This document shows, piece by piece, positions 1 to 62,828 of a stretch of 62,828 nt of DNA; within the stretch, counting starts at the first letter, position 1, and each line of letters starts with the position of its first letter. The translations under genes were made by a program, and so were the position numbers. Origin of the DNA: a virus (Duplodnaviria > Caudoviricetes). Below the pieces are notes generated by a model, which was not told the origin of the DNA, made no database searches, and saw only the letters and a list, made by a program, of their open reading frames with translations. The stretch spans positions 1-62,828 of the IMG/VR virus record IMGVR_UViG_3300003873_000011, one strand, 5' to 3'.

Positions 1-1
1 A

Positions 2-223
2 GACACTGTACAAGATTTAACTATTGCTCTACCTCTTGTACATACTATAAATGACACTATTGTGGTTTATTCTGGAGAGTCTAGTGAAAGCTATAATGTT
101 ATAGTGGATGGTAATGGTAGTTTATTAAAGAGGGTAGGTGTGTCAGATACTTTTTTACAAATAGACGTAAATGGTAGTGAAATAAAGTTCCTTAGTAATG
201 GGACAGATTGGAGAGTTATATGA
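2..223 (+). CDS. C-terminal fragment of a tail fibre-type protein (truncated by window edge)
   Basis: Frame +2 is open to TGA at 221-223: ...DTVQDLTIALP...NVIVDGNGSLL...IKFLSNGTDWRVI*, a typical phage fibre beta-sandwich ending; overlaps next ATG (ATGA). Confidence 0.6.
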   Translation, partial: DTVQDLTIALPLVHTINDTIVVYSGESSESYNVIVDGNGSLLKRVGVSDTFLQIDVNGSEIKFLSNGTDWRVI

Positions 224-1173
224 AGTTAAGTGATTTTAATAATGGTGGTGGTGGTGTTGTCGGTGAGATGAAACCTTTGAATGTTAAAGGTAAAGTAGGT
301 TTTCCACATGAGCCTTTAGGTCGTGGGAATACTACCTTATCTGAGGTAGTGACTACTGTAGGTAATGAGCAATGGCTTATTACAGGTAGCTCTATTTCTG
401 ATGTTTTACTTTACCCAGATGTAAAATGGAACTTTACTGACATGGGAATTACTCCTGCTGCATGTTCATGTCAGTCTGCTGCTATTCGTTCTGTCTCTCC
501 GTATGAAAGATACTTATATACTACAGATGGTGTTACAATTAGTAAAATTTCTATGACTGATTATACTACAACTCCTGATTTTGCTAATGCTACTTCGTTA
601 GCACTACCTACAGGATATATTAACCCTACTAGTGTTTATTTTTCAAACAGTACTTTGTATGTATCTTGTGTTGATGCAAATTCTAACAGCGTGGTTCTAT
701 CTTATGTAAATGATGTGTTTGTTTCTGAAGTAGCTAAGTTACCTGGTAGCTATAATATTATGGTTATCAATAATATTATTTATTATGCGGGAAGTAGTGG
801 GCTGGTCCATGTATACGGCTATGATATGACTACTAATACATCTTTAGGTCGTCTAAGTTCTTTCATGCTTATTTGGGGTGAGTTCTTGGGTACTGTTATA
901 GATGGTCGGTTATATACAGGTATTGGTTCGATGAGTATCTCTATATATGATGCCTCTACTCTGATTAGTGACCCAGCTTCACCTCCTCATCTCGCTGCTG
1001 TTGAAGGTATAATCCCTACAGCTACTAAATTTTCTATAGCTGAGAAATATGATACTGGCGTACTTATTCATTTATTTACTGGTTCGTCTTATTCTGTGAG
1101 TTTTTTAAAAATAGGTGATATGGCAACACCTTATTCACAATTTGGAGTACCTGTATTTATGAGGATTAAATAA
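220..1173 (+). CDS. Putative tail/receptor-binding protein
   Basis: ORF 208..1173; likely start ATG 220 after GGAG; N-terminal MKLSDF..GGGG and C-terminal VFMRIK typical of fibre-associated proteins; beta-rich. Confidence 0.5.
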   Translation: MKLSDFNNGGGGVVGEMKPLNVKGKVGFPHEPLGRGNTTLSEVVTTVGNEQWLITGSSISDVLLYPDVKWNFTDMGITPAACSCQSAAIRSVSPYERYLYTTDGVTISKISMTDYTTTPDFANATSLALPTGYINPTSVYFSNSTLYVSCVDANSNSVVLSYVNDVFVSEVAKLPGSYNIMVINNIIYYAGSSGLVHVYGYDMTTNTSLGRLSSFMLIWGEFLGTVIDGRLYTGIGSMSISIYDASTLISDPASPPHLAAVEGIIPTATKFSIAEKYDTGVLIHLFTGSSYSVSFLKIGDMATPYSQFGVPVFMRIK

Positions 1174-1258
1174 TGGAACATATAGACAGCAAAGTTATTG
1201 ACTCTTCTGTGGGTTTTTTACAACTTGTTTTAAACACATAGTTTGTAAAAGCAATGCT

Positions 1259-1699
1259 TTGCATTTTTCCCTTTACGTAAGTGTTGAAGATTTTGGAGAG
1301 TATTACCTTTTATCTCCAATCTATTGTAATTGTGTTTTTATCGGTAAGGGCTCATTCCCTAGTAGCTCTGCAGGTAGAACTACCGTAGATAAAGATATGT
1401 TAGTTGGTTTAGGTGTAGACATACTAGCTGAAGATAGAAAAGCTAATGTATCTACTCTACTTGCAAAGCAACAAGCAGAGGTAGATTCTACACCTATGAG
1501 TGCTTTGCATATAAAGTCGTTAGAGAGTATCATTGGTAAAGCGATTAGACGTTCAAGTCCTGTACGTTGGATAGTTAATGGGTTAGCTGTATCTTTAACT
1601 GTTCCTGAGGCACAAACTATGGCTGACAACGCTTCTGATTTCATAGAAGAAATTTATTTTCGTTATGAGCCTCTTATCAATGCAGCAAAAATTGCTTAG
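1259..1699 (+). CDS. Tail fibre assembly/chaperone-like protein (DUF4376-like C-terminus); true start uncertain
   Basis: C-terminal WIVNGLAVSLTVPEAQTMADNASDFIEEIY pattern; located among fibre genes; weak TTG start, may be joined by frameshift to ATG 1173. Confidence 0.4.
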   Translation: MHFSLYVSVEDFGEYYLLSPIYCNCVFIGKGSFPSSSAGRTTVDKDMLVGLGVDILAEDRKANVSTLLAKQQAEVDSTPMSALHIKSLESIIGKAIRRSSPVRWIVNGLAVSLTVPEAQTMADNASDFIEEIYFRYEPLINAAKIA

Positions 1700-1880
1700 T
1701 AGTAAGTATACACTAGCATCTTGTGATGGTGTATATTGTTAATCTGAAAATTAACATAAAGAGTGTGTTGTTTTTATACCTCTTTATCTTAGTTTTTTGT
1801 CTCTTAGCACATACCTCTTAAATTAGTGGTTTTGGTCTATTAGACTTTGTTAATAAATTTTTAAAATTGTAGGAGAGTAA

Positions 1881-2132
1881 ATGACAATAATAAGTGATAG
1901 TTTGCATGGTATACATTTAGTTGCATTAGATGAGTATCAACTAACACCTAGTACCCAAGTATCAATGCAATTGACTATAGGAGATTCTTGTGAGTACCAA
2001 TTTAATCAGTTGGATCAAGATGCTTGGAGTACTTTACGGAATGGAGAACACTTACAATGCCCACTTGGTAAGGTAGTGTACTTTAGAAGTAGTGTAAGAG
2101 ATGCTAAATTAGTAAGAACGGATGTGGTATAA
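1881..2132 (+). CDS. Hypothetical protein (small beta-rich virion protein)
   Basis: AGGAG RBS before ATG; stop overlaps the next start. Confidence 0.6.
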   Translation: MTIISDSLHGIHLVALDEYQLTPSTQVSMQLTIGDSCEYQFNQLDQDAWSTLRNGEHLQCPLGKVVYFRSSVRDAKLVRTDVV

Positions 2133-3889
2133 TGCAACAGAAAATGATTGATCCATTTGGCTTAATTAGTGGTAGTAGATCTGATAATAACTTAACTAAT
2201 GCACTAAAGGCAGCTATAGAGTTAAAGAAAGTCAAAGATGTAACTACAGACCCAGTTAATAATTGGCTTGTTGTTACGTATACAGATGGTACATCTGCTA
2301 ATCTTAATTTAGATAATATAGTTACTGATATTTATGTTGATGGTGCTTCTTTAGATGCTATCACTAATGTACTTACTTTGACTAGTTCTACTGGAGGAGC
2401 TGATGTAGTAGTTAACTTATCTGATTTTATTAATAGTTCTGAGTTTATTACAGGACAGGCTCTTAAAGTAGATAAAGTAGTTGGTAAACAACTGTCTACT
2501 GAAGACTATACCACAGCTGATAAACTTAAGTTAGGTCTTATTGAGAATGGTGCAACAGCAGACCAAACTGCTACAGAAATAAAAACTTTATATGAGAGTA
2601 ATACTAATACAAATGCTTTTACTGATACAGAAAAGTCGTTAGTTGCTAGTGCCTTGCAGAGTGCTACTACAGACCTTAGTACTTCTATAACTAGTACTAG
2701 TGTTACAATAAATAGTTCTGCTGGTACTAATACAACATTATTAGGTGCTACAAGCACTACAGCTGGTGTAATGACATCTACGGATAAAACAAAATTAGAT
2801 GGGTTAAATGACGCTAACTATGTAAAAAATAATGTTAGTAACCAACAAATGAGAAATATAATTGTTGGTGGTGGTCAGGCAGCATTAAGCGAAGGTGGTC
2901 AAATAGATTTTGTAGCATCACCAAGTAGCGGTTTATCCAATATGGTGATAGATGTATACGGTTCATCTGCAACTAATCATAACTTCAGAATGCTACAAAG
3001 AGACTCTACAAATGCTACTACAGCATTAACTTTCCCTGCTGTAACTGGGTGGGTATGGACATCAGCTAATGATGGTGTTGGGAGTGGTCTTGATGCAGAT
3101 TTGTTAGGTGGGTTAACAAGAAATCAGCTTAGTATAATAGACAATATTAATACTGCTATGACTGGTGGAGGTACAATTATATATGATGCAAATAGTAATT
3201 TATCATGGTCAAAAAGGTTCATAGCTATTGCAATAGGTAGAGGGGCTGATATTCTATCTGGATTTTTTGAAATACTTCAACCTCCTGCAGGTACAGTAAT
3301 ACATGGTGTAGGGTCTAGGACTAGCGTTACTGCAAATGCTTCTGGAATACCGTTAACTAACTGGGATACATTATGGTATAAACTCCCATTAGGCTCATCA
3401 AATGCTTCTAACAATAGCAATTTTTATATTACAAATTATCCAGGTGTAAATTTTGATGTACCAAAAGATTGGGTCATGTTGGCAACAATAAATGGTGATT
3501 CTCTTGGTTCTGATATGGTTAAGCATGCGAAGTGTGCGAATGGGGTTATCGTTCCTTTTGGTGACTCGTATAGACAAGACACAGGTATAATTAGCCCAAC
3601 TCTATTAAATGGCTGGGTTAATTACGGTGGATCATATATACTTACACAATTCACTAGAAAAGCAGGCATGGTAACTATAACAGGAATGGTTAAAGCTGGT
3701 GTTATTAGTACAACTTTACCTATATTTAATTTACCTGTTGGTTTTAGACCAAAAGGAAGAATAGTATCTACACAAATGTCTAATGGTGCAGCTTGTAGAA
3801 TGGACGTACTAGCTAACGGTGATGTGCTACCATACTCAGGTAGTAATGCTTGGTATTCATTTAACTTAACTTTTAAAGCGGAGCAATAA
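2132..3889 (+). CDS. Tail fibre protein
   Basis: Fibre motifs KVDKVVGKQLSTEDYTTADKLKL, AGVMTSTDKTKLDGL, NDGVGSGLDADLLGG; C-terminal LLNGWVNY...IFNLPVGFRP tip domain. Confidence 0.85.
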   Translation: MQQKMIDPFGLISGSRSDNNLTNALKAAIELKKVKDVTTDPVNNWLVVTYTDGTSANLNLDNIVTDIYVDGASLDAITNVLTLTSSTGGADVVVNLSDFINSSEFITGQALKVDKVVGKQLSTEDYTTADKLKLGLIENGATADQTATEIKTLYESNTNTNAFTDTEKSLVASALQSATTDLSTSITSTSVTINSSAGTNTTLLGATSTTAGVMTSTDKTKLDGLNDANYVKNNVSNQQMRNIIVGGGQAALSEGGQIDFVASPSSGLSNMVIDVYGSSATNHNFRMLQRDSTNATTALTFPAVTGWVWTSANDGVGSGLDADLLGGLTRNQLSIIDNINTAMTGGGTIIYDANSNLSWSKRFIAIAIGRGADILSGFFEILQPPAGTVIHGVGSRTSVTANASGIPLTNWDTLWYKLPLGSSNASNNSNFYITNYPGVNFDVPKDWVMLATINGDSLGSDMVKHAKCANGVIVPFGDSYRQDTGIISPTLLNGWVNYGGSYILTQFTRKAGMVTITGMVKAGVISTTLPIFNLPVGFRPKGRIVSTQMSNGAACRMDVLANGDVLPYSGSNAWYSFNLTFKAEQ

Positions 3890-3890
3890 A

Positions 3891-4250
3891 ATGGAAAAAT
3901 ATGAAGATGACTTAAAAGAAGCTAAAGAGTTAACACCAAGAGAGAATATGAGAATTCTTAAATGGTTAGTAAAGGACTGGAATTTAGGTCCTAAAGTAGC
4001 TTACGATAACAATCAAGGTAATAATGCTTTTTGGAATGGTATAGCTAAAGTATGGGGTATACCTACTAAAGAAGCTCGTAGAAGAAGTTGTGCTAATTGT
4101 GAGTACGGAAAGATAGAAGCAGATTATTTAGAGGCTATGGAGCATATACCTTATAACAAATTTGATAAAGATGGTGGTATGAGAGTATGGTGTGATGAGT
4201 TCGATTTTATATGTCATGCTACTAGGGTTTGTCAGAAATGGGAAGAATAG
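3891..4250 (+). CDS. Cys-rich putative metal-binding phage protein
   Basis: CxxC (SCANC) plus WC...FIC...VCQKW; GGAG RBS. Confidence 0.55.
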   Translation: MEKYEDDLKEAKELTPRENMRILKWLVKDWNLGPKVAYDNNQGNNAFWNGIAKVWGIPTKEARRRSCANCEYGKIEADYLEAMEHIPYNKFDKDGGMRVWCDEFDFICHATRVCQKWEE

Positions 4251-4260
4251 TGTTGTTTTA

Positions 4261-4269
4261 TGGTATTAT
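4261..4269 (+). promoter_or_regulatory. Extended -10 promoter upstream of lysis cassette
   Basis: TGGTATTAT in intergenic DNA; context TTTTATGGTAT..TTACAAAT is shared with the site at 8474. Confidence 0.45.
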
Positions 4270-4324
4270 TACAAATGAAACAGAACATTAATAAGTTCAA
4301 TATTATATTTAAGGTAGAATTACA

Positions 4325-4636
4325 ATGGAAGTAAAAATAGCTGAAGTAACTGGTGCTGTTAGTGATTTAACTAACGTATCTCAATTACAGTGGGGCAGGA
4401 TAGTAGAGATTGGGTTTATCGCTCTACTATTGTTTGCATTGTACTATTTCATTAAGCAGTTTATGAAAACTATTGATGATAGGAATGATGCAAATGAAGC
4501 TAGGCTAAACCATCTTGAGGATACCTTGAAGCTTGAACAAGACAATAAGGATAGATGTATAGCAGATTTAAGGGACACTACAGCAGAGCTAAGAGCTGTT
4601 AGACGATTATTAGAGAAGGGTTTACATGCCGATTAG
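4325..4636 (+). CDS. Putative holin
   Basis: One TM helix (IGFIALLLFALYYFI) followed by coiled coil; first gene of lysis cassette. Confidence 0.55.
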   Translation: MEVKIAEVTGAVSDLTNVSQLQWGRIVEIGFIALLLFALYYFIKQFMKTIDDRNDANEARLNHLEDTLKLEQDNKDRCIADLRDTTAELRAVRRLLEKGLHAD

Positions 4637-4910
4637 ATTGTTATGGACCTTTATACCTTTTTTTATTATTATTGTTTCAGCTCTTAGTTATCACTATACC
4701 AAGGTATCTTTTTTAAAAGCTAAAATTGACACTTGTGAATCAATTCAAAAAAAAGCTGTTAAAGCTTATGAAGTTGAGGTTAAGCAAGTTAATAAGATAG
4801 ATCACATGCTTGACAATGTAGTTAAAGATTATACAAATAACACTAGTAAAAAGGTTGTAAATGAGAATGTCAGTAGTACTGTTGGTAAGCATATTATTAC
4901 TTTTAACTAA
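4626..4910 (+). CDS. Putative i-spanin (Rz-like)
   Basis: N-terminal TM anchor, periplasmic coiled coil; overlaps a lipoprotein gene. Confidence 0.55.
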   Translation: MPIRLLWTFIPFFIIIVSALSYHYTKVSFLKAKIDTCESIQKKAVKAYEVEVKQVNKIDHMLDNVVKDYTNNTSKKVVNENVSSTVGKHIITFN

Positions 4911-5037
4911 TTGCTCTCGTAGGGTTGAGTATACACCTAAACCTACACCTAGACCTACGTTATCTTATTTTAAAGTAGATAAGATGATTTTTAAACCTTT
5001 GGAGGTTGAGTATGAAATCAAAAATAGTGGAGATTAA
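4861..5037 (+). CDS. Putative o-spanin (Rz1-like lipoprotein), 58 aa, not in ORF track
   Basis: MRMSVVLLVSILLLLTNC lipoprotein signal, then Pro-rich TPKPTPRPT; overlaps 3' end of i-spanin. Confidence 0.65.
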   Translation: MRMSVVLLVSILLLLTNCSRRVEYTPKPTPRPTLSYFKVDKMIFKPLEVEYEIKNSGD

Positions 5038-5176
5038 ATTAGAAGATTGGGAAGCCTTAATTGCAAAGATTCGTAAGAAGGATGAGTACATAACTAAATT
5101 GGAGAGATCTAATAAGGCTTATGAAGAACAAATAAAAATATACAAAAGGTATAAAGATGAGACACAAAAAGTTTAG
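5012..5176 (+). CDS. Small coiled-coil protein in lysis cassette, 54 aa, not in ORF track
   Basis: GGAGG at 5001-5005, ATG 5012; MKSKIVEIKLEDWEALIAKIRKKDEYITKLERSNKAYEEQIKIYKRYKDETQKV*. Confidence 0.55.
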   Translation: MKSKIVEIKLEDWEALIAKIRKKDEYITKLERSNKAYEEQIKIYKRYKDETQKV

Positions 5177-5660
5177 TTCTGTAGGTAAGGTTTTAAATCC
5201 TTTAGAGCTTTATAAAACAAATAGAGAAGTAAACAAGTTAGTTATCCACTGCACTGCTACTGTCAGTAAAAATATTGGTGTAGATGCTAATATGGTAGAT
5301 GGTTGGCACAGGGATAGATGGGGTTCTGGTATAGGTTACCATTATCTCGTTAAGAGAGATGGTACACTTGAAAAAGGTAGATGGGTTGACTATATAGGTT
5401 CTCATGCTAAAGGTGAGAATGTTGGTTCAATCGGAATAGTTTATTCAGGTGGTGTTAAAGTTGACCCTAGTGGTAAGCTAGTATCTGATATAGATAATCT
5501 AACTACCGAACAGCTAAAAACTTTAACAACTACTGTAGACTCTTTAAAAAAGTTGTATGGTATTGATACTAATATGGTGTTTGGGCACAGAGAACTCCCT
5601 AACGTAGCTAAAGATTGTCCTTGTATGGATATGGATGCGTTTAGAAATTCTTTAAGCTAG
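5157..5660 (+). CDS. Endolysin, N-acetylmuramoyl-L-alanine amidase (T7 lysozyme/Amidase_2 type)
   Basis: IHCTAT, IGYHY, GSHAKG, GHRE and KDCP motifs. Confidence 0.92.
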   Translation: MRHKKFSSVGKVLNPLELYKTNREVNKLVIHCTATVSKNIGVDANMVDGWHRDRWGSGIGYHYLVKRDGTLEKGRWVDYIGSHAKGENVGSIGIVYSGGVKVDPSGKLVSDIDNLTTEQLKTLTTTVDSLKKLYGIDTNMVFGHRELPNVAKDCPCMDMDAFRNSLS

Positions 5661-5664
5661 TTTG

Positions 5665-5673
5665 TGGTATGAT
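5665..5673 (+). promoter_or_regulatory. Extended -10 promoter upstream of portal
   Basis: TGGTATGAT in the short gap before the portal RBS. Confidence 0.4.
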
Positions 5674-5698
5674 TTCAGTAAATAATGGAAGGTGTTAA

Positions 5699-7864
5699 AT
5701 GGCAATAGAAATGAATAAACCTCCTCTTGCTGAAGTTGTCAACATACAACCTACTTGGAGTAAAGCTCCTACTAGAAACGACTTGTATAATGATTATGCT
5801 TCAGCTCTTAGTGGACAAGAAGATTATAGAGCTAAACTAAGAGAGTATAAGTCTATTCTTGAAGGTGGAGCTAAACCTAAAACTAGGGTTGGTAAGAGTA
5901 CTGCTGTATCTCTATTAGCTAGAGAACATGCAGAATGGACTAAACCTGTTCTATCTGAAGCAATCCTAAGTACTAAGAATATGTTTAAGATTTCTCCAGT
6001 TGGTAGTGAAGATTCTTTAGCAGCTACCCAGAACTCTTTAGTAATTAATAATCAATGGAGTAACAAGATTAATAAAGTTAAGCTTGTTAATGATATTGTT
6101 CTTAACATTGTAGAGGAAGGTACTGTTGTAGTCAAAACTGGTTGGGAAGCTGTAGAGGGTGTTAAAGAGGTTGAGAAAGAAAAACCTACCTTCGCTACTC
6201 AAGAACAACTTTTAGCTATGGTACAACAAGGGCAAATGAGTGCTGAAGAAGTACAACAATCTATTGATACTAATCAACCTATACAAGTAGGTACAGAGAT
6301 AGTTTATGTTGAAGAACCTACTTTGATAAAGAATCAACCTTACTATGAGGTATGTACTAATGCTAATGTAACTATAGACCCTACTTGTAATGGTGTTGTA
6401 GAAGATGCTAAGTTTGTTATATATGAGTTTGATACTTCTTATGCAGAATTAAAACAAGATGAGTATACTAAAGATCCTGAGACAGGTGATGAGTCAGGGT
6501 TTTATTATAATGTAGATAGATTTAAATTAGGTGATGATAGTGACCCTGCTTATGATGAGTTTAAGACTGCTGCTTCTAATAATTTTGACTTTGATGATAC
6601 TTCACTTAAAAGATTGAGAGCTTATGAGTATTGGGGTTATCGTGATATACGTGGTGATGGTAACCTTGTTAGTATTGTAGCCACATGGATTGGCAATACT
6701 TTAGTTCGTTTAGAGGAGAATCCTTTCCCTCATGGCAGAATACCTTTTAGCACTGCTGCTTATATGCCTAGAAAAGGCCAGTATCAAGGTGAACCTGATG
6801 CTAGTTTATTACAACAAAGTCAAGCTAGAATAGGTAGAATGAATAGAGCTATTGATGATAAGACTGCTGAAGATGCTATTGGTCAGAAGTTTATCCATGA
6901 AAGTTTCTTAAAACCCTCTGCTAAGAATGCTATGGAAAAAGGTAATACAACGTATTATTCAGGTAATATGCATCCTAGAGACGCTATTTGGAAGAATGAT
7001 GTACAACCTTTAGGTTCTACCCAATTTGATATTATAGCTAGAGAAGAGAAGAAAGCTTCTGAGTTGAGTGGTAGTATTGCTTTCGCTGGACCTAGTAGTA
7101 ATCCTAAACTTGGTGGTGGTGTTGGGCAAAAGAGTTCTATGGATTCTACAGCCCAAAGGAGGCTAAGTGTTCTTAGGAGAATTGGTACTATGTTTGAAGA
7201 TATGGCTAGAATGACTGTAGCTATGAATCAAGTATATTTATCTGAAACAGAGATTGTTCGTAGTACTGGAGATCAGTTTGTTACAATAGCTAGAGATGAC
7301 TTAGAAGGTAGACTTGACTTTAATGTAGAAATATCAACCCCTGAGAAGGATGAAGAACAAGCTAATAGAATTATGACTCTTATGCAAACTAATGCTGCTT
7401 CTCAGAAACCTGAGACTGTAGAGATGATGTATGTTAAGATGCTAGAACTATGGAAGATGCCTGAAGAAGCTCAAGCTATCCGAGATCAACAGCCACCTCC
7501 ACCAGACCCTAGACAAGAGAGGTTACTAGATTTACAAATACAGAAAGAAGAGTTAGATAATGCTATTAAAGCAAAAACACTTGAGGATCTTGATAGTAAG
7601 ATATTTGAACGTATGTCTCGTGTTGATGAGAACTTACAAGCTGATGTTGCTAAGAAACAAGCTGAAGCTAACAAAGCTAATGCTACTGCTGAGAAGTTGA
7701 GTATTGAGACAGATATAGCTACTCAAATGTTCTTAGATAATGATAGTGGTAAAAAACGACAAGAGGACTTAGAAGATAGAGAACTAGATGCTATCTATAA
7801 AGAGAGAGAAGCTGAATTACAACAATCTACAAATATAGACAAAGCTGTTAGAGTTGTTGTGTAA
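5699..7864 (+). CDS. Portal protein (N4 gp59-like)
   Basis: 721 aa; EEGTVVVKTGW, NVTIDPTC, AYEYWG, VATWIGNTLVRLEENPFP motifs of N4-type portals; position upstream of capsid genes. Confidence 0.88.
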   Translation: MAIEMNKPPLAEVVNIQPTWSKAPTRNDLYNDYASALSGQEDYRAKLREYKSILEGGAKPKTRVGKSTAVSLLAREHAEWTKPVLSEAILSTKNMFKISPVGSEDSLAATQNSLVINNQWSNKINKVKLVNDIVLNIVEEGTVVVKTGWEAVEGVKEVEKEKPTFATQEQLLAMVQQGQMSAEEVQQSIDTNQPIQVGTEIVYVEEPTLIKNQPYYEVCTNANVTIDPTCNGVVEDAKFVIYEFDTSYAELKQDEYTKDPETGDESGFYYNVDRFKLGDDSDPAYDEFKTAASNNFDFDDTSLKRLRAYEYWGYRDIRGDGNLVSIVATWIGNTLVRLEENPFPHGRIPFSTAAYMPRKGQYQGEPDASLLQQSQARIGRMNRAIDDKTAEDAIGQKFIHESFLKPSAKNAMEKGNTTYYSGNMHPRDAIWKNDVQPLGSTQFDIIAREEKKASELSGSIAFAGPSSNPKLGGGVGQKSSMDSTAQRRLSVLRRIGTMFEDMARMTVAMNQVYLSETEIVRSTGDQFVTIARDDLEGRLDFNVEISTPEKDEEQANRIMTLMQTNAASQKPETVEMMYVKMLELWKMPEEAQAIRDQQPPPPDPRQERLLDLQIQKEELDNAIKAKTLEDLDSKIFERMSRVDENLQADVAKKQAEANKANATAEKLSIETDIATQMFLDNDSGKKRQEDLEDRELDAIYKEREAELQQSTNIDKAVRVVV

Positions 7865-7873
7865 GGAGATTAA

Positions 7874-8110
7874 ATGCCTAGTATAGAGAACCCATATATT
7901 AAGATGAATCCTACTTTAGAAGCTGCTAAACTTACAGCTACAAGGAAAGGGTCTTCTTTAGTTGAACAGTATGCCGTTGAAGATACACGAAAAGAGTATG
8001 AGAGAGAACGTCAGTTAGCTTTAAGTCAAATGCAACAACCACAACAATTATATCTAAATCAAATGCAACAACCAGAAGTCCCTCCTATCAATGGAGGATT
8101 TAATGTCTGA
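7874..8110 (+). CDS. Hypothetical Gln-rich protein
   Basis: AAGGAG RBS; 78 aa; overlaps next gene. Confidence 0.6.
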   Translation: MPSIENPYIKMNPTLEAAKLTATRKGSSLVEQYAVEDTRKEYERERQLALSQMQQPQQLYLNQMQQPEVPPINGGFNV

Positions 8111-8462
8111 GTTAGAGATAGAGATAAAACAGTTTAATGATGATTTAGTAAATGAAGAGCGTCACTTGAAGCTTTATAAGTCTTTACAATCTCTCAGGTC
8201 TAATGATGATTTTAAATTAGTTTTTGAGCAAGTATTTATTAAAGAACAATCTGAGGAGTTACTAGACAAACTTATAAATCCTAATATAAGTCTAGTTGAA
8301 CTTGAAGATAAGTCTGATATAATTACAAAGTTAGATTTGATTAGGCTCTTTAATGAATACTTTGGTGTTAACGGCACTATTGAAAATAGAGGTATTTTGG
8401 CTATGGATAGGATAACTAACAAAGACCAAATTTTAGAAGAAATAAGAAAAACTTACGTATAG
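8103..8462 (+). CDS. N4 gp58-like protein
   Basis: LYKSLQSLRSNDDFKLVF pattern and position between portal and gp57; likely start 8103 after GGAGGA. Confidence 0.55.
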   Translation: MSELEIEIKQFNDDLVNEERHLKLYKSLQSLRSNDDFKLVFEQVFIKEQSEELLDKLINPNISLVELEDKSDIITKLDLIRLFNEYFGVNGTIENRGILAMDRITNKDQILEEIRKTYV

Positions 8463-8473
8463 CTGTATTTTTA

Positions 8474-8482
8474 TGGTATACT
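8474..8482 (+). promoter_or_regulatory. Extended -10 promoter upstream of gp57-like/capsid genes
   Basis: TGGTATACT in intergenic DNA. Confidence 0.5.
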
Positions 8483-8504
8483 TACAAATAAATAAGGAAT
8501 GTAA

Positions 8505-9677
8505 ATGGAAGATGAACTAGAACTTGATGAAGATTTGATTAAGTTTGAGGCTATGGCTAATGGTACTTGGGTTCCTGATGAAGAAGAGTCAGAACCATCT
8601 GAAGAAATTGAAGGTGCTGAAGAAGTAACTGAAGACGAATCAGAAGAAGAAACTCCTGTTGAGGAAGACGTAGCTGAGGAAGATCTTGAAGCTGATAATG
8701 AACCTGAAGATGTTGAAGATGAGGTTGAAGATGAGGTTGAAGACATTGAAGACGAGACTCCTCCTACCACTGATGTCGAAGAACCTACAGTAGATCCTAG
8801 GATTGCTTTCTATGATGCATTAATGAATGCTGAGTACCAATATAATGGTAAAAAGGTTAAAGCTCCTGAAGACCCAGCTAAGTTTATTGAAGCTATTAAT
8901 GTTGCTAATCAAAATGCTGATAAAGCTAGTAAATTCAGACAAGCTGAACCTTTTATTGAAGCTATGAAAGATGGTGGTTTACTGGATGATCAAGATAAGT
9001 TTAGGTTAGCTCTTGATTTAATTAAAGGTGATCCTGAAGCTATTAAGAAACATATTAAAGATCTTGATATAGACCCTCTTGATATGGATTTAGAAGAAAT
9101 TGCATATAAACCTTCTACTCAACTGAAAACACAAGTTTCTTATGCTATTAACGACGCTATTAATATTGCTAGTCAAAATGGTTATGGTGAGAAGTATAAC
9201 TCTTTAGTTGAGACTATACTAGAGGATGATGTTAGTTTTGACAAGTTCAGCAAAGATCCTATTATTAGGCAAGATTTCCTTAATCATATGCAAGACGGTA
9301 CTTACGATAAGGTTATGTCCGAGGTAAACAGACTCTCTGCATTCGATTTTGATAATAGAATGAAGAATACTCCTTTTATAGAGAAGTACGCTTATGCATT
9401 TAATAACCTCCCTCCTGAAACTCCAGCAGTGACTGAACCTCCTGTCAGCACTCCTGAACCTAAAGTTAAACCTCAGATAGATGAGGCTTCTCTCAGAGAA
9501 CAGATACGAAAAGAGTTAAAGGAGGAACAAGCAGCAGCTAGCAGAAAGAAGGCAAGTTCTGTTAGTAAAAGGAAAGTATCTTCACCACCTAAAAGTAAGG
9601 TAGTTAACCCTATTGACCTTGATGGTGATGAATTTGACAAACATATGGAATTTTTAATTTCTGGTGGTAGGGGTTAG
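8505..9677 (+). CDS. N4 gp57-like protein (probable scaffold; often annotated tape measure)
   Basis: Very acidic N-terminus; LIKGDPEAIKKHIKDLDIDPLDMD motif; immediately upstream of MCP. Confidence 0.7.
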   Translation: MEDELELDEDLIKFEAMANGTWVPDEEESEPSEEIEGAEEVTEDESEEETPVEEDVAEEDLEADNEPEDVEDEVEDEVEDIEDETPPTTDVEEPTVDPRIAFYDALMNAEYQYNGKKVKAPEDPAKFIEAINVANQNADKASKFRQAEPFIEAMKDGGLLDDQDKFRLALDLIKGDPEAIKKHIKDLDIDPLDMDLEEIAYKPSTQLKTQVSYAINDAINIASQNGYGEKYNSLVETILEDDVSFDKFSKDPIIRQDFLNHMQDGTYDKVMSEVNRLSAFDFDNRMKNTPFIEKYAYAFNNLPPETPAVTEPPVSTPEPKVKPQIDEASLREQIRKELKEEQAAASRKKASSVSKRKVSSPPKSKVVNPIDLDGDEFDKHMEFLISGGRG

Positions 9678-9727
9678 ACTACTCTAACTTTTACTTGGTA
9701 TATACATTTTAAATAAGGAAAACTAAT

Positions 9728-11101
9728 ATGGCAACAGCTAAAGACCTCTTTAATGGAGGAAAATTTAACTCTACAGGTATTGACCAACAATATAATGATT
9801 TATTTTGGTCTAAAGGTGCAAAACGTGAAGCTATGCGTAAGCGTACATTTACACAACTTGGAGATAGATACACACAACCTAAACACTACGGTGATGAGAT
9901 TGTTAAAGAAAGACAACTACCTATTTGGCATGAATTGAACAGACTTGATGGTGGTATTGATGCTACTACAGCTGTTTTAGTATTGAATACATTTTATGCT
10001 TATGATGCTGCTGGTGTATTAATTGGTACATTTAATGCTAAAGATTATGCTACTATTGCTGGAGCAACTGCTACAGAGGCTGAACTTAGAGCTGGTGCTG
10101 CATTAGCAGAAGCTGCTGCTAAAACTGCTGCTGGTACAGGTGGTAAGGTACAAAATGGTGCTGGTTCATTATATATGGGTGACTCTGATATTTCTGTCAT
10201 TGCAGGTACTTTCCCTACACTTACTGAAGAGGGTGGTAATGTTAATGCTGTTAACACTAAATCAATTACTGTTCGTGGTAGAGTAACTGAATTTGGGCAC
10301 CACTTAAAGTTTACACAACGTTCAATTGATATGGACTCTCGTAAAAGTGTTCTTGCACAGAAATCTAAGGCTCTTGGTGAACTTAAGGGTGATATTTATG
10401 AGAAACAAATTGAGCTTGACTTAATCTCTGCTTCTGAGTTAAATAGAACTTTTGGTGGGGCACACTTATCTATGTCTACTTTAGACCAAACTGGTGAGCT
10501 TACTTACGAAGACCTTAGAGCTATGGAGCAAGAGCTTAAGAGATTGAGAGTACCTCGTGATACTAAGATTATTACTGGTACAAACAAGATTGGTACTACC
10601 CCTGTACCTAAAGCATTCTATGTGTTTGTTCCTGAAGAGCTTACTCCTAGTCTTGAAGATATGACTGACGCTTCTGGAAATAGAGTATGGGAAGATGTAT
10701 CTCTTTACTCTGCTGGTGGTCCGACTGCTGAAGATGAGATTGGTAGAATCGGTAGATTTAGATTTATTGAAGTAAATAGTATGCTTCGTTATAAGGCTGC
10801 TGGAGCTGTTGATACTGGTGTTGGTACTGGTAATGTTGCTGGTTACCATGCTTCTGTTCCTGCTGGTGGTGGTGCTGAACAGTTTGATGTTTTCCCTGTT
10901 TTATTTGTAGGGTCTGATTCATTTGCTACAGTTGGTTTTGAAGGTGACTCTTCTAGGATTAAAACTGCTATGCCTAAAGCTGATGCTCATAACGATCCAT
11001 TTGGTAAGAATGGTTCAATGAGTATTTCTTGGTACTATGGTTCTTTGATCTATAGACCTGAGAGAATTATGCAAATTGCTGTAACAGCTAAAATGGCTTA
11101 G
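9728..11101 (+). CDS. Major capsid protein (N4 gp56 family)
   Basis: FTQLGDRYTQPKHYGDEI, PTLTEEGGNVN, TKIITGT, EIGRIGRFRFIEV, FDVFPVLFVGSDSFATVGF, DPFGKNGSMSISWYYG...RPERI. Confidence 0.93.
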   Translation: MATAKDLFNGGKFNSTGIDQQYNDLFWSKGAKREAMRKRTFTQLGDRYTQPKHYGDEIVKERQLPIWHELNRLDGGIDATTAVLVLNTFYAYDAAGVLIGTFNAKDYATIAGATATEAELRAGAALAEAAAKTAAGTGGKVQNGAGSLYMGDSDISVIAGTFPTLTEEGGNVNAVNTKSITVRGRVTEFGHHLKFTQRSIDMDSRKSVLAQKSKALGELKGDIYEKQIELDLISASELNRTFGGAHLSMSTLDQTGELTYEDLRAMEQELKRLRVPRDTKIITGTNKIGTTPVPKAFYVFVPEELTPSLEDMTDASGNRVWEDVSLYSAGGPTAEDEIGRIGRFRFIEVNSMLRYKAAGAVDTGVGTGNVAGYHASVPAGGGAEQFDVFPVLFVGSDSFATVGFEGDSSRIKTAMPKADAHNDPFGKNGSMSISWYYGSLIYRPERIMQIAVTAKMA

Positions 11102-11106
11102 AGTAA

Positions 11107-11128
11107 TACCTACCTGAAATGGTAGGTA
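11107..11128 (+). terminator. Stem-loop after MCP (pause/stability element or weak terminator)
   Basis: TACCTACC-TGAAAT-GGTAGGTA, 8-bp stem, no U-tract. Confidence 0.4.
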
Positions 11129-11156
11129 CTGTAAAAATATAATTTAAAGGAATTAA

Positions 11157-11675
11157 GTGAGTAAAATATATGAAGATATGACTAATCAAGAACTCTCTGA
11201 GCTTGCTTCAACATATGGTTTAGATGTCCCTAGTAAAGGTTCTAAACCTACAAAAAGTGAGTTGTTAGAAGTATTAAATGCTTACAAAGCTAAACAAGAA
11301 TCCCCTAATAAACGTAAACCTCAAACAAGAGCTCAACTAGTTAAACTAGATGCTATGCGCAAAGAGAGAGTTAGTGTTAGAGATATGAGAGAGACTCAAA
11401 CTAAAGATGAGCTACACCCTATCGGTTGGGGAAATAAGTTAATTGGTAGACATACAGATATGGTTGATTTAAGTGGTGAACCCCAATACATCAGACGTGG
11501 TGCTATTCTTAACCTACAAGATGCATATACTGTTATTCACACACCTAAACCTGGTGGTGGTGTAAGCTCTCAGAGAGTTAAGAGATTTGTTGTAGTTCCA
11601 GTCGAACCATTAAGTAAGAAAGAACTAGATGCTCTAGCTAATGTACAAAAAATGCGTAATAGTAAGCAAGCATAA
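11157..11675 (+). CDS. N4 gp55-like protein
   Basis: N-terminal SAP/Rho-N-like helix pair; C-terminal EPLSKKELDALANVQ; directly after MCP; GTG start after AAGGA. Confidence 0.6.
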   Translation: MSKIYEDMTNQELSELASTYGLDVPSKGSKPTKSELLEVLNAYKAKQESPNKRKPQTRAQLVKLDAMRKERVSVRDMRETQTKDELHPIGWGNKLIGRHTDMVDLSGEPQYIRRGAILNLQDAYTVIHTPKPGGGVSSQRVKRFVVVPVEPLSKKELDALANVQKMRNSKQA

Positions 11676-11727
11676 CTATTATAGAGATTTCTAAGGAAAT
11701 CTTTGTTAATAATTATAAAGGATTATA

Positions 11728-12873
11728 ATGGCTATATCTATAGTAGATGATGTAACATGGGCTGGTTTAGTTGGTGATGCTACTTTAACTAATGGGGGTA
11801 GAATTGGTGATTTACTTACTATTGGTTTTGCTCATGTTGTCAGGGAACAGAGTAATGGCAGGTTAACACAAGCTGAAGCTGGTAAGATTTATACATCTCT
11901 TATCCCTCAGGCTTTTAATACTGCCTTAGCTTATGTTAATGATAGAGACAAGCTTGAGTTAGAGAGAATTATGACCCATGTTAGGGTTGAGAAAGAGTAT
12001 GGGTATGATGTATCTATAAATGCAACCGATGGTAGCCTAGTCCTTGGTTTAAATAATAATAACGGTAAAGTTGATTATGAGAAAGACGACATTCTCCAAA
12101 CTACTTCTGTTAAGGTTGCACAAGAAGCTGAAGTATACGCAGGTACTGTAAGAAATGATTCTAAACAAGCAGATAATGAACTAACTAGTGCTAAAGATAG
12201 AGATGTCAAAGAAAGAAGTATGTTAGTTGGTGAAGCTAAACAAGCAGATAATGAACTAACTAGTGCTAAGAGCAGGGAACAGACTGATAAACAGATTGAG
12301 GTCTTAGCTAGACAAATTGTAGGTTTTGATGATGATAAAAGACAGAGGGTCTTAACAACTTTACTTAACTTCTCTAGTATTGTTGGGCAAGATCATAAAG
12401 TACCTATACTACCTAATATTATTGCTACAGACCAAGGTGTTGATGAGTTGGTTAGATTGGCTATTAGAGATAACTCCGTACCTTATAACTCTACTCCTGT
12501 TGCTGCTAATATTACAGTGTATGAGATTGATGGTGGTGGTCTTGTAAAAGCTGGTACAGACTATACATTTAATATAGCCAATTCCTTCGATTTAGATAAT
12601 AAGTTGGATTTTGCTAATTTTCGTTTTTTAAATTCTAGTGGCTCTCCTATAACCGATGGTTTTGGTAATTTTTTACAAGCTATTAAAGGTTTCGACTCCA
12701 ATAATATCGTTAGCGGTGATTGGTCTTATAATAGTGTTACTAGATTAGTGACGTATACTAGTTCAACTAACTTACCACCACAAGCTATCTTATACTCTAT
12801 TAGTGATAGTGCCTTTAAAGAGTCTTACGCAGCTCAGCTGTCATTTGATTTAATCACTAATAAACCTGTCTAG
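11728..12873 (+). CDS. N4 gp54-like virion (tail) protein with Ig-like C-terminal extension
   Basis: HVVREQSNGRLTQAEAGKIY and QIVGFDDDKRQR motifs; synteny. Confidence 0.55.
   Translation: MAISIVDDVTWAGLVGDATLTNGGRIGDLLTIGFAHVVREQSNGRLTQAEAGKIYTSLIPQAFNTALAYVNDRDKLELERIMTHVRVEKEYGYDVSINATDGSLVLGLNNNNGKVDYEKDDILQTTSVKVAQEAEVYAGTVRNDSKQADNELTSAKDRDVKERSMLVGEAKQADNELTSAKSREQTDKQIEVLARQIVGFDDDKRQRVLTTLLNFSSIVGQDHKVPILPNIIATDQGVDELVRLAIRDNSVPYNSTPVAANITVYEIDGGGLVKAGTDYTFNIANSFDLDNKLDFANFRFLNSSGSPITDGFGNFLQAIKGFDSNNIVSGDWSYNSVTRLVTYTSSTNLPPQAILYSISDSAFKESYAAQLSFDLITNKPV
12161..12269 (+). repeat. Perfect 34-bp direct repeat within gp54-like gene (75-bp period)
   Basis: CTAAACAAGCAGATAATGAACTAACTAGTGCTAA at 12161-12194 and 12236-12269 (KQADNELTSAK twice). 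Confidence 0.9.
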
Positions 12874-12885
12874 GTAAGTTTAAGT

Positions 12886-13248
12886 ATGATTACTGTTTTA
12901 CAAGATTCTTCGTTTGTATTAAATATTGACGTACCTAAAGGTACTTACCCCATCCTTAACTCAGGTGAGTTTGCTTTAGAGATTGTATTCCCAGATAGAA
13001 CTAAAAAGTTGTTAGTTGACCAAGATGTTAATTTTTTTGTTGAGATTGCTAATACGGATTTAGTTGACGGCAAATTCTCTTTTCTGGTCAGTGGTGCATA
13101 CACATCTACTATAGGTTTCCATCGTATTAACATCCTCAGCGACTCTGGTTCGTATGTATTAGATAGGACTAGTCGTAATTTTACCCATTTAGGTACTCTT
13201 CTTTATAAAGTCATATTTCTTGATACTAACGGTTCAGTTAGGGTTTAA
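12886..13248 (+). CDS. Hypothetical beta-rich virion protein
   Basis: 120-aa ORF tightly packed in the structural operon. Confidence 0.6.
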   Translation: MITVLQDSSFVLNIDVPKGTYPILNSGEFALEIVFPDRTKKLLVDQDVNFFVEIANTDLVDGKFSFLVSGAYTSTIGFHRINILSDSGSYVLDRTSRNFTHLGTLLYKVIFLDTNGSVRV

Positions 13249-13250
13249 TT

Positions 13251-14903
13251 GTGGGTCTTTTTAGTGGTAGTACTAAAACCTTTTCTTCTATAGCTACGTT
13301 TACTCTTCTTGAAAAAAACATATATGACAAGCAGTCAAGAAAATCTAGTTTGTACTCATCTAATGGTGATATGGGTCTGTATATACAAACCTATACATCC
13401 CAAAGAAGGAACTACAGAAAACATTATTCTAAAAAGAAGCTTGATAGATTAGGGTTTTCTCCTAGTTCTGATGGTGTAGCTAAAGTACTCAATACTACTT
13501 TAGCTCTTGACTTTATTGTTTCTTCTGATAACACTGCTACAACATTTATTAGTTATTCTTTTGATGTTGACTATTACCTATTTACTTATTTAGATAAGGT
13601 TGGTGCCACCAAAACTTTGACTGGTAATATTAATGCCTTACCTAACTCTTTGTTCACTATAAGTAATTTACCTTTTTCTGCTATTGTACCTCTTAAAGAG
13701 GACAATGTAATAAAAGAGAAAGGCACTAATCTTAAAAGAATGCTTAAATTACTTGGTTTAGAGTATGGTAGCTTACTTACTACTTTGAATAATGGAGATA
13801 TTGATAATGCTTACTTGACATATGCTGTTCCTTTGAATACTACCAACCAACCTTCTTTAAAATTACTTTATCATATTTTTAGCACTATAGTTCTTGATGC
13901 TGATGGTTTAGATATTAGCTTTGGTAACATATCTTGGAAGTACTTGTTCAATGTGAGTAAAGCTACTATTACAGGTTCTATCGGTACTGTAGGTACATAT
14001 GCTTCTGAATTAGTAACAGGTACACCTACCACCACTGGGTTAATTGTATCTTCACCTATGTCTCTTAAGTTAAAATACCAAGTAACTGCTACAACTGTTG
14101 AGATTTTAACTATTAGTGATTACAGTTTATCTATTACTGTAGGTAGTCAGACTAATAACTATGACTTAACTACTGTGCCAGACTCAAATAATGGTGGTAG
14201 TTACAATAATAGATTCCTTATACCTTTAGATTATTTACAATCTTTAAGATATAAGGAATTTATTGTTGTACATGAAGAATCTTTAGTTATGGTTGCCTTT
14301 TCTGTTACTTCAGCAAAAGTTGCTTGGTATCAAAGTGGTTGGTTTAGTTTTTTAATATATGTAGCAGCTATAGCTCTACAAGTGGCTACAGGTGTACCTG
14401 TTATTAGTGCAGTGGTTTCTACGTTGACTTCTGTTGTTATATCTGAGGTAACCACGTATGTTGGTAATTCTTTAGGTCTTTCTGATTGGATGGTTAGTCT
14501 TTTAACAGTAGCCTCTTCTGTTACTTCTGGTAATTATACTAAGTTATTAGATGATCCCCACATGTACTACAAAATGTTAGATTTAGGTTCTAAATTAACT
14601 AATGTTTATACACAGTATAAAATGGAGGAGTTAGCTAATGATAAAAAATCATTTGATATAGACTTAGCTGAGTACCAAAAAAAGTTAGCTGCTTTACAAG
14701 AGGAATGGACAAATACTACTGGTGTAGGCTACTATCCTAAAATGGATATAGATTTAGATTATGCTAATAAACCTTTACCTAACAGTGGAAGTGCTAGACA
14801 GATGGTGTATAATATGGTTGGCTCTAAGTTTGATGAAATTCCTAGGTTATATAATATATCTGATGTATATAAGCAGAAAACCTCAATACACAGTGGAATA
14901 TGA
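13251..14903 (+). CDS. N4 gp53-like virion protein
   Basis: MGLFSG start, DIDNAYLTYAVPLN, FLIPL, and WYQSGWF followed by a hydrophobic segment. Confidence 0.7.
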   Translation: MGLFSGSTKTFSSIATFTLLEKNIYDKQSRKSSLYSSNGDMGLYIQTYTSQRRNYRKHYSKKKLDRLGFSPSSDGVAKVLNTTLALDFIVSSDNTATTFISYSFDVDYYLFTYLDKVGATKTLTGNINALPNSLFTISNLPFSAIVPLKEDNVIKEKGTNLKRMLKLLGLEYGSLLTTLNNGDIDNAYLTYAVPLNTTNQPSLKLLYHIFSTIVLDADGLDISFGNISWKYLFNVSKATITGSIGTVGTYASELVTGTPTTTGLIVSSPMSLKLKYQVTATTVEILTISDYSLSITVGSQTNNYDLTTVPDSNNGGSYNNRFLIPLDYLQSLRYKEFIVVHEESLVMVAFSVTSAKVAWYQSGWFSFLIYVAAIALQVATGVPVISAVVSTLTSVVISEVTTYVGNSLGLSDWMVSLLTVASSVTSGNYTKLLDDPHMYYKMLDLGSKLTNVYTQYKMEELANDKKSFDIDLAEYQKKLAALQEEWTNTTGVGYYPKMDIDLDYANKPLPNSGSARQMVYNMVGSKFDEIPRLYNISDVYKQKTSIHSGI

Positions 14904-14909
14904 TATAAT
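14901..14909 (+). promoter_or_regulatory. Extended -10 promoter upstream of ejection-protein genes
   Basis: TGATATAAT about 30 nt upstream of ATG 14938. Confidence 0.5.
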
Positions 14910-14937
14910 ACAGAAATAATAATATAAGGAATTTAAT

Positions 14938-15519
14938 ATGGGTGGAAATATCAATGTACCAGCTTCAAGTAATGTTGTTGGCATACCTACAAATGATGTA
15001 AGTGGTTTAGGTTCTAGTAGTACAAGTAGTTGGCTGGACCCATTAAGTAACATTTTTGGTAATAAGAATATTATTGGTGGTCAAGAGCATGGTACAACAT
15101 ACCTAGATCCTACTACTGGTCAATTAATGATAAGTGCTTTTGGTCCAGATAAGTTAGCTCCTCAATCAGCTTATAAACCTTGGAACGCTAATCCAGCAAA
15201 CGCTAATAGCAAAGTTACATTCGATCCTTATGCTAAACAACCTGTCTTAGGTGGTTATGGGGATATGCTTCAATTAGGACTAGCTGGTCTTGGTGAGTGG
15301 ACTAATTATGGTATGTATCAAGAAGCTAAGAGGAATAATGCTTTTAACAAAGATCTAAAATCCTATCAGGTAAATGCAAGTACACAAGCTTATAATGATA
15401 ACATTGATAGTTATAATAAAAAACAAGGTTCATTAGCTGCTAAAAAGGCTATGTACTCTGCTCCAGGTACTGTACCTAAATATAAAAAACGTGCTAAATT
15501 GGAGGCATTTAATGCCTAA
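14938..15519 (+). CDS. Ejection protein (N4 gp52-like)
   Basis: Gly-rich hydrophobic LQLGLAGLG, then NYGMYQEAKRNNAFNK helix; no Cys; synteny. Confidence 0.6.
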   Translation: MGGNINVPASSNVVGIPTNDVSGLGSSSTSSWLDPLSNIFGNKNIIGGQEHGTTYLDPTTGQLMISAFGPDKLAPQSAYKPWNANPANANSKVTFDPYAKQPVLGGYGDMLQLGLAGLGEWTNYGMYQEAKRNNAFNKDLKSYQVNASTQAYNDNIDSYNKKQGSLAAKKAMYSAPGTVPKYKKRAKLEAFNA

Positions 15520-16867
15520 TTATGGTAATGGTCTATCCCAAGCGTTACAGGGAGTAATTGGAGTTGGTGGTGTACCTGTAGGGAATAGTTATAAGGGTAG
15601 CTCTAGCTTCTCAAATTATTTTAGTGCAATAGATAAAGCTCAGGCTCGTAAAGACGAGGCAATAGCTCGTAAACAAGCTGCTGATACTTTAGCTGCTAGA
15701 GATAGGGAATCTAAAAGACGTTATGATGAGAAGTTGATTAGACAAGACGATATTGTAGCTGCTAATGCTTCAGTTGGCGATTTAAATATAGCTCGTAATG
15801 TTACTGAGGCAGTTCCTCAACCAGCTATATATGCTTTAGATGATGCTATTGCCAAAGCTAAAGCTAATGGTACTCCTATGAAGTTAGGTGGGGGATTAAC
15901 CAGTATATCTAAAGATGTTACTACACCAGAACAATCTGAGTTTTTAGCTATGTATAATGGTATTAAAGGCTCTACTACTATGTCAGATGCTGAAAAGAGA
16001 GTAGCATTGAGAGAGGTAGGGGCTATACAGCAAGCTAGATTAGAGCAAGGTACTGATAACCCTACTAGTATAAAACCTTTAAAAGATGCTAGTAAACTTA
16101 GATGGCTAGATCATTATACTAATACTTTAGGTAATTCTGCTAATGAGAGTATTGTCAAGGCAGTAGGTGGTATTAAGAATTTCTTGGGTATTTCGTCTCC
16201 TGATGAAAGTGATACTAGACTTATCGCAATGGAGAAAGCTTCTAGTGATTACCAAAACAGTATAAAAGATAGTAACTTAACTCCTTTAGAACAAGTAGAT
16301 AAAATGGCTAAGGATGAACAGTTTAGATTAACTAATGCAAATAAAACTAGACTTAAAGTTACCGAGGACATTAAAGCTAAGAGTATTAAAGATGTTAATT
16401 CTGACCCTGGAATTATTAAGACTAAAGCTTTAATTGAAAAGATTGTAGCTAATTCCTCTAAAACTACTAAAAAAGAACGCAGAATAACTCCTGATGAATT
16501 TAGGAAATCTATCAGTGATGCTAGAAAAGAATTTAAAGCTAGTTTATCAGATAAGCTTACTGCTAGACAGAAAAACCTCAGGATTGCTAAGTTTAACGAA
16601 GTTGCTAGTGCAGAGCAGAAAGCGTTTAATCTTGAACAATCTAATATTGATAAGTATAAAAGAGAAGTAGCTAAGCTAGTATCTGAACAGAAATTTAAGA
16701 TATATGAAGATGACTTTAATAATGTTGCTAAGACAAAGCTAGCAGTACTAAACAATATTGCTAAGAAGGCTATACAAGATAGCAAAAACAAGTTAAAAAA
16801 GAAGGTGGATGCTTCCACTATTATTAAAAATAAGGCTCAGGCTAAAAAGTTCAATAGGGGTGATTAA
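15512..16867 (+). CDS. Ejection protein (N4 gp51 position)
   Basis: Helical, Ala/Lys-rich, no Cys; likely start 15512 after GGAGG; lies between gp52-like gene and vRNAP block. Confidence 0.55.
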   Translation: MPNYGNGLSQALQGVIGVGGVPVGNSYKGSSSFSNYFSAIDKAQARKDEAIARKQAADTLAARDRESKRRYDEKLIRQDDIVAANASVGDLNIARNVTEAVPQPAIYALDDAIAKAKANGTPMKLGGGLTSISKDVTTPEQSEFLAMYNGIKGSTTMSDAEKRVALREVGAIQQARLEQGTDNPTSIKPLKDASKLRWLDHYTNTLGNSANESIVKAVGGIKNFLGISSPDESDTRLIAMEKASSDYQNSIKDSNLTPLEQVDKMAKDEQFRLTNANKTRLKVTEDIKAKSIKDVNSDPGIIKTKALIEKIVANSSKTTKKERRITPDEFRKSISDARKEFKASLSDKLTARQKNLRIAKFNEVASAEQKAFNLEQSNIDKYKREVAKLVSEQKFKIYEDDFNNVAKTKLAVLNNIAKKAIQDSKNKLKKKVDASTIIKNKAQAKKFNRGD

Positions 16868-19800
16868 TGGGTGATAACTATGGGTTCAAGGATTGGGGTT
16901 CAGAGCCTCTTCCTATAGATACTACTGACTACGAAGCAGAAGCTAAAGCTGAGAGAGATAGAGAACTAAGACGTAAAGAAGCTGAACGTACTGGTGAATT
17001 ACTATATGAAGCTGATGGTACTTTAATACACGATAGTAATGCTATGATTAGAGCTAAAGAAGTTGTGAATGCTGCCAGCAGAGGTGCTGATTGGCTATTA
17101 GAAGCTTCTACTAATATTGCTGATTTTGGTCAAGGAAAGTGGTTAGATAATGCTCAGTTCGATGCTGAGAATAATGGTAAGCGATATTCCATGTCCAATA
17201 AAGACTTTATCAGTGCTAGAAACACTTCTACTAAAGACCTTATAAAACAATATAAAGATGCTGTTAATGACCCTAATGCTGGTGGTACTGTCTATACTTT
17301 AAAGAAGTTTGATGGTTATAATGAGGATGGTACAGAGAAGTTTCTTTATAAATATGGTTTTGCTAAAGTTGGAGCTGACCAAAGATATAACTTTGGTGGT
17401 ACCCCTCAAGATATACAAGACGGTTACGAGATTGTTGAAGAAAAGCGATTTACAGGAGCTGAAGATTGGGAGAAGACTTGGAATGCTAATCAAGATGTAC
17501 TAAATGCTAGAGCTATAGATTATGGGGGTACACCTGAGGGTGTATCAAGAGATAAGGCTTCTGGTGTTAATTTTGGTGATGGTTATACTGAACTACTCAC
17601 TAAAGACTTACTAGGTAATGATGTAGGTAAAACTCAAGAAGACTATGACAGGAATAGAGAATATAGTAAAAGACTTACTGCTGCTGCTAATGCTAGGTAT
17701 AAAGCTGGTTTATCTGATAGTGTTGTTGATGCTTTTCAATCTGGTGCTGCAAGTCTAATAGTTGACACTGCTGATTTTGTTCTTGATGTATTTACTCCTG
17801 GCGATAATACTATGCTTAATGATATCAAGAAGAAAGAAAATATAGATAAGTGGGTTGGTTATGATAGAACTAAATCTACTCAAGTACTAACTGATGCAGC
17901 AACTAATTGGAAGAATGGTAACTACTTTGATGCTATAACTGGTGTATTAACTGATCCTAATACTATGGCTGAGTCTTTACCTATGATGATCGGTATGTCC
18001 GTAGGTACTGGTAAGTTTACTGCTGCATCTAAGTTACTTAGTGCTGTTGAGAGAGCTAAAAAAACTGGTACTTCAGTTGAGCATATTGCTAAGTTGGAGA
18101 ATAGAGCTAGAAAGCTTATGACAGCTAAAGAGATTGGCAGATACGAAAAGTACCAAAATAGTAGTGCTTTACTTAAGACTTTAGATCACTTCTCTCGCAA
18201 ATCTGGTTATTATACTACTGTTGGCACTATGACTAATAATGTATTAGATGACAGAATAGCTGCTAAGTTAAAAGCTGGTGAAGACCCTAAGGTAGATATG
18301 TTTGAAGTTGCTAGTGTTTATGCTACTCAGTTAATACTTCTTTCTATTGATAAGATGTCATTCTCTAAAGCTACAGGTATTGGTGAGGGAGCTGGTGCTC
18401 TTAAGAAAGCTTTTAAAAGTTTAACTAAAGCAGAACAAAAACCTATTATATCTAAGTTGGTTAATAAGGCTACATCTATTGCTGAAGCTGGTGCTACTGA
18501 AGGTGTTCAAGAGTATATTCAGACTTGGGGTGAAATCTTAGGTGCTAACTTAGGTGTAGGTAATAAAACTATGTCCGATGTACTTGGTAATGAAGCTAAC
18601 CAGAAAGAAGCTCTTATGGGAGGTTTAGGTGGTATTGGTGCAGGAGCTCAGACTAGAGCTGTTACTGATATTCCTAGTACTGTTAAAGATGTTAATCAAG
18701 CTATTGCTGATAAAACTTATACTACTTTATCTAATAATGACTTAGAGTTCTCTTCTCATAATAATGATCTCCAAATTGCCGATTTAAAGGCTTTAAACGA
18801 TGAAGCTATGGATCGTATCAAAACTCTTAATAAAGAGGTTAAATTAGCTCCTGACCCTACTAAAACAGAAGAGATACAAAAGTTAATTGCTAGTCGTAAA
18901 ACTAATCTTGAGTCTATTAGGCAAATGGAGCTTACTCAAGAAAAAACTAAAGTTAAAAGTAAAGTTAATTCTGATGAGGAAGTAGATCTTGGTACTGATA
19001 AAGTTAAAGGTATAGCTGATACTACTAATGTACCTATACTCAAAGATATCTCTCAAGGTATGAATAACAAAAAAGTACTTAAAGAGTTTGAGAAGTACTC
19101 TACTGAGAAGTTGAGAAATGCAGTTACTAAGTTAAAATCTAAAGAACCTAGTGAAACTACTACAAAGACTTTAGCTATGTTAAACAAGGTTATCACTAGT
19201 AGAGAGAAAGGTGAATCTAAAGTATTTACTAAGAATTCTGTTGTCAATGATATATCTAAACTTGACTCTCTTACTGGTAAAGATAAGATTACAAAATTAA
19301 GTAGTATTCTATCAAATAATACAAAATTACCAGACCAAGAGACATTTGACAAGTTAAAGTCAATTATTAATGATGTTGATAACGTACAGTTAACTGATAA
19401 AGCTAGAACTATGTACAATAAAAGATTAGATACTATTAAAAGTTTAGGTTTTGGTGTAGATGATGTTGTTGAACCTGAACTTAAAGAAGAGCCTACTGAG
19501 TCTGAGATTAAAGATCCTACTCAGTACTCTGACGATGAGGTCATTAATCCTACTGTAAAAATCGTTAAAGATATTATTAAATCTTCAGCTGGTAGAGAGA
19601 AGACTGATCAGGAGAGGCAAATAATTTCTAACTCTATGATTAAGGGTAAAGACCAAACTGAGAGTGTTCACGATATTGCTAATAGTGAACTTCGAGATGA
19701 GATTAAAGAATCTGAGGTGGTTGTAGATACGCATCTTAATGAGGGTGCTATAACTAGCTTAAATAAGAAACTTAAAGAGTTGGAAGCTAAACCTAAAAGT

Positions 19801-20220
19801 GACTCTTTAGATTCTGAGATTAAAAAAGTTAAAGATCAGATTAGTGCTGAAGAGAGCAATACTATAAAGTACAGCAGTAATAACCTCAATAATCCTAGTG
19901 TAGAGTTGGTTAAAGCTATTCTTAGACGTAAAGCTGAAGGTAATACACTAACACAAAACCAAGAGTTTGTATTAGCTTCTGCTAGCAAGTCTGGTAACCT
20001 TAAAAAAGCTAAAGACCAGTTGTTAAAGTCTAACAGTAAAGCAGCTAAAGCGTATGTTAAGGGTTTACAGGGTATTGTAAGACATAGTGAAGCTAGCTCA
20101 GATGAAGATGTTTCTACTATAATACGTGACACATTACTAGATACTTTATCTTCTACTAACGAAGATTTAACAAAGAAGTCTACAGAAGAGTTAGTTATAT
20201 TATTAGGAGAAGGTTGTTAA
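16867..20220 (+). CDS. Split virion RNAP block, part 1 (N-terminal/membrane-interacting region, GIY-YIG-like domain)
   Basis: EAGATEGVQEYIQ...ALMGGLGGIGAG motif of large ejected proteins; the only Cys is the last residue. Confidence 0.65.
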   Translation: MGDNYGFKDWGSEPLPIDTTDYEAEAKAERDRELRRKEAERTGELLYEADGTLIHDSNAMIRAKEVVNAASRGADWLLEASTNIADFGQGKWLDNAQFDAENNGKRYSMSNKDFISARNTSTKDLIKQYKDAVNDPNAGGTVYTLKKFDGYNEDGTEKFLYKYGFAKVGADQRYNFGGTPQDIQDGYEIVEEKRFTGAEDWEKTWNANQDVLNARAIDYGGTPEGVSRDKASGVNFGDGYTELLTKDLLGNDVGKTQEDYDRNREYSKRLTAAANARYKAGLSDSVVDAFQSGAASLIVDTADFVLDVFTPGDNTMLNDIKKKENIDKWVGYDRTKSTQVLTDAATNWKNGNYFDAITGVLTDPNTMAESLPMMIGMSVGTGKFTAASKLLSAVERAKKTGTSVEHIAKLENRARKLMTAKEIGRYEKYQNSSALLKTLDHFSRKSGYYTTVGTMTNNVLDDRIAAKLKAGEDPKVDMFEVASVYATQLILLSIDKMSFSKATGIGEGAGALKKAFKSLTKAEQKPIISKLVNKATSIAEAGATEGVQEYIQTWGEILGANLGVGNKTMSDVLGNEANQKEALMGGLGGIGAGAQTRAVTDIPSTVKDVNQAIADKTYTTLSNNDLEFSSHNNDLQIADLKALNDEAMDRIKTLNKEVKLAPDPTKTEEIQKLIASRKTNLESIRQMELTQEKTKVKSKVNSDEEVDLGTDKVKGIADTTNVPILKDISQGMNNKKVLKEFEKYSTEKLRNAVTKLKSKEPSETTTKTLAMLNKVITSREKGESKVFTKNSVVNDISKLDSLTGKDKITKLSSILSNNTKLPDQETFDKLKSIINDVDNVQLTDKARTMYNKRLDTIKSLGFGVDDVVEPELKEEPTESEIKDPTQYSDDEVINPTVKIVKDIIKSSAGREKTDQERQIISNSMIKGKDQTESVHDIANSELRDEIKESEVVVDTHLNEGAITSLNKKLKELEAKPKSDSLDSEIKKVKDQISAEESNTIKYSSNNLNNPSVELVKAILRRKAEGNTLTQNQEFVLASASKSGNLKKAKDQLLKSNSKAAKAYVKGLQGIVRHSEASSDEDVSTIIRDTLLDTLSSTNEDLTKKSTEELVILLGEGC

Positions 20221-20221
20221 T

Positions 20222-23200
20222 ATGTCTTGTAAAATCAAAGAATTCAGAGAAAAGATAAATATTAAGATTAATGGGTTGTCTGCTAAAGAACAGACTAAGT
20301 ACACCTCTCTCTTAGGTAAGTTGGAAGCATTAACTAACCCTAAAGAAGAAAAAGGACAAACTAAATTAGAAGAGATTGTTAATCTATCCGAAAAAGACTT
20401 TAATAAAAAATACCCTAACATTAATATTAGTAGTGGATACACTGTAAAATCTAGCTCTAAAGTTACTAAATCTAAGCCTACTATAAGAGCTTCATTAGCA
20501 GCTAAACTTAAATCAGGTCACACTATCTCTACTAAGTCTTTAGCTACACTATCACAAGAAGATCAGTACGATACTTTAACTGAAGCTCTTTCTACTTTTA
20601 GTACCAATAAGATAACTAATGTTAACCTATCTAACTCTATCCGTAATAGTACTTTACCTGATAGAGTAAGGGATGTACTACTTCATGACTTAGCTAGTAA
20701 ACCTACTGAACTTGGAGCTATTAAGAGTGGTGAGAATATTATCATAGAAGACTCTACTCAAGACTATAACTACAAAGATGATACAGGTGAAAAGATTAAT
20801 AGAGGTAAATCTCATTTAAAAAAGATTGATCAGTCTAGTAAAAAGGTGAGTGAGTACGTCACTGAGATTGTTACAGATGAAAACTTTATCAGTGCTTTTT
20901 TAAGTGGTGCTATACCAAAAGACTATGACAACAACAAAGTACGTAATGAACAAGATAGACCTTGGCATCTTACAGGCAAGGATAAGGCTGTTAGAACTGA
21001 TTTTATGGATTCTATAAAGATGGCAGTAAAAAATGATAAACTTCCTATGTTCCCATCTAGTGATCCTCTATCTGTATCTAAAGCTACTAGATATGCTACA
21101 TTAGCTCTTGGTGGTATCATTGAAAGTATGAGTTCTAATATAGATAGAACTAAAGACTCTGACATTGATGGGGCTGATTTGATTAGACACTACGCTACTA
21201 GACAAGATACTACTAAGGAGGTTGGTAGAAAGATTGTTCATAGTTATGGTAAGAACATTGTACCTAATACTGAAAAAGGAAGTACTAAAGCTGATGTATC
21301 TAATTACTATATTAAACAAGGTGAAGTTGGACTAGATGTTTTAGATAAAATAGGTTATTTAGACACCGACTACAACCCAGAAGCTGGTGGTACTATATCT
21401 CACTTTGCTGTTGCAGATAGATTGGATATTGCTGGGCAACCTGTCCCTAAGGATATAGAGTTAGATAAAGACTCTATTCTTTTGTTAAAAGGTGTTTCTG
21501 ATAAATTAGAACCTGATGCCCTAGTTAAAGATTCTTCTATTTTCTTTAAAACTAAATTTGATACAATGTTAAAACCTATACTTAAAGCTCTAAATCCAGC
21601 TAGTAGGAAAGATCCATCATCTAGTAGGGTTAAAAAAGGTATTTTTAGTGATACGAATGAGCTTAGTGATACACAGCATAAGGTTATTAAAGATATCCAA
21701 GATATACCTTCAGAGATAGATAATGACTTCTACCAACTACTTAAAAAGGTTGTTGATGTTTCTGGTACTAATAGTGTTTCTCAATTACCTAAAGAACTTG
21801 ACTGGGTTCGTAACTTATTTGGTCTTAACATAAAAGAAAGTGGTATGACTTTCCTAGAAGCTTCTGAGAAAGGTGTTATTATAGGTAGACAAGCTAATGC
21901 TGATGCTTTACTAAATCATATAAGAACTTTAGAAGCTGACAATACTTTAAGCCCTTTTGAGAAAAGACAACAATTCTTTACTTGGTTCTCTGCTAGAAAT
22001 AACAGGATTCACGTCGATAACAACACTCTTAATCCTCAAGCAGATAAGATAGTCTCTAGGTTTATTTTAGGCTCTGTCTATACCACTTCTACTAAAAAAG
22101 AGAATATGGTCTTATTAAATGCTTTATCTGAAACTTTAACAAACAAAGGAGATGACTTTACAATTGACTATGAGGATATTCTATCTCCTAATAACACTAA
22201 AGAGTCTGTCATTTTAGAGGAACTTCTTAGTCGTTATAGTCGAGGTGGGTTACAAGCTTTACTTGAACCTGGTGTTTACGATGTGGAGAAATATGCTAGT
22301 ATTCTTAAGAATGGTGACAGTATTGCTGAGATTATGACTGCATTGCAAGGTGTAATTGATGTTAGAGTAGCTGTCCTTAAGGCACAAAAAGCTAATCCTG
22401 GTAAAGACATACATTGGCAAGATCTTAAAGTTAAGAGTAACTTTGCTCCTGAATTTGATGCTGCTGCTTCTGGTATTGTAAATAAAAATGTTAACTTCCA
22501 AGGTTTTATAGGTTCTAAAAAGGTGTCTAAGGAAGACCAACAAAAAGCTGCTGATGCAGGTAAAAAGGTTTATGAGACTTCAGATGATTTTGATAGACCT
22601 GATAGAATGTCTGAGAAATTAGATAAGTTAGTGTTTGGTAAAGAGGATGCTTATATTGCTCTTGTTACAGAAGTTATGAAAATCATAGATGATAGGAAAA
22701 ACTCTGACCATTTGACACCAGAGGAAGAGAAAAAGAATTTAGCCTCTGCTATGATTTTGCAGTTTATAGCCAAGTCCACTACTGAGTTTGATATTACTAA
22801 GCCTGAGCATAAAGCAGCTATTAGAAATACTGCTAAGTATCCAGTTATGACTAACTCTTATGGACAACTACTTGCTGCATTAAAGAAAGGTCTTGGTGAA
22901 GAGTTAGGTAAAGAACTACTCACAGCTTACCTGAAAGGTAAACCTGGTGAAGTTGATTATGATAATGCTGTATCTGTTTTTAAGGCTTTAGATATTGACT
23001 TAGATTCTTTAGGTAATAATTTTAAATCTGCTAAAGCAGTTAGTCTTAAAGTTGGTGAGAACTTTGGCACTATCTTTGGTGATGGACTTAAAATACTCAA
23101 TGCTGATTTAGATGCTGCTCAAAAAGTAGTTGACTCAGCTTATCGCTCTTTAGAGAAAGGTAGAAGTTTTTTAAGAGATGCTGGTGTTGATCACATAATA

Positions 23201-25678
23201 TCCCTTAGAAACCCATTTGATGTTACTCTAAAAGCTACTAGAGAGGTTGACGAAGAGATAGATCCAGATACTAATTTTAGTATTGAAAAACTTAAGTTAA
23301 TGGAACAGGAGATAGTCGGTGTAGCTAATAAAGCTGGTGTTGTACCTACTCAACTTATGACTAACCCTAACAAAACTTCTGGTGGTGTTGTTCCTTTACA
23401 CGCTATAGATAGTGCTATCTTACTTATATCATATATGAGAACTTATAAGCATTTTAGAGATGCTGGACAATTTAAAGGTTTGAATAGTTTGGCTATTCAT
23501 GATGCTATCAAGTCTAATCCTAAGATGTTAATAGAGTTCCAGAAACACTACCATGAAGCTACTTTAGATGTTGGTTTACACTACGATATTATTAGTGAAA
23601 TGAAGATTGAACTTCAGTATACAATAGATAAGATTAAAGAGTTAGGTGGAGATGTTTCTACAGAGAGTACTTTAAACAAATCCCTAGAGGTACTAGGCTA
23701 TAATGAAGGACTTAGGTTAGACTATAAAAAGAATAAGATTGAAGAACTCAGAAACAACCCTAACTTCCATATATTTGGATCTAAAGTTAGAGAGGCTGAC
23801 TTCCCTACTAAACCTATTGATGTTACTAACTATGGTCATTACACTGAGAGAGAGTTTGGTATTCTCTCTTCATATGATAAAAGAATGCAAGATAAAGCTT
23901 ATGAGCTATCTAAAGCCCAGAAAGACCAAAATAAACCTAAGTTTACTCCTAAAGTTAAAGTTGCACATCCTAGTAAAAGATTTGAAAAGTCTGAAGAACA
24001 CTATCAAGATCTAAAGTCTTTAGTTTCTAGTGGTAAACCTTTTGTAGTTTTATCTACTAGAACTAGTAATGATAGACAAATTGGTAATAAAGAGGTTATA
24101 ACTATTGGAGCTTCTATTAGACAAGGTACTAAAGAGATTAGTAAGAAGAGTTTAGTTTTACTTCCATCTGATGAAATAGCCTATGAAAGATCTAACCCTG
24201 AGATTAGTTATGATAGGTTAGCTAAATCTAAATCTCTCAAAGGTGAATTAGAGTACTCATATAAGGATTCTGACGGTAAAGAGGTCAAAGGGTATACTAG
24301 ACATCAAGACAACTCTTCTAAGGCTTTAGATAGCTTTATGAGTGAGTTAAACACTGAAGTCAAATCACTTGATAGTAGTGTAGATAATGTTACTTTAGTT
24401 GGTCATGATATTCTTAATAAAGATAGTAAGGTATTTGCCAATACATCTAAAGAATTTGCTAAACAAAATTTTAAATTAGTAGACACTTTACAAGCATTTA
24501 ACACTTACAACAAAATAACTAAAAAAGATAAGAACTATAACCCACAAAATCCTAATACATTATCTCAAAGTACAATGGGTAAAGAGTTTGGTTCAACCTC
24601 AGCTGATGGTATAGATAATCTCATCACTATTGTAAATAACTTTGGTGGTATAGTTAAAGAGAAAACTAACTCTTTCATCTATGATTTCCAAAAGGCTGTT
24701 GGTGTTGAAGATAAAGCTTCTGAGCTAGGTATTTTACTTGATAGCTTAGAGGATCAAGACCCTGAGAGTAAGACCTATATAGATAATATAAAGTATGCTT
24801 TGGGTACTAAAAATGGTTTAGCTCCTCATCGTAAAGAGTTTAAATATAATATGAAAGACGATCAGATATTTATCAAAGATGATATTACCTTTGATGATAC
24901 TAAGAGTTTTTTAAAGTATATTGATCATGAGATTCAACATAGTGTTACAGCTTCTTATATACATAAATCTTATCGAGGGTTACTTAAAGAAGGTACTAGT
25001 CAATCTTTTAAAGTACTGCAAAATATGTACAGTAGATTATATAACAATATAACCCTTAAAGATGGTGATAAGCCTGAGAGTGATTTTTTAGCTAATGCAC
25101 CAAAACTACCAGGTAATGATATACTAGGTCAATCTGTTAGAGATAGGTTATTGTATATTAAAGATTTTGGTGACCAAGGTGAGAAAGATATAGCCATGTC
25201 TGAGTTTGTAGCTATTTATAGAAGTAATCAAGAATTTAGAAACTATCTTGGTACTAGTCTTATCTTTAAAGAGAAGAAGACAGGAACTTTTATGAAAGCC
25301 ATTAAAGACATTATTAATAAGGCTTATAAAATATTTACTGACTTAGAGCTACAAAATATTACTGTTGGTGTATTTAATACAGCTTTAGATAATCTAGTTA
25401 TTGAGAGTAATGTTAAAGTTAAACCTACTGAAAAAAAGAAAGCTAAAGAGAATAAATCTAAACCTACTGAATCTAAGCCTAAAGAAGATACACTTACACC
25501 CAAGGATAGAATTATAATTAAAGAGTCCGTCATACAAGGTGTTAAAAATTTAGAATTTAAGGCTAGTTCAAGTACTGACTCTAAAGAAGCATTAGATATA
25601 ATTAATGATATATTATCTGACCTCTCTGATAGTTCAGATATAAAGATCCAAGCTAATGACATAACTAAGGAGTGTTGA
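20222..25678 (+). CDS. Split virion RNAP block, part 2: single-subunit (T7/N4-type) RNA polymerase
   Basis: RNNRIH...NPQADK, motif A EFDAAASG, motif B RNTAKYPVMTNSYG (Rx3Kx7YG), PLHAIDS, motif C AIHDA; HEIQH zincin-like motif near C-terminus; Cys only at residue 3 and last residue. Confidence 0.9.
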   Translation: MSCKIKEFREKINIKINGLSAKEQTKYTSLLGKLEALTNPKEEKGQTKLEEIVNLSEKDFNKKYPNINISSGYTVKSSSKVTKSKPTIRASLAAKLKSGHTISTKSLATLSQEDQYDTLTEALSTFSTNKITNVNLSNSIRNSTLPDRVRDVLLHDLASKPTELGAIKSGENIIIEDSTQDYNYKDDTGEKINRGKSHLKKIDQSSKKVSEYVTEIVTDENFISAFLSGAIPKDYDNNKVRNEQDRPWHLTGKDKAVRTDFMDSIKMAVKNDKLPMFPSSDPLSVSKATRYATLALGGIIESMSSNIDRTKDSDIDGADLIRHYATRQDTTKEVGRKIVHSYGKNIVPNTEKGSTKADVSNYYIKQGEVGLDVLDKIGYLDTDYNPEAGGTISHFAVADRLDIAGQPVPKDIELDKDSILLLKGVSDKLEPDALVKDSSIFFKTKFDTMLKPILKALNPASRKDPSSSRVKKGIFSDTNELSDTQHKVIKDIQDIPSEIDNDFYQLLKKVVDVSGTNSVSQLPKELDWVRNLFGLNIKESGMTFLEASEKGVIIGRQANADALLNHIRTLEADNTLSPFEKRQQFFTWFSARNNRIHVDNNTLNPQADKIVSRFILGSVYTTSTKKENMVLLNALSETLTNKGDDFTIDYEDILSPNNTKESVILEELLSRYSRGGLQALLEPGVYDVEKYASILKNGDSIAEIMTALQGVIDVRVAVLKAQKANPGKDIHWQDLKVKSNFAPEFDAAASGIVNKNVNFQGFIGSKKVSKEDQQKAADAGKKVYETSDDFDRPDRMSEKLDKLVFGKEDAYIALVTEVMKIIDDRKNSDHLTPEEEKKNLASAMILQFIAKSTTEFDITKPEHKAAIRNTAKYPVMTNSYGQLLAALKKGLGEELGKELLTAYLKGKPGEVDYDNAVSVFKALDIDLDSLGNNFKSAKAVSLKVGENFGTIFGDGLKILNADLDAAQKVVDSAYRSLEKGRSFLRDAGVDHIISLRNPFDVTLKATREVDEEIDPDTNFSIEKLKLMEQEIVGVANKAGVVPTQLMTNPNKTSGGVVPLHAIDSAILLISYMRTYKHFRDAGQFKGLNSLAIHDAIKSNPKMLIEFQKHYHEATLDVGLHYDIISEMKIELQYTIDKIKELGGDVSTESTLNKSLEVLGYNEGLRLDYKKNKIEELRNNPNFHIFGSKVREADFPTKPIDVTNYGHYTEREFGILSSYDKRMQDKAYELSKAQKDQNKPKFTPKVKVAHPSKRFEKSEEHYQDLKSLVSSGKPFVVLSTRTSNDRQIGNKEVITIGASIRQGTKEISKKSLVLLPSDEIAYERSNPEISYDRLAKSKSLKGELEYSYKDSDGKEVKGYTRHQDNSSKALDSFMSELNTEVKSLDSSVDNVTLVGHDILNKDSKVFANTSKEFAKQNFKLVDTLQAFNTYNKITKKDKNYNPQNPNTLSQSTMGKEFGSTSADGIDNLITIVNNFGGIVKEKTNSFIYDFQKAVGVEDKASELGILLDSLEDQDPESKTYIDNIKYALGTKNGLAPHRKEFKYNMKDDQIFIKDDITFDDTKSFLKYIDHEIQHSVTASYIHKSYRGLLKEGTSQSFKVLQNMYSRLYNNITLKDGDKPESDFLANAPKLPGNDILGQSVRDRLLYIKDFGDQGEKDIAMSEFVAIYRSNQEFRNYLGTSLIFKEKKTGTFMKAIKDIINKAYKIFTDLELQNITVGVFNTALDNLVIESNVKVKPTEKKKAKENKSKPTESKPKEDTLTPKDRIIIKESVIQGVKNLEFKASSSTDSKEALDIINDILSDLSDSSDIKIQANDITKEC

Positions 25679-25682
25679 TTAA

Positions 25683-28600
25683 ATGGCATGTAAGATAAAA
25701 ACTTTAGAGGATATGATTCGTGAAAAGGTTGACTCTTTACGTAGTTCTAAACCTTCTAAAAAAAATGAAGCTGTTATTGCTGAATTAAATGGATTTTTAG
25801 GAGGTTTGCGTACACCTACTAAGCCTCAAGTTGGTCCTAGAGTACCTACTCTTAAAGAAAGAGCTGCTATAGCTAGACTTGAAACACAGAGAGTAGCTAA
25901 AGAGAAGGAATTAGCTTTAGCCCAAGAGAAAGCAGCTGTGGCTTTAAAAGAACAACAACTAGCTAAAGAACTAGAAGCTAAATTAGCTAGAGAACAGAAA
26001 GTTATAGAAGAGAGTAAAAAAGCTAAAGAAGAAGAGGTGCGTAAAGCTGAAGAGGAAGCCTCTAAACTAAAAGAAGAGATTAAAAGTAGTCAAGCAAAAG
26101 CTAGAGCTGCTAAGTTATCTTCAGATAAAGCTATGAGAGAGAGAGATGCTAAAGAAGCTAGAGCCAATAATCTTCTTAGAAGAGAAAAGCTATTAAATGA
26201 AAAGAATAAGGCAATAGCAGCTCAAAAAGAAGTTGACATACTAACTAAAAAAGCTAAGGTTGTGGAAGCTAAGGTTGTTAGACAAGCTAAAGTTACATCT
26301 CTAAAAACTAAAGCTGTTAATGCTATTCAAGCTATTATCTCTAAAATTAAAGAGATTATACGTAGTCTTATCAGCAAAATTAATGGTTTAAAGTTTAAAC
26401 CTAAAAAACAAAAAACTTTTGAAGAGAGTTTACCTGAGTACTACACTAAGCTATTTGATACTATTGATAAAAAACAAAACATAGTACTAGATATGGATAT
26501 AAACTTTGCTAAAAAAGTTATCTATGATGAGATGGTTAAAGGTCAAATGGTTAAAGGTACTGCTTACAAGAATAAGATACATTTACCTGATTTTGAAGCA
26601 CTTAAAGCAGACAAAGGTGAGCTTAAATCCTTTATAAAGACAATTATGGGAGATAAACCTAGTTCTTTGATAACACCTGAGACTATTACTACTCTAATAG
26701 ACCAACATATTGAAGCTGAGAAGAAGCACAGTGTTAAACTGCATGAAGCTATACACGTAGCAACTGTCCAATTTATGAAAGCTAATCCTAATGACCCAAA
26801 AACAGTAGCTATCGAGAGCTTATTTAAAAAGATGCAGATTGAATCTGAAAAAGATGGTAGTATACTGAATTCAGCTAATAATGCATACTGGAAGACCAAT
26901 GTTTTTGAGTTTATTGCTGAAGCTCTTAGTCACGAGGTTCTAATTAAAGAAATGAATAAAATTATGGTAGGTAAAGAAAGTTTACTGCATAGGCTTATTA
27001 ATGTCTTTAGAAGAATTTTAGGTATCACTAATAATAGTGCTACAGATGTTCTGTTGAATACTGTTCTTAAAATGAATGATTTTAAATCTCCGAATAATAA
27101 CTATACTGAAGACTATTTAAAAGTACCTAAAGGCTCTGTTATGGAAATGAATAGGGTTGATGAGTACTTAGGTATGGTTAATTCTAATAAAGGTCATGGT
27201 ACTAATATTTCCGATATAATAGAGAATATTAAATTCTTTGGTGGCCAAGACCAATTTCTCATTAAGGTTGGTAAGACTGAGGGTGAGTTTATGAATTATG
27301 TTAGAGCTAAGTTTGGTGGCAAACCTTTAGCTGATTCAGAAGTTGCAATTGATTCTAAAACTAGGGTTGAATTGGCTAAGATACCTAACACTTTACCTTT
27401 AATGTACTCTAATGATACCTCTAAGACTACTAAAAAAGGTTTGTACATCAATGTGAAAGAACCTATATCTCCTACTGAAACTTACCTAAATGAGTATTTA
27501 AAAGATGTTAAACCTACTGATAGTTTCTTAAATGGGTTAACTCCTAAAGAGCTTTTAGATGGTGTTAAAGGAGTTGTAGATACTTCTTTAGTAAATTCTA
27601 CTAGAGTTAGTATCATTCAGTATAATAACATTAAGGATACTGTTATAAGTACTGTTGCAGAGAGATTTCTTGATGGTAAAGCATTAACTGATGATATTGT
27701 TGAAGATATATCTAATTCTGAGAGTAAGCGTAAAGATGTTACTGTAACCAGAGATAAAGACGGTAACGTCATTAAATTAGATAACTCTAATACAGAGATT
27801 AAAAATAAGAATACTAAGAGTACTACAGAAACTACAGAGGATAATACCAGTATAGATACTTCTGAGAATAATAAAAGTAACACTAAAGAAGTTAGTAGGG
27901 CTACTTCTAATACTGAAAACTCTAATGTAGAGACTAATGAGATTATTAACAGTAACAGTAATTCTGATAGTACCTCGAGAGGCAATTCGTCTACTACTGA
28001 GTATGATATAGATGAGACACACACTATTAAAAATTCTAAGGTTGTTACTAATAAGACTGTAAATCAAAGTGGTACTAATACTTCTGAAGATGGTGGAGGT
28101 AATATCACACATAAATCAGGTACTATAAAAAGGCATTATATTTTAGAGAATTCTTTACAAATTAACACTTTAATTACTAATGGTTCTATTACTCAAGAAC
28201 AAAGATCTTCTAGTAAACCTATACTAGATAATCTCCTTAGTACAGATACTACAACTAAATCAGAAACTTTTGAGTATAAAGGTACTAATATAGATATTAG
28301 TAGTTCTGATGGAGTGAATTACAGTTTTATGATTTATCAAGAAGGTAAAGATTCTTTGCTTGTAGACTTAAAAGAGGGTATTTTAACTAAACTCTTTACT
28401 CCTATTACTAATGAGATATTTCAAGATTTTGAAACAGCTATGAATAAGTTAGGTATTAGTTATTTTGATTTCGATTCTGAGTTTTCTATCGAGAGTAACC
28501 AAAGTAAGTATGATAAAAAGAAGTATGATGAAGCTATGGTTGAGTACAATAAAAGTACTTTTAATGGTGTTGAAATGGCTAAAGATGATGTTTTAAGTAA

Positions 28601-29375
28601 TGTGAAATCAGAACTAAAGAAAGTAAATTCTGCTGTTAATATTGAGTTTGTTGTTGATGGTACTAATTTTAAGTTTGATTCTTCGTACGGCCCTTCTGGA
28701 GGAATATATTTTGAAGCCACTGAACGTAGGAAACCTACTCTAGGTTCTAATTCTAAATTTTTACCAACCCTTCGTTACATCCTACAGTTTGCAGATGCTC
28801 GAAATAAGATAAATACAGATCCTGATAACATTCCCATAGTTAAGGCTTTTAGTGATCTTGGTATTGATGTAAACGCAACTTACAGAGCTTTTTTACCTTT
28901 CGCTAAATCTCAGTATGTGAACTATCATATGCGTAGGTATAAGGAGTCTTCTGTACCTCTTGCTAGTGCTTTAGGTTCTATATCCTCTGAATCTCCTAAG
29001 TTAAGCACCACTAAAATCTCAGGTGATGTGATGTATAGGGTGGAGGTATACCTCTCCAATGGTAAATTGCATACAGCTACCATTGCCGCTCCACTTCCTA
29101 CAGTAGTGAAGTTAAATCCTCGTTACACTATAAATGAATTTATATCTCATGACCTAAATGGTGTTTTAGATAAGTATGATGTAGCCAAACTACCTAATGT
29201 GAATAAGGTACTTAAAGAATTTGGATCTTCTTATGACAAACTTATAAAAGACTATTCTGAGGCTATTAAAAAAGACCCTATAAAAGAGGAAGCTAGTTCC
29301 CTAGTTGTGCAGTCTACTATCAATACCTCCAATACAGAGAATATGGTGTATAATGCTGTAAAAGGATGTAACTAA
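25683..29375 (+). CDS. Split virion RNAP block, part 3 (coiled coil, zincin-like domain, S/T/N-rich tract)
   Basis: HEAIH...EFIAEALS; Cys only at residue 3 and penultimate residue. Confidence 0.65.
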   Translation: MACKIKTLEDMIREKVDSLRSSKPSKKNEAVIAELNGFLGGLRTPTKPQVGPRVPTLKERAAIARLETQRVAKEKELALAQEKAAVALKEQQLAKELEAKLAREQKVIEESKKAKEEEVRKAEEEASKLKEEIKSSQAKARAAKLSSDKAMRERDAKEARANNLLRREKLLNEKNKAIAAQKEVDILTKKAKVVEAKVVRQAKVTSLKTKAVNAIQAIISKIKEIIRSLISKINGLKFKPKKQKTFEESLPEYYTKLFDTIDKKQNIVLDMDINFAKKVIYDEMVKGQMVKGTAYKNKIHLPDFEALKADKGELKSFIKTIMGDKPSSLITPETITTLIDQHIEAEKKHSVKLHEAIHVATVQFMKANPNDPKTVAIESLFKKMQIESEKDGSILNSANNAYWKTNVFEFIAEALSHEVLIKEMNKIMVGKESLLHRLINVFRRILGITNNSATDVLLNTVLKMNDFKSPNNNYTEDYLKVPKGSVMEMNRVDEYLGMVNSNKGHGTNISDIIENIKFFGGQDQFLIKVGKTEGEFMNYVRAKFGGKPLADSEVAIDSKTRVELAKIPNTLPLMYSNDTSKTTKKGLYINVKEPISPTETYLNEYLKDVKPTDSFLNGLTPKELLDGVKGVVDTSLVNSTRVSIIQYNNIKDTVISTVAERFLDGKALTDDIVEDISNSESKRKDVTVTRDKDGNVIKLDNSNTEIKNKNTKSTTETTEDNTSIDTSENNKSNTKEVSRATSNTENSNVETNEIINSNSNSDSTSRGNSSTTEYDIDETHTIKNSKVVTNKTVNQSGTNTSEDGGGNITHKSGTIKRHYILENSLQINTLITNGSITQEQRSSSKPILDNLLSTDTTTKSETFEYKGTNIDISSSDGVNYSFMIYQEGKDSLLVDLKEGILTKLFTPITNEIFQDFETAMNKLGISYFDFDSEFSIESNQSKYDKKKYDEAMVEYNKSTFNGVEMAKDDVLSNVKSELKKVNSAVNIEFVVDGTNFKFDSSYGPSGGIYFEATERRKPTLGSNSKFLPTLRYILQFADARNKINTDPDNIPIVKAFSDLGIDVNATYRAFLPFAKSQYVNYHMRRYKESSVPLASALGSISSESPKLSTTKISGDVMYRVEVYLSNGKLHTATIAAPLPTVVKLNPRYTINEFISHDLNGVLDKYDVAKLPNVNKVLKEFGSSYDKLIKDYSEAIKKDPIKEEASSLVVQSTINTSNTENMVYNAVKGCN

Positions 29376-32308
29376 TGGCTTGTAAACCTATAGATAAGAA
29401 ACAATTAAAAATAGATATGACTGCTCAGTTAAAACATGATAATCCTCACTTAACTGATGCAGAGCTTAGTAGAGAAGTAGAGATAATCTATGATAGGGCT
29501 ATAAAGAAGCTTAATGAGCCTAAATCAGGCTTTAATGAAGCTCTTACACATAAGATATACGAAGGACAAAAACCTCCTTATATTGTCCCTGTAAATGGTT
29601 TATGGGATACTGTACAAGGTCTTACCACTTATGCTATCGGAGCTGGTATTATTAAACCTATTAAGTATGTTGCTGATACTATACCTTTTAAAGATACTGC
29701 CGACTATCTAGTTGTAAAACCTGCTAAATACATATTTAACTCTGATTGGGCACAAGACTATCATAAAAAAGGTATGTCTAACTCAGAAGGTATTTATCAT
29801 AAAACAGTAGAAAACTTAAAGAATAGATCTACTCCTAGTGATTTTGTTAAGAGGGTAGCTTCTTATATGCAATTAACTGAAGGTGTAGATTACAAAGCTA
29901 TGAGTGACCAACTATCTAAGTTAGGTGAAGCTGCTAGAGAAAGGAATGAAATAGATAGAACTATTTTAAATAAGGCTTTGAAGTCATTTAGAAAAGTAAC
30001 TAAGGATTATACAACTAAGCAGAAGAAGCAATTATCTTCATTATTTAACTTCTCTCACATACACCTAGTATCTGACGATAGTATATCTACAATGTCTGAT
30101 ATTGATAGTAAAATAGACTCTTTAACAAAAGAACTTAATAGTACTATCCAAAATACTAAACTATTAGAGTATGGTATAGGTAAAAGTACTAAAGAATTAG
30201 CTAACTTTTATCACACTAGAAAGTTGGCTAATCTTGTTGATGAAGGTTGGAGTGAGAGAGATATTTATAGTACTTTAAGAGGTAAGTATTTAGAAACTTA
30301 CATGACACTTGTAGCTTACCAACAATTAAAGTTAGGTGGTAAAGAACAATTAGCTACCTTAAATAAGTTTAAATCTGATGGTAAAGAAAGTGGTATTTAT
30401 ACTGAACTTAAGATACTATCTAGGTCTGCTTCAATGATAGGGAACGAGATTGATGTTGATATGAGAGGTAAATCAATGTTTAAGCTAGATAATAAGACTG
30501 GTAGAAGACTTCACTTTAAGAAGAACTACAAGTTTGAAACTGTAATGTCTAAAGCTGAGTTAGCTAAATTAGATCCTAAAGATAACTGGAAAGAGTTAAG
30601 ACCGTATAAGTTAGGGCAGGTAGGTGTTTATGTTAAGGAGAGGGCTAGTTTTGGTCAAGAGTCTGGTATTGTGTCTAGTACAACTGTTCCTGATGATGGT
30701 ATTCATATATCCCATGACACTTACTTAAAATATAAGTTTAATCTAAAAGACAATAACATAGAGAAGAGAATGTATGATAAAAAACCTAGGTATGTACTTA
30801 GATTAACTCAAGATATGTTAGACCAATTAGAAATAGATGATGAAGTTCCTAGTGCTATGTATCGTTCTTTTGCTCATAATGTAGAAATATCTGATAGTAT
30901 GAGCACTATTAAACATATTATCAACCATCAAACTAGGAGGGCTTACCGACCTTCTGAATTAGCTAAAATAGAGTCTGATTTGAAGAAAGGTATTAGACCT
31001 ATGTTTCTTAATTTTGATTTTAGTGCTGATTCTTTAGTAGATTTAAAAGATTACCCTTTGGTTAAGGAGAATTATACTTCTACAGCTAAAAGGAAAGATG
31101 GTACTGGTACAGGTATAACTAGTACACTAGAGCTACCAAGATATGCTACTATGGTACATAAAGATATTAGAGATCAAATGTTAGGTTACTCTAAAGATCC
31201 TATATTTAAAAATAGGAACAGGTACTTATTTAAGGCTGAACAACTCTTACGAGATGCTGTTACCATGTTTTCAGTACATGTTGCTATTGTTAACCCTATT
31301 AAGATAGGTATGGATATTGTATCAAATGCCAGTATTCTAGCTATTCATCAAGTACCTCTTAGGTCTATCAAGAAGTATAGTACAGAAGCTATCAAACTAC
31401 ATAAAGAGTTCTCTAAACTATCCCAAGAGAAGATTATCTTAAGTATTACTTTAAGAGGTCTTACTGAGAAAGATTCTGCTTATAAAGCTACTAAAGCTAG
31501 ATATGATAGAGTTGTAAAAAAAGTCAATAACCATGAGTTTAAAGCTGCATCTGATAATGGTTTTTTACAGTCTTTATCTACACAAATGCTTGTAGGTGAT
31601 AGTGAAGCTGTTGAAGGTCTTCAAAGTAGAGTTGACGAACTCTTGTCTAAAGTTGATAACTACCCTAAATTTGCTAAAATACTCCAATCTATCTCTGATA
31701 CTGGACCATCTATAGTAGATTTACTTGAGTATGCTAACAGTAAAGTAACTGGTGATGGTACTATAAGTACTGAGCTAGAACGCATATCTAATAAGTTTAG
31801 AACATTCAAAGATAATAAACAACATTTAGCTTTTGTTAGTGAGATTTTAGCTGTTCCTGGTCAATCTGAGTTAGTTCGTTATGGTGGTGCTATGGTTACT
31901 ATGGTGGATTTAATAGCTAAATGGACTCTATATAAGCATACTATGGATGAATCTATAGGTTCTAGTCAATCTGTTAAAGATAGAGAAGATAAAGCTATTG
32001 ATGTAGTTCAAGGTAGTTTTATTGACTATAGAGCAGCATTGCCAGAAGAGATTGACCAACTTAAAGATTTAGGTTTATTTATGTTTCCTCATTTTACTAT
32101 GAGAATACAGAAAGCTATCTGGTCTATGTTATATAGAAGAACTTTGTCTACTGGTGTTACCTATGCAGGTATGAATGAGCTTACTAATGTAGGTAATACC
32201 CATATTATTAACTCTAACATTTGGGATAAGAAGTTAGCTCATTTAGACCCAGATAATCCTAATATCTTAGGACCTTATACATTCTACGAGCTGATGGGAC
32301 TTAAATAA
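29375..32308 (+). CDS. Split virion RNAP block, part 4 (N4 vRNAP C-terminal-like domain)
   Basis: MVHKDIRDQMLGY, DLIAKWTLYKH and FIDY...LKDLGLFMFPHFTMRIQK resemble the N4 vRNAP C-terminus; the only Cys is residue 3. Confidence 0.7.
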   Translation: MACKPIDKKQLKIDMTAQLKHDNPHLTDAELSREVEIIYDRAIKKLNEPKSGFNEALTHKIYEGQKPPYIVPVNGLWDTVQGLTTYAIGAGIIKPIKYVADTIPFKDTADYLVVKPAKYIFNSDWAQDYHKKGMSNSEGIYHKTVENLKNRSTPSDFVKRVASYMQLTEGVDYKAMSDQLSKLGEAARERNEIDRTILNKALKSFRKVTKDYTTKQKKQLSSLFNFSHIHLVSDDSISTMSDIDSKIDSLTKELNSTIQNTKLLEYGIGKSTKELANFYHTRKLANLVDEGWSERDIYSTLRGKYLETYMTLVAYQQLKLGGKEQLATLNKFKSDGKESGIYTELKILSRSASMIGNEIDVDMRGKSMFKLDNKTGRRLHFKKNYKFETVMSKAELAKLDPKDNWKELRPYKLGQVGVYVKERASFGQESGIVSSTTVPDDGIHISHDTYLKYKFNLKDNNIEKRMYDKKPRYVLRLTQDMLDQLEIDDEVPSAMYRSFAHNVEISDSMSTIKHIINHQTRRAYRPSELAKIESDLKKGIRPMFLNFDFSADSLVDLKDYPLVKENYTSTAKRKDGTGTGITSTLELPRYATMVHKDIRDQMLGYSKDPIFKNRNRYLFKAEQLLRDAVTMFSVHVAIVNPIKIGMDIVSNASILAIHQVPLRSIKKYSTEAIKLHKEFSKLSQEKIILSITLRGLTEKDSAYKATKARYDRVVKKVNNHEFKAASDNGFLQSLSTQMLVGDSEAVEGLQSRVDELLSKVDNYPKFAKILQSISDTGPSIVDLLEYANSKVTGDGTISTELERISNKFRTFKDNKQHLAFVSEILAVPGQSELVRYGGAMVTMVDLIAKWTLYKHTMDESIGSSQSVKDREDKAIDVVQGSFIDYRAALPEEIDQLKDLGLFMFPHFTMRIQKAIWSMLYRRTLSTGVTYAGMNELTNVGNTHIINSNIWDKKLAHLDPDNPNILGPYTFYELMGLK

Positions 32309-32516
32309 GTCCTGCTCGTTCCATCTTATAATAATTATCTAACTCTTTAGTGATGTTATACTCTTCTTCTCTAAAGTGTTGTTGTTCATATATACCTTCA
32401 TTTACTAGGTTTAAGTACTCATTGTACTCATCTTGAGCTTTGTTCATTTCCTCTTGTCTAATTGCCTCTAGTTCAATCTCAGCTTCTGTGAGACCAAATA
32501 TTAATTTTTCTTTCAT
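32301..32516 (-). CDS. Small acidic hypothetical protein
   Basis: AAGGA RBS and ATG; 71 aa; opposite strand to its neighbours. Confidence 0.55.
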   Translation of the reverse strand: MKEKLIFGLTEAEIELEAIRQEEMNKAQDEYNEYLNLVNEGIYEQQHFREEEYNITKELDNYYKMERAGLI

Positions 32517-32572
32517 TTAATTCCTTGTTTTGTTTGTTTATTTTTTATGTTTGTCTCCTTTCTTTTTTATTA

Positions 32573-32581
32573 TGTTATAAT
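32573..32581 (+). promoter_or_regulatory. Extended -10 promoter for transglycosylase gene
   Basis: TGTTATAAT about 30 nt upstream of ATG 32610. Confidence 0.5.
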
Positions 32582-32609
32582 TGTATTAAAATTATGTGAG
32601 GTACTTTAT

Positions 32610-33371
32610 ATGCAACAACCTATTCAAGGTCTATCTAGTATGAACCAAGCTATGCAAGGTATTCAAGGTGTGCAAGGTGTACAAGCGTCAGGGTTTACTC
32701 CTAGTAGGCATACTTTTCAATACAACCCTCAACCTAGAGGTATACGATCTGTAGGTATTAACACTAGTTTCAATAATCAAGCTAACCCTACTTCTGTCCA
32801 AACAATCACTAACCCTAACACAGACTCTTATCTCAAACAATTAGCTAATGTAGAGTCTCAAGGTAAGTATGACGCATATAACAAGGGTTCTGGTGCTTAT
32901 GGTAAGTATCAGTTCATACCTAGTACTGAACAAGCCTATATGAAAAAACTAGGTTACACTCAAGCACAAGCTAGAACCCCAGAAGGGCAAGAGGCTATGA
33001 TTAGGAGGCTTACTGCTGATAATAGAGCTGGACTAATTAAAGCTGGGTATAAACCTACTAATATGAATTTGTGGTTAGCCCATAATCAAGGTTTAGGTGG
33101 AGCTAAAGCTATACTTAGTGGTGGTAACGTTAATATGCATAATATACGAAGTAACATACCTAAAGGTAAAGGTACTGTACAGGACTACCTAAATTATTGG
33201 GGTAGTAGGTTTGGTGGTAGTAACCAAACTTACGCCCCCCCTACCAATCCTACTGTTAATAAAGTTACTACTTACAAACCCTCTATACCTATAGAAGCAG
33301 GGTTGACTCAAACTGATTATGATGAACTGGACTCTATTATGAGGGAGTATGGGTTAGACACTAGGGGTTAG
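32610..33371 (+). CDS. Lytic transglycosylase/lysozyme-like protein (probable virion-associated muralytic enzyme)
   Basis: LANVESQG (catalytic Glu), SGAYGKYQFIPST, LAHNQG; likely start 32610 after GAGG. Confidence 0.8.
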   Translation: MQQPIQGLSSMNQAMQGIQGVQGVQASGFTPSRHTFQYNPQPRGIRSVGINTSFNNQANPTSVQTITNPNTDSYLKQLANVESQGKYDAYNKGSGAYGKYQFIPSTEQAYMKKLGYTQAQARTPEGQEAMIRRLTADNRAGLIKAGYKPTNMNLWLAHNQGLGGAKAILSGGNVNMHNIRSNIPKGKGTVQDYLNYWGSRFGGSNQTYAPPTNPTVNKVTTYKPSIPIEAGLTQTDYDELDSIMREYGLDTRG

Positions 33372-33398
33372 ATCTAGTAGATTTCTTTTCTTAGATAG

Positions 33399-33944
33399 CT
33401 ATAATGGTTTACAGACCATATCTCTTTTAAACTTTATATAGGAGTTATAGTCTTTTAGTTTAAAATATTTAAATGCTTTAGATATAGCTTGTTCCTTTGA
33501 ATGAGCTGTAAAGTTCCTATTAATAAAGTAGAATTCCTCTACATAATCTCTAGCTCTTACATTATACTCTCGTATAACAAAGTTATGCTGTTGTCTAAAT
33601 TCTAACTCTCTAATAAGTACTTTAATATACTTACTTTTGTACTGTGATCTTATAATATCCACTATATGATTTGTAGTTAAATCTTTAATTTTTACTATCT
33701 TTAACTCTTCTGCATTGTAACTCTCCCAAGTAAGTTCTTCTCTCAGCTTCCTAATATTGTCAGATTCGTACAGAGATGTTTCTATGTAATCAACTTTATC
33801 ACATACCCTCCTATTGTAGCTCAATCCACCATCTACAGCGTAGTATTGCCCATTATTATCAGTATACTCTACAAAATCATAAGTACTCTTAGATTCTAGT
33901 ATTGTACCATCTGGTGTAACTATACTATTTCTTAGTAAACTCAT
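33399..33944 (-). CDS. Conserved hypothetical phage protein
   Basis: TPDGTILESK...DFVEY...AVDGGLSY pattern common in phages. Confidence 0.6.
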   Translation of the reverse strand: MSLLRNSIVTPDGTILESKSTYDFVEYTDNNGQYYAVDGGLSYNRRVCDKVDYIETSLYESDNIRKLREELTWESYNAEELKIVKIKDLTTNHIVDIIRSQYKSKYIKVLIRELEFRQQHNFVIREYNVRARDYVEEFYFINRNFTAHSKEQAISKAFKYFKLKDYNSYIKFKRDMVCKPL

Positions 33945-34397
33945 TTACTTACTTTCTTTGGCTTGTCTTAAGCAATCTTCTAAATATTCAATATCTTTTT
34001 CTTTTACATCACTTAAGTCTATATCTCTATATACAAATAAATGTGTTAAACTATATACACTATCAGCTAGTTCTTCAATACTTAGTTCTAACTCCTCAAA
34101 CCTCTCTTCAAAATCATCCCCCAAAGCTAACTTGTTATCTAACCAAATGTTACTATTTTTAGTTGATACTCTCTCTATTTTAGTTATTAACTCACCCCAT
34201 TTATCAAATGTTTGTACTAATCTTAAATAAGTACTATCTTCTAAATGTACCCATACAATACTTTCTTGAAAAGCACCATAATCTACCTTACTTGGGTAAA
34301 TCTCGTTAATTTCAGCTGTAATCTCTTTATATTCACCTATTTCAGGTTCAAATTCTCTCAATAACTCTTTAAATTCTTCCAATATTTTATTCTCCAT
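33945..34397 (-). CDS. Hypothetical acidic protein
   Basis: 150-aa ORF abutting the next gene. Confidence 0.55.
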   Translation of the reverse strand: MENKILEEFKELLREFEPEIGEYKEITAEINEIYPSKVDYGAFQESIVWVHLEDSTYLRLVQTFDKWGELITKIERVSTKNSNIWLDNKLALGDDFEERFEELELSIEELADSVYSLTHLFVYRDIDLSDVKEKDIEYLEDCLRQAKESK

Positions 34398-34471
34398 TTG
34401 CTTTATTAATTCTCTTGTGATCTATTAAATCTCTTCGTTTCAACTGAGTATTGACTCAGCATACTTTTCCT

Positions 34472-34732
34472 CTATATATTACTGACATATTTAGGATTAT
34501 ACTCTATATCATCCTCTGAGTCTTTCTCAAATGCACTTACTGTAACACCATCCCCATAAAAGCTGTTTATATTATTCCATACAATTACTTTGTTATGATG
34601 TTTAAATAGAAATTTAATATGGTTTTTAAGACTCTTGTAGTCTCCTTTAGACATTAATGACTTAACCTGCTTTTTGTCTGTACATACTATTTGTTTGTAT
34701 ATATCTGCTTCTTCTAACTGTCTGTTCTTCAT
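34472..34732 (-). CDS. Hypothetical protein
   Basis: AAGGA RBS and ATG. Confidence 0.55.
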   Translation of the reverse strand: MKNRQLEEADIYKQIVCTDKKQVKSLMSKGDYKSLKNHIKFLFKHHNKVIVWNNINSFYGDGVTVSAFEKDSEDDIEYNPKYVSNI

Positions 34733-35331
34733 ATTTATCCTTATCTATATAGTTCTTTATTTGCTTTGGTGTTAGACTTACACCCTTTGTTCTTTTTCAT
34801 TTTAGTACCCTCTTGGTAGTTTTTTAGTAGCTCTCTGTTGTTTTTTGTTCATATTATCCCTTATTTATACAGTTTTGGTAGTTCACCTAAATCCAACCTA
34901 TTGTAATTAATATCTTTTATTGGATGTACAATCTTTTGTACACTCTTTCCTTCTTTTTTATCTCCAGCTTAAAGTATGAATCTAGTATAAGTTTACTTAA
35001 GGTTTGTATAAAAACAATAAAAATACTGATTTGTCTTAATGTCTACTCTGACACACCCCTAGAAACTTATACTATATATACACTACTACTTATTATTATA
35101 CTAACTAACTAACTTTATTATATAAAACATCTAATAACTTATACTAAGCATATATACCTTAGTATAGATAGTATAACTTTGAGAGAGGGGGTACCCTTAC
35201 TCTTTTTTAAATTTAAACAAATTTTAGATAATCAGTACCAATATTTACCCAAGTCTTCTATCAATAGTGGTTGTCTTTTATATAGTTTTGGTAGTTCGCC
35301 TAAAATGTCTTCTTTAAATGTTTACTATTAG

Positions 35332-35934
35332 CTAATCTCTCATCCAATTTGGTATTACTCTTGGTCCTTTATAACTTCTTAATTTCATAACAGTTAAATT
35401 AGAAGAGGCTGGTTTAGCTAATACTGCTGGTTTAGTTGAACTAGCTGCTTTGCCTTTAGTCCCATTACTGAAACTCATGTATAACTTAGCATCCCAATGA
35501 TTTATTAAAACTTCTGGTACAGCAGGAATATCTTTTTTGGTTGCTATATCCTTATTATGTGCTATAATAATTAAAGTGTTATCTTTGTGTAAGTCTTCTA
35601 ATAGGTCTTTATTAGCATTGTAGTGTGGCTCAAACAGTGCCCAAGTATCTATAACTATAACTACACCTTTGGGGATTATAGCTTCTTTAGTCATGTATTT
35701 GGCAATAAATTTTATACCATCTACATGTGTGTATTTACATTCATTTGCCTCTTGGCTATCGTTCCCATCAAAGTCTAGTAGGATAGGAGTAATACCATCC
35801 TCATTTAAAGCTTTAATAGAGCTTACAGTTTTACCTAGACCAGACTCTCCGTATAAACAGTTAATTCCGTCTTTCTTAAATACTTTTCCAAGCATACTTA
35901 TTTCCTTATATTCTGTAATTATATTACTTAACAT
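35332..35934 (-). CDS. P-loop ATPase (RecA/AAA_25-like)
   Basis: Walker A YGESGLGKT, Walker B VIVIDTW, IIIAH. Confidence 0.75.
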   Translation of the reverse strand: MLSNIITEYKEISMLGKVFKKDGINCLYGESGLGKTVSSIKALNEDGITPILLDFDGNDSQEANECKYTHVDGIKFIAKYMTKEAIIPKGVVIVIDTWALFEPHYNANKDLLEDLHKDNTLIIIAHNKDIATKKDIPAVPEVLINHWDAKLYMSFSNGTKGKAASSTKPAVLAKPASSNLTVMKLRSYKGPRVIPNWMRD

Positions 35935-35968
35935 TAGTTCCTGAGTTTGTTTATTTATAAGCTTAAGG

Positions 35969-36128
35969 AGAGTGAGGTCTCAAGTCAGTCTCTTGTAATA
36001 AACTTAGAGGGACTCAAATTAATGAGTCCTGTAAAGATTGGCTTGAGACCCTCTAAATCTACATATTACCTAAAACTTTATAGATACTTACACCTATAAC
36101 GTACGTTACTACGGTGTAAGTATATCTA
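35969..36128. repeat. Two large inverted-repeat structures
   Basis: 35976-35991/36035-36050 (16 bp, two G-T pairs) enclosing GGACTCA/TGAGTCC; 36084-36094/36113-36123 (11 bp) enclosing palindrome TAACGTACGTTA. Confidence 0.85.
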
Positions 36129-36147
36129 AAAAACATTCCCTTGTCAA
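36119..36147 (-). promoter_or_regulatory. Sigma70-type promoter
   Basis: TTGACA-17 nt-TATACT on the minus strand. Confidence 0.65.
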
Positions 36148-36215
36148 TAGCAAAAACCACTATTTAGTTAAATTCTGTTAAATTTAAACAAATTTTATAC
36201 CATCTTCATCAATAC

Positions 36216-36680
36216 TCATCCAAATCTTCTATCAATAGTGGTTGTCTTTTGTATGTTGTGTTTAGCTAATAACTTTCTCACTTTTGTACTTTTGCTCATA
36301 GATAAGTAATACTCTTCTACAGGTAAAGCACCATTACCTATGAAGAATTTAATAGGTTTATTATAAACTCTCGTACGAACTCTCCCACAATTCTCACATA
36401 CCCAGTACTGGTAAGCATAGTTCTCAGATGACACTGTATCCTCATAACATCTTCCTGTTTCATGCATATCTGATGTATCCTTCTTACATCTACTCCTTGA
36501 ACGTTGTTTTACCTGTTTAGGAGTTTCATTTTTAAGCTTGTTTAAAAAGTTAATTCTAATATCCTCAATATCCTCTATTGGGCCAACCCAGAAGTTAAAT
36601 TTATTAAGTTCTTGTTTTATCTCTTCTGATGTAATTTCTCTATTTCTCTCTACTAATCTCTCAACCGATGTTATGAACAT
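36216..36680 (-). CDS. Hypothetical protein with CxxC (zinc-ribbon-like)
   Basis: WVCENCG; AAGGAG RBS. Confidence 0.55.
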   Translation of the reverse strand: MFITSVERLVERNREITSEEIKQELNKFNFWVGPIEDIEDIRINFLNKLKNETPKQVKQRSRSRCKKDTSDMHETGRCYEDTVSSENYAYQYWVCENCGRVRTRVYNKPIKFFIGNGALPVEEYYLSMSKSTKVRKLLAKHNIQKTTTIDRRFG

Positions 36681-37062
36681 TCAGCAACTCCTTATTTTCA
36701 TAAATATTACCTATAACTTCATAGTTTCCTGTACCCATAACAGATATATTAAATCCTGATCCAAAGTACATTACTTCTTTCACTGTGTTTTCTCTACTTA
36801 GGTAACTTTCACTAATAATATCACCTTCAAATATTTTAGTACCGTTTTTATCTTTTATACCAGTGTACTGTATTGTATTTATGACAGTTATATCTTCTTG
36901 GAAAAAATCATCATGGTCGTTACCTGAAAAATTATTTTCCACTACCTCTAGTAAAGATTCTAATCCATATTGAAGGTTAAGTATTTTTTCTAAAGTAAAC
37001 TCTTCTGTGACGTAAATCCCTATGTGTGTGTCTAGTACGTATTTAAACTCTAATTCCCTCAT
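36661..37062 (-). CDS. YopX family protein
   Basis: MRELEFK..., QYTGIKDKNGTKIFEGDI, EVIGNIYENKELL. Confidence 0.9.
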   Translation of the reverse strand: MRELEFKYVLDTHIGIYVTEEFTLEKILNLQYGLESLLEVVENNFSGNDHDDFFQEDITVINTIQYTGIKDKNGTKIFEGDIISESYLSRENTVKEVMYFGSGFNISVMGTGNYEVIGNIYENKELLNVHNIG

Positions 37063-37616
37063 TCTAATCCTTTACCATACTCTTTTTTAAACTGTGCTGG
37101 TGTCATTAAGTCCTCTATAATAATTTGTTTTGGTAAAAACTTATAACAGTAATATGCACTACTAAAAGTAACTTTAGTACTTATTTTACCTTTTTGTAAG
37201 AATAACATCCTCTGTGTGAACATTAATAGCTCTAAATCAACATCTTTAAACACCTTCTTAGGTCCTGAATCATTTAACCAAGCTAGTGTCATAATTAAAG
37301 CAAATGGTTTCCCAAAGCTCAAAGCTCGTTCAAAGAACTCTTTCTTTTTTTGAAAAGGTGGGTTTGATACTATTACGTCCCAATGCTCTTCTGGTTCATA
37401 TTCAAAGAAGTCTTCCCCATTATCTATATGACTAAATATCACCTTATTAGTCTTACTTATTTGTTTTACAAATTCACTGTGTTCTTTATCAAATGGGCAC
37501 CATACTACTGCATCCTTAGGTATGTACTTTAATATTGGTGTTACTCCATACTTAAATGTGTAACTCTCATCATCCCCTACTTTATTATAGAGTACTGCTT
37601 GACTATCTATCATCAT
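37059..37616 (-). CDS. N6-adenine methyltransferase (phage orphan type)
   Basis: VWCPFD, DFF, DVIVSNPPF catalytic motif, KPFALIM. Confidence 0.8.
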   Translation of the reverse strand: MMIDSQAVLYNKVGDDESYTFKYGVTPILKYIPKDAVVWCPFDKEHSEFVKQISKTNKVIFSHIDNGEDFFEYEPEEHWDVIVSNPPFQKKKEFFERALSFGKPFALIMTLAWLNDSGPKKVFKDVDLELLMFTQRMLFLQKGKISTKVTFSSAYYCYKFLPKQIIIEDLMTPAQFKKEYGKGLE

Positions 37617-37637
37617 ATTCCTTTATATTGTTTATTT

Positions 37638-37829
37638 TTATATTTCTCCCCACATTTGCAGTGTGGTGTATAGGTCTTTTATTTCACGTCTATTCAAAAT
37701 AAACTGCACTTGCTCTAAATTATCCTTACTTGTGTACTTTAAGTTTAGTTCTCCATTATCTTCAAAAGATAGTCTTAAGAACCCCTTATCAATTTTTTGT
37801 TTTAATTGTTGTTTGTTATTAATAATCAT
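37638..37829 (-). CDS. Hypothetical protein
   Basis: GGAG RBS; overlaps upstream stop. Confidence 0.5.
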   Translation of the reverse strand: MIINNKQQLKQKIDKGFLRLSFEDNGELNLKYTSKDNLEQVQFILNRREIKDLYTTLQMWGEI

Positions 37830-38122
37830 GTAATCTCCACTAAGTACCTATTAAACTTCTTACCGTTACCTTCATAATAACCATCTAACTCACCTACCCA
37901 AGTTAACAAAGTAAATTTTTTATCATTGCCAAATTTTACTAGTTTTATCCTGTCTATTAAGGTTGGACCTCTATTACTATCCCAGATAAACTCATCTTCT
38001 TGTCTCTTTATCTCTTTTATACCAAGTATTAAATTTACTGATATAATTAGAACTACAAGGTTTAACCATAAGTAAGACTGCCATAAACTTAGTATAAGCA
38101 GTATTGTTACTACCCCCCACAT
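37826..38122 (-). CDS. Hypothetical membrane protein
   Basis: Hydrophobic N-terminal hairpin. Confidence 0.5.
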   Translation of the reverse strand: MWGVVTILLILSLWQSYLWLNLVVLIISVNLILGIKEIKRQEDEFIWDSNRGPTLIDRIKLVKFGNDKKFTLLTWVGELDGYYEGNGKKFNRYLVEIT

Positions 38123-38458
38123 AATTACCCTTTAATTTTAATTTTTATAGTAGATCAAAAACTACTATAATTTTACGGTTCTGTGTCATTGTATGGACTC
38201 TGATTGTTTTAGTTTTACTTCCTCACCACTACGCTAGTTTCTATGTTTCCGAGTTCTAATCTAAATAATCGGAATAGGTGCTTAGTTATTATTTTAAGTC
38301 ATTGTTCTCTTTCTCTTGACTTCTAAATCCTAAATTAGTAGGTTTACTCTGGTTATAGGTAACTGCAACATAGTTTATACATCTTATTGTCAAGTGTTGT
38401 AGGTTATTTCCTTTAAGAACCAATATAGTTCATATTCTTTACTTTCTTCATTCATAAG

Positions 38459-39043
38459 CTAATCCTTATCAGTAGAACCGAATCCACCATCTCTAGTTTC
38501 TTCTGTAGTTATGTTAAATAGATTTGATTTATGCTCTAATAGAGTTATTTGACCAATTCTATCACCTTTTTTTACAAGGTGGGTATAGTTCTCAACTGTG
38601 AAGTAGTCTCCTACACTAGTATACCCTTCCAAAGGAATGAATACACTTTTCATTGAAACGTTACTAATAAGCATCTGTAATTGGCCTTTAAAATCTAAAT
38701 CCACAACACCTACTCCATTTGGTAGCACTAAACCTTTAACCCCTAAAGAGCTTCTAAGCATTAGTTGTAGGTAGTGTGTTGACATGAAGTTATTATACTT
38801 TTCTTTATTTAATCTTGTGTCTAACGCACAACCATACTTACTTTTACCTGTATGTAGCTCTGTTGTTGTGAATAATTCCTTAATGTAGTCTGTGTCAATC
38901 TTAATACCTAAAGTAATTAGTTTAGTTTCTCCACCCCTAATAACTACATCTTCATTAGCATAAACATCTACACAAGCACTATATTTAGTTCCTCTAGTAG
39001 GTAATTTACCTCCGTTAACTGATTTAAACATAATTTTCCTCAT
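38459..39043 (-). CDS. dut: Trimeric dUTPase
   Basis: ACVDVYA, RSSLG, GVVDLDFKG, GDRIGQ, RDGGFGST. Confidence 0.93.
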   Translation of the reverse strand: MRKIMFKSVNGGKLPTRGTKYSACVDVYANEDVVIRGGETKLITLGIKIDTDYIKELFTTTELHTGKSKYGCALDTRLNKEKYNNFMSTHYLQLMLRSSLGVKGLVLPNGVGVVDLDFKGQLQMLISNVSMKSVFIPLEGYTSVGDYFTVENYTHLVKKGDRIGQITLLEHKSNLFNITTEETRDGGFGSTDKD

Positions 39044-39260
39044 TTAATCTTAAGTAAGGTTCTAAATACTTATCTAACTCAAGTAAGGTTTTACTTGCCA
39101 GCATCCATAGTTCTTTAGCTTTAGGATCTAGTAAGTGTTCTCCATAGTGTATATTAGCTACAGCATACCCTAAACCTTCATTGTATATAGTTCTTGCTTC
39201 TCTTATATTATCTATAATTTGTTCATTTGTTAAGTTACTTCTCATTGTAACCCCAAACAT
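39024..39260 (-). CDS. Hypothetical protein
   Basis: ORF overlapping both neighbours; start uncertain. Confidence 0.5.
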   Translation of the reverse strand: MFGVTMRSNLTNEQIIDNIREARTIYNEGLGYAVANIHYGEHLLDPKAKELWMLASKTLLELDKYLEPYLRLNEENYV

Positions 39261-39426
39261 CTATTTTAGACCCAGTAGTTTTTAAGTACTCTTGTAGTTC
39301 TTCTATTGTTAAAGTCTCTAAGAATTCTACCTTCTTTTCTTCAAAAGCATTCATTAACTCACTTAAGTCTACTCGTTCTACTTCGTCTTCAGCAATAGCT
39401 TCTCTTAGTTTGTCTAAATTAATCAT
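39235..39426 (-). CDS. Hypothetical protein
   Basis: AAGGA RBS and ATG. Confidence 0.55.
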   Translation of the reverse strand: MINLDKLREAIAEDEVERVDLSELMNAFEEKKVEFLETLTIEELQEYLKTTGSKIDVWGYNEK

Positions 39427-39701
39427 TTATATCCTTTATATACTCATATCTCTCTTCCTCATTATCCTCTATATCTTCTCCCATCTCATTAAAGTTTATT
39501 TGTCCTAATTCATCTCTATAGTATTCTTTATCCATCTAAGTCTCCTTCTGTATAGTTATTTCTTCTTTTGTTCTATTATTAAAAATACTTACACAAACAC
39601 CTGGGTTACCTAAAGCTGACTCCTCTGCCATTTTTATAGCTAGTTCTTTTGTTAAAAGATAGCAATTATCCTCAAAACTTTCTATATACACAGACCATTC
39701 T

Positions 39702-40439
39702 TTAACCATTTAAGCTCTCTAAATAAGTTTTATGTTGAGCTTTAGTCATAGTTACTGTTACTTTATCCTCATTATATAAACTATCTGTAAATAGATATTT
39801 ATAGTCCTCTGGTATTTCTCTGTACATAACTTCAGCTAAGTCTCTTATATCCCAATGAGCATCAGGCTTTAACCTAAGTTTTAGAAAATGCTGTATTGCT
39901 GTTAAAGACATAGTAGCTCTTAGGTTGTATTGGTAAGATTGGGGTAATAGCATAGCTAAGTCATCACACTTCTTACCTTTAGCCCTTAAGTCTAAAATAT
40001 CCTGCATGTGTCTAACTAAGACTTCATTAATCTCTTCATCTTTAGTTAGTGTGTATGACATCTTATTTTTCTTACAAGTAAACCTAGTAGACTCCACAGA
40101 GAACTCTGTCCCTATATCATGTCTGGTCAAGGCTAGTAAAGTTTTCGTTGTTATGTTCTCAATACTCATAGTGAAGTTGATATGGTTCTTAACACTCTCG
40201 TGTTTCATTTTATTACCAATTCTATCTATTAGAGACTTATCTTTAGGTCCTATAATTTTGTCACTAGGACTCCAACTTTGGCTAGAATAGTCAGAGTTTT
40301 TACTGTTACAATTTGTACGTTTAACTCTATCAGCAAATTTTGTGTCGCTTAGTTTACCACTGTCGTAGCATTGTCTTATAGCATCTGAGCATACCCATAA
40401 AGGGGTTATATGTTCTATACTTACTCCAATTTCACTCAT
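39702..40439 (-). CDS. thyX: Flavin-dependent thymidylate synthase
   Basis: HESVKNH, LTRHDIG..FSVESTRF (RHxx..SxxSxR), FLKLR...AHWDIRDLA. Confidence 0.9.
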   Translation of the reverse strand: MSEIGVSIEHITPLWVCSDAIRQCYDSGKLSDTKFADRVKRTNCNSKNSDYSSQSWSPSDKIIGPKDKSLIDRIGNKMKHESVKNHINFTMSIENITTKTLLALTRHDIGTEFSVESTRFTCKKNKMSYTLTKDEEINEVLVRHMQDILDLRAKGKKCDDLAMLLPQSYQYNLRATMSLTAIQHFLKLRLKPDAHWDIRDLAEVMYREIPEDYKYLFTDSLYNEDKVTVTMTKAQHKTYLESLNG

Positions 40440-40505
40440 AATTCTCCTTTTTAATGTTTTTGTACTTTAAATACCATATACTATCATCATACAGGTTTAT
40501 TCTAC

Positions 40506-40817
40506 TCATGAGAGCCTACTTTCATCAAATGGAGGGTAGACTATGGTAGCGTTAACTAAGTCAACTTTGCCATTTTTAAAGTAGGCTCTTTTATTATCAC
40601 CTCTTTCTTCTCCGATTAAAGTTAACTCAAAAATTGCTTTTGGGTACTTTAAACTTAGTTCTTTCATGTCTGAGTCATAGTTGTACCATCTAATTGGTTC
40701 GTCTCCTAACCGTTCTACGTCCATCTTTGTTATACCCTCAAACTGTTTAGATAGTTCTTCTTGCTCTATTTTTTCATTTGTTCTTATTTTTAAATAGTAT
40801 TGTGTATATGACCCCAT
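40506..40817 (-). CDS. Conserved hypothetical phage protein
   Basis: WYNYDSDMKELSLKYP...GEERGD pattern; AAGGA RBS. Confidence 0.6.
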   Translation of the reverse strand: MGSYTQYYLKIRTNEKIEQEELSKQFEGITKMDVERLGDEPIRWYNYDSDMKELSLKYPKAIFELTLIGEERGDNKRAYFKNGKVDLVNATIVYPPFDESRLS

Positions 40818-40826
40818 ATATTTCCT

Positions 40827-41036
40827 TTAATGTTTTGGTGTCTTACTTGCAAGACTTATCTTATACGTATTATCTAGCATTAATATTAAGTCACTACAAG
40901 TACCGTATTCATTTATATCTAGTTCTACACATTGCCAAGTATCAGAACCATCAGCTACACCTAGACATAATTCTTTATCTAAATCTTCTTCAGTCATATC
41001 AGCTAAATGCTCTAATAAATCTCTAAGTGTTTTCAT
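40827..41036 (-). CDS. Hypothetical protein
   Basis: 69-aa ORF overlapping upstream stop. Confidence 0.5.
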   Translation of the reverse strand: MKTLRDLLEHLADMTEEDLDKELCLGVADGSDTWQCVELDINEYGTCSDLILMLDNTYKISLASKTPKH

Positions 41037-41596
41037 TTAATCCACTCAATTATTTTAGATAACCATGTGTGTTTATCTGGGAATAACTTATAGTAAATTG
41101 TATTTACATCTCCATCTACAAGGTCGTATGGTACTCCTGACTTGTTCAACATAGTACCTATAGATCTATCTATATCAATCGCATCTTGTAAGGTCTGAGT
41201 TCTACCGTATCTTTGGTATAGGTGTTTCTTATTTCTTCTTAGTAAGAAATTTATAGTATCGTATCTATCTTGTAAAGCCAGTACAAAGTCTTTAAATTCT
41301 TTAAGTGGTAAATGTCCAGTATCTTTAGCATAATGTAAAGATAGTAATAGTGGACTATCATGAATAACATAGTCTACTTTACCCTCTAACATAAACCAAT
41401 TCTTATGTTGATTTGCTAATACAAATAGTTGGTTCTCTAATGTATTAAAATCTTCTCTATAAGTTAATTCTTTAGCATATTCTTGTACAAGTTCTACTTT
41501 AAACCCATCTTTCTTCATCTTATTAAATAAACCTGCAGCTGTCGTACTCTTTGAAATTCCTGGCCCACCATATAGGCATATATGTTTTGTTGTCAT
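41033..41596 (-). CDS. NadR/AAA_28-like nucleotide kinase
   Basis: YGGPGISKST, ELVQEYAKEL, VIHDSPLLL, YGRTQT. Confidence 0.8.
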   Translation of the reverse strand: MTTKHICLYGGPGISKSTTAAGLFNKMKKDGFKVELVQEYAKELTYREDFNTLENQLFVLANQHKNWFMLEGKVDYVIHDSPLLLSLHYAKDTGHLPLKEFKDFVLALQDRYDTINFLLRRNKKHLYQRYGRTQTLQDAIDIDRSIGTMLNKSGVPYDLVDGDVNTIYYKLFPDKHTWLSKIIEWIK

Positions 41597-41839
41597 TATT
41601 TAAATCCTTTTTTCTTTATTTAATATCAAAATGTTAATATTCTATTATAGTATCTAGTTTTACTACTTCTAAACTCTTATCTAGTCTTAGCAATAATTTA
41701 AACAGAGTCCTATAAGAATGGTCTTCTATCTTCTTATTTAAAGCTATAGACCCTTCTACCTCTTCCTTAGAAAGACTAGTATAGATACAGTAATCTTTTT
41801 ATCTGTCATCATAGTCGACTATGGCGATATAATTTTTTT

Positions 41840-42271
41840 TTAATTCTGCCCACCCTTTATTAATTTAGCGTAGTGCACTAGTTTATTAGTATCCCTATCT
41901 ACAGAGGTTCCAGAATGCCTTGTGAGACCTTCTCTTCCTTTAGCTATACCTACTATAGCTTTTAGACAGTTCCCCTCAAAAAAGGTCAAATTCCAGTGTT
42001 TACATAGGCCATCTACATCTGTACAGTTATTGATATTATAAAAATTGGTTTTACCTCCTGTAGACTCTTTGCTAGGTACAAAATTTCCTAGTTCTTCAGA
42101 CTCTTTTTTTGTAACGTTCACTAAGCTTGGTTCTTTCTTAGTAGTATTTCTTGTACCAGGAACTTCTTTATCTAGTTTAAACCACTTAAGTTGTAGTTTA
42201 AAATTACTGTAAGTATAATAAGCTCCAGTGATAGCTATAATTGGCATTATGTAGTAAAACATCTCTTGCAT
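41840..42271 (-). CDS. DUF3310-like protein with N-terminal TM segment
   Basis: GGKTNFY...LTFFEGNCLKA...RDTNKLVHYA. Confidence 0.5.
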   Translation of the reverse strand: MQEMFYYIMPIIAITGAYYTYSNFKLQLKWFKLDKEVPGTRNTTKKEPSLVNVTKKESEELGNFVPSKESTGGKTNFYNINNCTDVDGLCKHWNLTFFEGNCLKAIVGIAKGREGLTRHSGTSVDRDTNKLVHYAKLIKGGQN

Positions 42272-42311
42272 ATGTCTCCTTTAATTTAATATACATAGGT
42301 CTCCCTATGTA

Positions 42312-42620
42312 CTATTCAAGACCTTTGTCTTGTCTAATCTCTTTCCACTGGTCGTCCATATCTAACAATAAAGCTACACCCTCAAGGTCAAATACTTCGC
42401 CAGATTCATCTAGTGCCTTAAGTGATTTAATTGCTAGAGATTGCCCAATATCTCTAGGGTTAATTCTCGTAGTTGTATCTTCCGATACCTCTTCCAATAA
42501 AGATACCATTGCTCTTTTTAAGTTAGTATTTTCTTCTACAGTGTCTTTATAAATTTCTTTATACTTTTGTAGCTCAGTTTGTAGGTCTTTTATCTGTGTC
42601 TTTAGTTCTTTTTTCTTCAT
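42312..42620 (-). CDS. Hypothetical coiled-coil protein
   Basis: AAGGA RBS; heptad pattern. Confidence 0.55.
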   Translation of the reverse strand: MKKKELKTQIKDLQTELQKYKEIYKDTVEENTNLKRAMVSLLEEVSEDTTTRINPRDIGQSLAIKSLKALDESGEVFDLEGVALLLDMDDQWKEIRQDKGLE

Positions 42621-42755
42621 TTGTTTCCTTTATGCTATTATAATCTTATAGTGCTAATGTCCTCATCGTCAAAACCACCACCTTCAGGTATACGTCTAAT
42701 GCCCACTGGAGGACCGTCATTGTGTATACTCACTATGTAGTCTAACATCTCTGCT

Positions 42756-43073
42756 TTAATCTGTGTTGACTTTATCTTTTAAAGCTTTTTTGATTCTTGG
42801 TACACTTACACCAGTAATTTTAGCTACCTCTGTAAGGTTATAGATTCTTTTACCAAGTTCATTTGTTTCTGAGTACTTAGCCACAGCTTCAGCTAAACCT
42901 TCATTCCTAATCTTCTCTTTCTTTAGCCTAGCTTGCTCTTTAGCCTCTGCTTTTCTAGTTTTGATAAGATCTTTAGCTTCACTAATTAAATACTTAAGCT
43001 CTTCGTCTGAGTGAACATCTAGTGATTCTAGTGTTGATGCTACTGTTTCAGCTCTTTCTGTTGTTTCTTCCAT
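42756..43073 (-). CDS. HTH DNA-binding protein
   Basis: C-terminal YNLTEVAKITGVSVPRIKKAL. Confidence 0.65.
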   Translation of the reverse strand: MEETTERAETVASTLESLDVHSDEELKYLISEAKDLIKTRKAEAKEQARLKKEKIRNEGLAEAVAKYSETNELGKRIYNLTEVAKITGVSVPRIKKALKDKVNTD

Positions 43074-43471
43074 TTATACCTCTTTCAAGTCTTTTAATCA
43101 CATACTTAGGTGGTAGTTTTACTTCTCGTATTTTGTTTTACTTGTTCTTGGTATCTTTAAGTTATACTTAGGTATAGGGTAGAAACTACCTTTTCTAAGC
43201 TTACTTTGTTCAATATGAACTACACTCTCTGTTTTGTGTTGTTGTGGTTTTTGTTTAGGTCTAATTAAAAAACTAATTAAACCTAACCACAATTCTGTAG
43301 GTTTTATCAGGTACTCCTTTAATTAATCACATATGTCTATTAAGACCTCAATCTCCCTCTCTCCATAACCTAGGTCATAAAGAGCTTCTCTAACATCTAT
43401 ATTGTCATCTGCCATTAGATTTAAAAATTGTTTTAACATTTCTATTTGTCTATCTGTCATAAATCATCCTA

Positions 43472-45622
43472 TCAATTTGCACAACTAGTACATGAAGTTT
43501 CTGACATATAATATATTGTTTTGATCTTTTTTTCTAGTAAATAATCTAGTAATGTATCACTAAACTCAATCATATCAAATATCTCAGGATTTACCCCTAT
43601 TTCATTACTTACCCCTGTATCTACCCATTGTTGAATAGCCACAGTCAAATCTAGGAAGAACTTACCACTAAATGAACCCTTAGTTCTATATAGCATACCT
43701 TTCTCATCTGAGTAAGGCGGTATAATAATAGGTGTAATACTTTTCATGTCTTTAAAGTGACAAGTAGATGTTACTGGCATATAGTTAGGACTTGCTCCCA
43801 TAACTACACCAGTACCTGCATTAGGGGCTGGAGATAATAATAGGAAATGTGCTATACCTTTAGTACGTATGTCTTTGTTTAAACTTACCCAATCAAACCC
43901 ATTAAGGCTTACCTTATTCAATTCTTCTGGTGTTTTATTAAACATTTTAGTGTAGTCTGCTTTGTAGTATAAAGGATAAGACCCTTCTACTTCGGCAATT
44001 TCAATACTTCTTCGGTACGCATAAAATGCTATCATTTCCATTACTCTCGACAGTTCTTTAAGTCCTGCATCATTATAAGTCATATTCTTGTATGCTAACC
44101 AATCAGCACCACCAATAATCCCAATTCCTATATTTTGTAAATCTCTAGCACTATTCTCTGCTGTCTTAATAGGATATTTAGATAGTTTTAATGTCTTATG
44201 TAACATATCTACTGCTGTACGTACTGAATGTTTTAATAAAGATTCATCAACCACTATTTTAGCTAGGTTTACAGACAGTAAATTACAAGTATGTGAGTAT
44301 TCTTTTGTGTTTATAGACCATGATTCTAAGCATAAGTTACCTGTTTGGGCTTTATAATGTGCTTTAAGATAGTTGTTTGAGTTTATATTATCTTTGTCTG
44401 TTATATTCACTTTCCCTATTTTAAAGTAAACCTCCCAGATATCAGCCCATAGTTTATAAGCATTGATTTTCTTGTGTTTTATTTTATCTAGGTTCTGTAA
44501 GACTACCTCATAAGATGTTTTAAATTCTTCATCAACAAGCTCTGTTAGATCTATACCTAAATGTTTTATACAATCATAGTTGTTTACTAAATAAACATCT
44601 TGTTTCTCTTTAACTTTCTGGATAAAGTAGTTATTTATTAGAAATTGAGGGATAATGTCAAAAGATTTTAGTCTTAGGTCTCCTCCATCTTCTGTACTAA
44701 CTTCTAAAAACTCTAAGAAATCGTAATGGAACCAATCATTTGATACTGTAATAGCTGCACTTCTTGTTCCTAGTTGATCTACAGTTCCTGCTACTTGGTC
44801 AAAGAACCCTACCCATTTATTTATATGTGTAGCAGCATTGCCTGTCTTTTGTATATCAGATCCACTAGGTCTGATTTTACCTACGTATACAGCTAAACCT
44901 CCACCAGACTTGCTAATTTGAGCTGCATCATCTACTGAACGCATAATATCTGTTAAACTGTCTTGTGTGATAATACTAAAACAACTAGCTGTATTTCCAC
45001 CAGTTCTAAGATTCTTTTTTGTAGGTGTTGCTGGAGATAATCTAAGTGAAGATGTCTCTTTGTATATTCTTTCAATATCTTCAATCGAACCATTTGAAGT
45101 AAGTATAGCATCAGCCATTATAGCCCACTGAGGGTACTCTATATGATTACCTTTACTATCTTTGATAAGATAAGAATTCATTAGTGATACAATAGATTGT
45201 GTAGGTTGTGTAAAGTCTGCCTCTAAGTCCATAAAATTTAGAAGTTTTTTAAGTTTTTCTTTAGATACTTTCTTAGTATATATTCCTTGTTTAACTAGTT
45301 GTCTATACCCTTTTACAAAGTCTACTTGGTTAAACCCTGTGTTTTTGTGAATATCTCCATGAAGTTGTGAAGCTTGTAATCTACCTACAATTACAGCCCA
45401 TTTATAGTTATGTGGTTGGTTTGGTTTTATAAATAGTTTGGCTTCATATATAATTAAATCTTGGATACTCCTTGTTGGGATACCGTCATAGAAAGCTATG
45501 TTTACTTTCTGTATTAATTGAGTACTATCCAGACCACTACCCTCAAAAGCAAAATTAATCATAGCTTCTATTTTTGAGAAATCTAGTTTTTCTTTACTTC
45601 CATTACTTTTCGTTACTTGCAT
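43472..45622 (-). CDS. nrdA: Class Ia ribonucleotide reductase, alpha subunit
   Basis: N-terminal ATP cone (VTKSNGSKEKLDFSKI), SPATP, ASCF, GNLCLE, TCNL, KTIYY, C-terminal CTSC. Confidence 0.95.
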   Translation of the reverse strand: MQVTKSNGSKEKLDFSKIEAMINFAFEGSGLDSTQLIQKVNIAFYDGIPTRSIQDLIIYEAKLFIKPNQPHNYKWAVIVGRLQASQLHGDIHKNTGFNQVDFVKGYRQLVKQGIYTKKVSKEKLKKLLNFMDLEADFTQPTQSIVSLMNSYLIKDSKGNHIEYPQWAIMADAILTSNGSIEDIERIYKETSSLRLSPATPTKKNLRTGGNTASCFSIITQDSLTDIMRSVDDAAQISKSGGGLAVYVGKIRPSGSDIQKTGNAATHINKWVGFFDQVAGTVDQLGTRSAAITVSNDWFHYDFLEFLEVSTEDGGDLRLKSFDIIPQFLINNYFIQKVKEKQDVYLVNNYDCIKHLGIDLTELVDEEFKTSYEVVLQNLDKIKHKKINAYKLWADIWEVYFKIGKVNITDKDNINSNNYLKAHYKAQTGNLCLESWSINTKEYSHTCNLLSVNLAKIVVDESLLKHSVRTAVDMLHKTLKLSKYPIKTAENSARDLQNIGIGIIGGADWLAYKNMTYNDAGLKELSRVMEMIAFYAYRRSIEIAEVEGSYPLYYKADYTKMFNKTPEELNKVSLNGFDWVSLNKDIRTKGIAHFLLLSPAPNAGTGVVMGASPNYMPVTSTCHFKDMKSITPIIIPPYSDEKGMLYRTKGSFSGKFFLDLTVAIQQWVDTGVSNEIGVNPEIFDMIEFSDTLLDYLLEKKIKTIYYMSETSCTSCAN

Positions 45623-46676
45623 TAGCGAACTCCTTAAAATTTGGTATTTTTACATATGGGTTGAAGTAGTTCGTATTATTTGTTTCAAATATAGCTGTTT
45701 CTGTAGAGTTTACATCAGGATTTTCTTCTGTACCTACATTACTTACCTTTTCCAAGTGTGTGTATGGGTTCGCTGCATTTGGGATTCTATGTTTTATCTT
45801 TAACAATCTAAATAAAGTATTAGCTCTTGATTTAGTATAGCTTTCAATATTTTTTTTAGAGAATCCTGGAATTCTAGGATCTATAATATGTGTACTGTAC
45901 TCTATTTCAAGTTTTACTTGTGATTCAATAAAGTCTATTATAAAATCTTCTTTCCACTCTTCTGGGTAATCTTCTTTAAATCTTAGCAAGATCTCCAAGA
46001 ATAATTGAACATGAACTAGTTCTTGTTTTTTAATCCAACTAATGACAACTGCTGTATTAGTCATTTTACCTTGATACTTTAAGTAGAAGAAGAAATTAAA
46101 TACATTATAAAACATTATACCTTCAAGTGTTAGGTTAGTAAGAAGTACTTGTAACATAGTACGTAGTGAGTAATCTCTTGAACTACTTTCATAACTGTCC
46201 GTAATACTTACAGCTCTATTCCTCATTACTGGATCTGTTTTTAATAAATCTCTTACTGTTCTCGCTTCATCTTTAGAGTATAAAGTGTTAAATATATAAG
46301 CGTAAGAATATGAGTGCAGGCTTTCTTCAGCTGCCTGTGTAGCTAGTATACCTACTACTTCTGGGTATCTAATTCTACTTGCTATTTCAGGTAAGTTATT
46401 TACCTGATAGCTGTCTAGCCCTGATAAGTGTGATAGTGCTTTATCTAAAGTCTCTCTCTCCATGGCTGATAGCTCATTAAAATCTACTGTGTCTTCTGAT
46501 ACTGGGTATTTATGTGGATGCCAATTATTAGCAAACATCTTTTCAGAATACCTTTGATAAAAATTTGGTAGATCTTGGTCAATCATATCAATTAAGTTGT
46601 CAGTGTTCCCACTAAACATCTTAATTTTATTATCTGCGTCTGGTGAGAATAGTTTTTTCTTACTGACTCTTATCAT
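45603..46676 (-). CDS. nrdB: Class I ribonucleotide reductase, beta subunit
   Basis: LDSYQ, EESLHSYSY, LEGIMFY, ELVH, FETNNTNY. Confidence 0.92.
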   Translation of the reverse strand: MIRVSKKKLFSPDADNKIKMFSGNTDNLIDMIDQDLPNFYQRYSEKMFANNWHPHKYPVSEDTVDFNELSAMERETLDKALSHLSGLDSYQVNNLPEIASRIRYPEVVGILATQAAEESLHSYSYAYIFNTLYSKDEARTVRDLLKTDPVMRNRAVSITDSYESSSRDYSLRTMLQVLLTNLTLEGIMFYNVFNFFFYLKYQGKMTNTAVVISWIKKQELVHVQLFLEILLRFKEDYPEEWKEDFIIDFIESQVKLEIEYSTHIIDPRIPGFSKKNIESYTKSRANTLFRLLKIKHRIPNAANPYTHLEKVSNVGTEENPDVNSTETAIFETNNTNYFNPYVKIPNFKEFANASNEK

Positions 46677-46677
46677 A

Positions 46678-46965
46678 CTAGCCTACGTTTACTGCATCTT
46701 TAAATGCTTTAGCTGCTTTAAATTTAGGTACAACTTTAGCTGGAGATATATAAGTTTTGTCTGTGCCAGGTATTGTACCAGTCTTCTCTGCTTGATTATG
46801 TGGATAAAATTTACCTAACCCACTAATGTCTACTGAATTACCTTTAGATACCTCTTCTGTAATTGTGTCAATAATTAAAGCTAGTACTCTTGAAGCACCT
46901 GCTTTAGTACCTTCTACAATATCGTTTGATTCTGAGATTCTCTCAATTAGTTCTTTTTTTGTCAT
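46678..46965 (-). CDS. HU-like DNA-binding protein
   Basis: MTKKELIERIS...VDISGLGKF...PAKVVPKFKAAKAFKDAV. Confidence 0.92.
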   Translation of the reverse strand: MTKKELIERISESNDIVEGTKAGASRVLALIIDTITEEVSKGNSVDISGLGKFYPHNQAEKTGTIPGTDKTYISPAKVVPKFKAAKAFKDAVNVG

Positions 46966-47150
46966 TTATTTTCCTTTATTAGTTCTTCATAAGCTTTTTC
47001 ACTCATAGTTATTGTTGCTGTTTCGTTTGTACCAATACTTATTACAAATTCACAATGTTTACCGTACCTCTCTAGTTTTGTAGGTGCTTTGTACTTGTTT
47101 AGGTTTAATAATAAATCTGCTAACTGCTTTTCTTTAGTGATTGTTCCCAC
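46962..47150 (-). CDS. Hypothetical protein
   Basis: GTG start after AGGGG; overlaps HU start. Confidence 0.45.
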   Translation of the reverse strand: MGTITKEKQLADLLLNLNKYKAPTKLERYGKHCEFVISIGTNETATITMSEKAYEELIKENK

Positions 47151-47221
47151 GTAAACCCCTATATTTTATGTAAGACTTTCACTTACTGTTTTCAGTCAAC
47201 TTTGTTTATAGGCACAACAAC

Positions 47222-48091
47222 TTAAGCCTTAGTTCTATCTTTTTTTAGTACATAACCAGTATCTTTAAATATTAATCTAAAATCTGCTGTAATCTCACCA
47301 GATCTTACAGTGTCTTGATTTAGAATGTATCTTGACTTACCGAACCATCTTAAACCATCTGTAGGTGAGTTATATGTTCTAATTTTAAACTTAGTTTTAA
47401 TACCACCTTTCAGTGTGTCTAACTCATTATCTTTGAAAGATGTACTATAAATCTCATCTATCAGCATATTTATGGGTTTTATCGAACTTGGACCAAACAC
47501 CATTGGATGTACACCGTCAAATACAGGTATAGGTTTATCTTTAGATGATAAGTGTATAGAGTTTGTTATTAGAATTATATTGTAATCTTGTTTTAAAGTT
47601 AATACCTCTCTTACAATATTCTTAATTTGCTTTTGTATATCTAGGTACAATGGTAGTGTTTTTGAGCCTGGTGCAGCCTTTAAATCTGTGTCAGACATAA
47701 CATCAGCAACTTTAATACCATCAGTTTTGTATTTAGGTGAGCTAGCTATTTTTACACTTACCTTTTCCCCTAACTCAATTAAGTTATCTAGTACTATATT
47801 ATCAAACTTAGCTTTAACTTCTTTATTGGTAGCTAGTTCTGTAAGTACCCTTTGTAACCCTGCTAGACTTGTTATAGTAGCTTCATGGTGTTCACCACCT
47901 ACTTCTAGCTCCTCATTAGCTCTCTCTGCTGAAGAAGCCCCAGAGTCTAAACTAAGGTGTAAAGTTACTCCTGGCAATGTACCTAGTGATCTTGTCTTCC
48001 TAGTACCACTCTCACCATAAAGTAAGAATGATTTACCTTGAAAGGTAGCCTTATTTTCTAAGTTAGTTAAACTATCTAAAAAACTCCCCAT
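47222..48091 (-). CDS. Sak4/AAA_24-like ATPase (N4 gp44 position)
   Basis: LLYGESGTRKT, IVLDNL; adjacent to SSB. Confidence 0.75.
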   Translation of the reverse strand: MGSFLDSLTNLENKATFQGKSFLLYGESGTRKTRSLGTLPGVTLHLSLDSGASSAERANEELEVGGEHHEATITSLAGLQRVLTELATNKEVKAKFDNIVLDNLIELGEKVSVKIASSPKYKTDGIKVADVMSDTDLKAAPGSKTLPLYLDIQKQIKNIVREVLTLKQDYNIILITNSIHLSSKDKPIPVFDGVHPMVFGPSSIKPINMLIDEIYSTSFKDNELDTLKGGIKTKFKIRTYNSPTDGLRWFGKSRYILNQDTVRSGEITADFRLIFKDTGYVLKKDRTKA

Positions 48092-48095
48092 CTAA

Positions 48096-49007
48096 CTACC
48101 CCCAAGGAGTATCAGATTCAGGTTCTGTATCAATATCTACACTGTCACTAGTACCACCAGACTTAAGAACTTCCATTCTCGCAGCTACCTCATCAGCTGA
48201 CATACCACTTAGAATTAGGTCAATTGCTCTTTCTCTTTCTTTCTTAGGTACATTATCTTGTCCACCTTGCTCCTCGTTAAGGCTGTTACCAGCTTTGTAG
48301 TAGTCTACTGCTGCTTGTACAATTGGGTTAAGTACTTTAGATTTTCTGTCTCTATTTTCATAGTTGTTATCATTATATCCCACATTGATAGTAGTTTTAA
48401 TACCTTCAGCACCATCTCCCTTAGTCCAGTACTCAAAGCTTGAACCAAATTTTTCTTTATCACCATCTTTAATCTCACTAACTGAAGCTTTATCACTATG
48501 TCTAAACATAGCATCTTGTTTGAATTTGTGTACTTCTTGATTAGTAAAGATACTATCACCTTGGAAGTTCATGTTAAGAGCTGTTGTTGTAATAATACCA
48601 TACTTAGCTCCTTTGAACACTCTTACAGCTTTAGCTTGTACATCTTTTTTAAATCTAGTTGTATAAGCTTCATTTGGTACTGTATCTCCAATTTTAGTGA
48701 ACTCATTAAACTCAGCTTCTCTATCAGTGACAATAGCTATCTTGCCCATCATACTTACGAGCTCACTTGTACCGTTAGGGTTGTAAGTGTTTAGTTCTTG
48801 TACTAGTGTAGCACCAGTATCTGCTGTGAACACTACCTCAGCTTCTACAAAAGTTTTACCTTCAGCTTCACCTGTACCAGCTTTTTCCCACACAAAAAAC
48901 TCTGTGTCTACGATGTTGTGTACACCTGGTTCGTAAATTGTCTTTGCACCTTGTACTTGTATCTCTTCTTTAATCTCGTCTATGTTAATCTTTCTAAAAA
49001 AGTCCAT
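48096..49007 (-). CDS. Putative single-stranded DNA-binding protein (N4 gp45-like)
   Basis: Acidic tail ending ...DTEPESDTPWG; next to Sak4-like ATPase and primase. Confidence 0.6.
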   Translation of the reverse strand: MDFFRKINIDEIKEEIQVQGAKTIYEPGVHNIVDTEFFVWEKAGTGEAEGKTFVEAEVVFTADTGATLVQELNTYNPNGTSELVSMMGKIAIVTDREAEFNEFTKIGDTVPNEAYTTRFKKDVQAKAVRVFKGAKYGIITTTALNMNFQGDSIFTNQEVHKFKQDAMFRHSDKASVSEIKDGDKEKFGSSFEYWTKGDGAEGIKTTINVGYNDNNYENRDRKSKVLNPIVQAAVDYYKAGNSLNEEQGGQDNVPKKERERAIDLILSGMSADEVAARMEVLKSGGTSDSVDIDTEPESDTPWG

Positions 49008-49243
49008 TTGTTTCCTTGTTATGTTGTTTTAGTTTGTTATTCCGTTACTTAGTGTGTTGTTACACCAAAAGTCATTTAGTTTTTTTATATGAGTTTATAC
49101 CAAGATTCCTCAAAGGTTTGTCAGACTCAGTTAACTCTACCTAATTCACTACTCTTTAAAAGTTATCAGTACTTATCTCTGAATGGCTACTTCTAAGCCC
49201 ACTTCCTAAGCTGTTTGTGCAATGTATTAATCTTGCATTGTTT

Positions 49244-50203
49244 TTATAAAACTTGTTTGATTATTGCTTCTAAACGAGCTGAAGGCATTCTCGTATCCCA
49301 TTTACTATTAATCTTGTTCATTAACAGTCTGATAGATCTTTCATCACACCCTGCTTGTTTCATCTTATTTGCAGCAACAAATAAAAATAGACTACCTTGT
49401 CCTGCCTTAGCCTCAATTACAAAATTAAACTCTTCATTAAAATTATGAATCATTGCTTGTTGTGCTTTTGCTTGTTGTGCCTTAGTCATAGGCGTGTTGT
49501 AATCTTTTGCTTGTACTTCAGTTGTACTATCTTGTATGAAGTTAGATATATCCATTGGAGGTATACCACTATCTAAATTGTCCAATACAGTCCCACCACT
49601 ATAAGCAAACATCACTTGACTTCTCCCTAGTAGGTCAATATCTAACATCAACTCATCAGCAATTCTCTGTATTACGTACTTGTAAACAGCGTTGTTCTCC
49701 CCTAATTCTTGTTGTATAGGTATTAATACCCTAAACTTCCTTTTATTGTTAGGATCTGAAGTTGTTGCTATAATATGTAAAGTACCACTTAAGTAAGTCT
49801 CATGTAGTACATCAATATCAATATCTGATTTATCTACATCAAGAACTATATAGTTCGTAGTAGATTTTATGTTCTCATCACTTCTGTAACCTCTTTCGAA
49901 TTCAAAAGGACTATAAGCACAGTCTTTACTTAGCAGTGTTACTAAGTTTTTAAGACCAGTATTATAGTATTTAAAACCTTTGTAAGCCCTTGATTTTCTA
50001 TCTTCTTTCGAAGTCCCTGGCTTAAATTCAAGATATGAGAACCCATAACCACTTTTAGCTTCTTTTATATGCTCAATTACTAGTATAGACGATTTGTAGT
50101 TAGCTCTTACAATAATCTTACCTTGTAAAGCTGAGTTAACAGCCACTAGTAGGTTATCTATTTGATTTTTATCAGCTTTTGTAACAAAACCTTTTTTAAT
50201 ATC
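49244..50203 (-). CDS. Primase-like protein, C-terminal half (AEP-type core); probably continuous with upstream ORF
   Basis: YRSDENI...IVLDVD, HIIATT, KFRVLIP; frame open from 50203; no RBS before the GTG at 50146. Confidence 0.7.
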   Translation of the reverse strand, partial: DIKKGFVTKADKNQIDNLLVAVNSALQGKIIVRANYKSSILVIEHIKEAKSGYGFSYLEFKPGTSKEDRKSRAYKGFKYYNTGLKNLVTLLSKDCAYSPFEFERGYRSDENIKSTTNYIVLDVDKSDIDIDVLHETYLSGTLHIIATTSDPNNKRKFRVLIPIQQELGENNAVYKYVIQRIADELMLDIDLLGRSQVMFAYSGGTVLDNLDSGIPPMDISNFIQDSTTEVQAKDYNTPMTKAQQAKAQQAMIHNFNEEFNFVIEAKAGQGSLFLFVAANKMKQAGCDERSIRLLMNKINSKWDTRMPSARLEAIIKQVL

Positions 50204-51635
50204 TTAAAGTACTTTGTATTTCTTTATCATGTATAGCTTTAACGAACCTTTCGTGTACTTTTAAGTCTACCATCTCCATCAACTTTCTAAGACCTTTACC
50301 TGTAAACTCAGTAAAATAGATTGATGCAGCCATAGTCTTCTTATCAATTACACTTTTATTCTGTGCTAAAGCCCAAATACCAGCTCTTTTAAGTGATCTC
50401 CAATGTCTATTAGTTAATTCAGTTAGGAGACCCTCCACCATAAACTCTTCATTTTGCATATACGCTAGTCTTCTGTAGTACTTATTCAAGTAGAAGTACA
50501 GACCATACATTTTAGTAGCATCATCCGTAAGTTTAATTTTATTTAGGTCTTCACCATCAATAACCCTTTTTACAGCTTTCATAGACTCTGTTTCAATCTC
50601 ATCAATATTTGTTTTAGCTGTATTGGAAGACTCTAACCATTTTTCTACTTGTTTATCTATATCTGTATATAGGTTAATATTTGACATAGAGTCTACACTA
50701 TCAACTACAATTACATCAGCCCTACGAGCAAAATAAGAACCAAAAACATTTTTTAGTTGTTCAACTACCTTTTGGTCTTTCATCAATGGTGTAGGAGAAG
50801 TATGAGCTAATAATGAGAGCCCTAAACCTTCAACATCCCCAACTTTAAGTTCTTCTGTTTTTACAAGGTCTTCAGGAACGTTACCAGTGTCATACATCTC
50901 AGCCAAAATCTGTATAGTCTTATTAAAGTCTTTTTCTGTTTTAAATGAGTTACCTAGTTCAGGTATCTTAATAAATAAGTTGCCTAGAGGGTTTTTAGTA
51001 ATTTGTTCAGCTTCCTTCAGTAGACCCTCCTTAGTTGCCATCTTGATCAGACCCCTACTAGGTGCTTTGTAGAATTGATTCCAACCACTATCATCGTTAA
51101 CTATCTTATCAGGTGGTGTTCCTTCTTTTTCTTGTGCTTTTCTATTCTTAAATACAGCAATTTTCTTAGCAGCTTTCTCTGCGTCTAAGCTTTGTTGATC
51201 CATAATGAGCTTCAAAGCTGGTTTTAATACAGAGAGACTAAGGTCAAAGCTCATATCTTTACCTAACCCTGAGTCAGCAATGTTAATAATAAATACATTA
51301 CACGGTATGTTGGTTTGTTTAGCTATTGGTTGGCTAGATATATAAGGTCTAAATTTACCAAATAAGTCTGTATACGCTAAAGTAGCTACAGTAACATTAC
51401 TTAAAGTACCCATAGCTGGAGCTTCTATTTCTAACAGATTAGTGAGTTCTTGTATAGGTTTAGGTAATCTAGTTATATCAAACTCAGAACCAACCTCACC
51501 ACCAATTATTTCAATAAGTCTTTTATAGTGTATTGGTAGTAGTCTTTTAGCGTCATTTACTTTCTTTATTCCAGCACTAGAATCATAATCTATTTTATCT
51601 AGTTCTTCATCTAATTTATTATCATTTAAGTCCAT
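50196..51635 (-). CDS. N4 gp43-like primase/DUF3987-type ATPase, N-terminal half
   Basis: NIADSGLGKD P-loop, TKEGL, PELG, EMYDTG, YFARR. Confidence 0.7.
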   Translation of the reverse strand: MDLNDNKLDEELDKIDYDSSAGIKKVNDAKRLLPIHYKRLIEIIGGEVGSEFDITRLPKPIQELTNLLEIEAPAMGTLSNVTVATLAYTDLFGKFRPYISSQPIAKQTNIPCNVFIINIADSGLGKDMSFDLSLSVLKPALKLIMDQQSLDAEKAAKKIAVFKNRKAQEKEGTPPDKIVNDDSGWNQFYKAPSRGLIKMATKEGLLKEAEQITKNPLGNLFIKIPELGNSFKTEKDFNKTIQILAEMYDTGNVPEDLVKTEELKVGDVEGLGLSLLAHTSPTPLMKDQKVVEQLKNVFGSYFARRADVIVVDSVDSMSNINLYTDIDKQVEKWLESSNTAKTNIDEIETESMKAVKRVIDGEDLNKIKLTDDATKMYGLYFYLNKYYRRLAYMQNEEFMVEGLLTELTNRHWRSLKRAGIWALAQNKSVIDKKTMAASIYFTEFTGKGLRKLMEMVDLKVHERFVKAIHDKEIQSTLRY

Positions 51636-52069
51636 TAATCCCCTTCTTTCTTACTACTCAACTTACACCCACAGAATGTTAGATCTGTATAATTAAACTC
51701 CTCTGCATTTCTTTTTTTGAAAAAGTTCAGTGTAGCCTCCTTAAATGTTAAACCATATGCACCACCTAGTAATGTAGGTGTTTTTACTTCTTTACATGGC
51801 TCACACCAAATATCATAGTACCTAGGTAGGTTTAATGTAGTATCTTCCATAGAGTTTACCATATCTAATAGTGTATTAGCTAGTACTAAAGCATCTGATT
51901 TCCCTAGCTCACAAGAGAAATGGCCGTCACATAACTCATCAATTGATAGAAGTCCAGCATTTGTAATGTATATAGCTACTACTCTATCTATACCTATACC
52001 TTCTGAGCTGATCTCTATATTGGATATATATTCCTCATCATTATTCTTTACTTCTATAAGTTTGTTCAT
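51635..52069 (-). CDS. Hypothetical protein
   Basis: AAGGAG RBS; 144 aa. Confidence 0.55.
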   Translation of the reverse strand: MNKLIEVKNNDEEYISNIEISSEGIGIDRVVAIYITNAGLLSIDELCDGHFSCELGKSDALVLANTLLDMVNSMEDTTLNLPRYYDIWCEPCKEVKTPTLLGGAYGLTFKEATLNFFKKRNAEEFNYTDLTFCGCKLSSKKEGD

Positions 52070-52071
52070 TA

Positions 52072-52401
52072 TTAATCTCCTTCTTGTTTAAGTATAATTC
52101 TTCTAATTGTAGCACTACTCTTCCCAACTTCACCACCTACAATCTTACAACTAGCTGTTTTCTTAAATCCTTGACTAATACACTCTAAATACTTAGCGTA
52201 TATTTGTTCATTTGTTAAAGTTGGTTTTTTAACTGTTAGTTTAGCTGTCTCGGCATCATATAGTAATTTATACTCTCTCAGCTTGTGTAATTCTAATTTA
52301 GCTTGTTTAAGTTCCTCTTCTAAGAAAATGTTTGGTTTATCTTTCTCGTGCTTTAATTTTTTGTACTCTTCATCTGTTAATATGTGCATATTATTTTGCA
52401 T
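52072..52401 (-). CDS. Putative HTH protein
   Basis: C-terminal KTASCKIVGGEVGKSSATIRRII. Confidence 0.55.
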   Translation of the reverse strand: MQNNMHILTDEEYKKLKHEKDKPNIFLEEELKQAKLELHKLREYKLLYDAETAKLTVKKPTLTNEQIYAKYLECISQGFKKTASCKIVGGEVGKSSATIRRIILKQEGD

Positions 52402-52411
52402 TTGTTACCTC

Positions 52412-52954
52412 TTATTCGTAATTATTCTTAATAAACTTTACTATAAATTCTTTTGTATAGCCTAAATCATGCAGTTTCTTTCTAAAGTATTCTGTATCTT
52501 TGTTCTCTAAGTCTTCTAAGCTAGTTAGTTCATATTCTTCGAAGTACCTATCCAACCCCTCTTTTTCTATAGAGAATTTACTTAAATACGGTTGTTCTTC
52601 ATCTACAGTACACTCACCTTCTACAAATTCCATATAATGGTAAAAGTTGCATCCAGCTTCCTCATCAGTATAGTTACCACTTAGTTTAAACTTCTTGGCA
52701 AATTCTTTAATAAATGTATGTGGTGCACACCATCTACCTTGCCCATTTAAAACAATACTGTCATCTTGTAGTACTTGTTCTTCACCACTGTAGAGTTCTA
52801 ACACACTGTACCCAGCTCTGCTAGTTATTGAATTGTCAGACATTAAACTCGATACATCTAAATAACCATCTTTTATAAAAGTATTTAAATACTCATTTGC
52901 TTCTTCTACTTTATCACCTGTTAGTGTGATATATGTATGACTCCAATTTGCCAT
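52412..52954 (-). CDS. DUF1281/YubB ferredoxin-like-fold phage protein
   Basis: MANWSHTYITLTG, RWCAP, YTDEEAGCNF. Confidence 0.5.
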   Translation of the reverse strand: MANWSHTYITLTGDKVEEANEYLNTFIKDGYLDVSSLMSDNSITSRAGYSVLELYSGEEQVLQDDSIVLNGQGRWCAPHTFIKEFAKKFKLSGNYTDEEAGCNFYHYMEFVEGECTVDEEQPYLSKFSIEKEGLDRYFEEYELTSLEDLENKDTEYFRKKLHDLGYTKEFIVKFIKNNYE

Positions 52955-52987
52955 ATTTATCCTTTAATTTTGCTTACCTAGAGTTAA

Positions 52988-55705
52988 CTAGGTTGTTTGT
53001 TTTAACCAATCTTTATAGCTTATAAAGTCAGCCCAAGATCCATCTCCAAGTTTTGGATCAGATATTTCTATATCACTAACTAATTTAATTGGTTGATCTA
53101 CTAGATATTGATCTTCTAATATTGGTTGTAATGTATCTGCTACCCATTTTATTACTTCTTTGTTATTTCGTACAAGTATGTATACTGAGTCATAAATAGA
53201 TATAACAGGTTTTATATCATTCTCATAACCTCTTTTTCTTACCTTTTTCATAAACTTTGTTAAAGCTATTAGTGGCAGTAAACTAAAGAACTGGTTTGAT
53301 ACATTATTTAATGTTCTAATAGCTCCATTGTTTAGTCTCTTGGTTTGGTTAATATATGCTCCTAATCCCATATGAAAGTCTTTATGTTTCTTTACTTGTT
53401 TTAATATTATTTCTTCTCTGTATTTTTTTAGACCTGGGTATAGGTTATTATGATAAGCATAGTGCATTGTTTTTGCTGGATATACAGCTACTTTAAAGAA
53501 TTCTTCTAGTTCTTGTGGTATATTACCTTTGTAGTCATCAATTTTAATCCATTTAGCATTTTGTTTAGCTGTAAAGTAGTCTCCATTATCTTGTATATCT
53601 AGTGTAAATGAGTAAGTGTCTGAGTTAATTTTTACTTTATCTTCAAAAGTATCCCCTAAATAACCTACTGCTTTAAATAGACCTGATATACCTGCTAGAT
53701 AAGCTAAGGCAAAGGAAATTCCTTTTGATGAACTTCTCAACTTATTTAATTCTGGATTATTAAATGTTTCTGCTTTATATCTTTTATTCCATTCTAAAGA
53801 ACCATCATCTTTTCCTAGTATTTCTTGTATTCTTGGAAAATAACTAGTACTATGCTTACAGTGAATATCAAACTTTTGACTTAAAATCTTTAGTTTTGTT
53901 GGGTCTTGTGTAATATTTCCCATAGCATTCTCTTCTAAAGCTTCGTAATCTGAAGTTATAAACACCCAATCATCACTAGGTACAGAAATACACTTTTTTA
54001 CTGGTTTACTAAAAACACTACCAGATGATGGTATATTTAAAGGATTTAGTTTACCTCCACCAGATAACCTAAAACTTTTAGTTCCACAAAGTCTAACTCC
54101 TGGGTAGATTACACCATTTTCATTATGTTCTAAAAAGTTCTTTACAAAGTTCTTTTTTACTATAGATGACCCACTATAAGTAATAAGATGTGTTAAGTAA
54201 GTATGTAATTCAGTTCCTTCTTGAACCTCTTTACATAATCTTTCTAGTTCTGCTCTGTTAAAGCTGTCTTCCCCAGTTGTCATAGACTTAGTGTTAGATG
54301 TAACCCCAAAACCTTTCTGTAAGATGAACTTCTTTTGTTGAGCTGATGCTAATGGTTTAAACTCAAAGTCTAGCATAACTTTAGATGCTTTATTTTTAGA
54401 TGTTTCACTAGTCTTAGCTATTTTGTCTTGTATTTTACTTATAGTAAGTTGTTTTTCTACTTTTTCAAATATAGTATTATAAGGTGGTATATCTCTTAAA
54501 GATTCTAAATCCTTAGCTTTAATAGCAGCAGCTAATTTTACATCAAATGTCTTGACTACTGTAGCTGACCAATTCTTAGCTTTACTTGGTAAAACTTTAT
54601 CAGGGTACATAGTTTCTACAAATATATTTATAAAATCTTGATTAGTAGATTTATATATCTTAACTGAATTAACATCTACTGTTTCTAAGTACTTATCGGA
54701 TGCTTCAGAGGCTTTGTTTCCTCTTAGCTTCTCCCAATAGGTTTGAACTGTTTTAAGCCCTCTAACACCATTTTCAGCCTTATCAAGTATATCATCTAAA
54801 TGTGTATCTAATTGATGGACTTTATCTAAGTTTAATGGTAATCCATTATTCATGAACTCAATGGTAATTGGCAATAACTTACGAGATATATTCTTATAGA
54901 ACCACATTCTAGTGTAGCTTCTATCTTTAGGTAACTCAGCAGGTAAAACATCTTCCATTTCTACATCAGTAGTTTCTTTAAACTCTTTTAAATGAGGTTG
55001 TATCAAGTTAATTAAAGCACAAGTATCTGTACCAGCATAATGCTGAAGTACTGGATTACCTATGTCATCTTCTGTTAAATTAGTAATATCATAAGCATTA
55101 CCTTTCTCGCTCCAAGTACCAAAAGTTTTTTTAGTTAATTCTTTAAGAGATAAACTAGGTGTTTTTACAGTATCATTTAGATATGACCATTTTAGAAGTA
55201 ATGAACAGTTAGCATTAATAATATGTTTCCCTGTATTCCAATGTACGATCCGATTATCAAATCCAGCATTATGTGCCCAAATCTGTTTGGTTGAAGTCGT
55301 AATCCACTCAAACATTTGTTTATTAAACTTATTAGGTATTACAAAACCTTCATTCTGCTTCACTGATAAAGACCACATAAGTATATTAGATACTGTTTTA
55401 GCTTTATCTATAGAAGTTGTTTCTGTATCATAAGCTATGTGTTCATATTTCTCTACATAAGTTAATAGTTTAGTTAAATCTTCTTCTGTCTCTACTAACC
55501 ATATATTTATTTTTAAGAATTGTCCTCTGATCATAGATATTTGGTCTTCTACGTCATACTTACTCAGATCAATACCTCCAGACTCTACTATGTTAGATTC
55601 ATCTGGATGTAGTCCATTAGGAAATCGTCTTCTGAAAGTACTAAACACTTGGTCTATATTTGATGTTCTGTTGAACATTGGTTTAGGTTTAATTACTTTT
55701 TTCAA
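52988..55705 (-). CDS. Family A DNA polymerase with 3'-5' exonuclease
   Basis: ExoI YDTET, ExoII HNAGFD, ExoIII YAGTD; motif A SDYEALE, B RSSSKGISFALAY, C IYDS; likely TTG start 55705 after GGAGGAGG. Confidence 0.93.
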   Translation of the reverse strand: MKKVIKPKPMFNRTSNIDQVFSTFRRRFPNGLHPDESNIVESGGIDLSKYDVEDQISMIRGQFLKINIWLVETEEDLTKLLTYVEKYEHIAYDTETTSIDKAKTVSNILMWSLSVKQNEGFVIPNKFNKQMFEWITTSTKQIWAHNAGFDNRIVHWNTGKHIINANCSLLLKWSYLNDTVKTPSLSLKELTKKTFGTWSEKGNAYDITNLTEDDIGNPVLQHYAGTDTCALINLIQPHLKEFKETTDVEMEDVLPAELPKDRSYTRMWFYKNISRKLLPITIEFMNNGLPLNLDKVHQLDTHLDDILDKAENGVRGLKTVQTYWEKLRGNKASEASDKYLETVDVNSVKIYKSTNQDFINIFVETMYPDKVLPSKAKNWSATVVKTFDVKLAAAIKAKDLESLRDIPPYNTIFEKVEKQLTISKIQDKIAKTSETSKNKASKVMLDFEFKPLASAQQKKFILQKGFGVTSNTKSMTTGEDSFNRAELERLCKEVQEGTELHTYLTHLITYSGSSIVKKNFVKNFLEHNENGVIYPGVRLCGTKSFRLSGGGKLNPLNIPSSGSVFSKPVKKCISVPSDDWVFITSDYEALEENAMGNITQDPTKLKILSQKFDIHCKHSTSYFPRIQEILGKDDGSLEWNKRYKAETFNNPELNKLRSSSKGISFALAYLAGISGLFKAVGYLGDTFEDKVKINSDTYSFTLDIQDNGDYFTAKQNAKWIKIDDYKGNIPQELEEFFKVAVYPAKTMHYAYHNNLYPGLKKYREEIILKQVKKHKDFHMGLGAYINQTKRLNNGAIRTLNNVSNQFFSLLPLIALTKFMKKVRKRGYENDIKPVISIYDSVYILVRNNKEVIKWVADTLQPILEDQYLVDQPIKLVSDIEISDPKLGDGSWADFISYKDWLKQTT

Positions 55706-56018
55706 TAAGCACCTCCTCCAACCACTCCTTAATAACATCACAATGGCATATCTTAGGTTTACAAAAACAAGTTAAGTTTAGTGCAGTAAAGCCTTCTAAT
55801 TTCTTAACTTTACATAAATCTAATAACTTATCTTGTCTCTCTTGATTTTTTAAAAAGAACTCTTTATGTTGTTCAATAGCGTTTGTTTTGAAAGGGTTAC
55901 CTAAGAAACTATCTCCACCTCTACCACAGTACAAGTTATATGTTGTACCACTAGCATGAGATTTGTAATAGTTTTCTTTAGGTATCACCTTGTACATATT
56001 TATAACTTGTACTTCCAT
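55689..56018 (-). CDS. DUF4326 family protein
   Basis: YCGRG..LGNPF, LTCFCKPKICHCDVIK. Confidence 0.85.
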   Translation of the reverse strand: MEVQVINMYKVIPKENYYKSHASGTTYNLYCGRGGDSFLGNPFKTNAIEQHKEFFLKNQERQDKLLDLCKVKKLEGFTALNLTCFCKPKICHCDVIKEWLEEVLIEKSN

Positions 56019-56019
56019 C

Positions 56020-56739
56020 TTATTCTCCTAGTTCTTGCCAATCTTTGTTAAATTCTTTATCATTATGATACCAAGTAATTGCATTTAAGATTTCTTTACT
56101 ATAAACTCTTTCTGTATCAGATTTACAAGCGTGTACTTGTCTATCTTCTTGGTCCCAGTTACTAAAGTCATGAAAAATCCTATACTTTCCACCGTTATTT
56201 ATAATATGTTGGATATTGTCTTTAATCTCTTCACATGCTTTAGTATCACCTGAAATGTATAAAGTATTTTTTCCACTAATCTTTTCAAAGATAATACCTC
56301 TACACTTTTGATGATGATGTGTATCTGTTGTGACCACATTATACCCTCTAAATAAAGTATTAGGAAAACCTAGTTTTAAGTCATAAATCTTTGCTCTAAC
56401 TGTTCTATTATCTTGAATTTTTTCGTTTGTTGAACTCAAGTAGTAAAGTAATTCAGTATAATCTCCTGAATAAATTGTTGTAGTTTTACCTAGTACAAAA
56501 TATCTATAATACAGAAAAGCTCTTAAAGACCCTATATGATCATCATCCATATGTGTAATGTAAACATTGTTTATCTCACTTATGTTTAGTAAACCTTCTT
56601 CTTCTTGTCTTCTCAGTTCTGTGAATACATTGTACCCACAGTCTATTAAAAGTTGTTTATTATCTTCTTCTATTAGAAAACTACTATTTGTCATTTTAGT
56701 GTTAAATGCTGAGCCATTCCCTATTTGTTTATATCTCAC
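56020..56739 (-). CDS. Metallo-beta-lactamase-fold hydrolase (RNase Z-like)
   Basis: IGNGSAF, LLIDCG, THMDDDH, YISGDT, IFHD, VHA. Confidence 0.88.
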   Translation of the reverse strand: MRYKQIGNGSAFNTKMTNSSFLIEEDNKQLLIDCGYNVFTELRRQEEEGLLNISEINNVYITHMDDDHIGSLRAFLYYRYFVLGKTTTIYSGDYTELLYYLSSTNEKIQDNRTVRAKIYDLKLGFPNTLFRGYNVVTTDTHHHQKCRGIIFEKISGKNTLYISGDTKACEEIKDNIQHIINNGGKYRIFHDFSNWDQEDRQVHACKSDTERVYSKEILNAITWYHNDKEFNKDWQELGE

Positions 56740-57735
56740 CTATACTCCTTGTTGTTCTTTAATTTGTTGACCTTGCTTACAAACATACTTACCATTTACT
56801 TCTGTATTAAACTCACAATACTGCATACAAAGTATAGGGTCACTACTTGTTCGTATTTCTTTAATCTCAGTACCTGGAAACTCCATTTGAGCTACAGAAG
56901 CTGATTCTAGTGTATTATGACTACCACCTGAACCACTTACAGCTCTAGTTTTCCCATACTTAACTATCTTATATGTTGAAGTAGTTTTAGCTCCTGTTGT
57001 ATTATTATTGCAATCTGGTAGATAACCTGATTCTTGGTACTTAGCAAGCCTATCAAGACGTTTAGTTAAGTACTCAATAACTTTATCATGTGAAGCTAAC
57101 TTAAGCTCTATTTCCATGTTTTTGCTAGGTACTGTAGTCTTATCTTTGAAACTCCAATTATTAAATATAAAAGTGATATAACCTACTTCAGATTTTAAAT
57201 CATAAAGCCAACTATAAATACTTAATTGTGATAAGAACTTAAAGATACTTGGGTATAGTTCATACAAATCTTCTAATGGTAGGTCATAGTATCTTGGACA
57301 TAACTCTAACTCTCTAAATAAATCTTTACCTGAGTAAACTGATACGTTTTTTAGATCATAAGGTACACCTTCAAATATTCTATCACACTGCCCACTTATT
57401 GTAAACTTACCTATAGACTTTTCTTGTCTTGGTGGTTCAACTTGTAAGATTGAATTGTGGAGTATAGTACCATGAACACTGTTTTGTAAGTTAAGTACAT
57501 TTACTTCAGTTTGGTAAGGTTTCAGTAATCTTCTCTGTGTTAGTAGTATTTGTTTGTCTGATTTAGTAAACTCTGTAGTGGATATCCTGTTTACTTCTTT
57601 TTTACCTGAATACCCTTGTAGAGATAAATCTACATATCTCCCAGCTACCCATCTTGGTATCTTATCTTCTTCAAATATATACTTAGTGAGCTCTGTCTCT
57701 TTTACTATGCTTGGTTTTTTGAATATGTTAAACAT
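56740..57735 (-). CDS. PD-(D/E)XK nuclease (N4 gp42/Cas4-like)
   Basis: ISTTEFTKSDKQILLTQR, GTILH, SGQCD...DLK, QLSIY, C-terminal CxxxC...C. Confidence 0.75.
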   Translation of the reverse strand: MFNIFKKPSIVKETELTKYIFEEDKIPRWVAGRYVDLSLQGYSGKKEVNRISTTEFTKSDKQILLTQRRLLKPYQTEVNVLNLQNSVHGTILHNSILQVEPPRQEKSIGKFTISGQCDRIFEGVPYDLKNVSVYSGKDLFRELELCPRYYDLPLEDLYELYPSIFKFLSQLSIYSWLYDLKSEVGYITFIFNNWSFKDKTTVPSKNMEIELKLASHDKVIEYLTKRLDRLAKYQESGYLPDCNNNTTGAKTTSTYKIVKYGKTRAVSGSGGSHNTLESASVAQMEFPGTEIKEIRTSSDPILCMQYCEFNTEVNGKYVCKQGQQIKEQQGV

Positions 57736-57791
57736 ATCTATCCTTGATTAATATTATTTACCTCCTTGTGTAGAGGTAGGAATTAACTCTC

Positions 57792-58442
57792 CTACCACCA
57801 AGGTTCATAGACATATATAGCATCCTCGTCCCATTCGTTAAGTATTTTATCTACTTGTTTAGAATGTTTACCATCTTCTTTAATAAAGTCTCTTATTTCT
57901 TCCATATCATCTTTAGTTAGTGGTACCTCTTCACAATTATCTCCACCAAAAGTATCAAGTATAAATTCGTTTAATTTATGGTATTTTCTCCAATAAGCCA
58001 CCTCTTCGTTACAATTTTCTATACTCTCACCTAGTTCCTCGTACTCTTTAACTAATAAAAGTGTCTCTTCAGGTAATATATAAGGTGTTGCTAGGTCGAT
58101 AAAATCTTTAGTAGCTTCAGACTTTTCGGGTATGTCCTCTAAAAATCCTTTTGGGTTTTTAAACTTAGAGAAGTTATTAAAGATCTCCCATTCCATACTT
58201 TCTGCATCTCTATTCCCAAATGCGTAAACTTTAATTAAGTTTGTAATATAGACTTCTAAAGACCCTTCATCTTCAGTTAGTAGATGGCTCCACCTAGAAA
58301 TAAAGTTCCTCACTTTATCTAGGTCTACTTGGTTACCTATCTTATCTACTTCTTTGTAAATAACCTTCTCTAATTTCTTACTTCGTGATCTAAAGTCTGT
58401 TATTTTTTTATCTTGTTTATATATACTTTGATCTAGTCCCAT
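57792..58442 (-). CDS. Conserved hypothetical phage protein
   Basis: MGLDQSIY...YWRK...DNC...YEPWW pattern. Confidence 0.6.
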   Translation of the reverse strand: MGLDQSIYKQDKKITDFRSRSKKLEKVIYKEVDKIGNQVDLDKVRNFISRWSHLLTEDEGSLEVYITNLIKVYAFGNRDAESMEWEIFNNFSKFKNPKGFLEDIPEKSEATKDFIDLATPYILPEETLLLVKEYEELGESIENCNEEVAYWRKYHKLNEFILDTFGGDNCEEVPLTKDDMEEIRDFIKEDGKHSKQVDKILNEWDEDAIYVYEPWW

Positions 58443-58600
58443 TTAATTCCTTTCTTCCCAATCTTTTGTACATCTATTAGAGATGTAATATCTACTATTT
58501 ATCATTAAGTACTCTTGTAGCATGAGACTAGCTTCTTCAAAAGTACCAAACTCATCTACTGTCTCTATAACCCCATTGTATTCTATGTTAATATAGTTCA

Positions 58601-59479
58601 TTATACTAAATCCTTTAATAATCTATCTAACTCTGTTAAACTTATTAGTGTGCAACCAATTGTTACAGTCTTACTATCTAGTTTTAGAATTGTGTATTCG
58701 TCTACCTTTAACCCTATCACCTTCTTACCTTGTTTGTACCTTTTGTACATAACTAAACATTCTCTTAGTGGTAACTTAATGTGGTTAGATGTATAAAGTG
58801 TGTTGTCTTTAACTTTTAGTCTAACTCCTACAAAATCTACATCATACTTAGTTGTAGTTTCCTCTAGGAAGTTAGACAGTTCTTTTTGTTTAAATTTTAA
58901 ATTAGCTAAGTCTCTTTTTCTTTGTAAGGCTCTTTCTTCTTTAAGGTGCTTAATCTTAGCGTTAGCTACAGCTTCTTTTAACTCTTTTCCATCTAAGTTT
59001 AAAAGTTCTACTCTATCTTTAATAGATCTATACTCAGACTTTCTCTTATCATACTTTAAGAAGTCTAAAAACCTATATAGTCTATCAACCCTACGTATAG
59101 CTTTGGACCTATAATCTACAGTCTTAGCTCTTGATTGCTTATCTATTAGATCATCTATAATATTTAAATTATACTTAATCATATTTTCTTTTGTATCTGC
59201 AATATTGTAGTAAATATCATAATATGGTGGTACAGCATTAAGTAAGTCATCATAGTGTTCTCTTGATGTATTTGAGTACTCTCTGGTATCTTCATAGACA
59301 ATAATTGTATTATTATCTCTATCAATCTCAGCTAACCTAGTATTGTAACTGTATATAGTATTCTCGTTATAGGACATTTGTACAATACCATTCGCTTTAA
59401 CTTGTCTGTACGTACTACCACCTCTACCTAACTTCCCATACACAAAGTCATGTACCATCTCCCCTGTTCGTTTACTCAT
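58601..59479 (-). CDS. Conserved hypothetical phage protein
   Basis: IYSYNTRLA, YSNTSREH, VTIGCTLI. Confidence 0.6.
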   Translation of the reverse strand: MSKRTGEMVHDFVYGKLGRGGSTYRQVKANGIVQMSYNENTIYSYNTRLAEIDRDNNTIIVYEDTREYSNTSREHYDDLLNAVPPYYDIYYNIADTKENMIKYNLNIIDDLIDKQSRAKTVDYRSKAIRRVDRLYRFLDFLKYDKRKSEYRSIKDRVELLNLDGKELKEAVANAKIKHLKEERALQRKRDLANLKFKQKELSNFLEETTTKYDVDFVGVRLKVKDNTLYTSNHIKLPLRECLVMYKRYKQGKKVIGLKVDEYTILKLDSKTVTIGCTLISLTELDRLLKDLV

Positions 59480-59590
59480 TTATCTTTTCCTTTTGTTCAA
59501 ACTTATTACAACCGAAATCTTCTTCTGTTAATTCATGTTTACACCTAGCGTAGATTGTTTTATTTAGTAGCTCTCTTATAAATTCTTTCA

Positions 59591-61012
59591 TTACCTCCCT
59601 TTAAGTTGGTTTAGCTTGTAACTTATCGCATATTCTAATAAGTCTAAGTTTTGTTGCCCATTTGAACGACTAGTTGCTACATACAGTAGATTTAGCAGTT
59701 CTGTTTCTTCAATACTTCTTTCGTTAATGTTTAAATCTAAGATTTTATCTTTAGGTAATATATCTCTGTCTAATTTAACATTTGTTATAGTCATTCCTTT
59801 AGTTGTATACCCTGTTGCTACAATAGTTTTAGCTGTTTTGTACTCGTGCTTTTTAGAGTTTTTAATAGTCAATTCTATAGTATCTTTTAATTTTTTATTT
59901 CCTAATAATGTAACTATATTGATGGCTGACTGTATTTCTGCATGGTAGCTAAATTCTTTCTTTATATGCCCTATTAGAGATGTTGCGCTAGTCAGTCCTT
60001 TAAAATAGTCATCTATTCCCCTGTTCAAGAAGCTATATTTTGGGTTATAAACTCCTTTTTTATTAAGATACATAATAACTTTAACTGCCTCAAATATAGA
60101 AGCTACTGATCTTGTCAGTCTATAAGGTATTTTAGCTGAGTGTAGTTTGATTATTTTAGATATCAATGAAGCATTGGATCTACTAATATGGGCTGTTAAT
60201 CCATTATCTACACCTCCGTCAGTCCCCGTAAACTTAAAATCTGGATCTAAGTATAGTTTACCAAATAACTCTATTCTTTTAGCTACTTCCACTGTCACTC
60301 TAAATGATTTGGTTAGTCTCAGTACTTTTGGATTTTGATCCTCTAAGTATTTGAACCCATTGATAGCACCAGCAAATGAGTACAGTTGCTGATGTGGGTC
60401 ACCTACCCCTACTTTATGTTTTACATTAGCTTGTTTAAATATCTCTAATGTAACTGAGTTAGCGTCTTGTATCTCATCAAAGAGTAATACATTCAGATCA
60501 AAATCTACTTCACCCTCAGTTACTAAGAAGTGTAGATACTTTAAGTTAAAACTAAATGTACAATCAATTTCTTTACTTGACATTTTGTTCATATATTTTT
60601 TAATAAGTTCTAACCTTTTCATAGCTTTAGGTTCTGTACCACAGTACTCTTCTACAGATAAATACCTACTTTGGCAGAATTTGTCTAACCAGTACACTAC
60701 TTTCTCTTTATCTCTAAGTGGTATATCCTCTGTAATTTGTGATACCCCAAAACTCCCTAGAGTTCTAGGTCCTCTACTTATAGAGCCCAAAACCATACCT
60801 AACCTAACTACATAGTGATATGCTACAGCATGTGTAGTTGATACTCTTACATCAGAATTAAACCTTTGTCTAGCTTCCAGTTCCATTTCTTTGTTAAATA
60901 CCCAATAACCAACTTTATAGTTATTATGTGCTTTAGCCACACCTTCTAATAAAGTACTCTTTCCACTCCCTGCTGGTGATGGCACTAGTACTAGTGGTTC
61001 TACTAAACCAAT
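59591..61012 (-). CDS. SF1 (UvrD-like) DNA helicase; start possibly ATT at 61012
   Basis: SPAGSGKS, FDEIQD, VGDPHQQLYSFAGA, LTKSFR, KGMT, LLYVATSR. Confidence 0.88.
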   Translation of the reverse strand: MGLVEPLVLVPSPAGSGKSTLLEGVAKAHNNYKVGYWVFNKEMELEARQRFNSDVRVSTTHAVAYHYVVRLGMVLGSISRGPRTLGSFGVSQITEDIPLRDKEKVVYWLDKFCQSRYLSVEEYCGTEPKAMKRLELIKKYMNKMSSKEIDCTFSFNLKYLHFLVTEGEVDFDLNVLLFDEIQDANSVTLEIFKQANVKHKVGVGDPHQQLYSFAGAINGFKYLEDQNPKVLRLTKSFRVTVEVAKRIELFGKLYLDPDFKFTGTDGGVDNGLTAHISRSNASLISKIIKLHSAKIPYRLTRSVASIFEAVKVIMYLNKKGVYNPKYSFLNRGIDDYFKGLTSATSLIGHIKKEFSYHAEIQSAINIVTLLGNKKLKDTIELTIKNSKKHEYKTAKTIVATGYTTKGMTITNVKLDRDILPKDKILDLNINERSIEETELLNLLYVATSRSNGQQNLDLLEYAISYKLNQLKGR

Positions 61013-61064
61013 CTTTTATCCTTTATTTTAATATTTAGACCACAAAATTAATGCAGTCTTTCTT

Positions 61065-61271
61065 TTAGTACTGTTTAAACTCTCTAATCTCTTTGTGTTT
61101 ATATAGTGGTACAAACCCGTCAGGTTTAGCCCAACAATCGTTTTTGTACTCTTCAGTAAAATCAATGGTACTTAAATCTGTCACATACCCCACTTCTGAG
61201 TAACCAAACGCATTATCAGCATCATTTTCCATTCCGTCTGACCAAGCCTTCAGTATCAAATATACTTTCAT
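61065..61271 (-). CDS. Hypothetical protein
   Basis: GGGGA RBS and ATG; 68 aa. Confidence 0.5.
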   Translation of the reverse strand: MKVYLILKAWSDGMENDADNAFGYSEVGYVTDLSTIDFTEEYKNDCWAKPDGFVPLYKHKEIREFKQY

Positions 61272-61367
61272 TTAACTTCCCCCTAACCTTCCTCTAACTC
61301 TTCATTTCTATAGTTACTGCTGTACTACCTGTTGGTAAAATACATAATCTCTTTTCTGTGTAAAGTC

Positions 61368-61982
61368 TTATTTCATTCTTACTAAACCAAAGTCTTTTTT
61401 TCTTATTTTACACTTTCTATCCCCATTAATCTCCCAAAATACAATACCTTCAATGTCTTTCTGTAAAGTACCTTTTTTAAGACCTTCAAAACTATAGTCT
61501 GTTATGTTGAATTCTGTTTGTGTGTGAGGTATTAAATAGTGCTTATCTAAGTTCTCTGGGTTGCCGTTCACTTTAGGTCCACAAAACTCATATGTTTGGT
61601 CTAGTTTATTTGATATGTGTTTTGGTACTCCCTTTGAATCCATGATAAATTTCGTAGAGTGGTTAAGGTCCATAAAAGCATCTAACATTCGTTGTCCATC
61701 ACCCTTAGGTAATACAGGAGTCCAGTATGGTTGATGCCCTGTAATTTCATCAGGCTCTTGACAAGCAATACTATTTGGTGGTGGTACCTTTCTAGTACCA
61801 TCTCTCTTTAGCTTGGCATCATACCTTCTATATAATACCCCATCAATTACTGCACAAGCAGTACCGTCCCATTTTCTGTAAGCTTTACTATTAGATAGTA
61901 CCCAATCATTCTCATGTCTTAGTTTGTCTGTACACAAAGACTGATCTTCTGTCTTCTCAAATAATGTTGTCATTTTCTGCAT
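61368..61982 (-). CDS. RNA ligase-like nucleotidyltransferase (DUF5565 type)
   Basis: Motif I RKWDGT, TYEFCGPKVNGNP, EGIVF, KCKI. Confidence 0.8.
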   Translation of the reverse strand: MQKMTTLFEKTEDQSLCTDKLRHENDWVLSNSKAYRKWDGTACAVIDGVLYRRYDAKLKRDGTRKVPPPNSIACQEPDEITGHQPYWTPVLPKGDGQRMLDAFMDLNHSTKFIMDSKGVPKHISNKLDQTYEFCGPKVNGNPENLDKHYLIPHTQTEFNITDYSFEGLKKGTLQKDIEGIVFWEINGDRKCKIRKKDFGLVRMK

Positions 61983-62383
61983 TTATTTTCTTTTTCTCTA
62001 TAATAAACAGGTGCTTCTAACTCTTTAGCATATTTGAACGCTTCTCTCCAACTCATAGTGCATTTAGAGCTTTCAGACCATTCTAACCCATCCTCTCTTC
62101 CTCTGACACAACGAACATATAAACTATCGTTCTTACTGCTGTTGTAGACATAGCCATTGATGAAATGCACAATCCAAGCATTGGTACTATTGCCCTTACG
62201 GTTAGTAGAAGACCAATAACTTTCAGATTTAGTGTCTGATACTTTAGTTGCTGGCTTGAATCTCTCATAATCAATTAGTGTTGTTAGTTCTTTAATATTT
62301 GGTACTCTCCAATCGTTAAAAAGTTCTTGTTCTACTTTATCTGGTACAAAAGTACCCTTAACCCCATCTATCGTTAATTTCAT
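61970..62383 (-). CDS. DUF1566/Lcl C-type-lectin-fold protein, circularly permuted
   Basis: DWRVPNIKEL, YWSST, AWIVHF, VRCVRG, followed by GLEW...MSWREAFKY. Confidence 0.8.
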   Translation of the reverse strand: MKLTIDGVKGTFVPDKVEQELFNDWRVPNIKELTTLIDYERFKPATKVSDTKSESYWSSTNRKGNSTNAWIVHFINGYVYNSSKNDSLYVRCVRGREDGLEWSESSKCTMSWREAFKYAKELEAPVYYREKENKCRK

Positions 62384-62624
62384 TTATTGTCCTTTAAATA
62401 TATTAGATTTAGTTGTTTTAGTTGTTTATCGCTCTTTATGCAAATATAAGTGTATTACCTTGGAGGTACATCTAATGACCGTATACCAATCACTTCTGAC
62501 CGTCCTTTGAGTATAAACCTTAACTTTGAATCTATTTTTCTGTATGTTACAGAATCCCCTCGTAGCTGCCTCCACTAAAGATCTATCATCTAAATCAACT
62601 AATTAATTTCTTTTTTTTTTTATG

Positions 62625-62725
62625 TCTGACTGAATGGACTCGAACCACTCCTTCCATCCTCGATCGTAAGAATCGAACTTACCAGTCTGCACTATTTAGT
62701 GCTCTGTGTTTCCAACATTAGTCAG
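62625..62725 (-). ncRNA. tRNA-like RNA with two T-arms and no canonical anticodon loop
   Basis: CTGACT/AGTCAG acceptor-like stem, TGTT-GGA-AACA D-like arm, GCACT-AAAT-AGTGC arm, GTAAG-TTCGATT-CTTAC and AGTGG-TTCGAGT-CCATT. Confidence 0.6.
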
Positions 62726-62828
62726 TTAGTTAAACCTACAAACCAGTTCCTTTATACAGAAGTTTAAGGTTTTTAGGTTTTATACTCCCTTTTGTGTAGA
62801 CTTGTGGGTACTTCATACTTGGATCTTC

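What the first reader, a model, noticed from the sequence alone, without database searches (positions are those of the whole stretch)
16867..32308. Virion RNA polymerase split into four genes with cysteines only at the junctions: candidate disulfide-linked ejection polyprotein
Seen: four abutting ORFs (1117, 1818, 1230, 977 aa). By eye they contain six Cys in total, at codons 20215 (...LGEGC*), 20228 (MSCKIK), 25673 (...ITKEC*), 25689 (MACKIK), 29367 (...VKGCN*) and 29381 (MACKPI). The first protein has only a C-terminal Cys, the last only an N-terminal Cys, and the middle two have one at each end, which is the topology of a linear chain. Established: N4 gp50 vRNAP is one ~3500-aa Cys-free polypeptide ejected into the cell. 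Part 2 carries the RNAP core, part 4 resembles the gp50 C-terminus, and the block sits at the gp50 position. Inference: terminal Cys pairs join the parts head-to-tail (disulfide, or a shared metal) so they are packaged and threaded through the tail as one chain, then released in the reducing cytoplasm. I do not know of this being described, but could not check the literature. Caveat: the C-terminal K/E/G codons double as the next gene's RBS (AAGGAG-TGT); this cannot explain the N-terminal MxC.
Basis: partly seen in the sequence, partly recalled or inferred. Interest (0 to 1): 0.95.

Follow-up and report, generated by a model that had tools for sequence, protein, structure and literature searches.

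The report
Four-link cysteine-clasped virion polymerase chain
This marine-type N4-like phage makes its giant injected RNA polymerase as four separate proteins whose only cysteines sit at the ends that face each other, a rule kept at every such gene break I could inspect in relatives, so the pieces are most likely tied head to tail by disulfide bonds inside the virus particle.

Summary
All six lie within three residues of a junction-facing end.

It is not chance, an RBS side-effect, read-through or an assembly error.
- All 26 distinct adjacent vRNAP-internal junctions (31 in all) in other contigs and cultured Alteromonas phages carry the same Cys pair.
- Two junctions whose genes lie 4-7 kb apart carry it too.
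- None of 17 neighbouring non-vRNAP gene junctions carries it.
- Three close relatives have parts 1 and 2 fused, with no Cys at that site.

The breaks fall at the domain boundaries of the solved N4 gp50: NTD|RNAP, RNAP|CTD and C1|C2.

Part 3 is an extra Cys-tipped module, missing from the polymerase gene chain of the closest complete relative. So this is a three-way split plus one inserted link.

A published cryo-EM structure (cyanopodophage A4, gp27 Cys1715-gp26 Cys5) shows this kind of pair as a real disulfide between non-homologous ejection proteins. My searches found no paper stating the rule for N4-like polymerases.

This scan has already noted the same rule on other DNA (42 notes). The chemistry here remains inferred.

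The parts
15491..16867 (+). Gene just before the polymerase block (gp51 position), Cys-free. Its junction with part 1 serves as an internal negative control.
   Evidence: 458 aa, 0 Cys. It overlaps the part 1 start by 1 nt (TAATG) and neither facing end has a Cys. Its homolog precedes the block in L058.
16867..20220 (+). Part 1: N-terminal (injection) domain of the virion RNA polymerase, plus a roughly 245-aa tail that ends in the only Cys (codon 20215, last residue).
   Evidence: PHROG 2206 profile positions 111-661; homologous to the first fragments of 2-part polymerases; residues 1-890 are 51-73% identical to the N-terminal part of fused 2664-2887-aa relatives. The tail has no counterpart there.
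20222..25678 (+). Part 2: RNA polymerase core plus a C1-like HExxH region. Its Cys are at residue 3 (codon 20228) and at the last residue (codon 25673).
   Evidence: residues 190-1188 match P0006 989-2002 (E 4e-62) and residues 1557-1725 match P0006 2434-2596; motifs SARNNR, FDAAASG, R..K..YGQ and IHD align to the invariant motifs of the A5 profile. HEIQH at residue 1569.
25683..29375 (+). Part 3: extra cargo module (coiled-coil region, second HExxH at residue 354, unknown remainder). It carries Cys at residue 3 (codon 25689) and residue 1229 of 1230 (codon 29367). It is not part of the ancestral polymerase.
   Evidence: homologs P0001 (97% identity) and P0002 (54%) each have exactly two Cys, at residue 3 and at the second or third residue from the end; the polymerase gene chain of relative G001 runs straight from the fused 2664-aa protein to the part 4 homolog (a whole-record search, found no match but had no positive control); no Pfam or PDB match.
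29375..32308 (+). Part 4: C-terminal domain (N4 gp50 CTD-C2 equivalent). Its single Cys is at residue 3 (codon 29381).
   Evidence: PHROG 2206 profile positions 3273-3374; residues 118-938 match P0006 2674-3522 (E 3e-94); the family profile hits N4 gp50 3367-3451 (E 2e-13). Foldseek top hits are N4 gp50 entries 9pnt and 9pnr (E 2e-8); residues 1-6 are low-confidence and are followed by helices 8-22 and 28-46.

Best explanation
The block encodes an N4-type virion RNA polymerase delivered as a chain of four proteins: NTD, RNAP core plus C1, an extra inserted module, and CTD-C2.

Each piece carries one cysteine within three residues of every end that faces a neighbouring piece, and none anywhere else. 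In the virion, the C-terminal Cys of piece n and the N-terminal Cys of piece n+1 form an intermolecular disulfide. This replaces the missing peptide linker at a domain boundary.

Because the bond lies at the very tips, the linked product is still an essentially linear 'beads-on-a-string' thread. It can be co-packaged in equal amounts and pulled through the roughly 35 A tail channel in order, NTD first. The rest of the chain stays Cys-free, so no wrong cross-links form. In the reducing cytoplasm the links can open.

What is shown:
- the Cys pattern;
- its conservation and its strict tie to real breaks;
- its independence from gene adjacency;
- the domain identities of the pieces.

What is inferred:
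- the bond is a disulfide (by analogy with the solved A4 gp27-gp26 pair);
- when it forms;
- that it serves ordered ejection and is released by reduction.
For: 1. Window: 6 of 6 Cys lie at junction-facing tips (P = 7e-16).

2. Junction census. Among 48 abutting large-ORF pairs in my loci, 31 (26 distinct) are vRNAP-internal. All 31 have a Cys no more than 9 residues from the upstream end and at residue 3-7 of the downstream protein. In their 59 unique fragments (90,839 aa), 62 of 63 Cys lie within 10 residues of an end.

3. Controls. The other 17 pairs are 'preceding gene | first fragment', and none of the 17 has a Cys at either facing end. The split into the two classes was checked by homology.

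4. Non-adjacent genes. In L014 and L016 the RNAP and CTD fragments are separated by about 7 kb and 3.9 kb of other Cys-containing genes. They still end in Cys (residue -4 and -3) and begin with Cys (residue 9 and 6).

5. Homologs of part 4. In 150 proteins (243,831 aa), 89 of 92 Cys are at residues 3-7, one per protein, and none lies in the last 10 residues. The six proteins of 2900 aa or more have no Cys.

6. Fusion removes the Cys. All three relatives of parts 1 and 2 (P0159, P0160, P0161) are fused and have a single Cys at the far C-terminal tip. The fused site is an acidic linker without Cys. Split L004 (2197|960 aa) compared with the fused, Cys-free P0061 shows the same.

7. Cultured phages. 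PT11-V19 and R22Y are 1000|2082 aa with Cys at -4 or -5 and at 6. AD45-P1 is 2495|1409 aa with Cys at -3 and 4.

8. Several origins. A FastTree of the C-domain needs at least 14 architecture changes, and 6-8 are forced by well-supported branches.

9. The break sites match the N4 gp50 linkers and boundaries at 907-1007, 2102-2123 and 2375/2376.

10. Chemistry precedent. Cryo-EM of cyanopodophage A4 shows a disulfide between gp27 Cys1715 and gp26 Cys5 (passages read). In the A-4L record these are the only Cys of a 1717-aa and a 1114-aa protein encoded by adjacent genes.
Against: - There is no chemical evidence for this phage or for any N4-like phage.
- Phages assemble in a reducing cytoplasm. 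I found no thioredoxin or glutaredoxin gene in the window or in complete relative G001. The Erv1 search was uninformative. When and how the bond would form is therefore unknown.
- A4 gp27 and gp26 show no detectable sequence or fold relation to these proteins. The precedent is an analogy only.
- The rule is not proven to be universal. Of the 150 homologs, 14 (800-2400 aa, starting with M, without Cys) could not be resolved for lack of genomic context.
- L027 has a Cys-free fragment that begins 190 nt from a contig end.
- Three internal Cys occur in P0036 and P0097, and one in L005.
- The tree is FastTree only.
- Two Cys could also hold a metal ion.
Confidence: 0.7

Rival explanations
1. The paired terminal Cys bridge the pieces through a shared metal ion (for example Zn or Cu) or another reversible thiol chemistry rather than a disulfide. 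The head-to-tail topology and its purpose stay the same.
For: The strict pairing and tip position fit any two-thiol link. The cytoplasm is reducing and no phage oxidoreductase was found.
Against: Two thiols alone make a weak metal site. No conserved His or Cys neighbours are visible in the tips listed. The only solved example of such a pair is a disulfide.
Confidence: 0.1
2. The terminal Cys have a junction-specific protein-level role other than a lasting link. They might form a transient assembly check, or a bond made only during passage through the oxidising periplasm. The pieces would travel as non-covalent partners.
For: The conservation data show selection on the pair. They do not show when or whether a bond exists in the virion.
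Against: One-piece polymerases avoid Cys altogether, and the literature ascribes this to periplasmic passage. Free thiols at the tips would run the same risk. In the A4 virion the bond already exists before ejection.
Confidence: 0.12
3. Translation-level explanation. The TGT/TGC codons would be part of the ribosome-binding or coupling signal, or take-off and landing codons for a ribosomal hop or read-through that makes one long protein.
For: In the window, each C-terminal TGT lies between a purine-rich stretch and the next ATG. All six Cys codons are TGT, 13-16 nt apart. One paper suggested read-through for split vRNAPs.
Against: - The Cys pairs persist when the two genes are 4-7 kb apart.
- None of the 17 equally tight junctions with the preceding gene has them.
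- In 13 of 26 distinct junctions the two codons differ. Spacing is 13-43 nt in all three phases.
- The sequence around the Cys is not conserved.
- Every downstream gene has its own start.
Confidence: 0.01
4. Artefact. The stops would be sequencing or assembly errors in one continuous gene, and the Cys a coincidence.
For: RefSeq labels the AD45-P1 region 'potential frameshift'. One study concatenated split vRNAPs as presumed miscalls.
Against: The same breaks, with starts and Cys pairs, recur in dozens of independent contigs and three cultured phages. P0001 reproduces part 3 from another assembly. Every junction in the window changes frame.
Confidence: 0.01

Closest known systems
Cyanopodophage A4 (Anabaena phage A-4L) ejection proteins gp27 and gp26, joined by a Cys1715-Cys5 disulfide in the pre-ejectosome (PNAS 2025, PMC12002296; passages read)
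   Same: These are two large, otherwise Cys-free ejection proteins encoded by adjacent genes. The upstream one has its only Cys 3 residues from its C-terminus (1715 of 1717). The downstream one has its only Cys at residue 5. The pair is seen as a disulfide in the mature virion.
   Different: There is no detectable homology to the polymerase pieces: HMM E-values are above 0.03, and it is not among the Foldseek hits. The passages I read do not mention an RNA polymerase. It is one link, not a chain of three. In those passages the paper presents it as a local stabilising bond, not as a general rule.
Coliphage N4 gp50 and Pseudomonas phage DEV gp71: one-piece, Cys-free virion RNA polymerases (PMC13434306 and PMC11445570; passages read)
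   Same: The domain order is the same (NTD, RNAP, CTD with an HExxH C1 and a large helical C2) and so is the genome position. They share the near-total avoidance of Cys and the 'beads on a string' ejection model. Part 4 matches gp50 by sequence profile and by fold.
   Different: Those are single polypeptides of about 3400-3500 aa with flexible peptide linkers. Here the linkers are replaced by gene breaks with Cys tips. The chain totals 5142 aa and contains an extra module.
Alteromonas phage vB_AmaP_AD45-P1 split vRNAP (ORF127/ORF126; PMC3821669, passages read)
   Same: It is a cultured phage with a polymerase in two genes. I find 2495 aa with Cys at -3, then 1409 aa with Cys at 4.
   Different: The authors noted cysteines but took them as a sign that the protein is not injected. 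They did not report their terminal position. RefSeq marks the region as a potential frameshift. It is a two-piece chain, not a four-piece one.

Membership tests
N4-like virion RNA polymerase (gp50 family) | Homology of the N-terminal and C-terminal domains to gp50 | tested here: met
   PHROG 2206 hits for part 1 (profile 111-661) and part 4 (profile 3273-3374); the A2 profile hits N4 gp50 3367-3451 (E 1.8e-13). Foldseek hit to 9pnt, E 1.8e-8.
N4-like virion RNA polymerase (gp50 family) | Single-subunit (T7-like) RNA polymerase catalytic motifs | tested here: met
   part 2 aligns to the invariant GRNxR, DATASG, R..K..YGQ and HD columns of the A5 profile. The motif names are recalled, not taken from a call. 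Direct phmmer of part 2 against the PDB found nothing.
N4-like virion RNA polymerase (gp50 family) | Near absence of cysteine | tested here: met
   6 Cys in 5142 aa, none internal. The feature is described in the literature.
N4-like virion RNA polymerase (gp50 family) | One polypeptide of about 3500 aa | tested here: not met
   four genes in three different frames, each with its own start. I therefore file this as a split variant, not as a typical member.
N4-like virion RNA polymerase (gp50 family) | Packaged in the virion and ejected into the host | not testable with these tools
   Only the genome position after the portal, capsid and tail genes supports it.
Disulfide-linked ejection protein pair (A4 gp27-gp26 type) | Sole Cys at the C-terminal tip of the upstream protein and at the N-terminal tip of the downstream protein | tested here: met
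   for the window. for A-4L gp27 (Cys 1715 of 1717) and gp26 (Cys 5).
Disulfide-linked ejection protein pair (A4 gp27-gp26 type) | Sequence or fold homology to gp27 or gp26 | tested here: not met
   the best HMM E-value is 0.03; no A4 chain among hits with E <= 0.001. This is analogy, not membership.
Disulfide-linked ejection protein pair (A4 gp27-gp26 type) | Disulfide actually present in the virion | not testable with these tools
   This needs non-reducing gels, mass spectrometry or cryo-EM.
Programmed translational bypass or read-through | Matched take-off and landing codons, adjacent on one mRNA, with no independent start needed | tested here: not met
   the codons differ in 13 of 26 distinct junctions; there are two non-adjacent cases; each downstream gene has its own ATG.
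Split intein | Intein halves flanking the break | tested here: not met
   no Pfam family in any part. Only 0-1 residues follow the C-terminal Cys and only 2 precede the N-terminal Cys. That leaves no room for intein halves.

The most novel reading that the evidence does not exclude
Terminal Cys pairs are a general, repeatedly evolved 'disulfide instead of peptide bond' connector for injected phage proteins. It would let phages break a giant ejection protein at any domain boundary. It would also let them plug new cargo modules into the chain, as part 3 appears to be: a module with its own Cys head and Cys tail, and a head that part 2 seems to have copied. The result would be a redox-released, ordered delivery train whose length can grow by adding links.
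Probability: 0.35. Interest if true: 0.85.

Novelty: new variant of a known kind. Interest (0 to 1): 0.7.

Why it matters
How a 3500-residue enzyme is packaged and threaded through a 35 A tail is an open question for N4-like phages.

Split polymerases have been treated as annotation errors, as read-through, or as 'not injected'. Studies that keep only proteins over 2500 aa discard them. My searches found no paper stating the Cys-pair rule for N4-like polymerases.

The Cys-pair rule does four things.
- It gives a simple sequence test for a genuine break.
- It points to the order and stoichiometry of the chain.
- It supports the linear-thread model of ejection.
- It offers a clean experiment in cultured, harmless marine phages.

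If the links also allow new cargo modules to be added, as part 3 suggests, they are a natural design for redox-released protein delivery.

Tried and rejected
Searches that found nothing
- Pfam found nothing in any of the four parts.
- Part 2 had no match in the phage collection by tblastn, and the 17-kb block had none by megablast.
- Viral-contig scans with part 2, P0002, alignment A4, P0004 and alignment A6 found no relatives. The scan with A3 found two loci and the scan with P0003 found one.
- PDB sequence searches with part 2, A1 (part 3), P0006 and A5 found nothing.
- Searches for thioredoxin and glutaredoxin in the window and in G001 found none. The Erv1 search rang in no control genome and so says nothing.
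- Seven literature searches found no paper stating the junction-Cys rule for N4-like polymerases. They may hold Cys tables, for example for the DEV survey.

Weak or null comparisons
- hhalign of part 3 (A1) against A5 gave only a weak match around the HExxH motif (probability 2.7%). I do not claim homology of the two HExxH regions.
- The tails of parts 1, 2 and 3 are not significantly alike (z <= 2.9 over many pairs).
- All-against-all BLAST of the four parts gave only low-complexity-level matches.
- Complex prediction on the part 3 tail (residues 981-1230) with the part 4 head (residues 1-480) gave no verdict (score 0.10, mark 0.32). This counts neither for nor against binding.

Unresolved or uninformative
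- The Cys-free short homologs were followed up only through cluster mates. Three of 17 were resolved as truncations or start miscalls, and 14 stay open.
- L027 is uninformative: its fragment begins 190 nt from a contig end, with stops in all frames upstream.

Explanations rejected
- RBS side-effect, ribosomal hop or read-through, sequencing error, split intein and lipoprotein-type N-terminal Cys are all rejected. There is no signal peptide, because the Cys sits at residue 3.

Full report
1. WHAT IS THERE

The window is a 62.8-kb IMG/VR virus record (33% G+C, CheckV completeness 55%). Its portal, capsid and tail genes, and its DNA polymerase, primase and helicase, are of N4 type.

Four + strand ORFs abut at 16867-32308 and encode 1117, 1818, 1230 and 977 aa. 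Together they hold six Cys in 5142 residues:
- the last residue of part 1;
- residue 3 and the last residue of part 2;
- residue 3 and the second-to-last residue of part 3;
- residue 3 of part 4.

The chance of this placement is about 7e-16. Every junction changes frame, and every downstream gene has its own ATG. A second assembly of part 3 (P0001, 97% identical) keeps both Cys. The seven virion genes just upstream (8505-16867) contain no Cys at all.

2. WHAT THE PARTS ARE

- Part 1 matches the N-terminal region of PHROG 2206 (virion RNA polymerase). Part 4 matches its C-terminal end.
- Against the closest one-piece relative (P0006, 3568 aa, no Cys), part 2 residues 190-1188 align to 989-2002. 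Residues 1557-1725, which include an HExxH motif, align to 2434-2596. Part 4 residues 118-938 align to 2674-3522.
- Part 2 carries the polymerase motifs.
- The part 4 family profile hits solved N4 gp50 at 3367-3451. An AlphaFold2 model of part 4 (pLDDT 70, pTM 0.70) has N4 gp50 as its only significant Foldseek hits.
- Part 3 has no counterpart in P0006. It has a second HExxH motif at residue 354, and no Pfam or PDB match.

3. IS THE CYS PATTERN A RULE?

Homologs of part 4. The 150 best of 212 homologs total 243,831 residues and hold 92 Cys. Of these, 89 are at residues 3-7, one in each of 89 proteins. Three are internal (in P0036 and P0097). None is in the last ten residues. The six proteins of 2900 aa or more have none.

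Loci with genomic context. I obtained these from the phage collection (L002, L003, L061), IMG/VR (L004, L005, L058) and one metagenome scan. The scan gave 52 loci, of which 31 are at least 6 kb.
- Among 48 abutting large-ORF pairs, 31 (26 distinct sequences) are breaks inside the polymerase. All 31 have a Cys 1-9 residues from the upstream end and at residue 3-7 of the downstream protein.
- In the 59 unique fragments (90,839 aa), 62 of 63 Cys lie within ten residues of an end.
- I separated those 31 from the rest by the Cys criterion, so I checked the split by homology. In the remaining 17 pairs the upstream gene is never NTD-like, and the downstream gene is NTD-like in 16 of 17. These 17 are therefore the junction between the preceding gene and the first fragment.
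- None of the 17 has a Cys at either facing end, although they are just as tightly packed (gaps of 0-57 nt). The window's own such junction (16867) is likewise Cys-free.
- L017 adds a partial case, with an upstream tail reading ...NPGCNGK.

4. TRANSLATION-LEVEL EXPLANATIONS FAIL

In L014 and L016 the RNAP-core fragment and the CTD fragment are separated by about 7 kb and 3.9 kb of other genes that do contain Cys. A5-profile coordinates (2-988 or 146-950, against 979/981-2057) confirm what the fragments are. The core fragments still end ...KKCLNT and ...KICLT, and the CTD fragments still begin MALAGKNGC and VALKNC.

In 13 of 26 distinct junctions the two Cys codons differ (TGT against TGC). The spacing is 13-43 nt in all three phases, and the flanking residues vary.

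5. FUSION REMOVES THE CYS

All three relatives of parts 1 and 2 that I found are fused:
- P0159, 2887 aa;
- P0160, 2664 aa, which is the protein of the complete 114-kb relative G001;
- P0161, 2714 aa.

Each has one Cys, at its C-terminal tip. The site equivalent to junction 1 is an acidic linker without Cys. The window has gained a tail of about 245 aa ending in Cys, and a new head of about 35 aa beginning MSC.

In G001 the chain is 2664|984 aa and lacks part 3. A search for part 3 in G001 found nothing; the tool warns that an empty answer is weak, but the gene order shows directly that part 3 is not in the chain.

P0161 and the part 3 homolog P0002 both list a longest contig of 114,156 bases. 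They therefore probably form a three-link chain; this is an inference.

Elsewhere, split L004 (2197|960 aa) is 43% identical over its C-terminal piece to the fused, Cys-free P0061.

A FastTree of the C-domain (136 rows, 89 labelled) needs at least 14 changes of architecture, and 6-8 are forced by well-supported branches. I rate this as suggestive of several independent breaks, not as proof.

6. APPARENT EXCEPTIONS

Sixty-one of the 150 homologs lack the N-terminal Cys:
- 15 are 2400 aa or longer;
- 24 are shorter than 800 aa;
- 5 more do not start with M;
- 17 are 800-2400 aa and start with M.

Of these 17, three are resolved. P0004 clusters at 90% identity with a 3374-aa Cys-free protein. P0135 is contained in a 3125-aa Cys-free protein. 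P0108 has a cluster mate six residues longer that begins MSLKLC, so its start was miscalled just past the Cys. L027 is uninformative.

7. WHERE THE BREAKS FALL

The solved N4 gp50 structure (PMC13434306, passages read) is described as:
- NTD;
- a linker of about 100 residues (907-1007);
- RNAP (1007-2101);
- a 23-residue linker (2102-2123);
- CTD-C1 with HExxH (2124-2375);
- CTD-C2 (2376-3500).

The authors call this 'beads on a string'. The breaks I mapped are of three kinds:
- NTD|RNAP: window junction 1, the A5-type loci, and PT11-V19;
- RNAP|CTD just before the HExxH: L014, L016, and by fragment length AD45-P1;
- about 100 residues after the HExxH, at C1|C2: window junction 3, G001, L004, and the roughly 900-1000-aa class.

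So the gene breaks replace flexible linkers or domain boundaries.

8. MECHANISM

[quoted passage not shown] This lead came from earlier notes of this scan.

In the A-4L record these are the only Cys of a 1717-aa and a 1114-aa protein encoded by adjacent genes. That is the same pattern as here. The proteins are not detectably related to the polymerase pieces.

Inter-subunit disulfides in phage virions are also documented for crAss001 tail and portal-vertex proteins (passages read).

I therefore commit to head-to-tail disulfides that rebuild one linear thread. My confidence that the pair has a junction-specific protein-level role is about 0.97. My confidence that it is a disulfide present in the virion is about 0.7. 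My confidence that it serves co-packaging and ordered threading with release by reduction is about 0.5.

The functional logic rests on the literature. The C-terminal domain is needed for encapsidation and the N-terminal domain for injection (as cited). gp50 is thought to pass a channel of about 35 A in an extended form, NTD first. Separate pieces would need a tie to be packaged and ejected together, and a tie at the very tips keeps the thread unbranched.

The model of part 4 shows residues 1-6 as low-confidence, followed by two helices. This is compatible with a flexible Cys-bearing tip.

9. WHAT IS SPECIAL HERE

Among all the loci I examined, this is the only chain with three links. Junction 1 is found only in the window and is fused in 3 of 3 relatives, so it looks recent.

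Part 3 is an added module with both a Cys head and a Cys tail. The first 40 residues of part 2 resemble the heads of part 3 and P0002 beyond the shared MxCK: 0 of 500 shuffles reached the observed score, and there is no such likeness to part 4. This hints that the new head was copied from the part 3 family. The tails show no such likeness.

10. NOVELTY

Already in print:
- Cys-free gp50 and gp71;
- a split polymerase in AD45-P1, with cysteines read as 'not injected';
- split polymerases dismissed as miscalls or read-through;
- the single A4 disulfide.

Seven full-text searches found no statement of the junction-Cys rule for N4-like polymerases. Supplements were not readable.

This scan has already recorded the same rule on other DNA: 42 notes in at least 39 genomes. 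The present window is another instance, and it is the longest chain among the loci I examined.

Noticed in passing
window 25683-29375: Part 3 is an extra module in the chain. It has a long coiled-coil-like N-terminal region and a second HExxH motif at residue 354. It has no Pfam or PDB match. It is missing from the polymerase gene chain of the closest complete relative but present in at least two other assemblies (P0001, P0002).
   Followed up: partly
window 20222-20341 versus 25683-25802: The first 40 residues of part 2 are significantly similar to the heads of part 3 and its homolog P0002 (0 of 500 shuffles reached the score). This head is absent from the fused relatives, as if a junction head had been copied. 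The tails show no such likeness.
   Followed up: partly
window 8505-16867: All seven large virion-module ORFs upstream of the polymerase (capsid, tail and gp51-position genes) contain no cysteine. Replication genes on the other strand have 0-7 each.
   Followed up: no
window 49244-50146 and 50196-51635 (- strand): Two neighbouring ORFs hit different halves of the same DNA primase family (phrog_2135, profile positions 476-702 and 40-386). The primase also seems to be split into two genes.
   Followed up: no
window 32547-33371: The gene right after the polymerase block has a hydrophobic N-terminus and a transglycosylase-like region (phrog_4067, E 2e-14). It may be a wall-degrading virion or lysis protein.
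   Followed up: no
L014 2-13201 and L016 2-13240: In two metagenome contigs the polymerase fragments are not contiguous. Three to seven other genes, rich in Cys, lie between the RNAP-core gene and the CTD gene.
   Followed up: yes
L061 30624-42306 (Alteromonas phage AD45-P1, NC_021532): RefSeq annotates the polymerase region only as 'potential frameshift'. It reads as two clean ORFs of 2495 and 1409 aa, with Cys at -3 and 4.
   Followed up: yes
P0108 versus P0158: Gene callers can hide the N-terminal Cys. P0108 starts at an internal Met right after the Cys, while its cluster mate starts six codons earlier (MSLKLC...). Censuses of this rule need start re-calling.
   Followed up: yes
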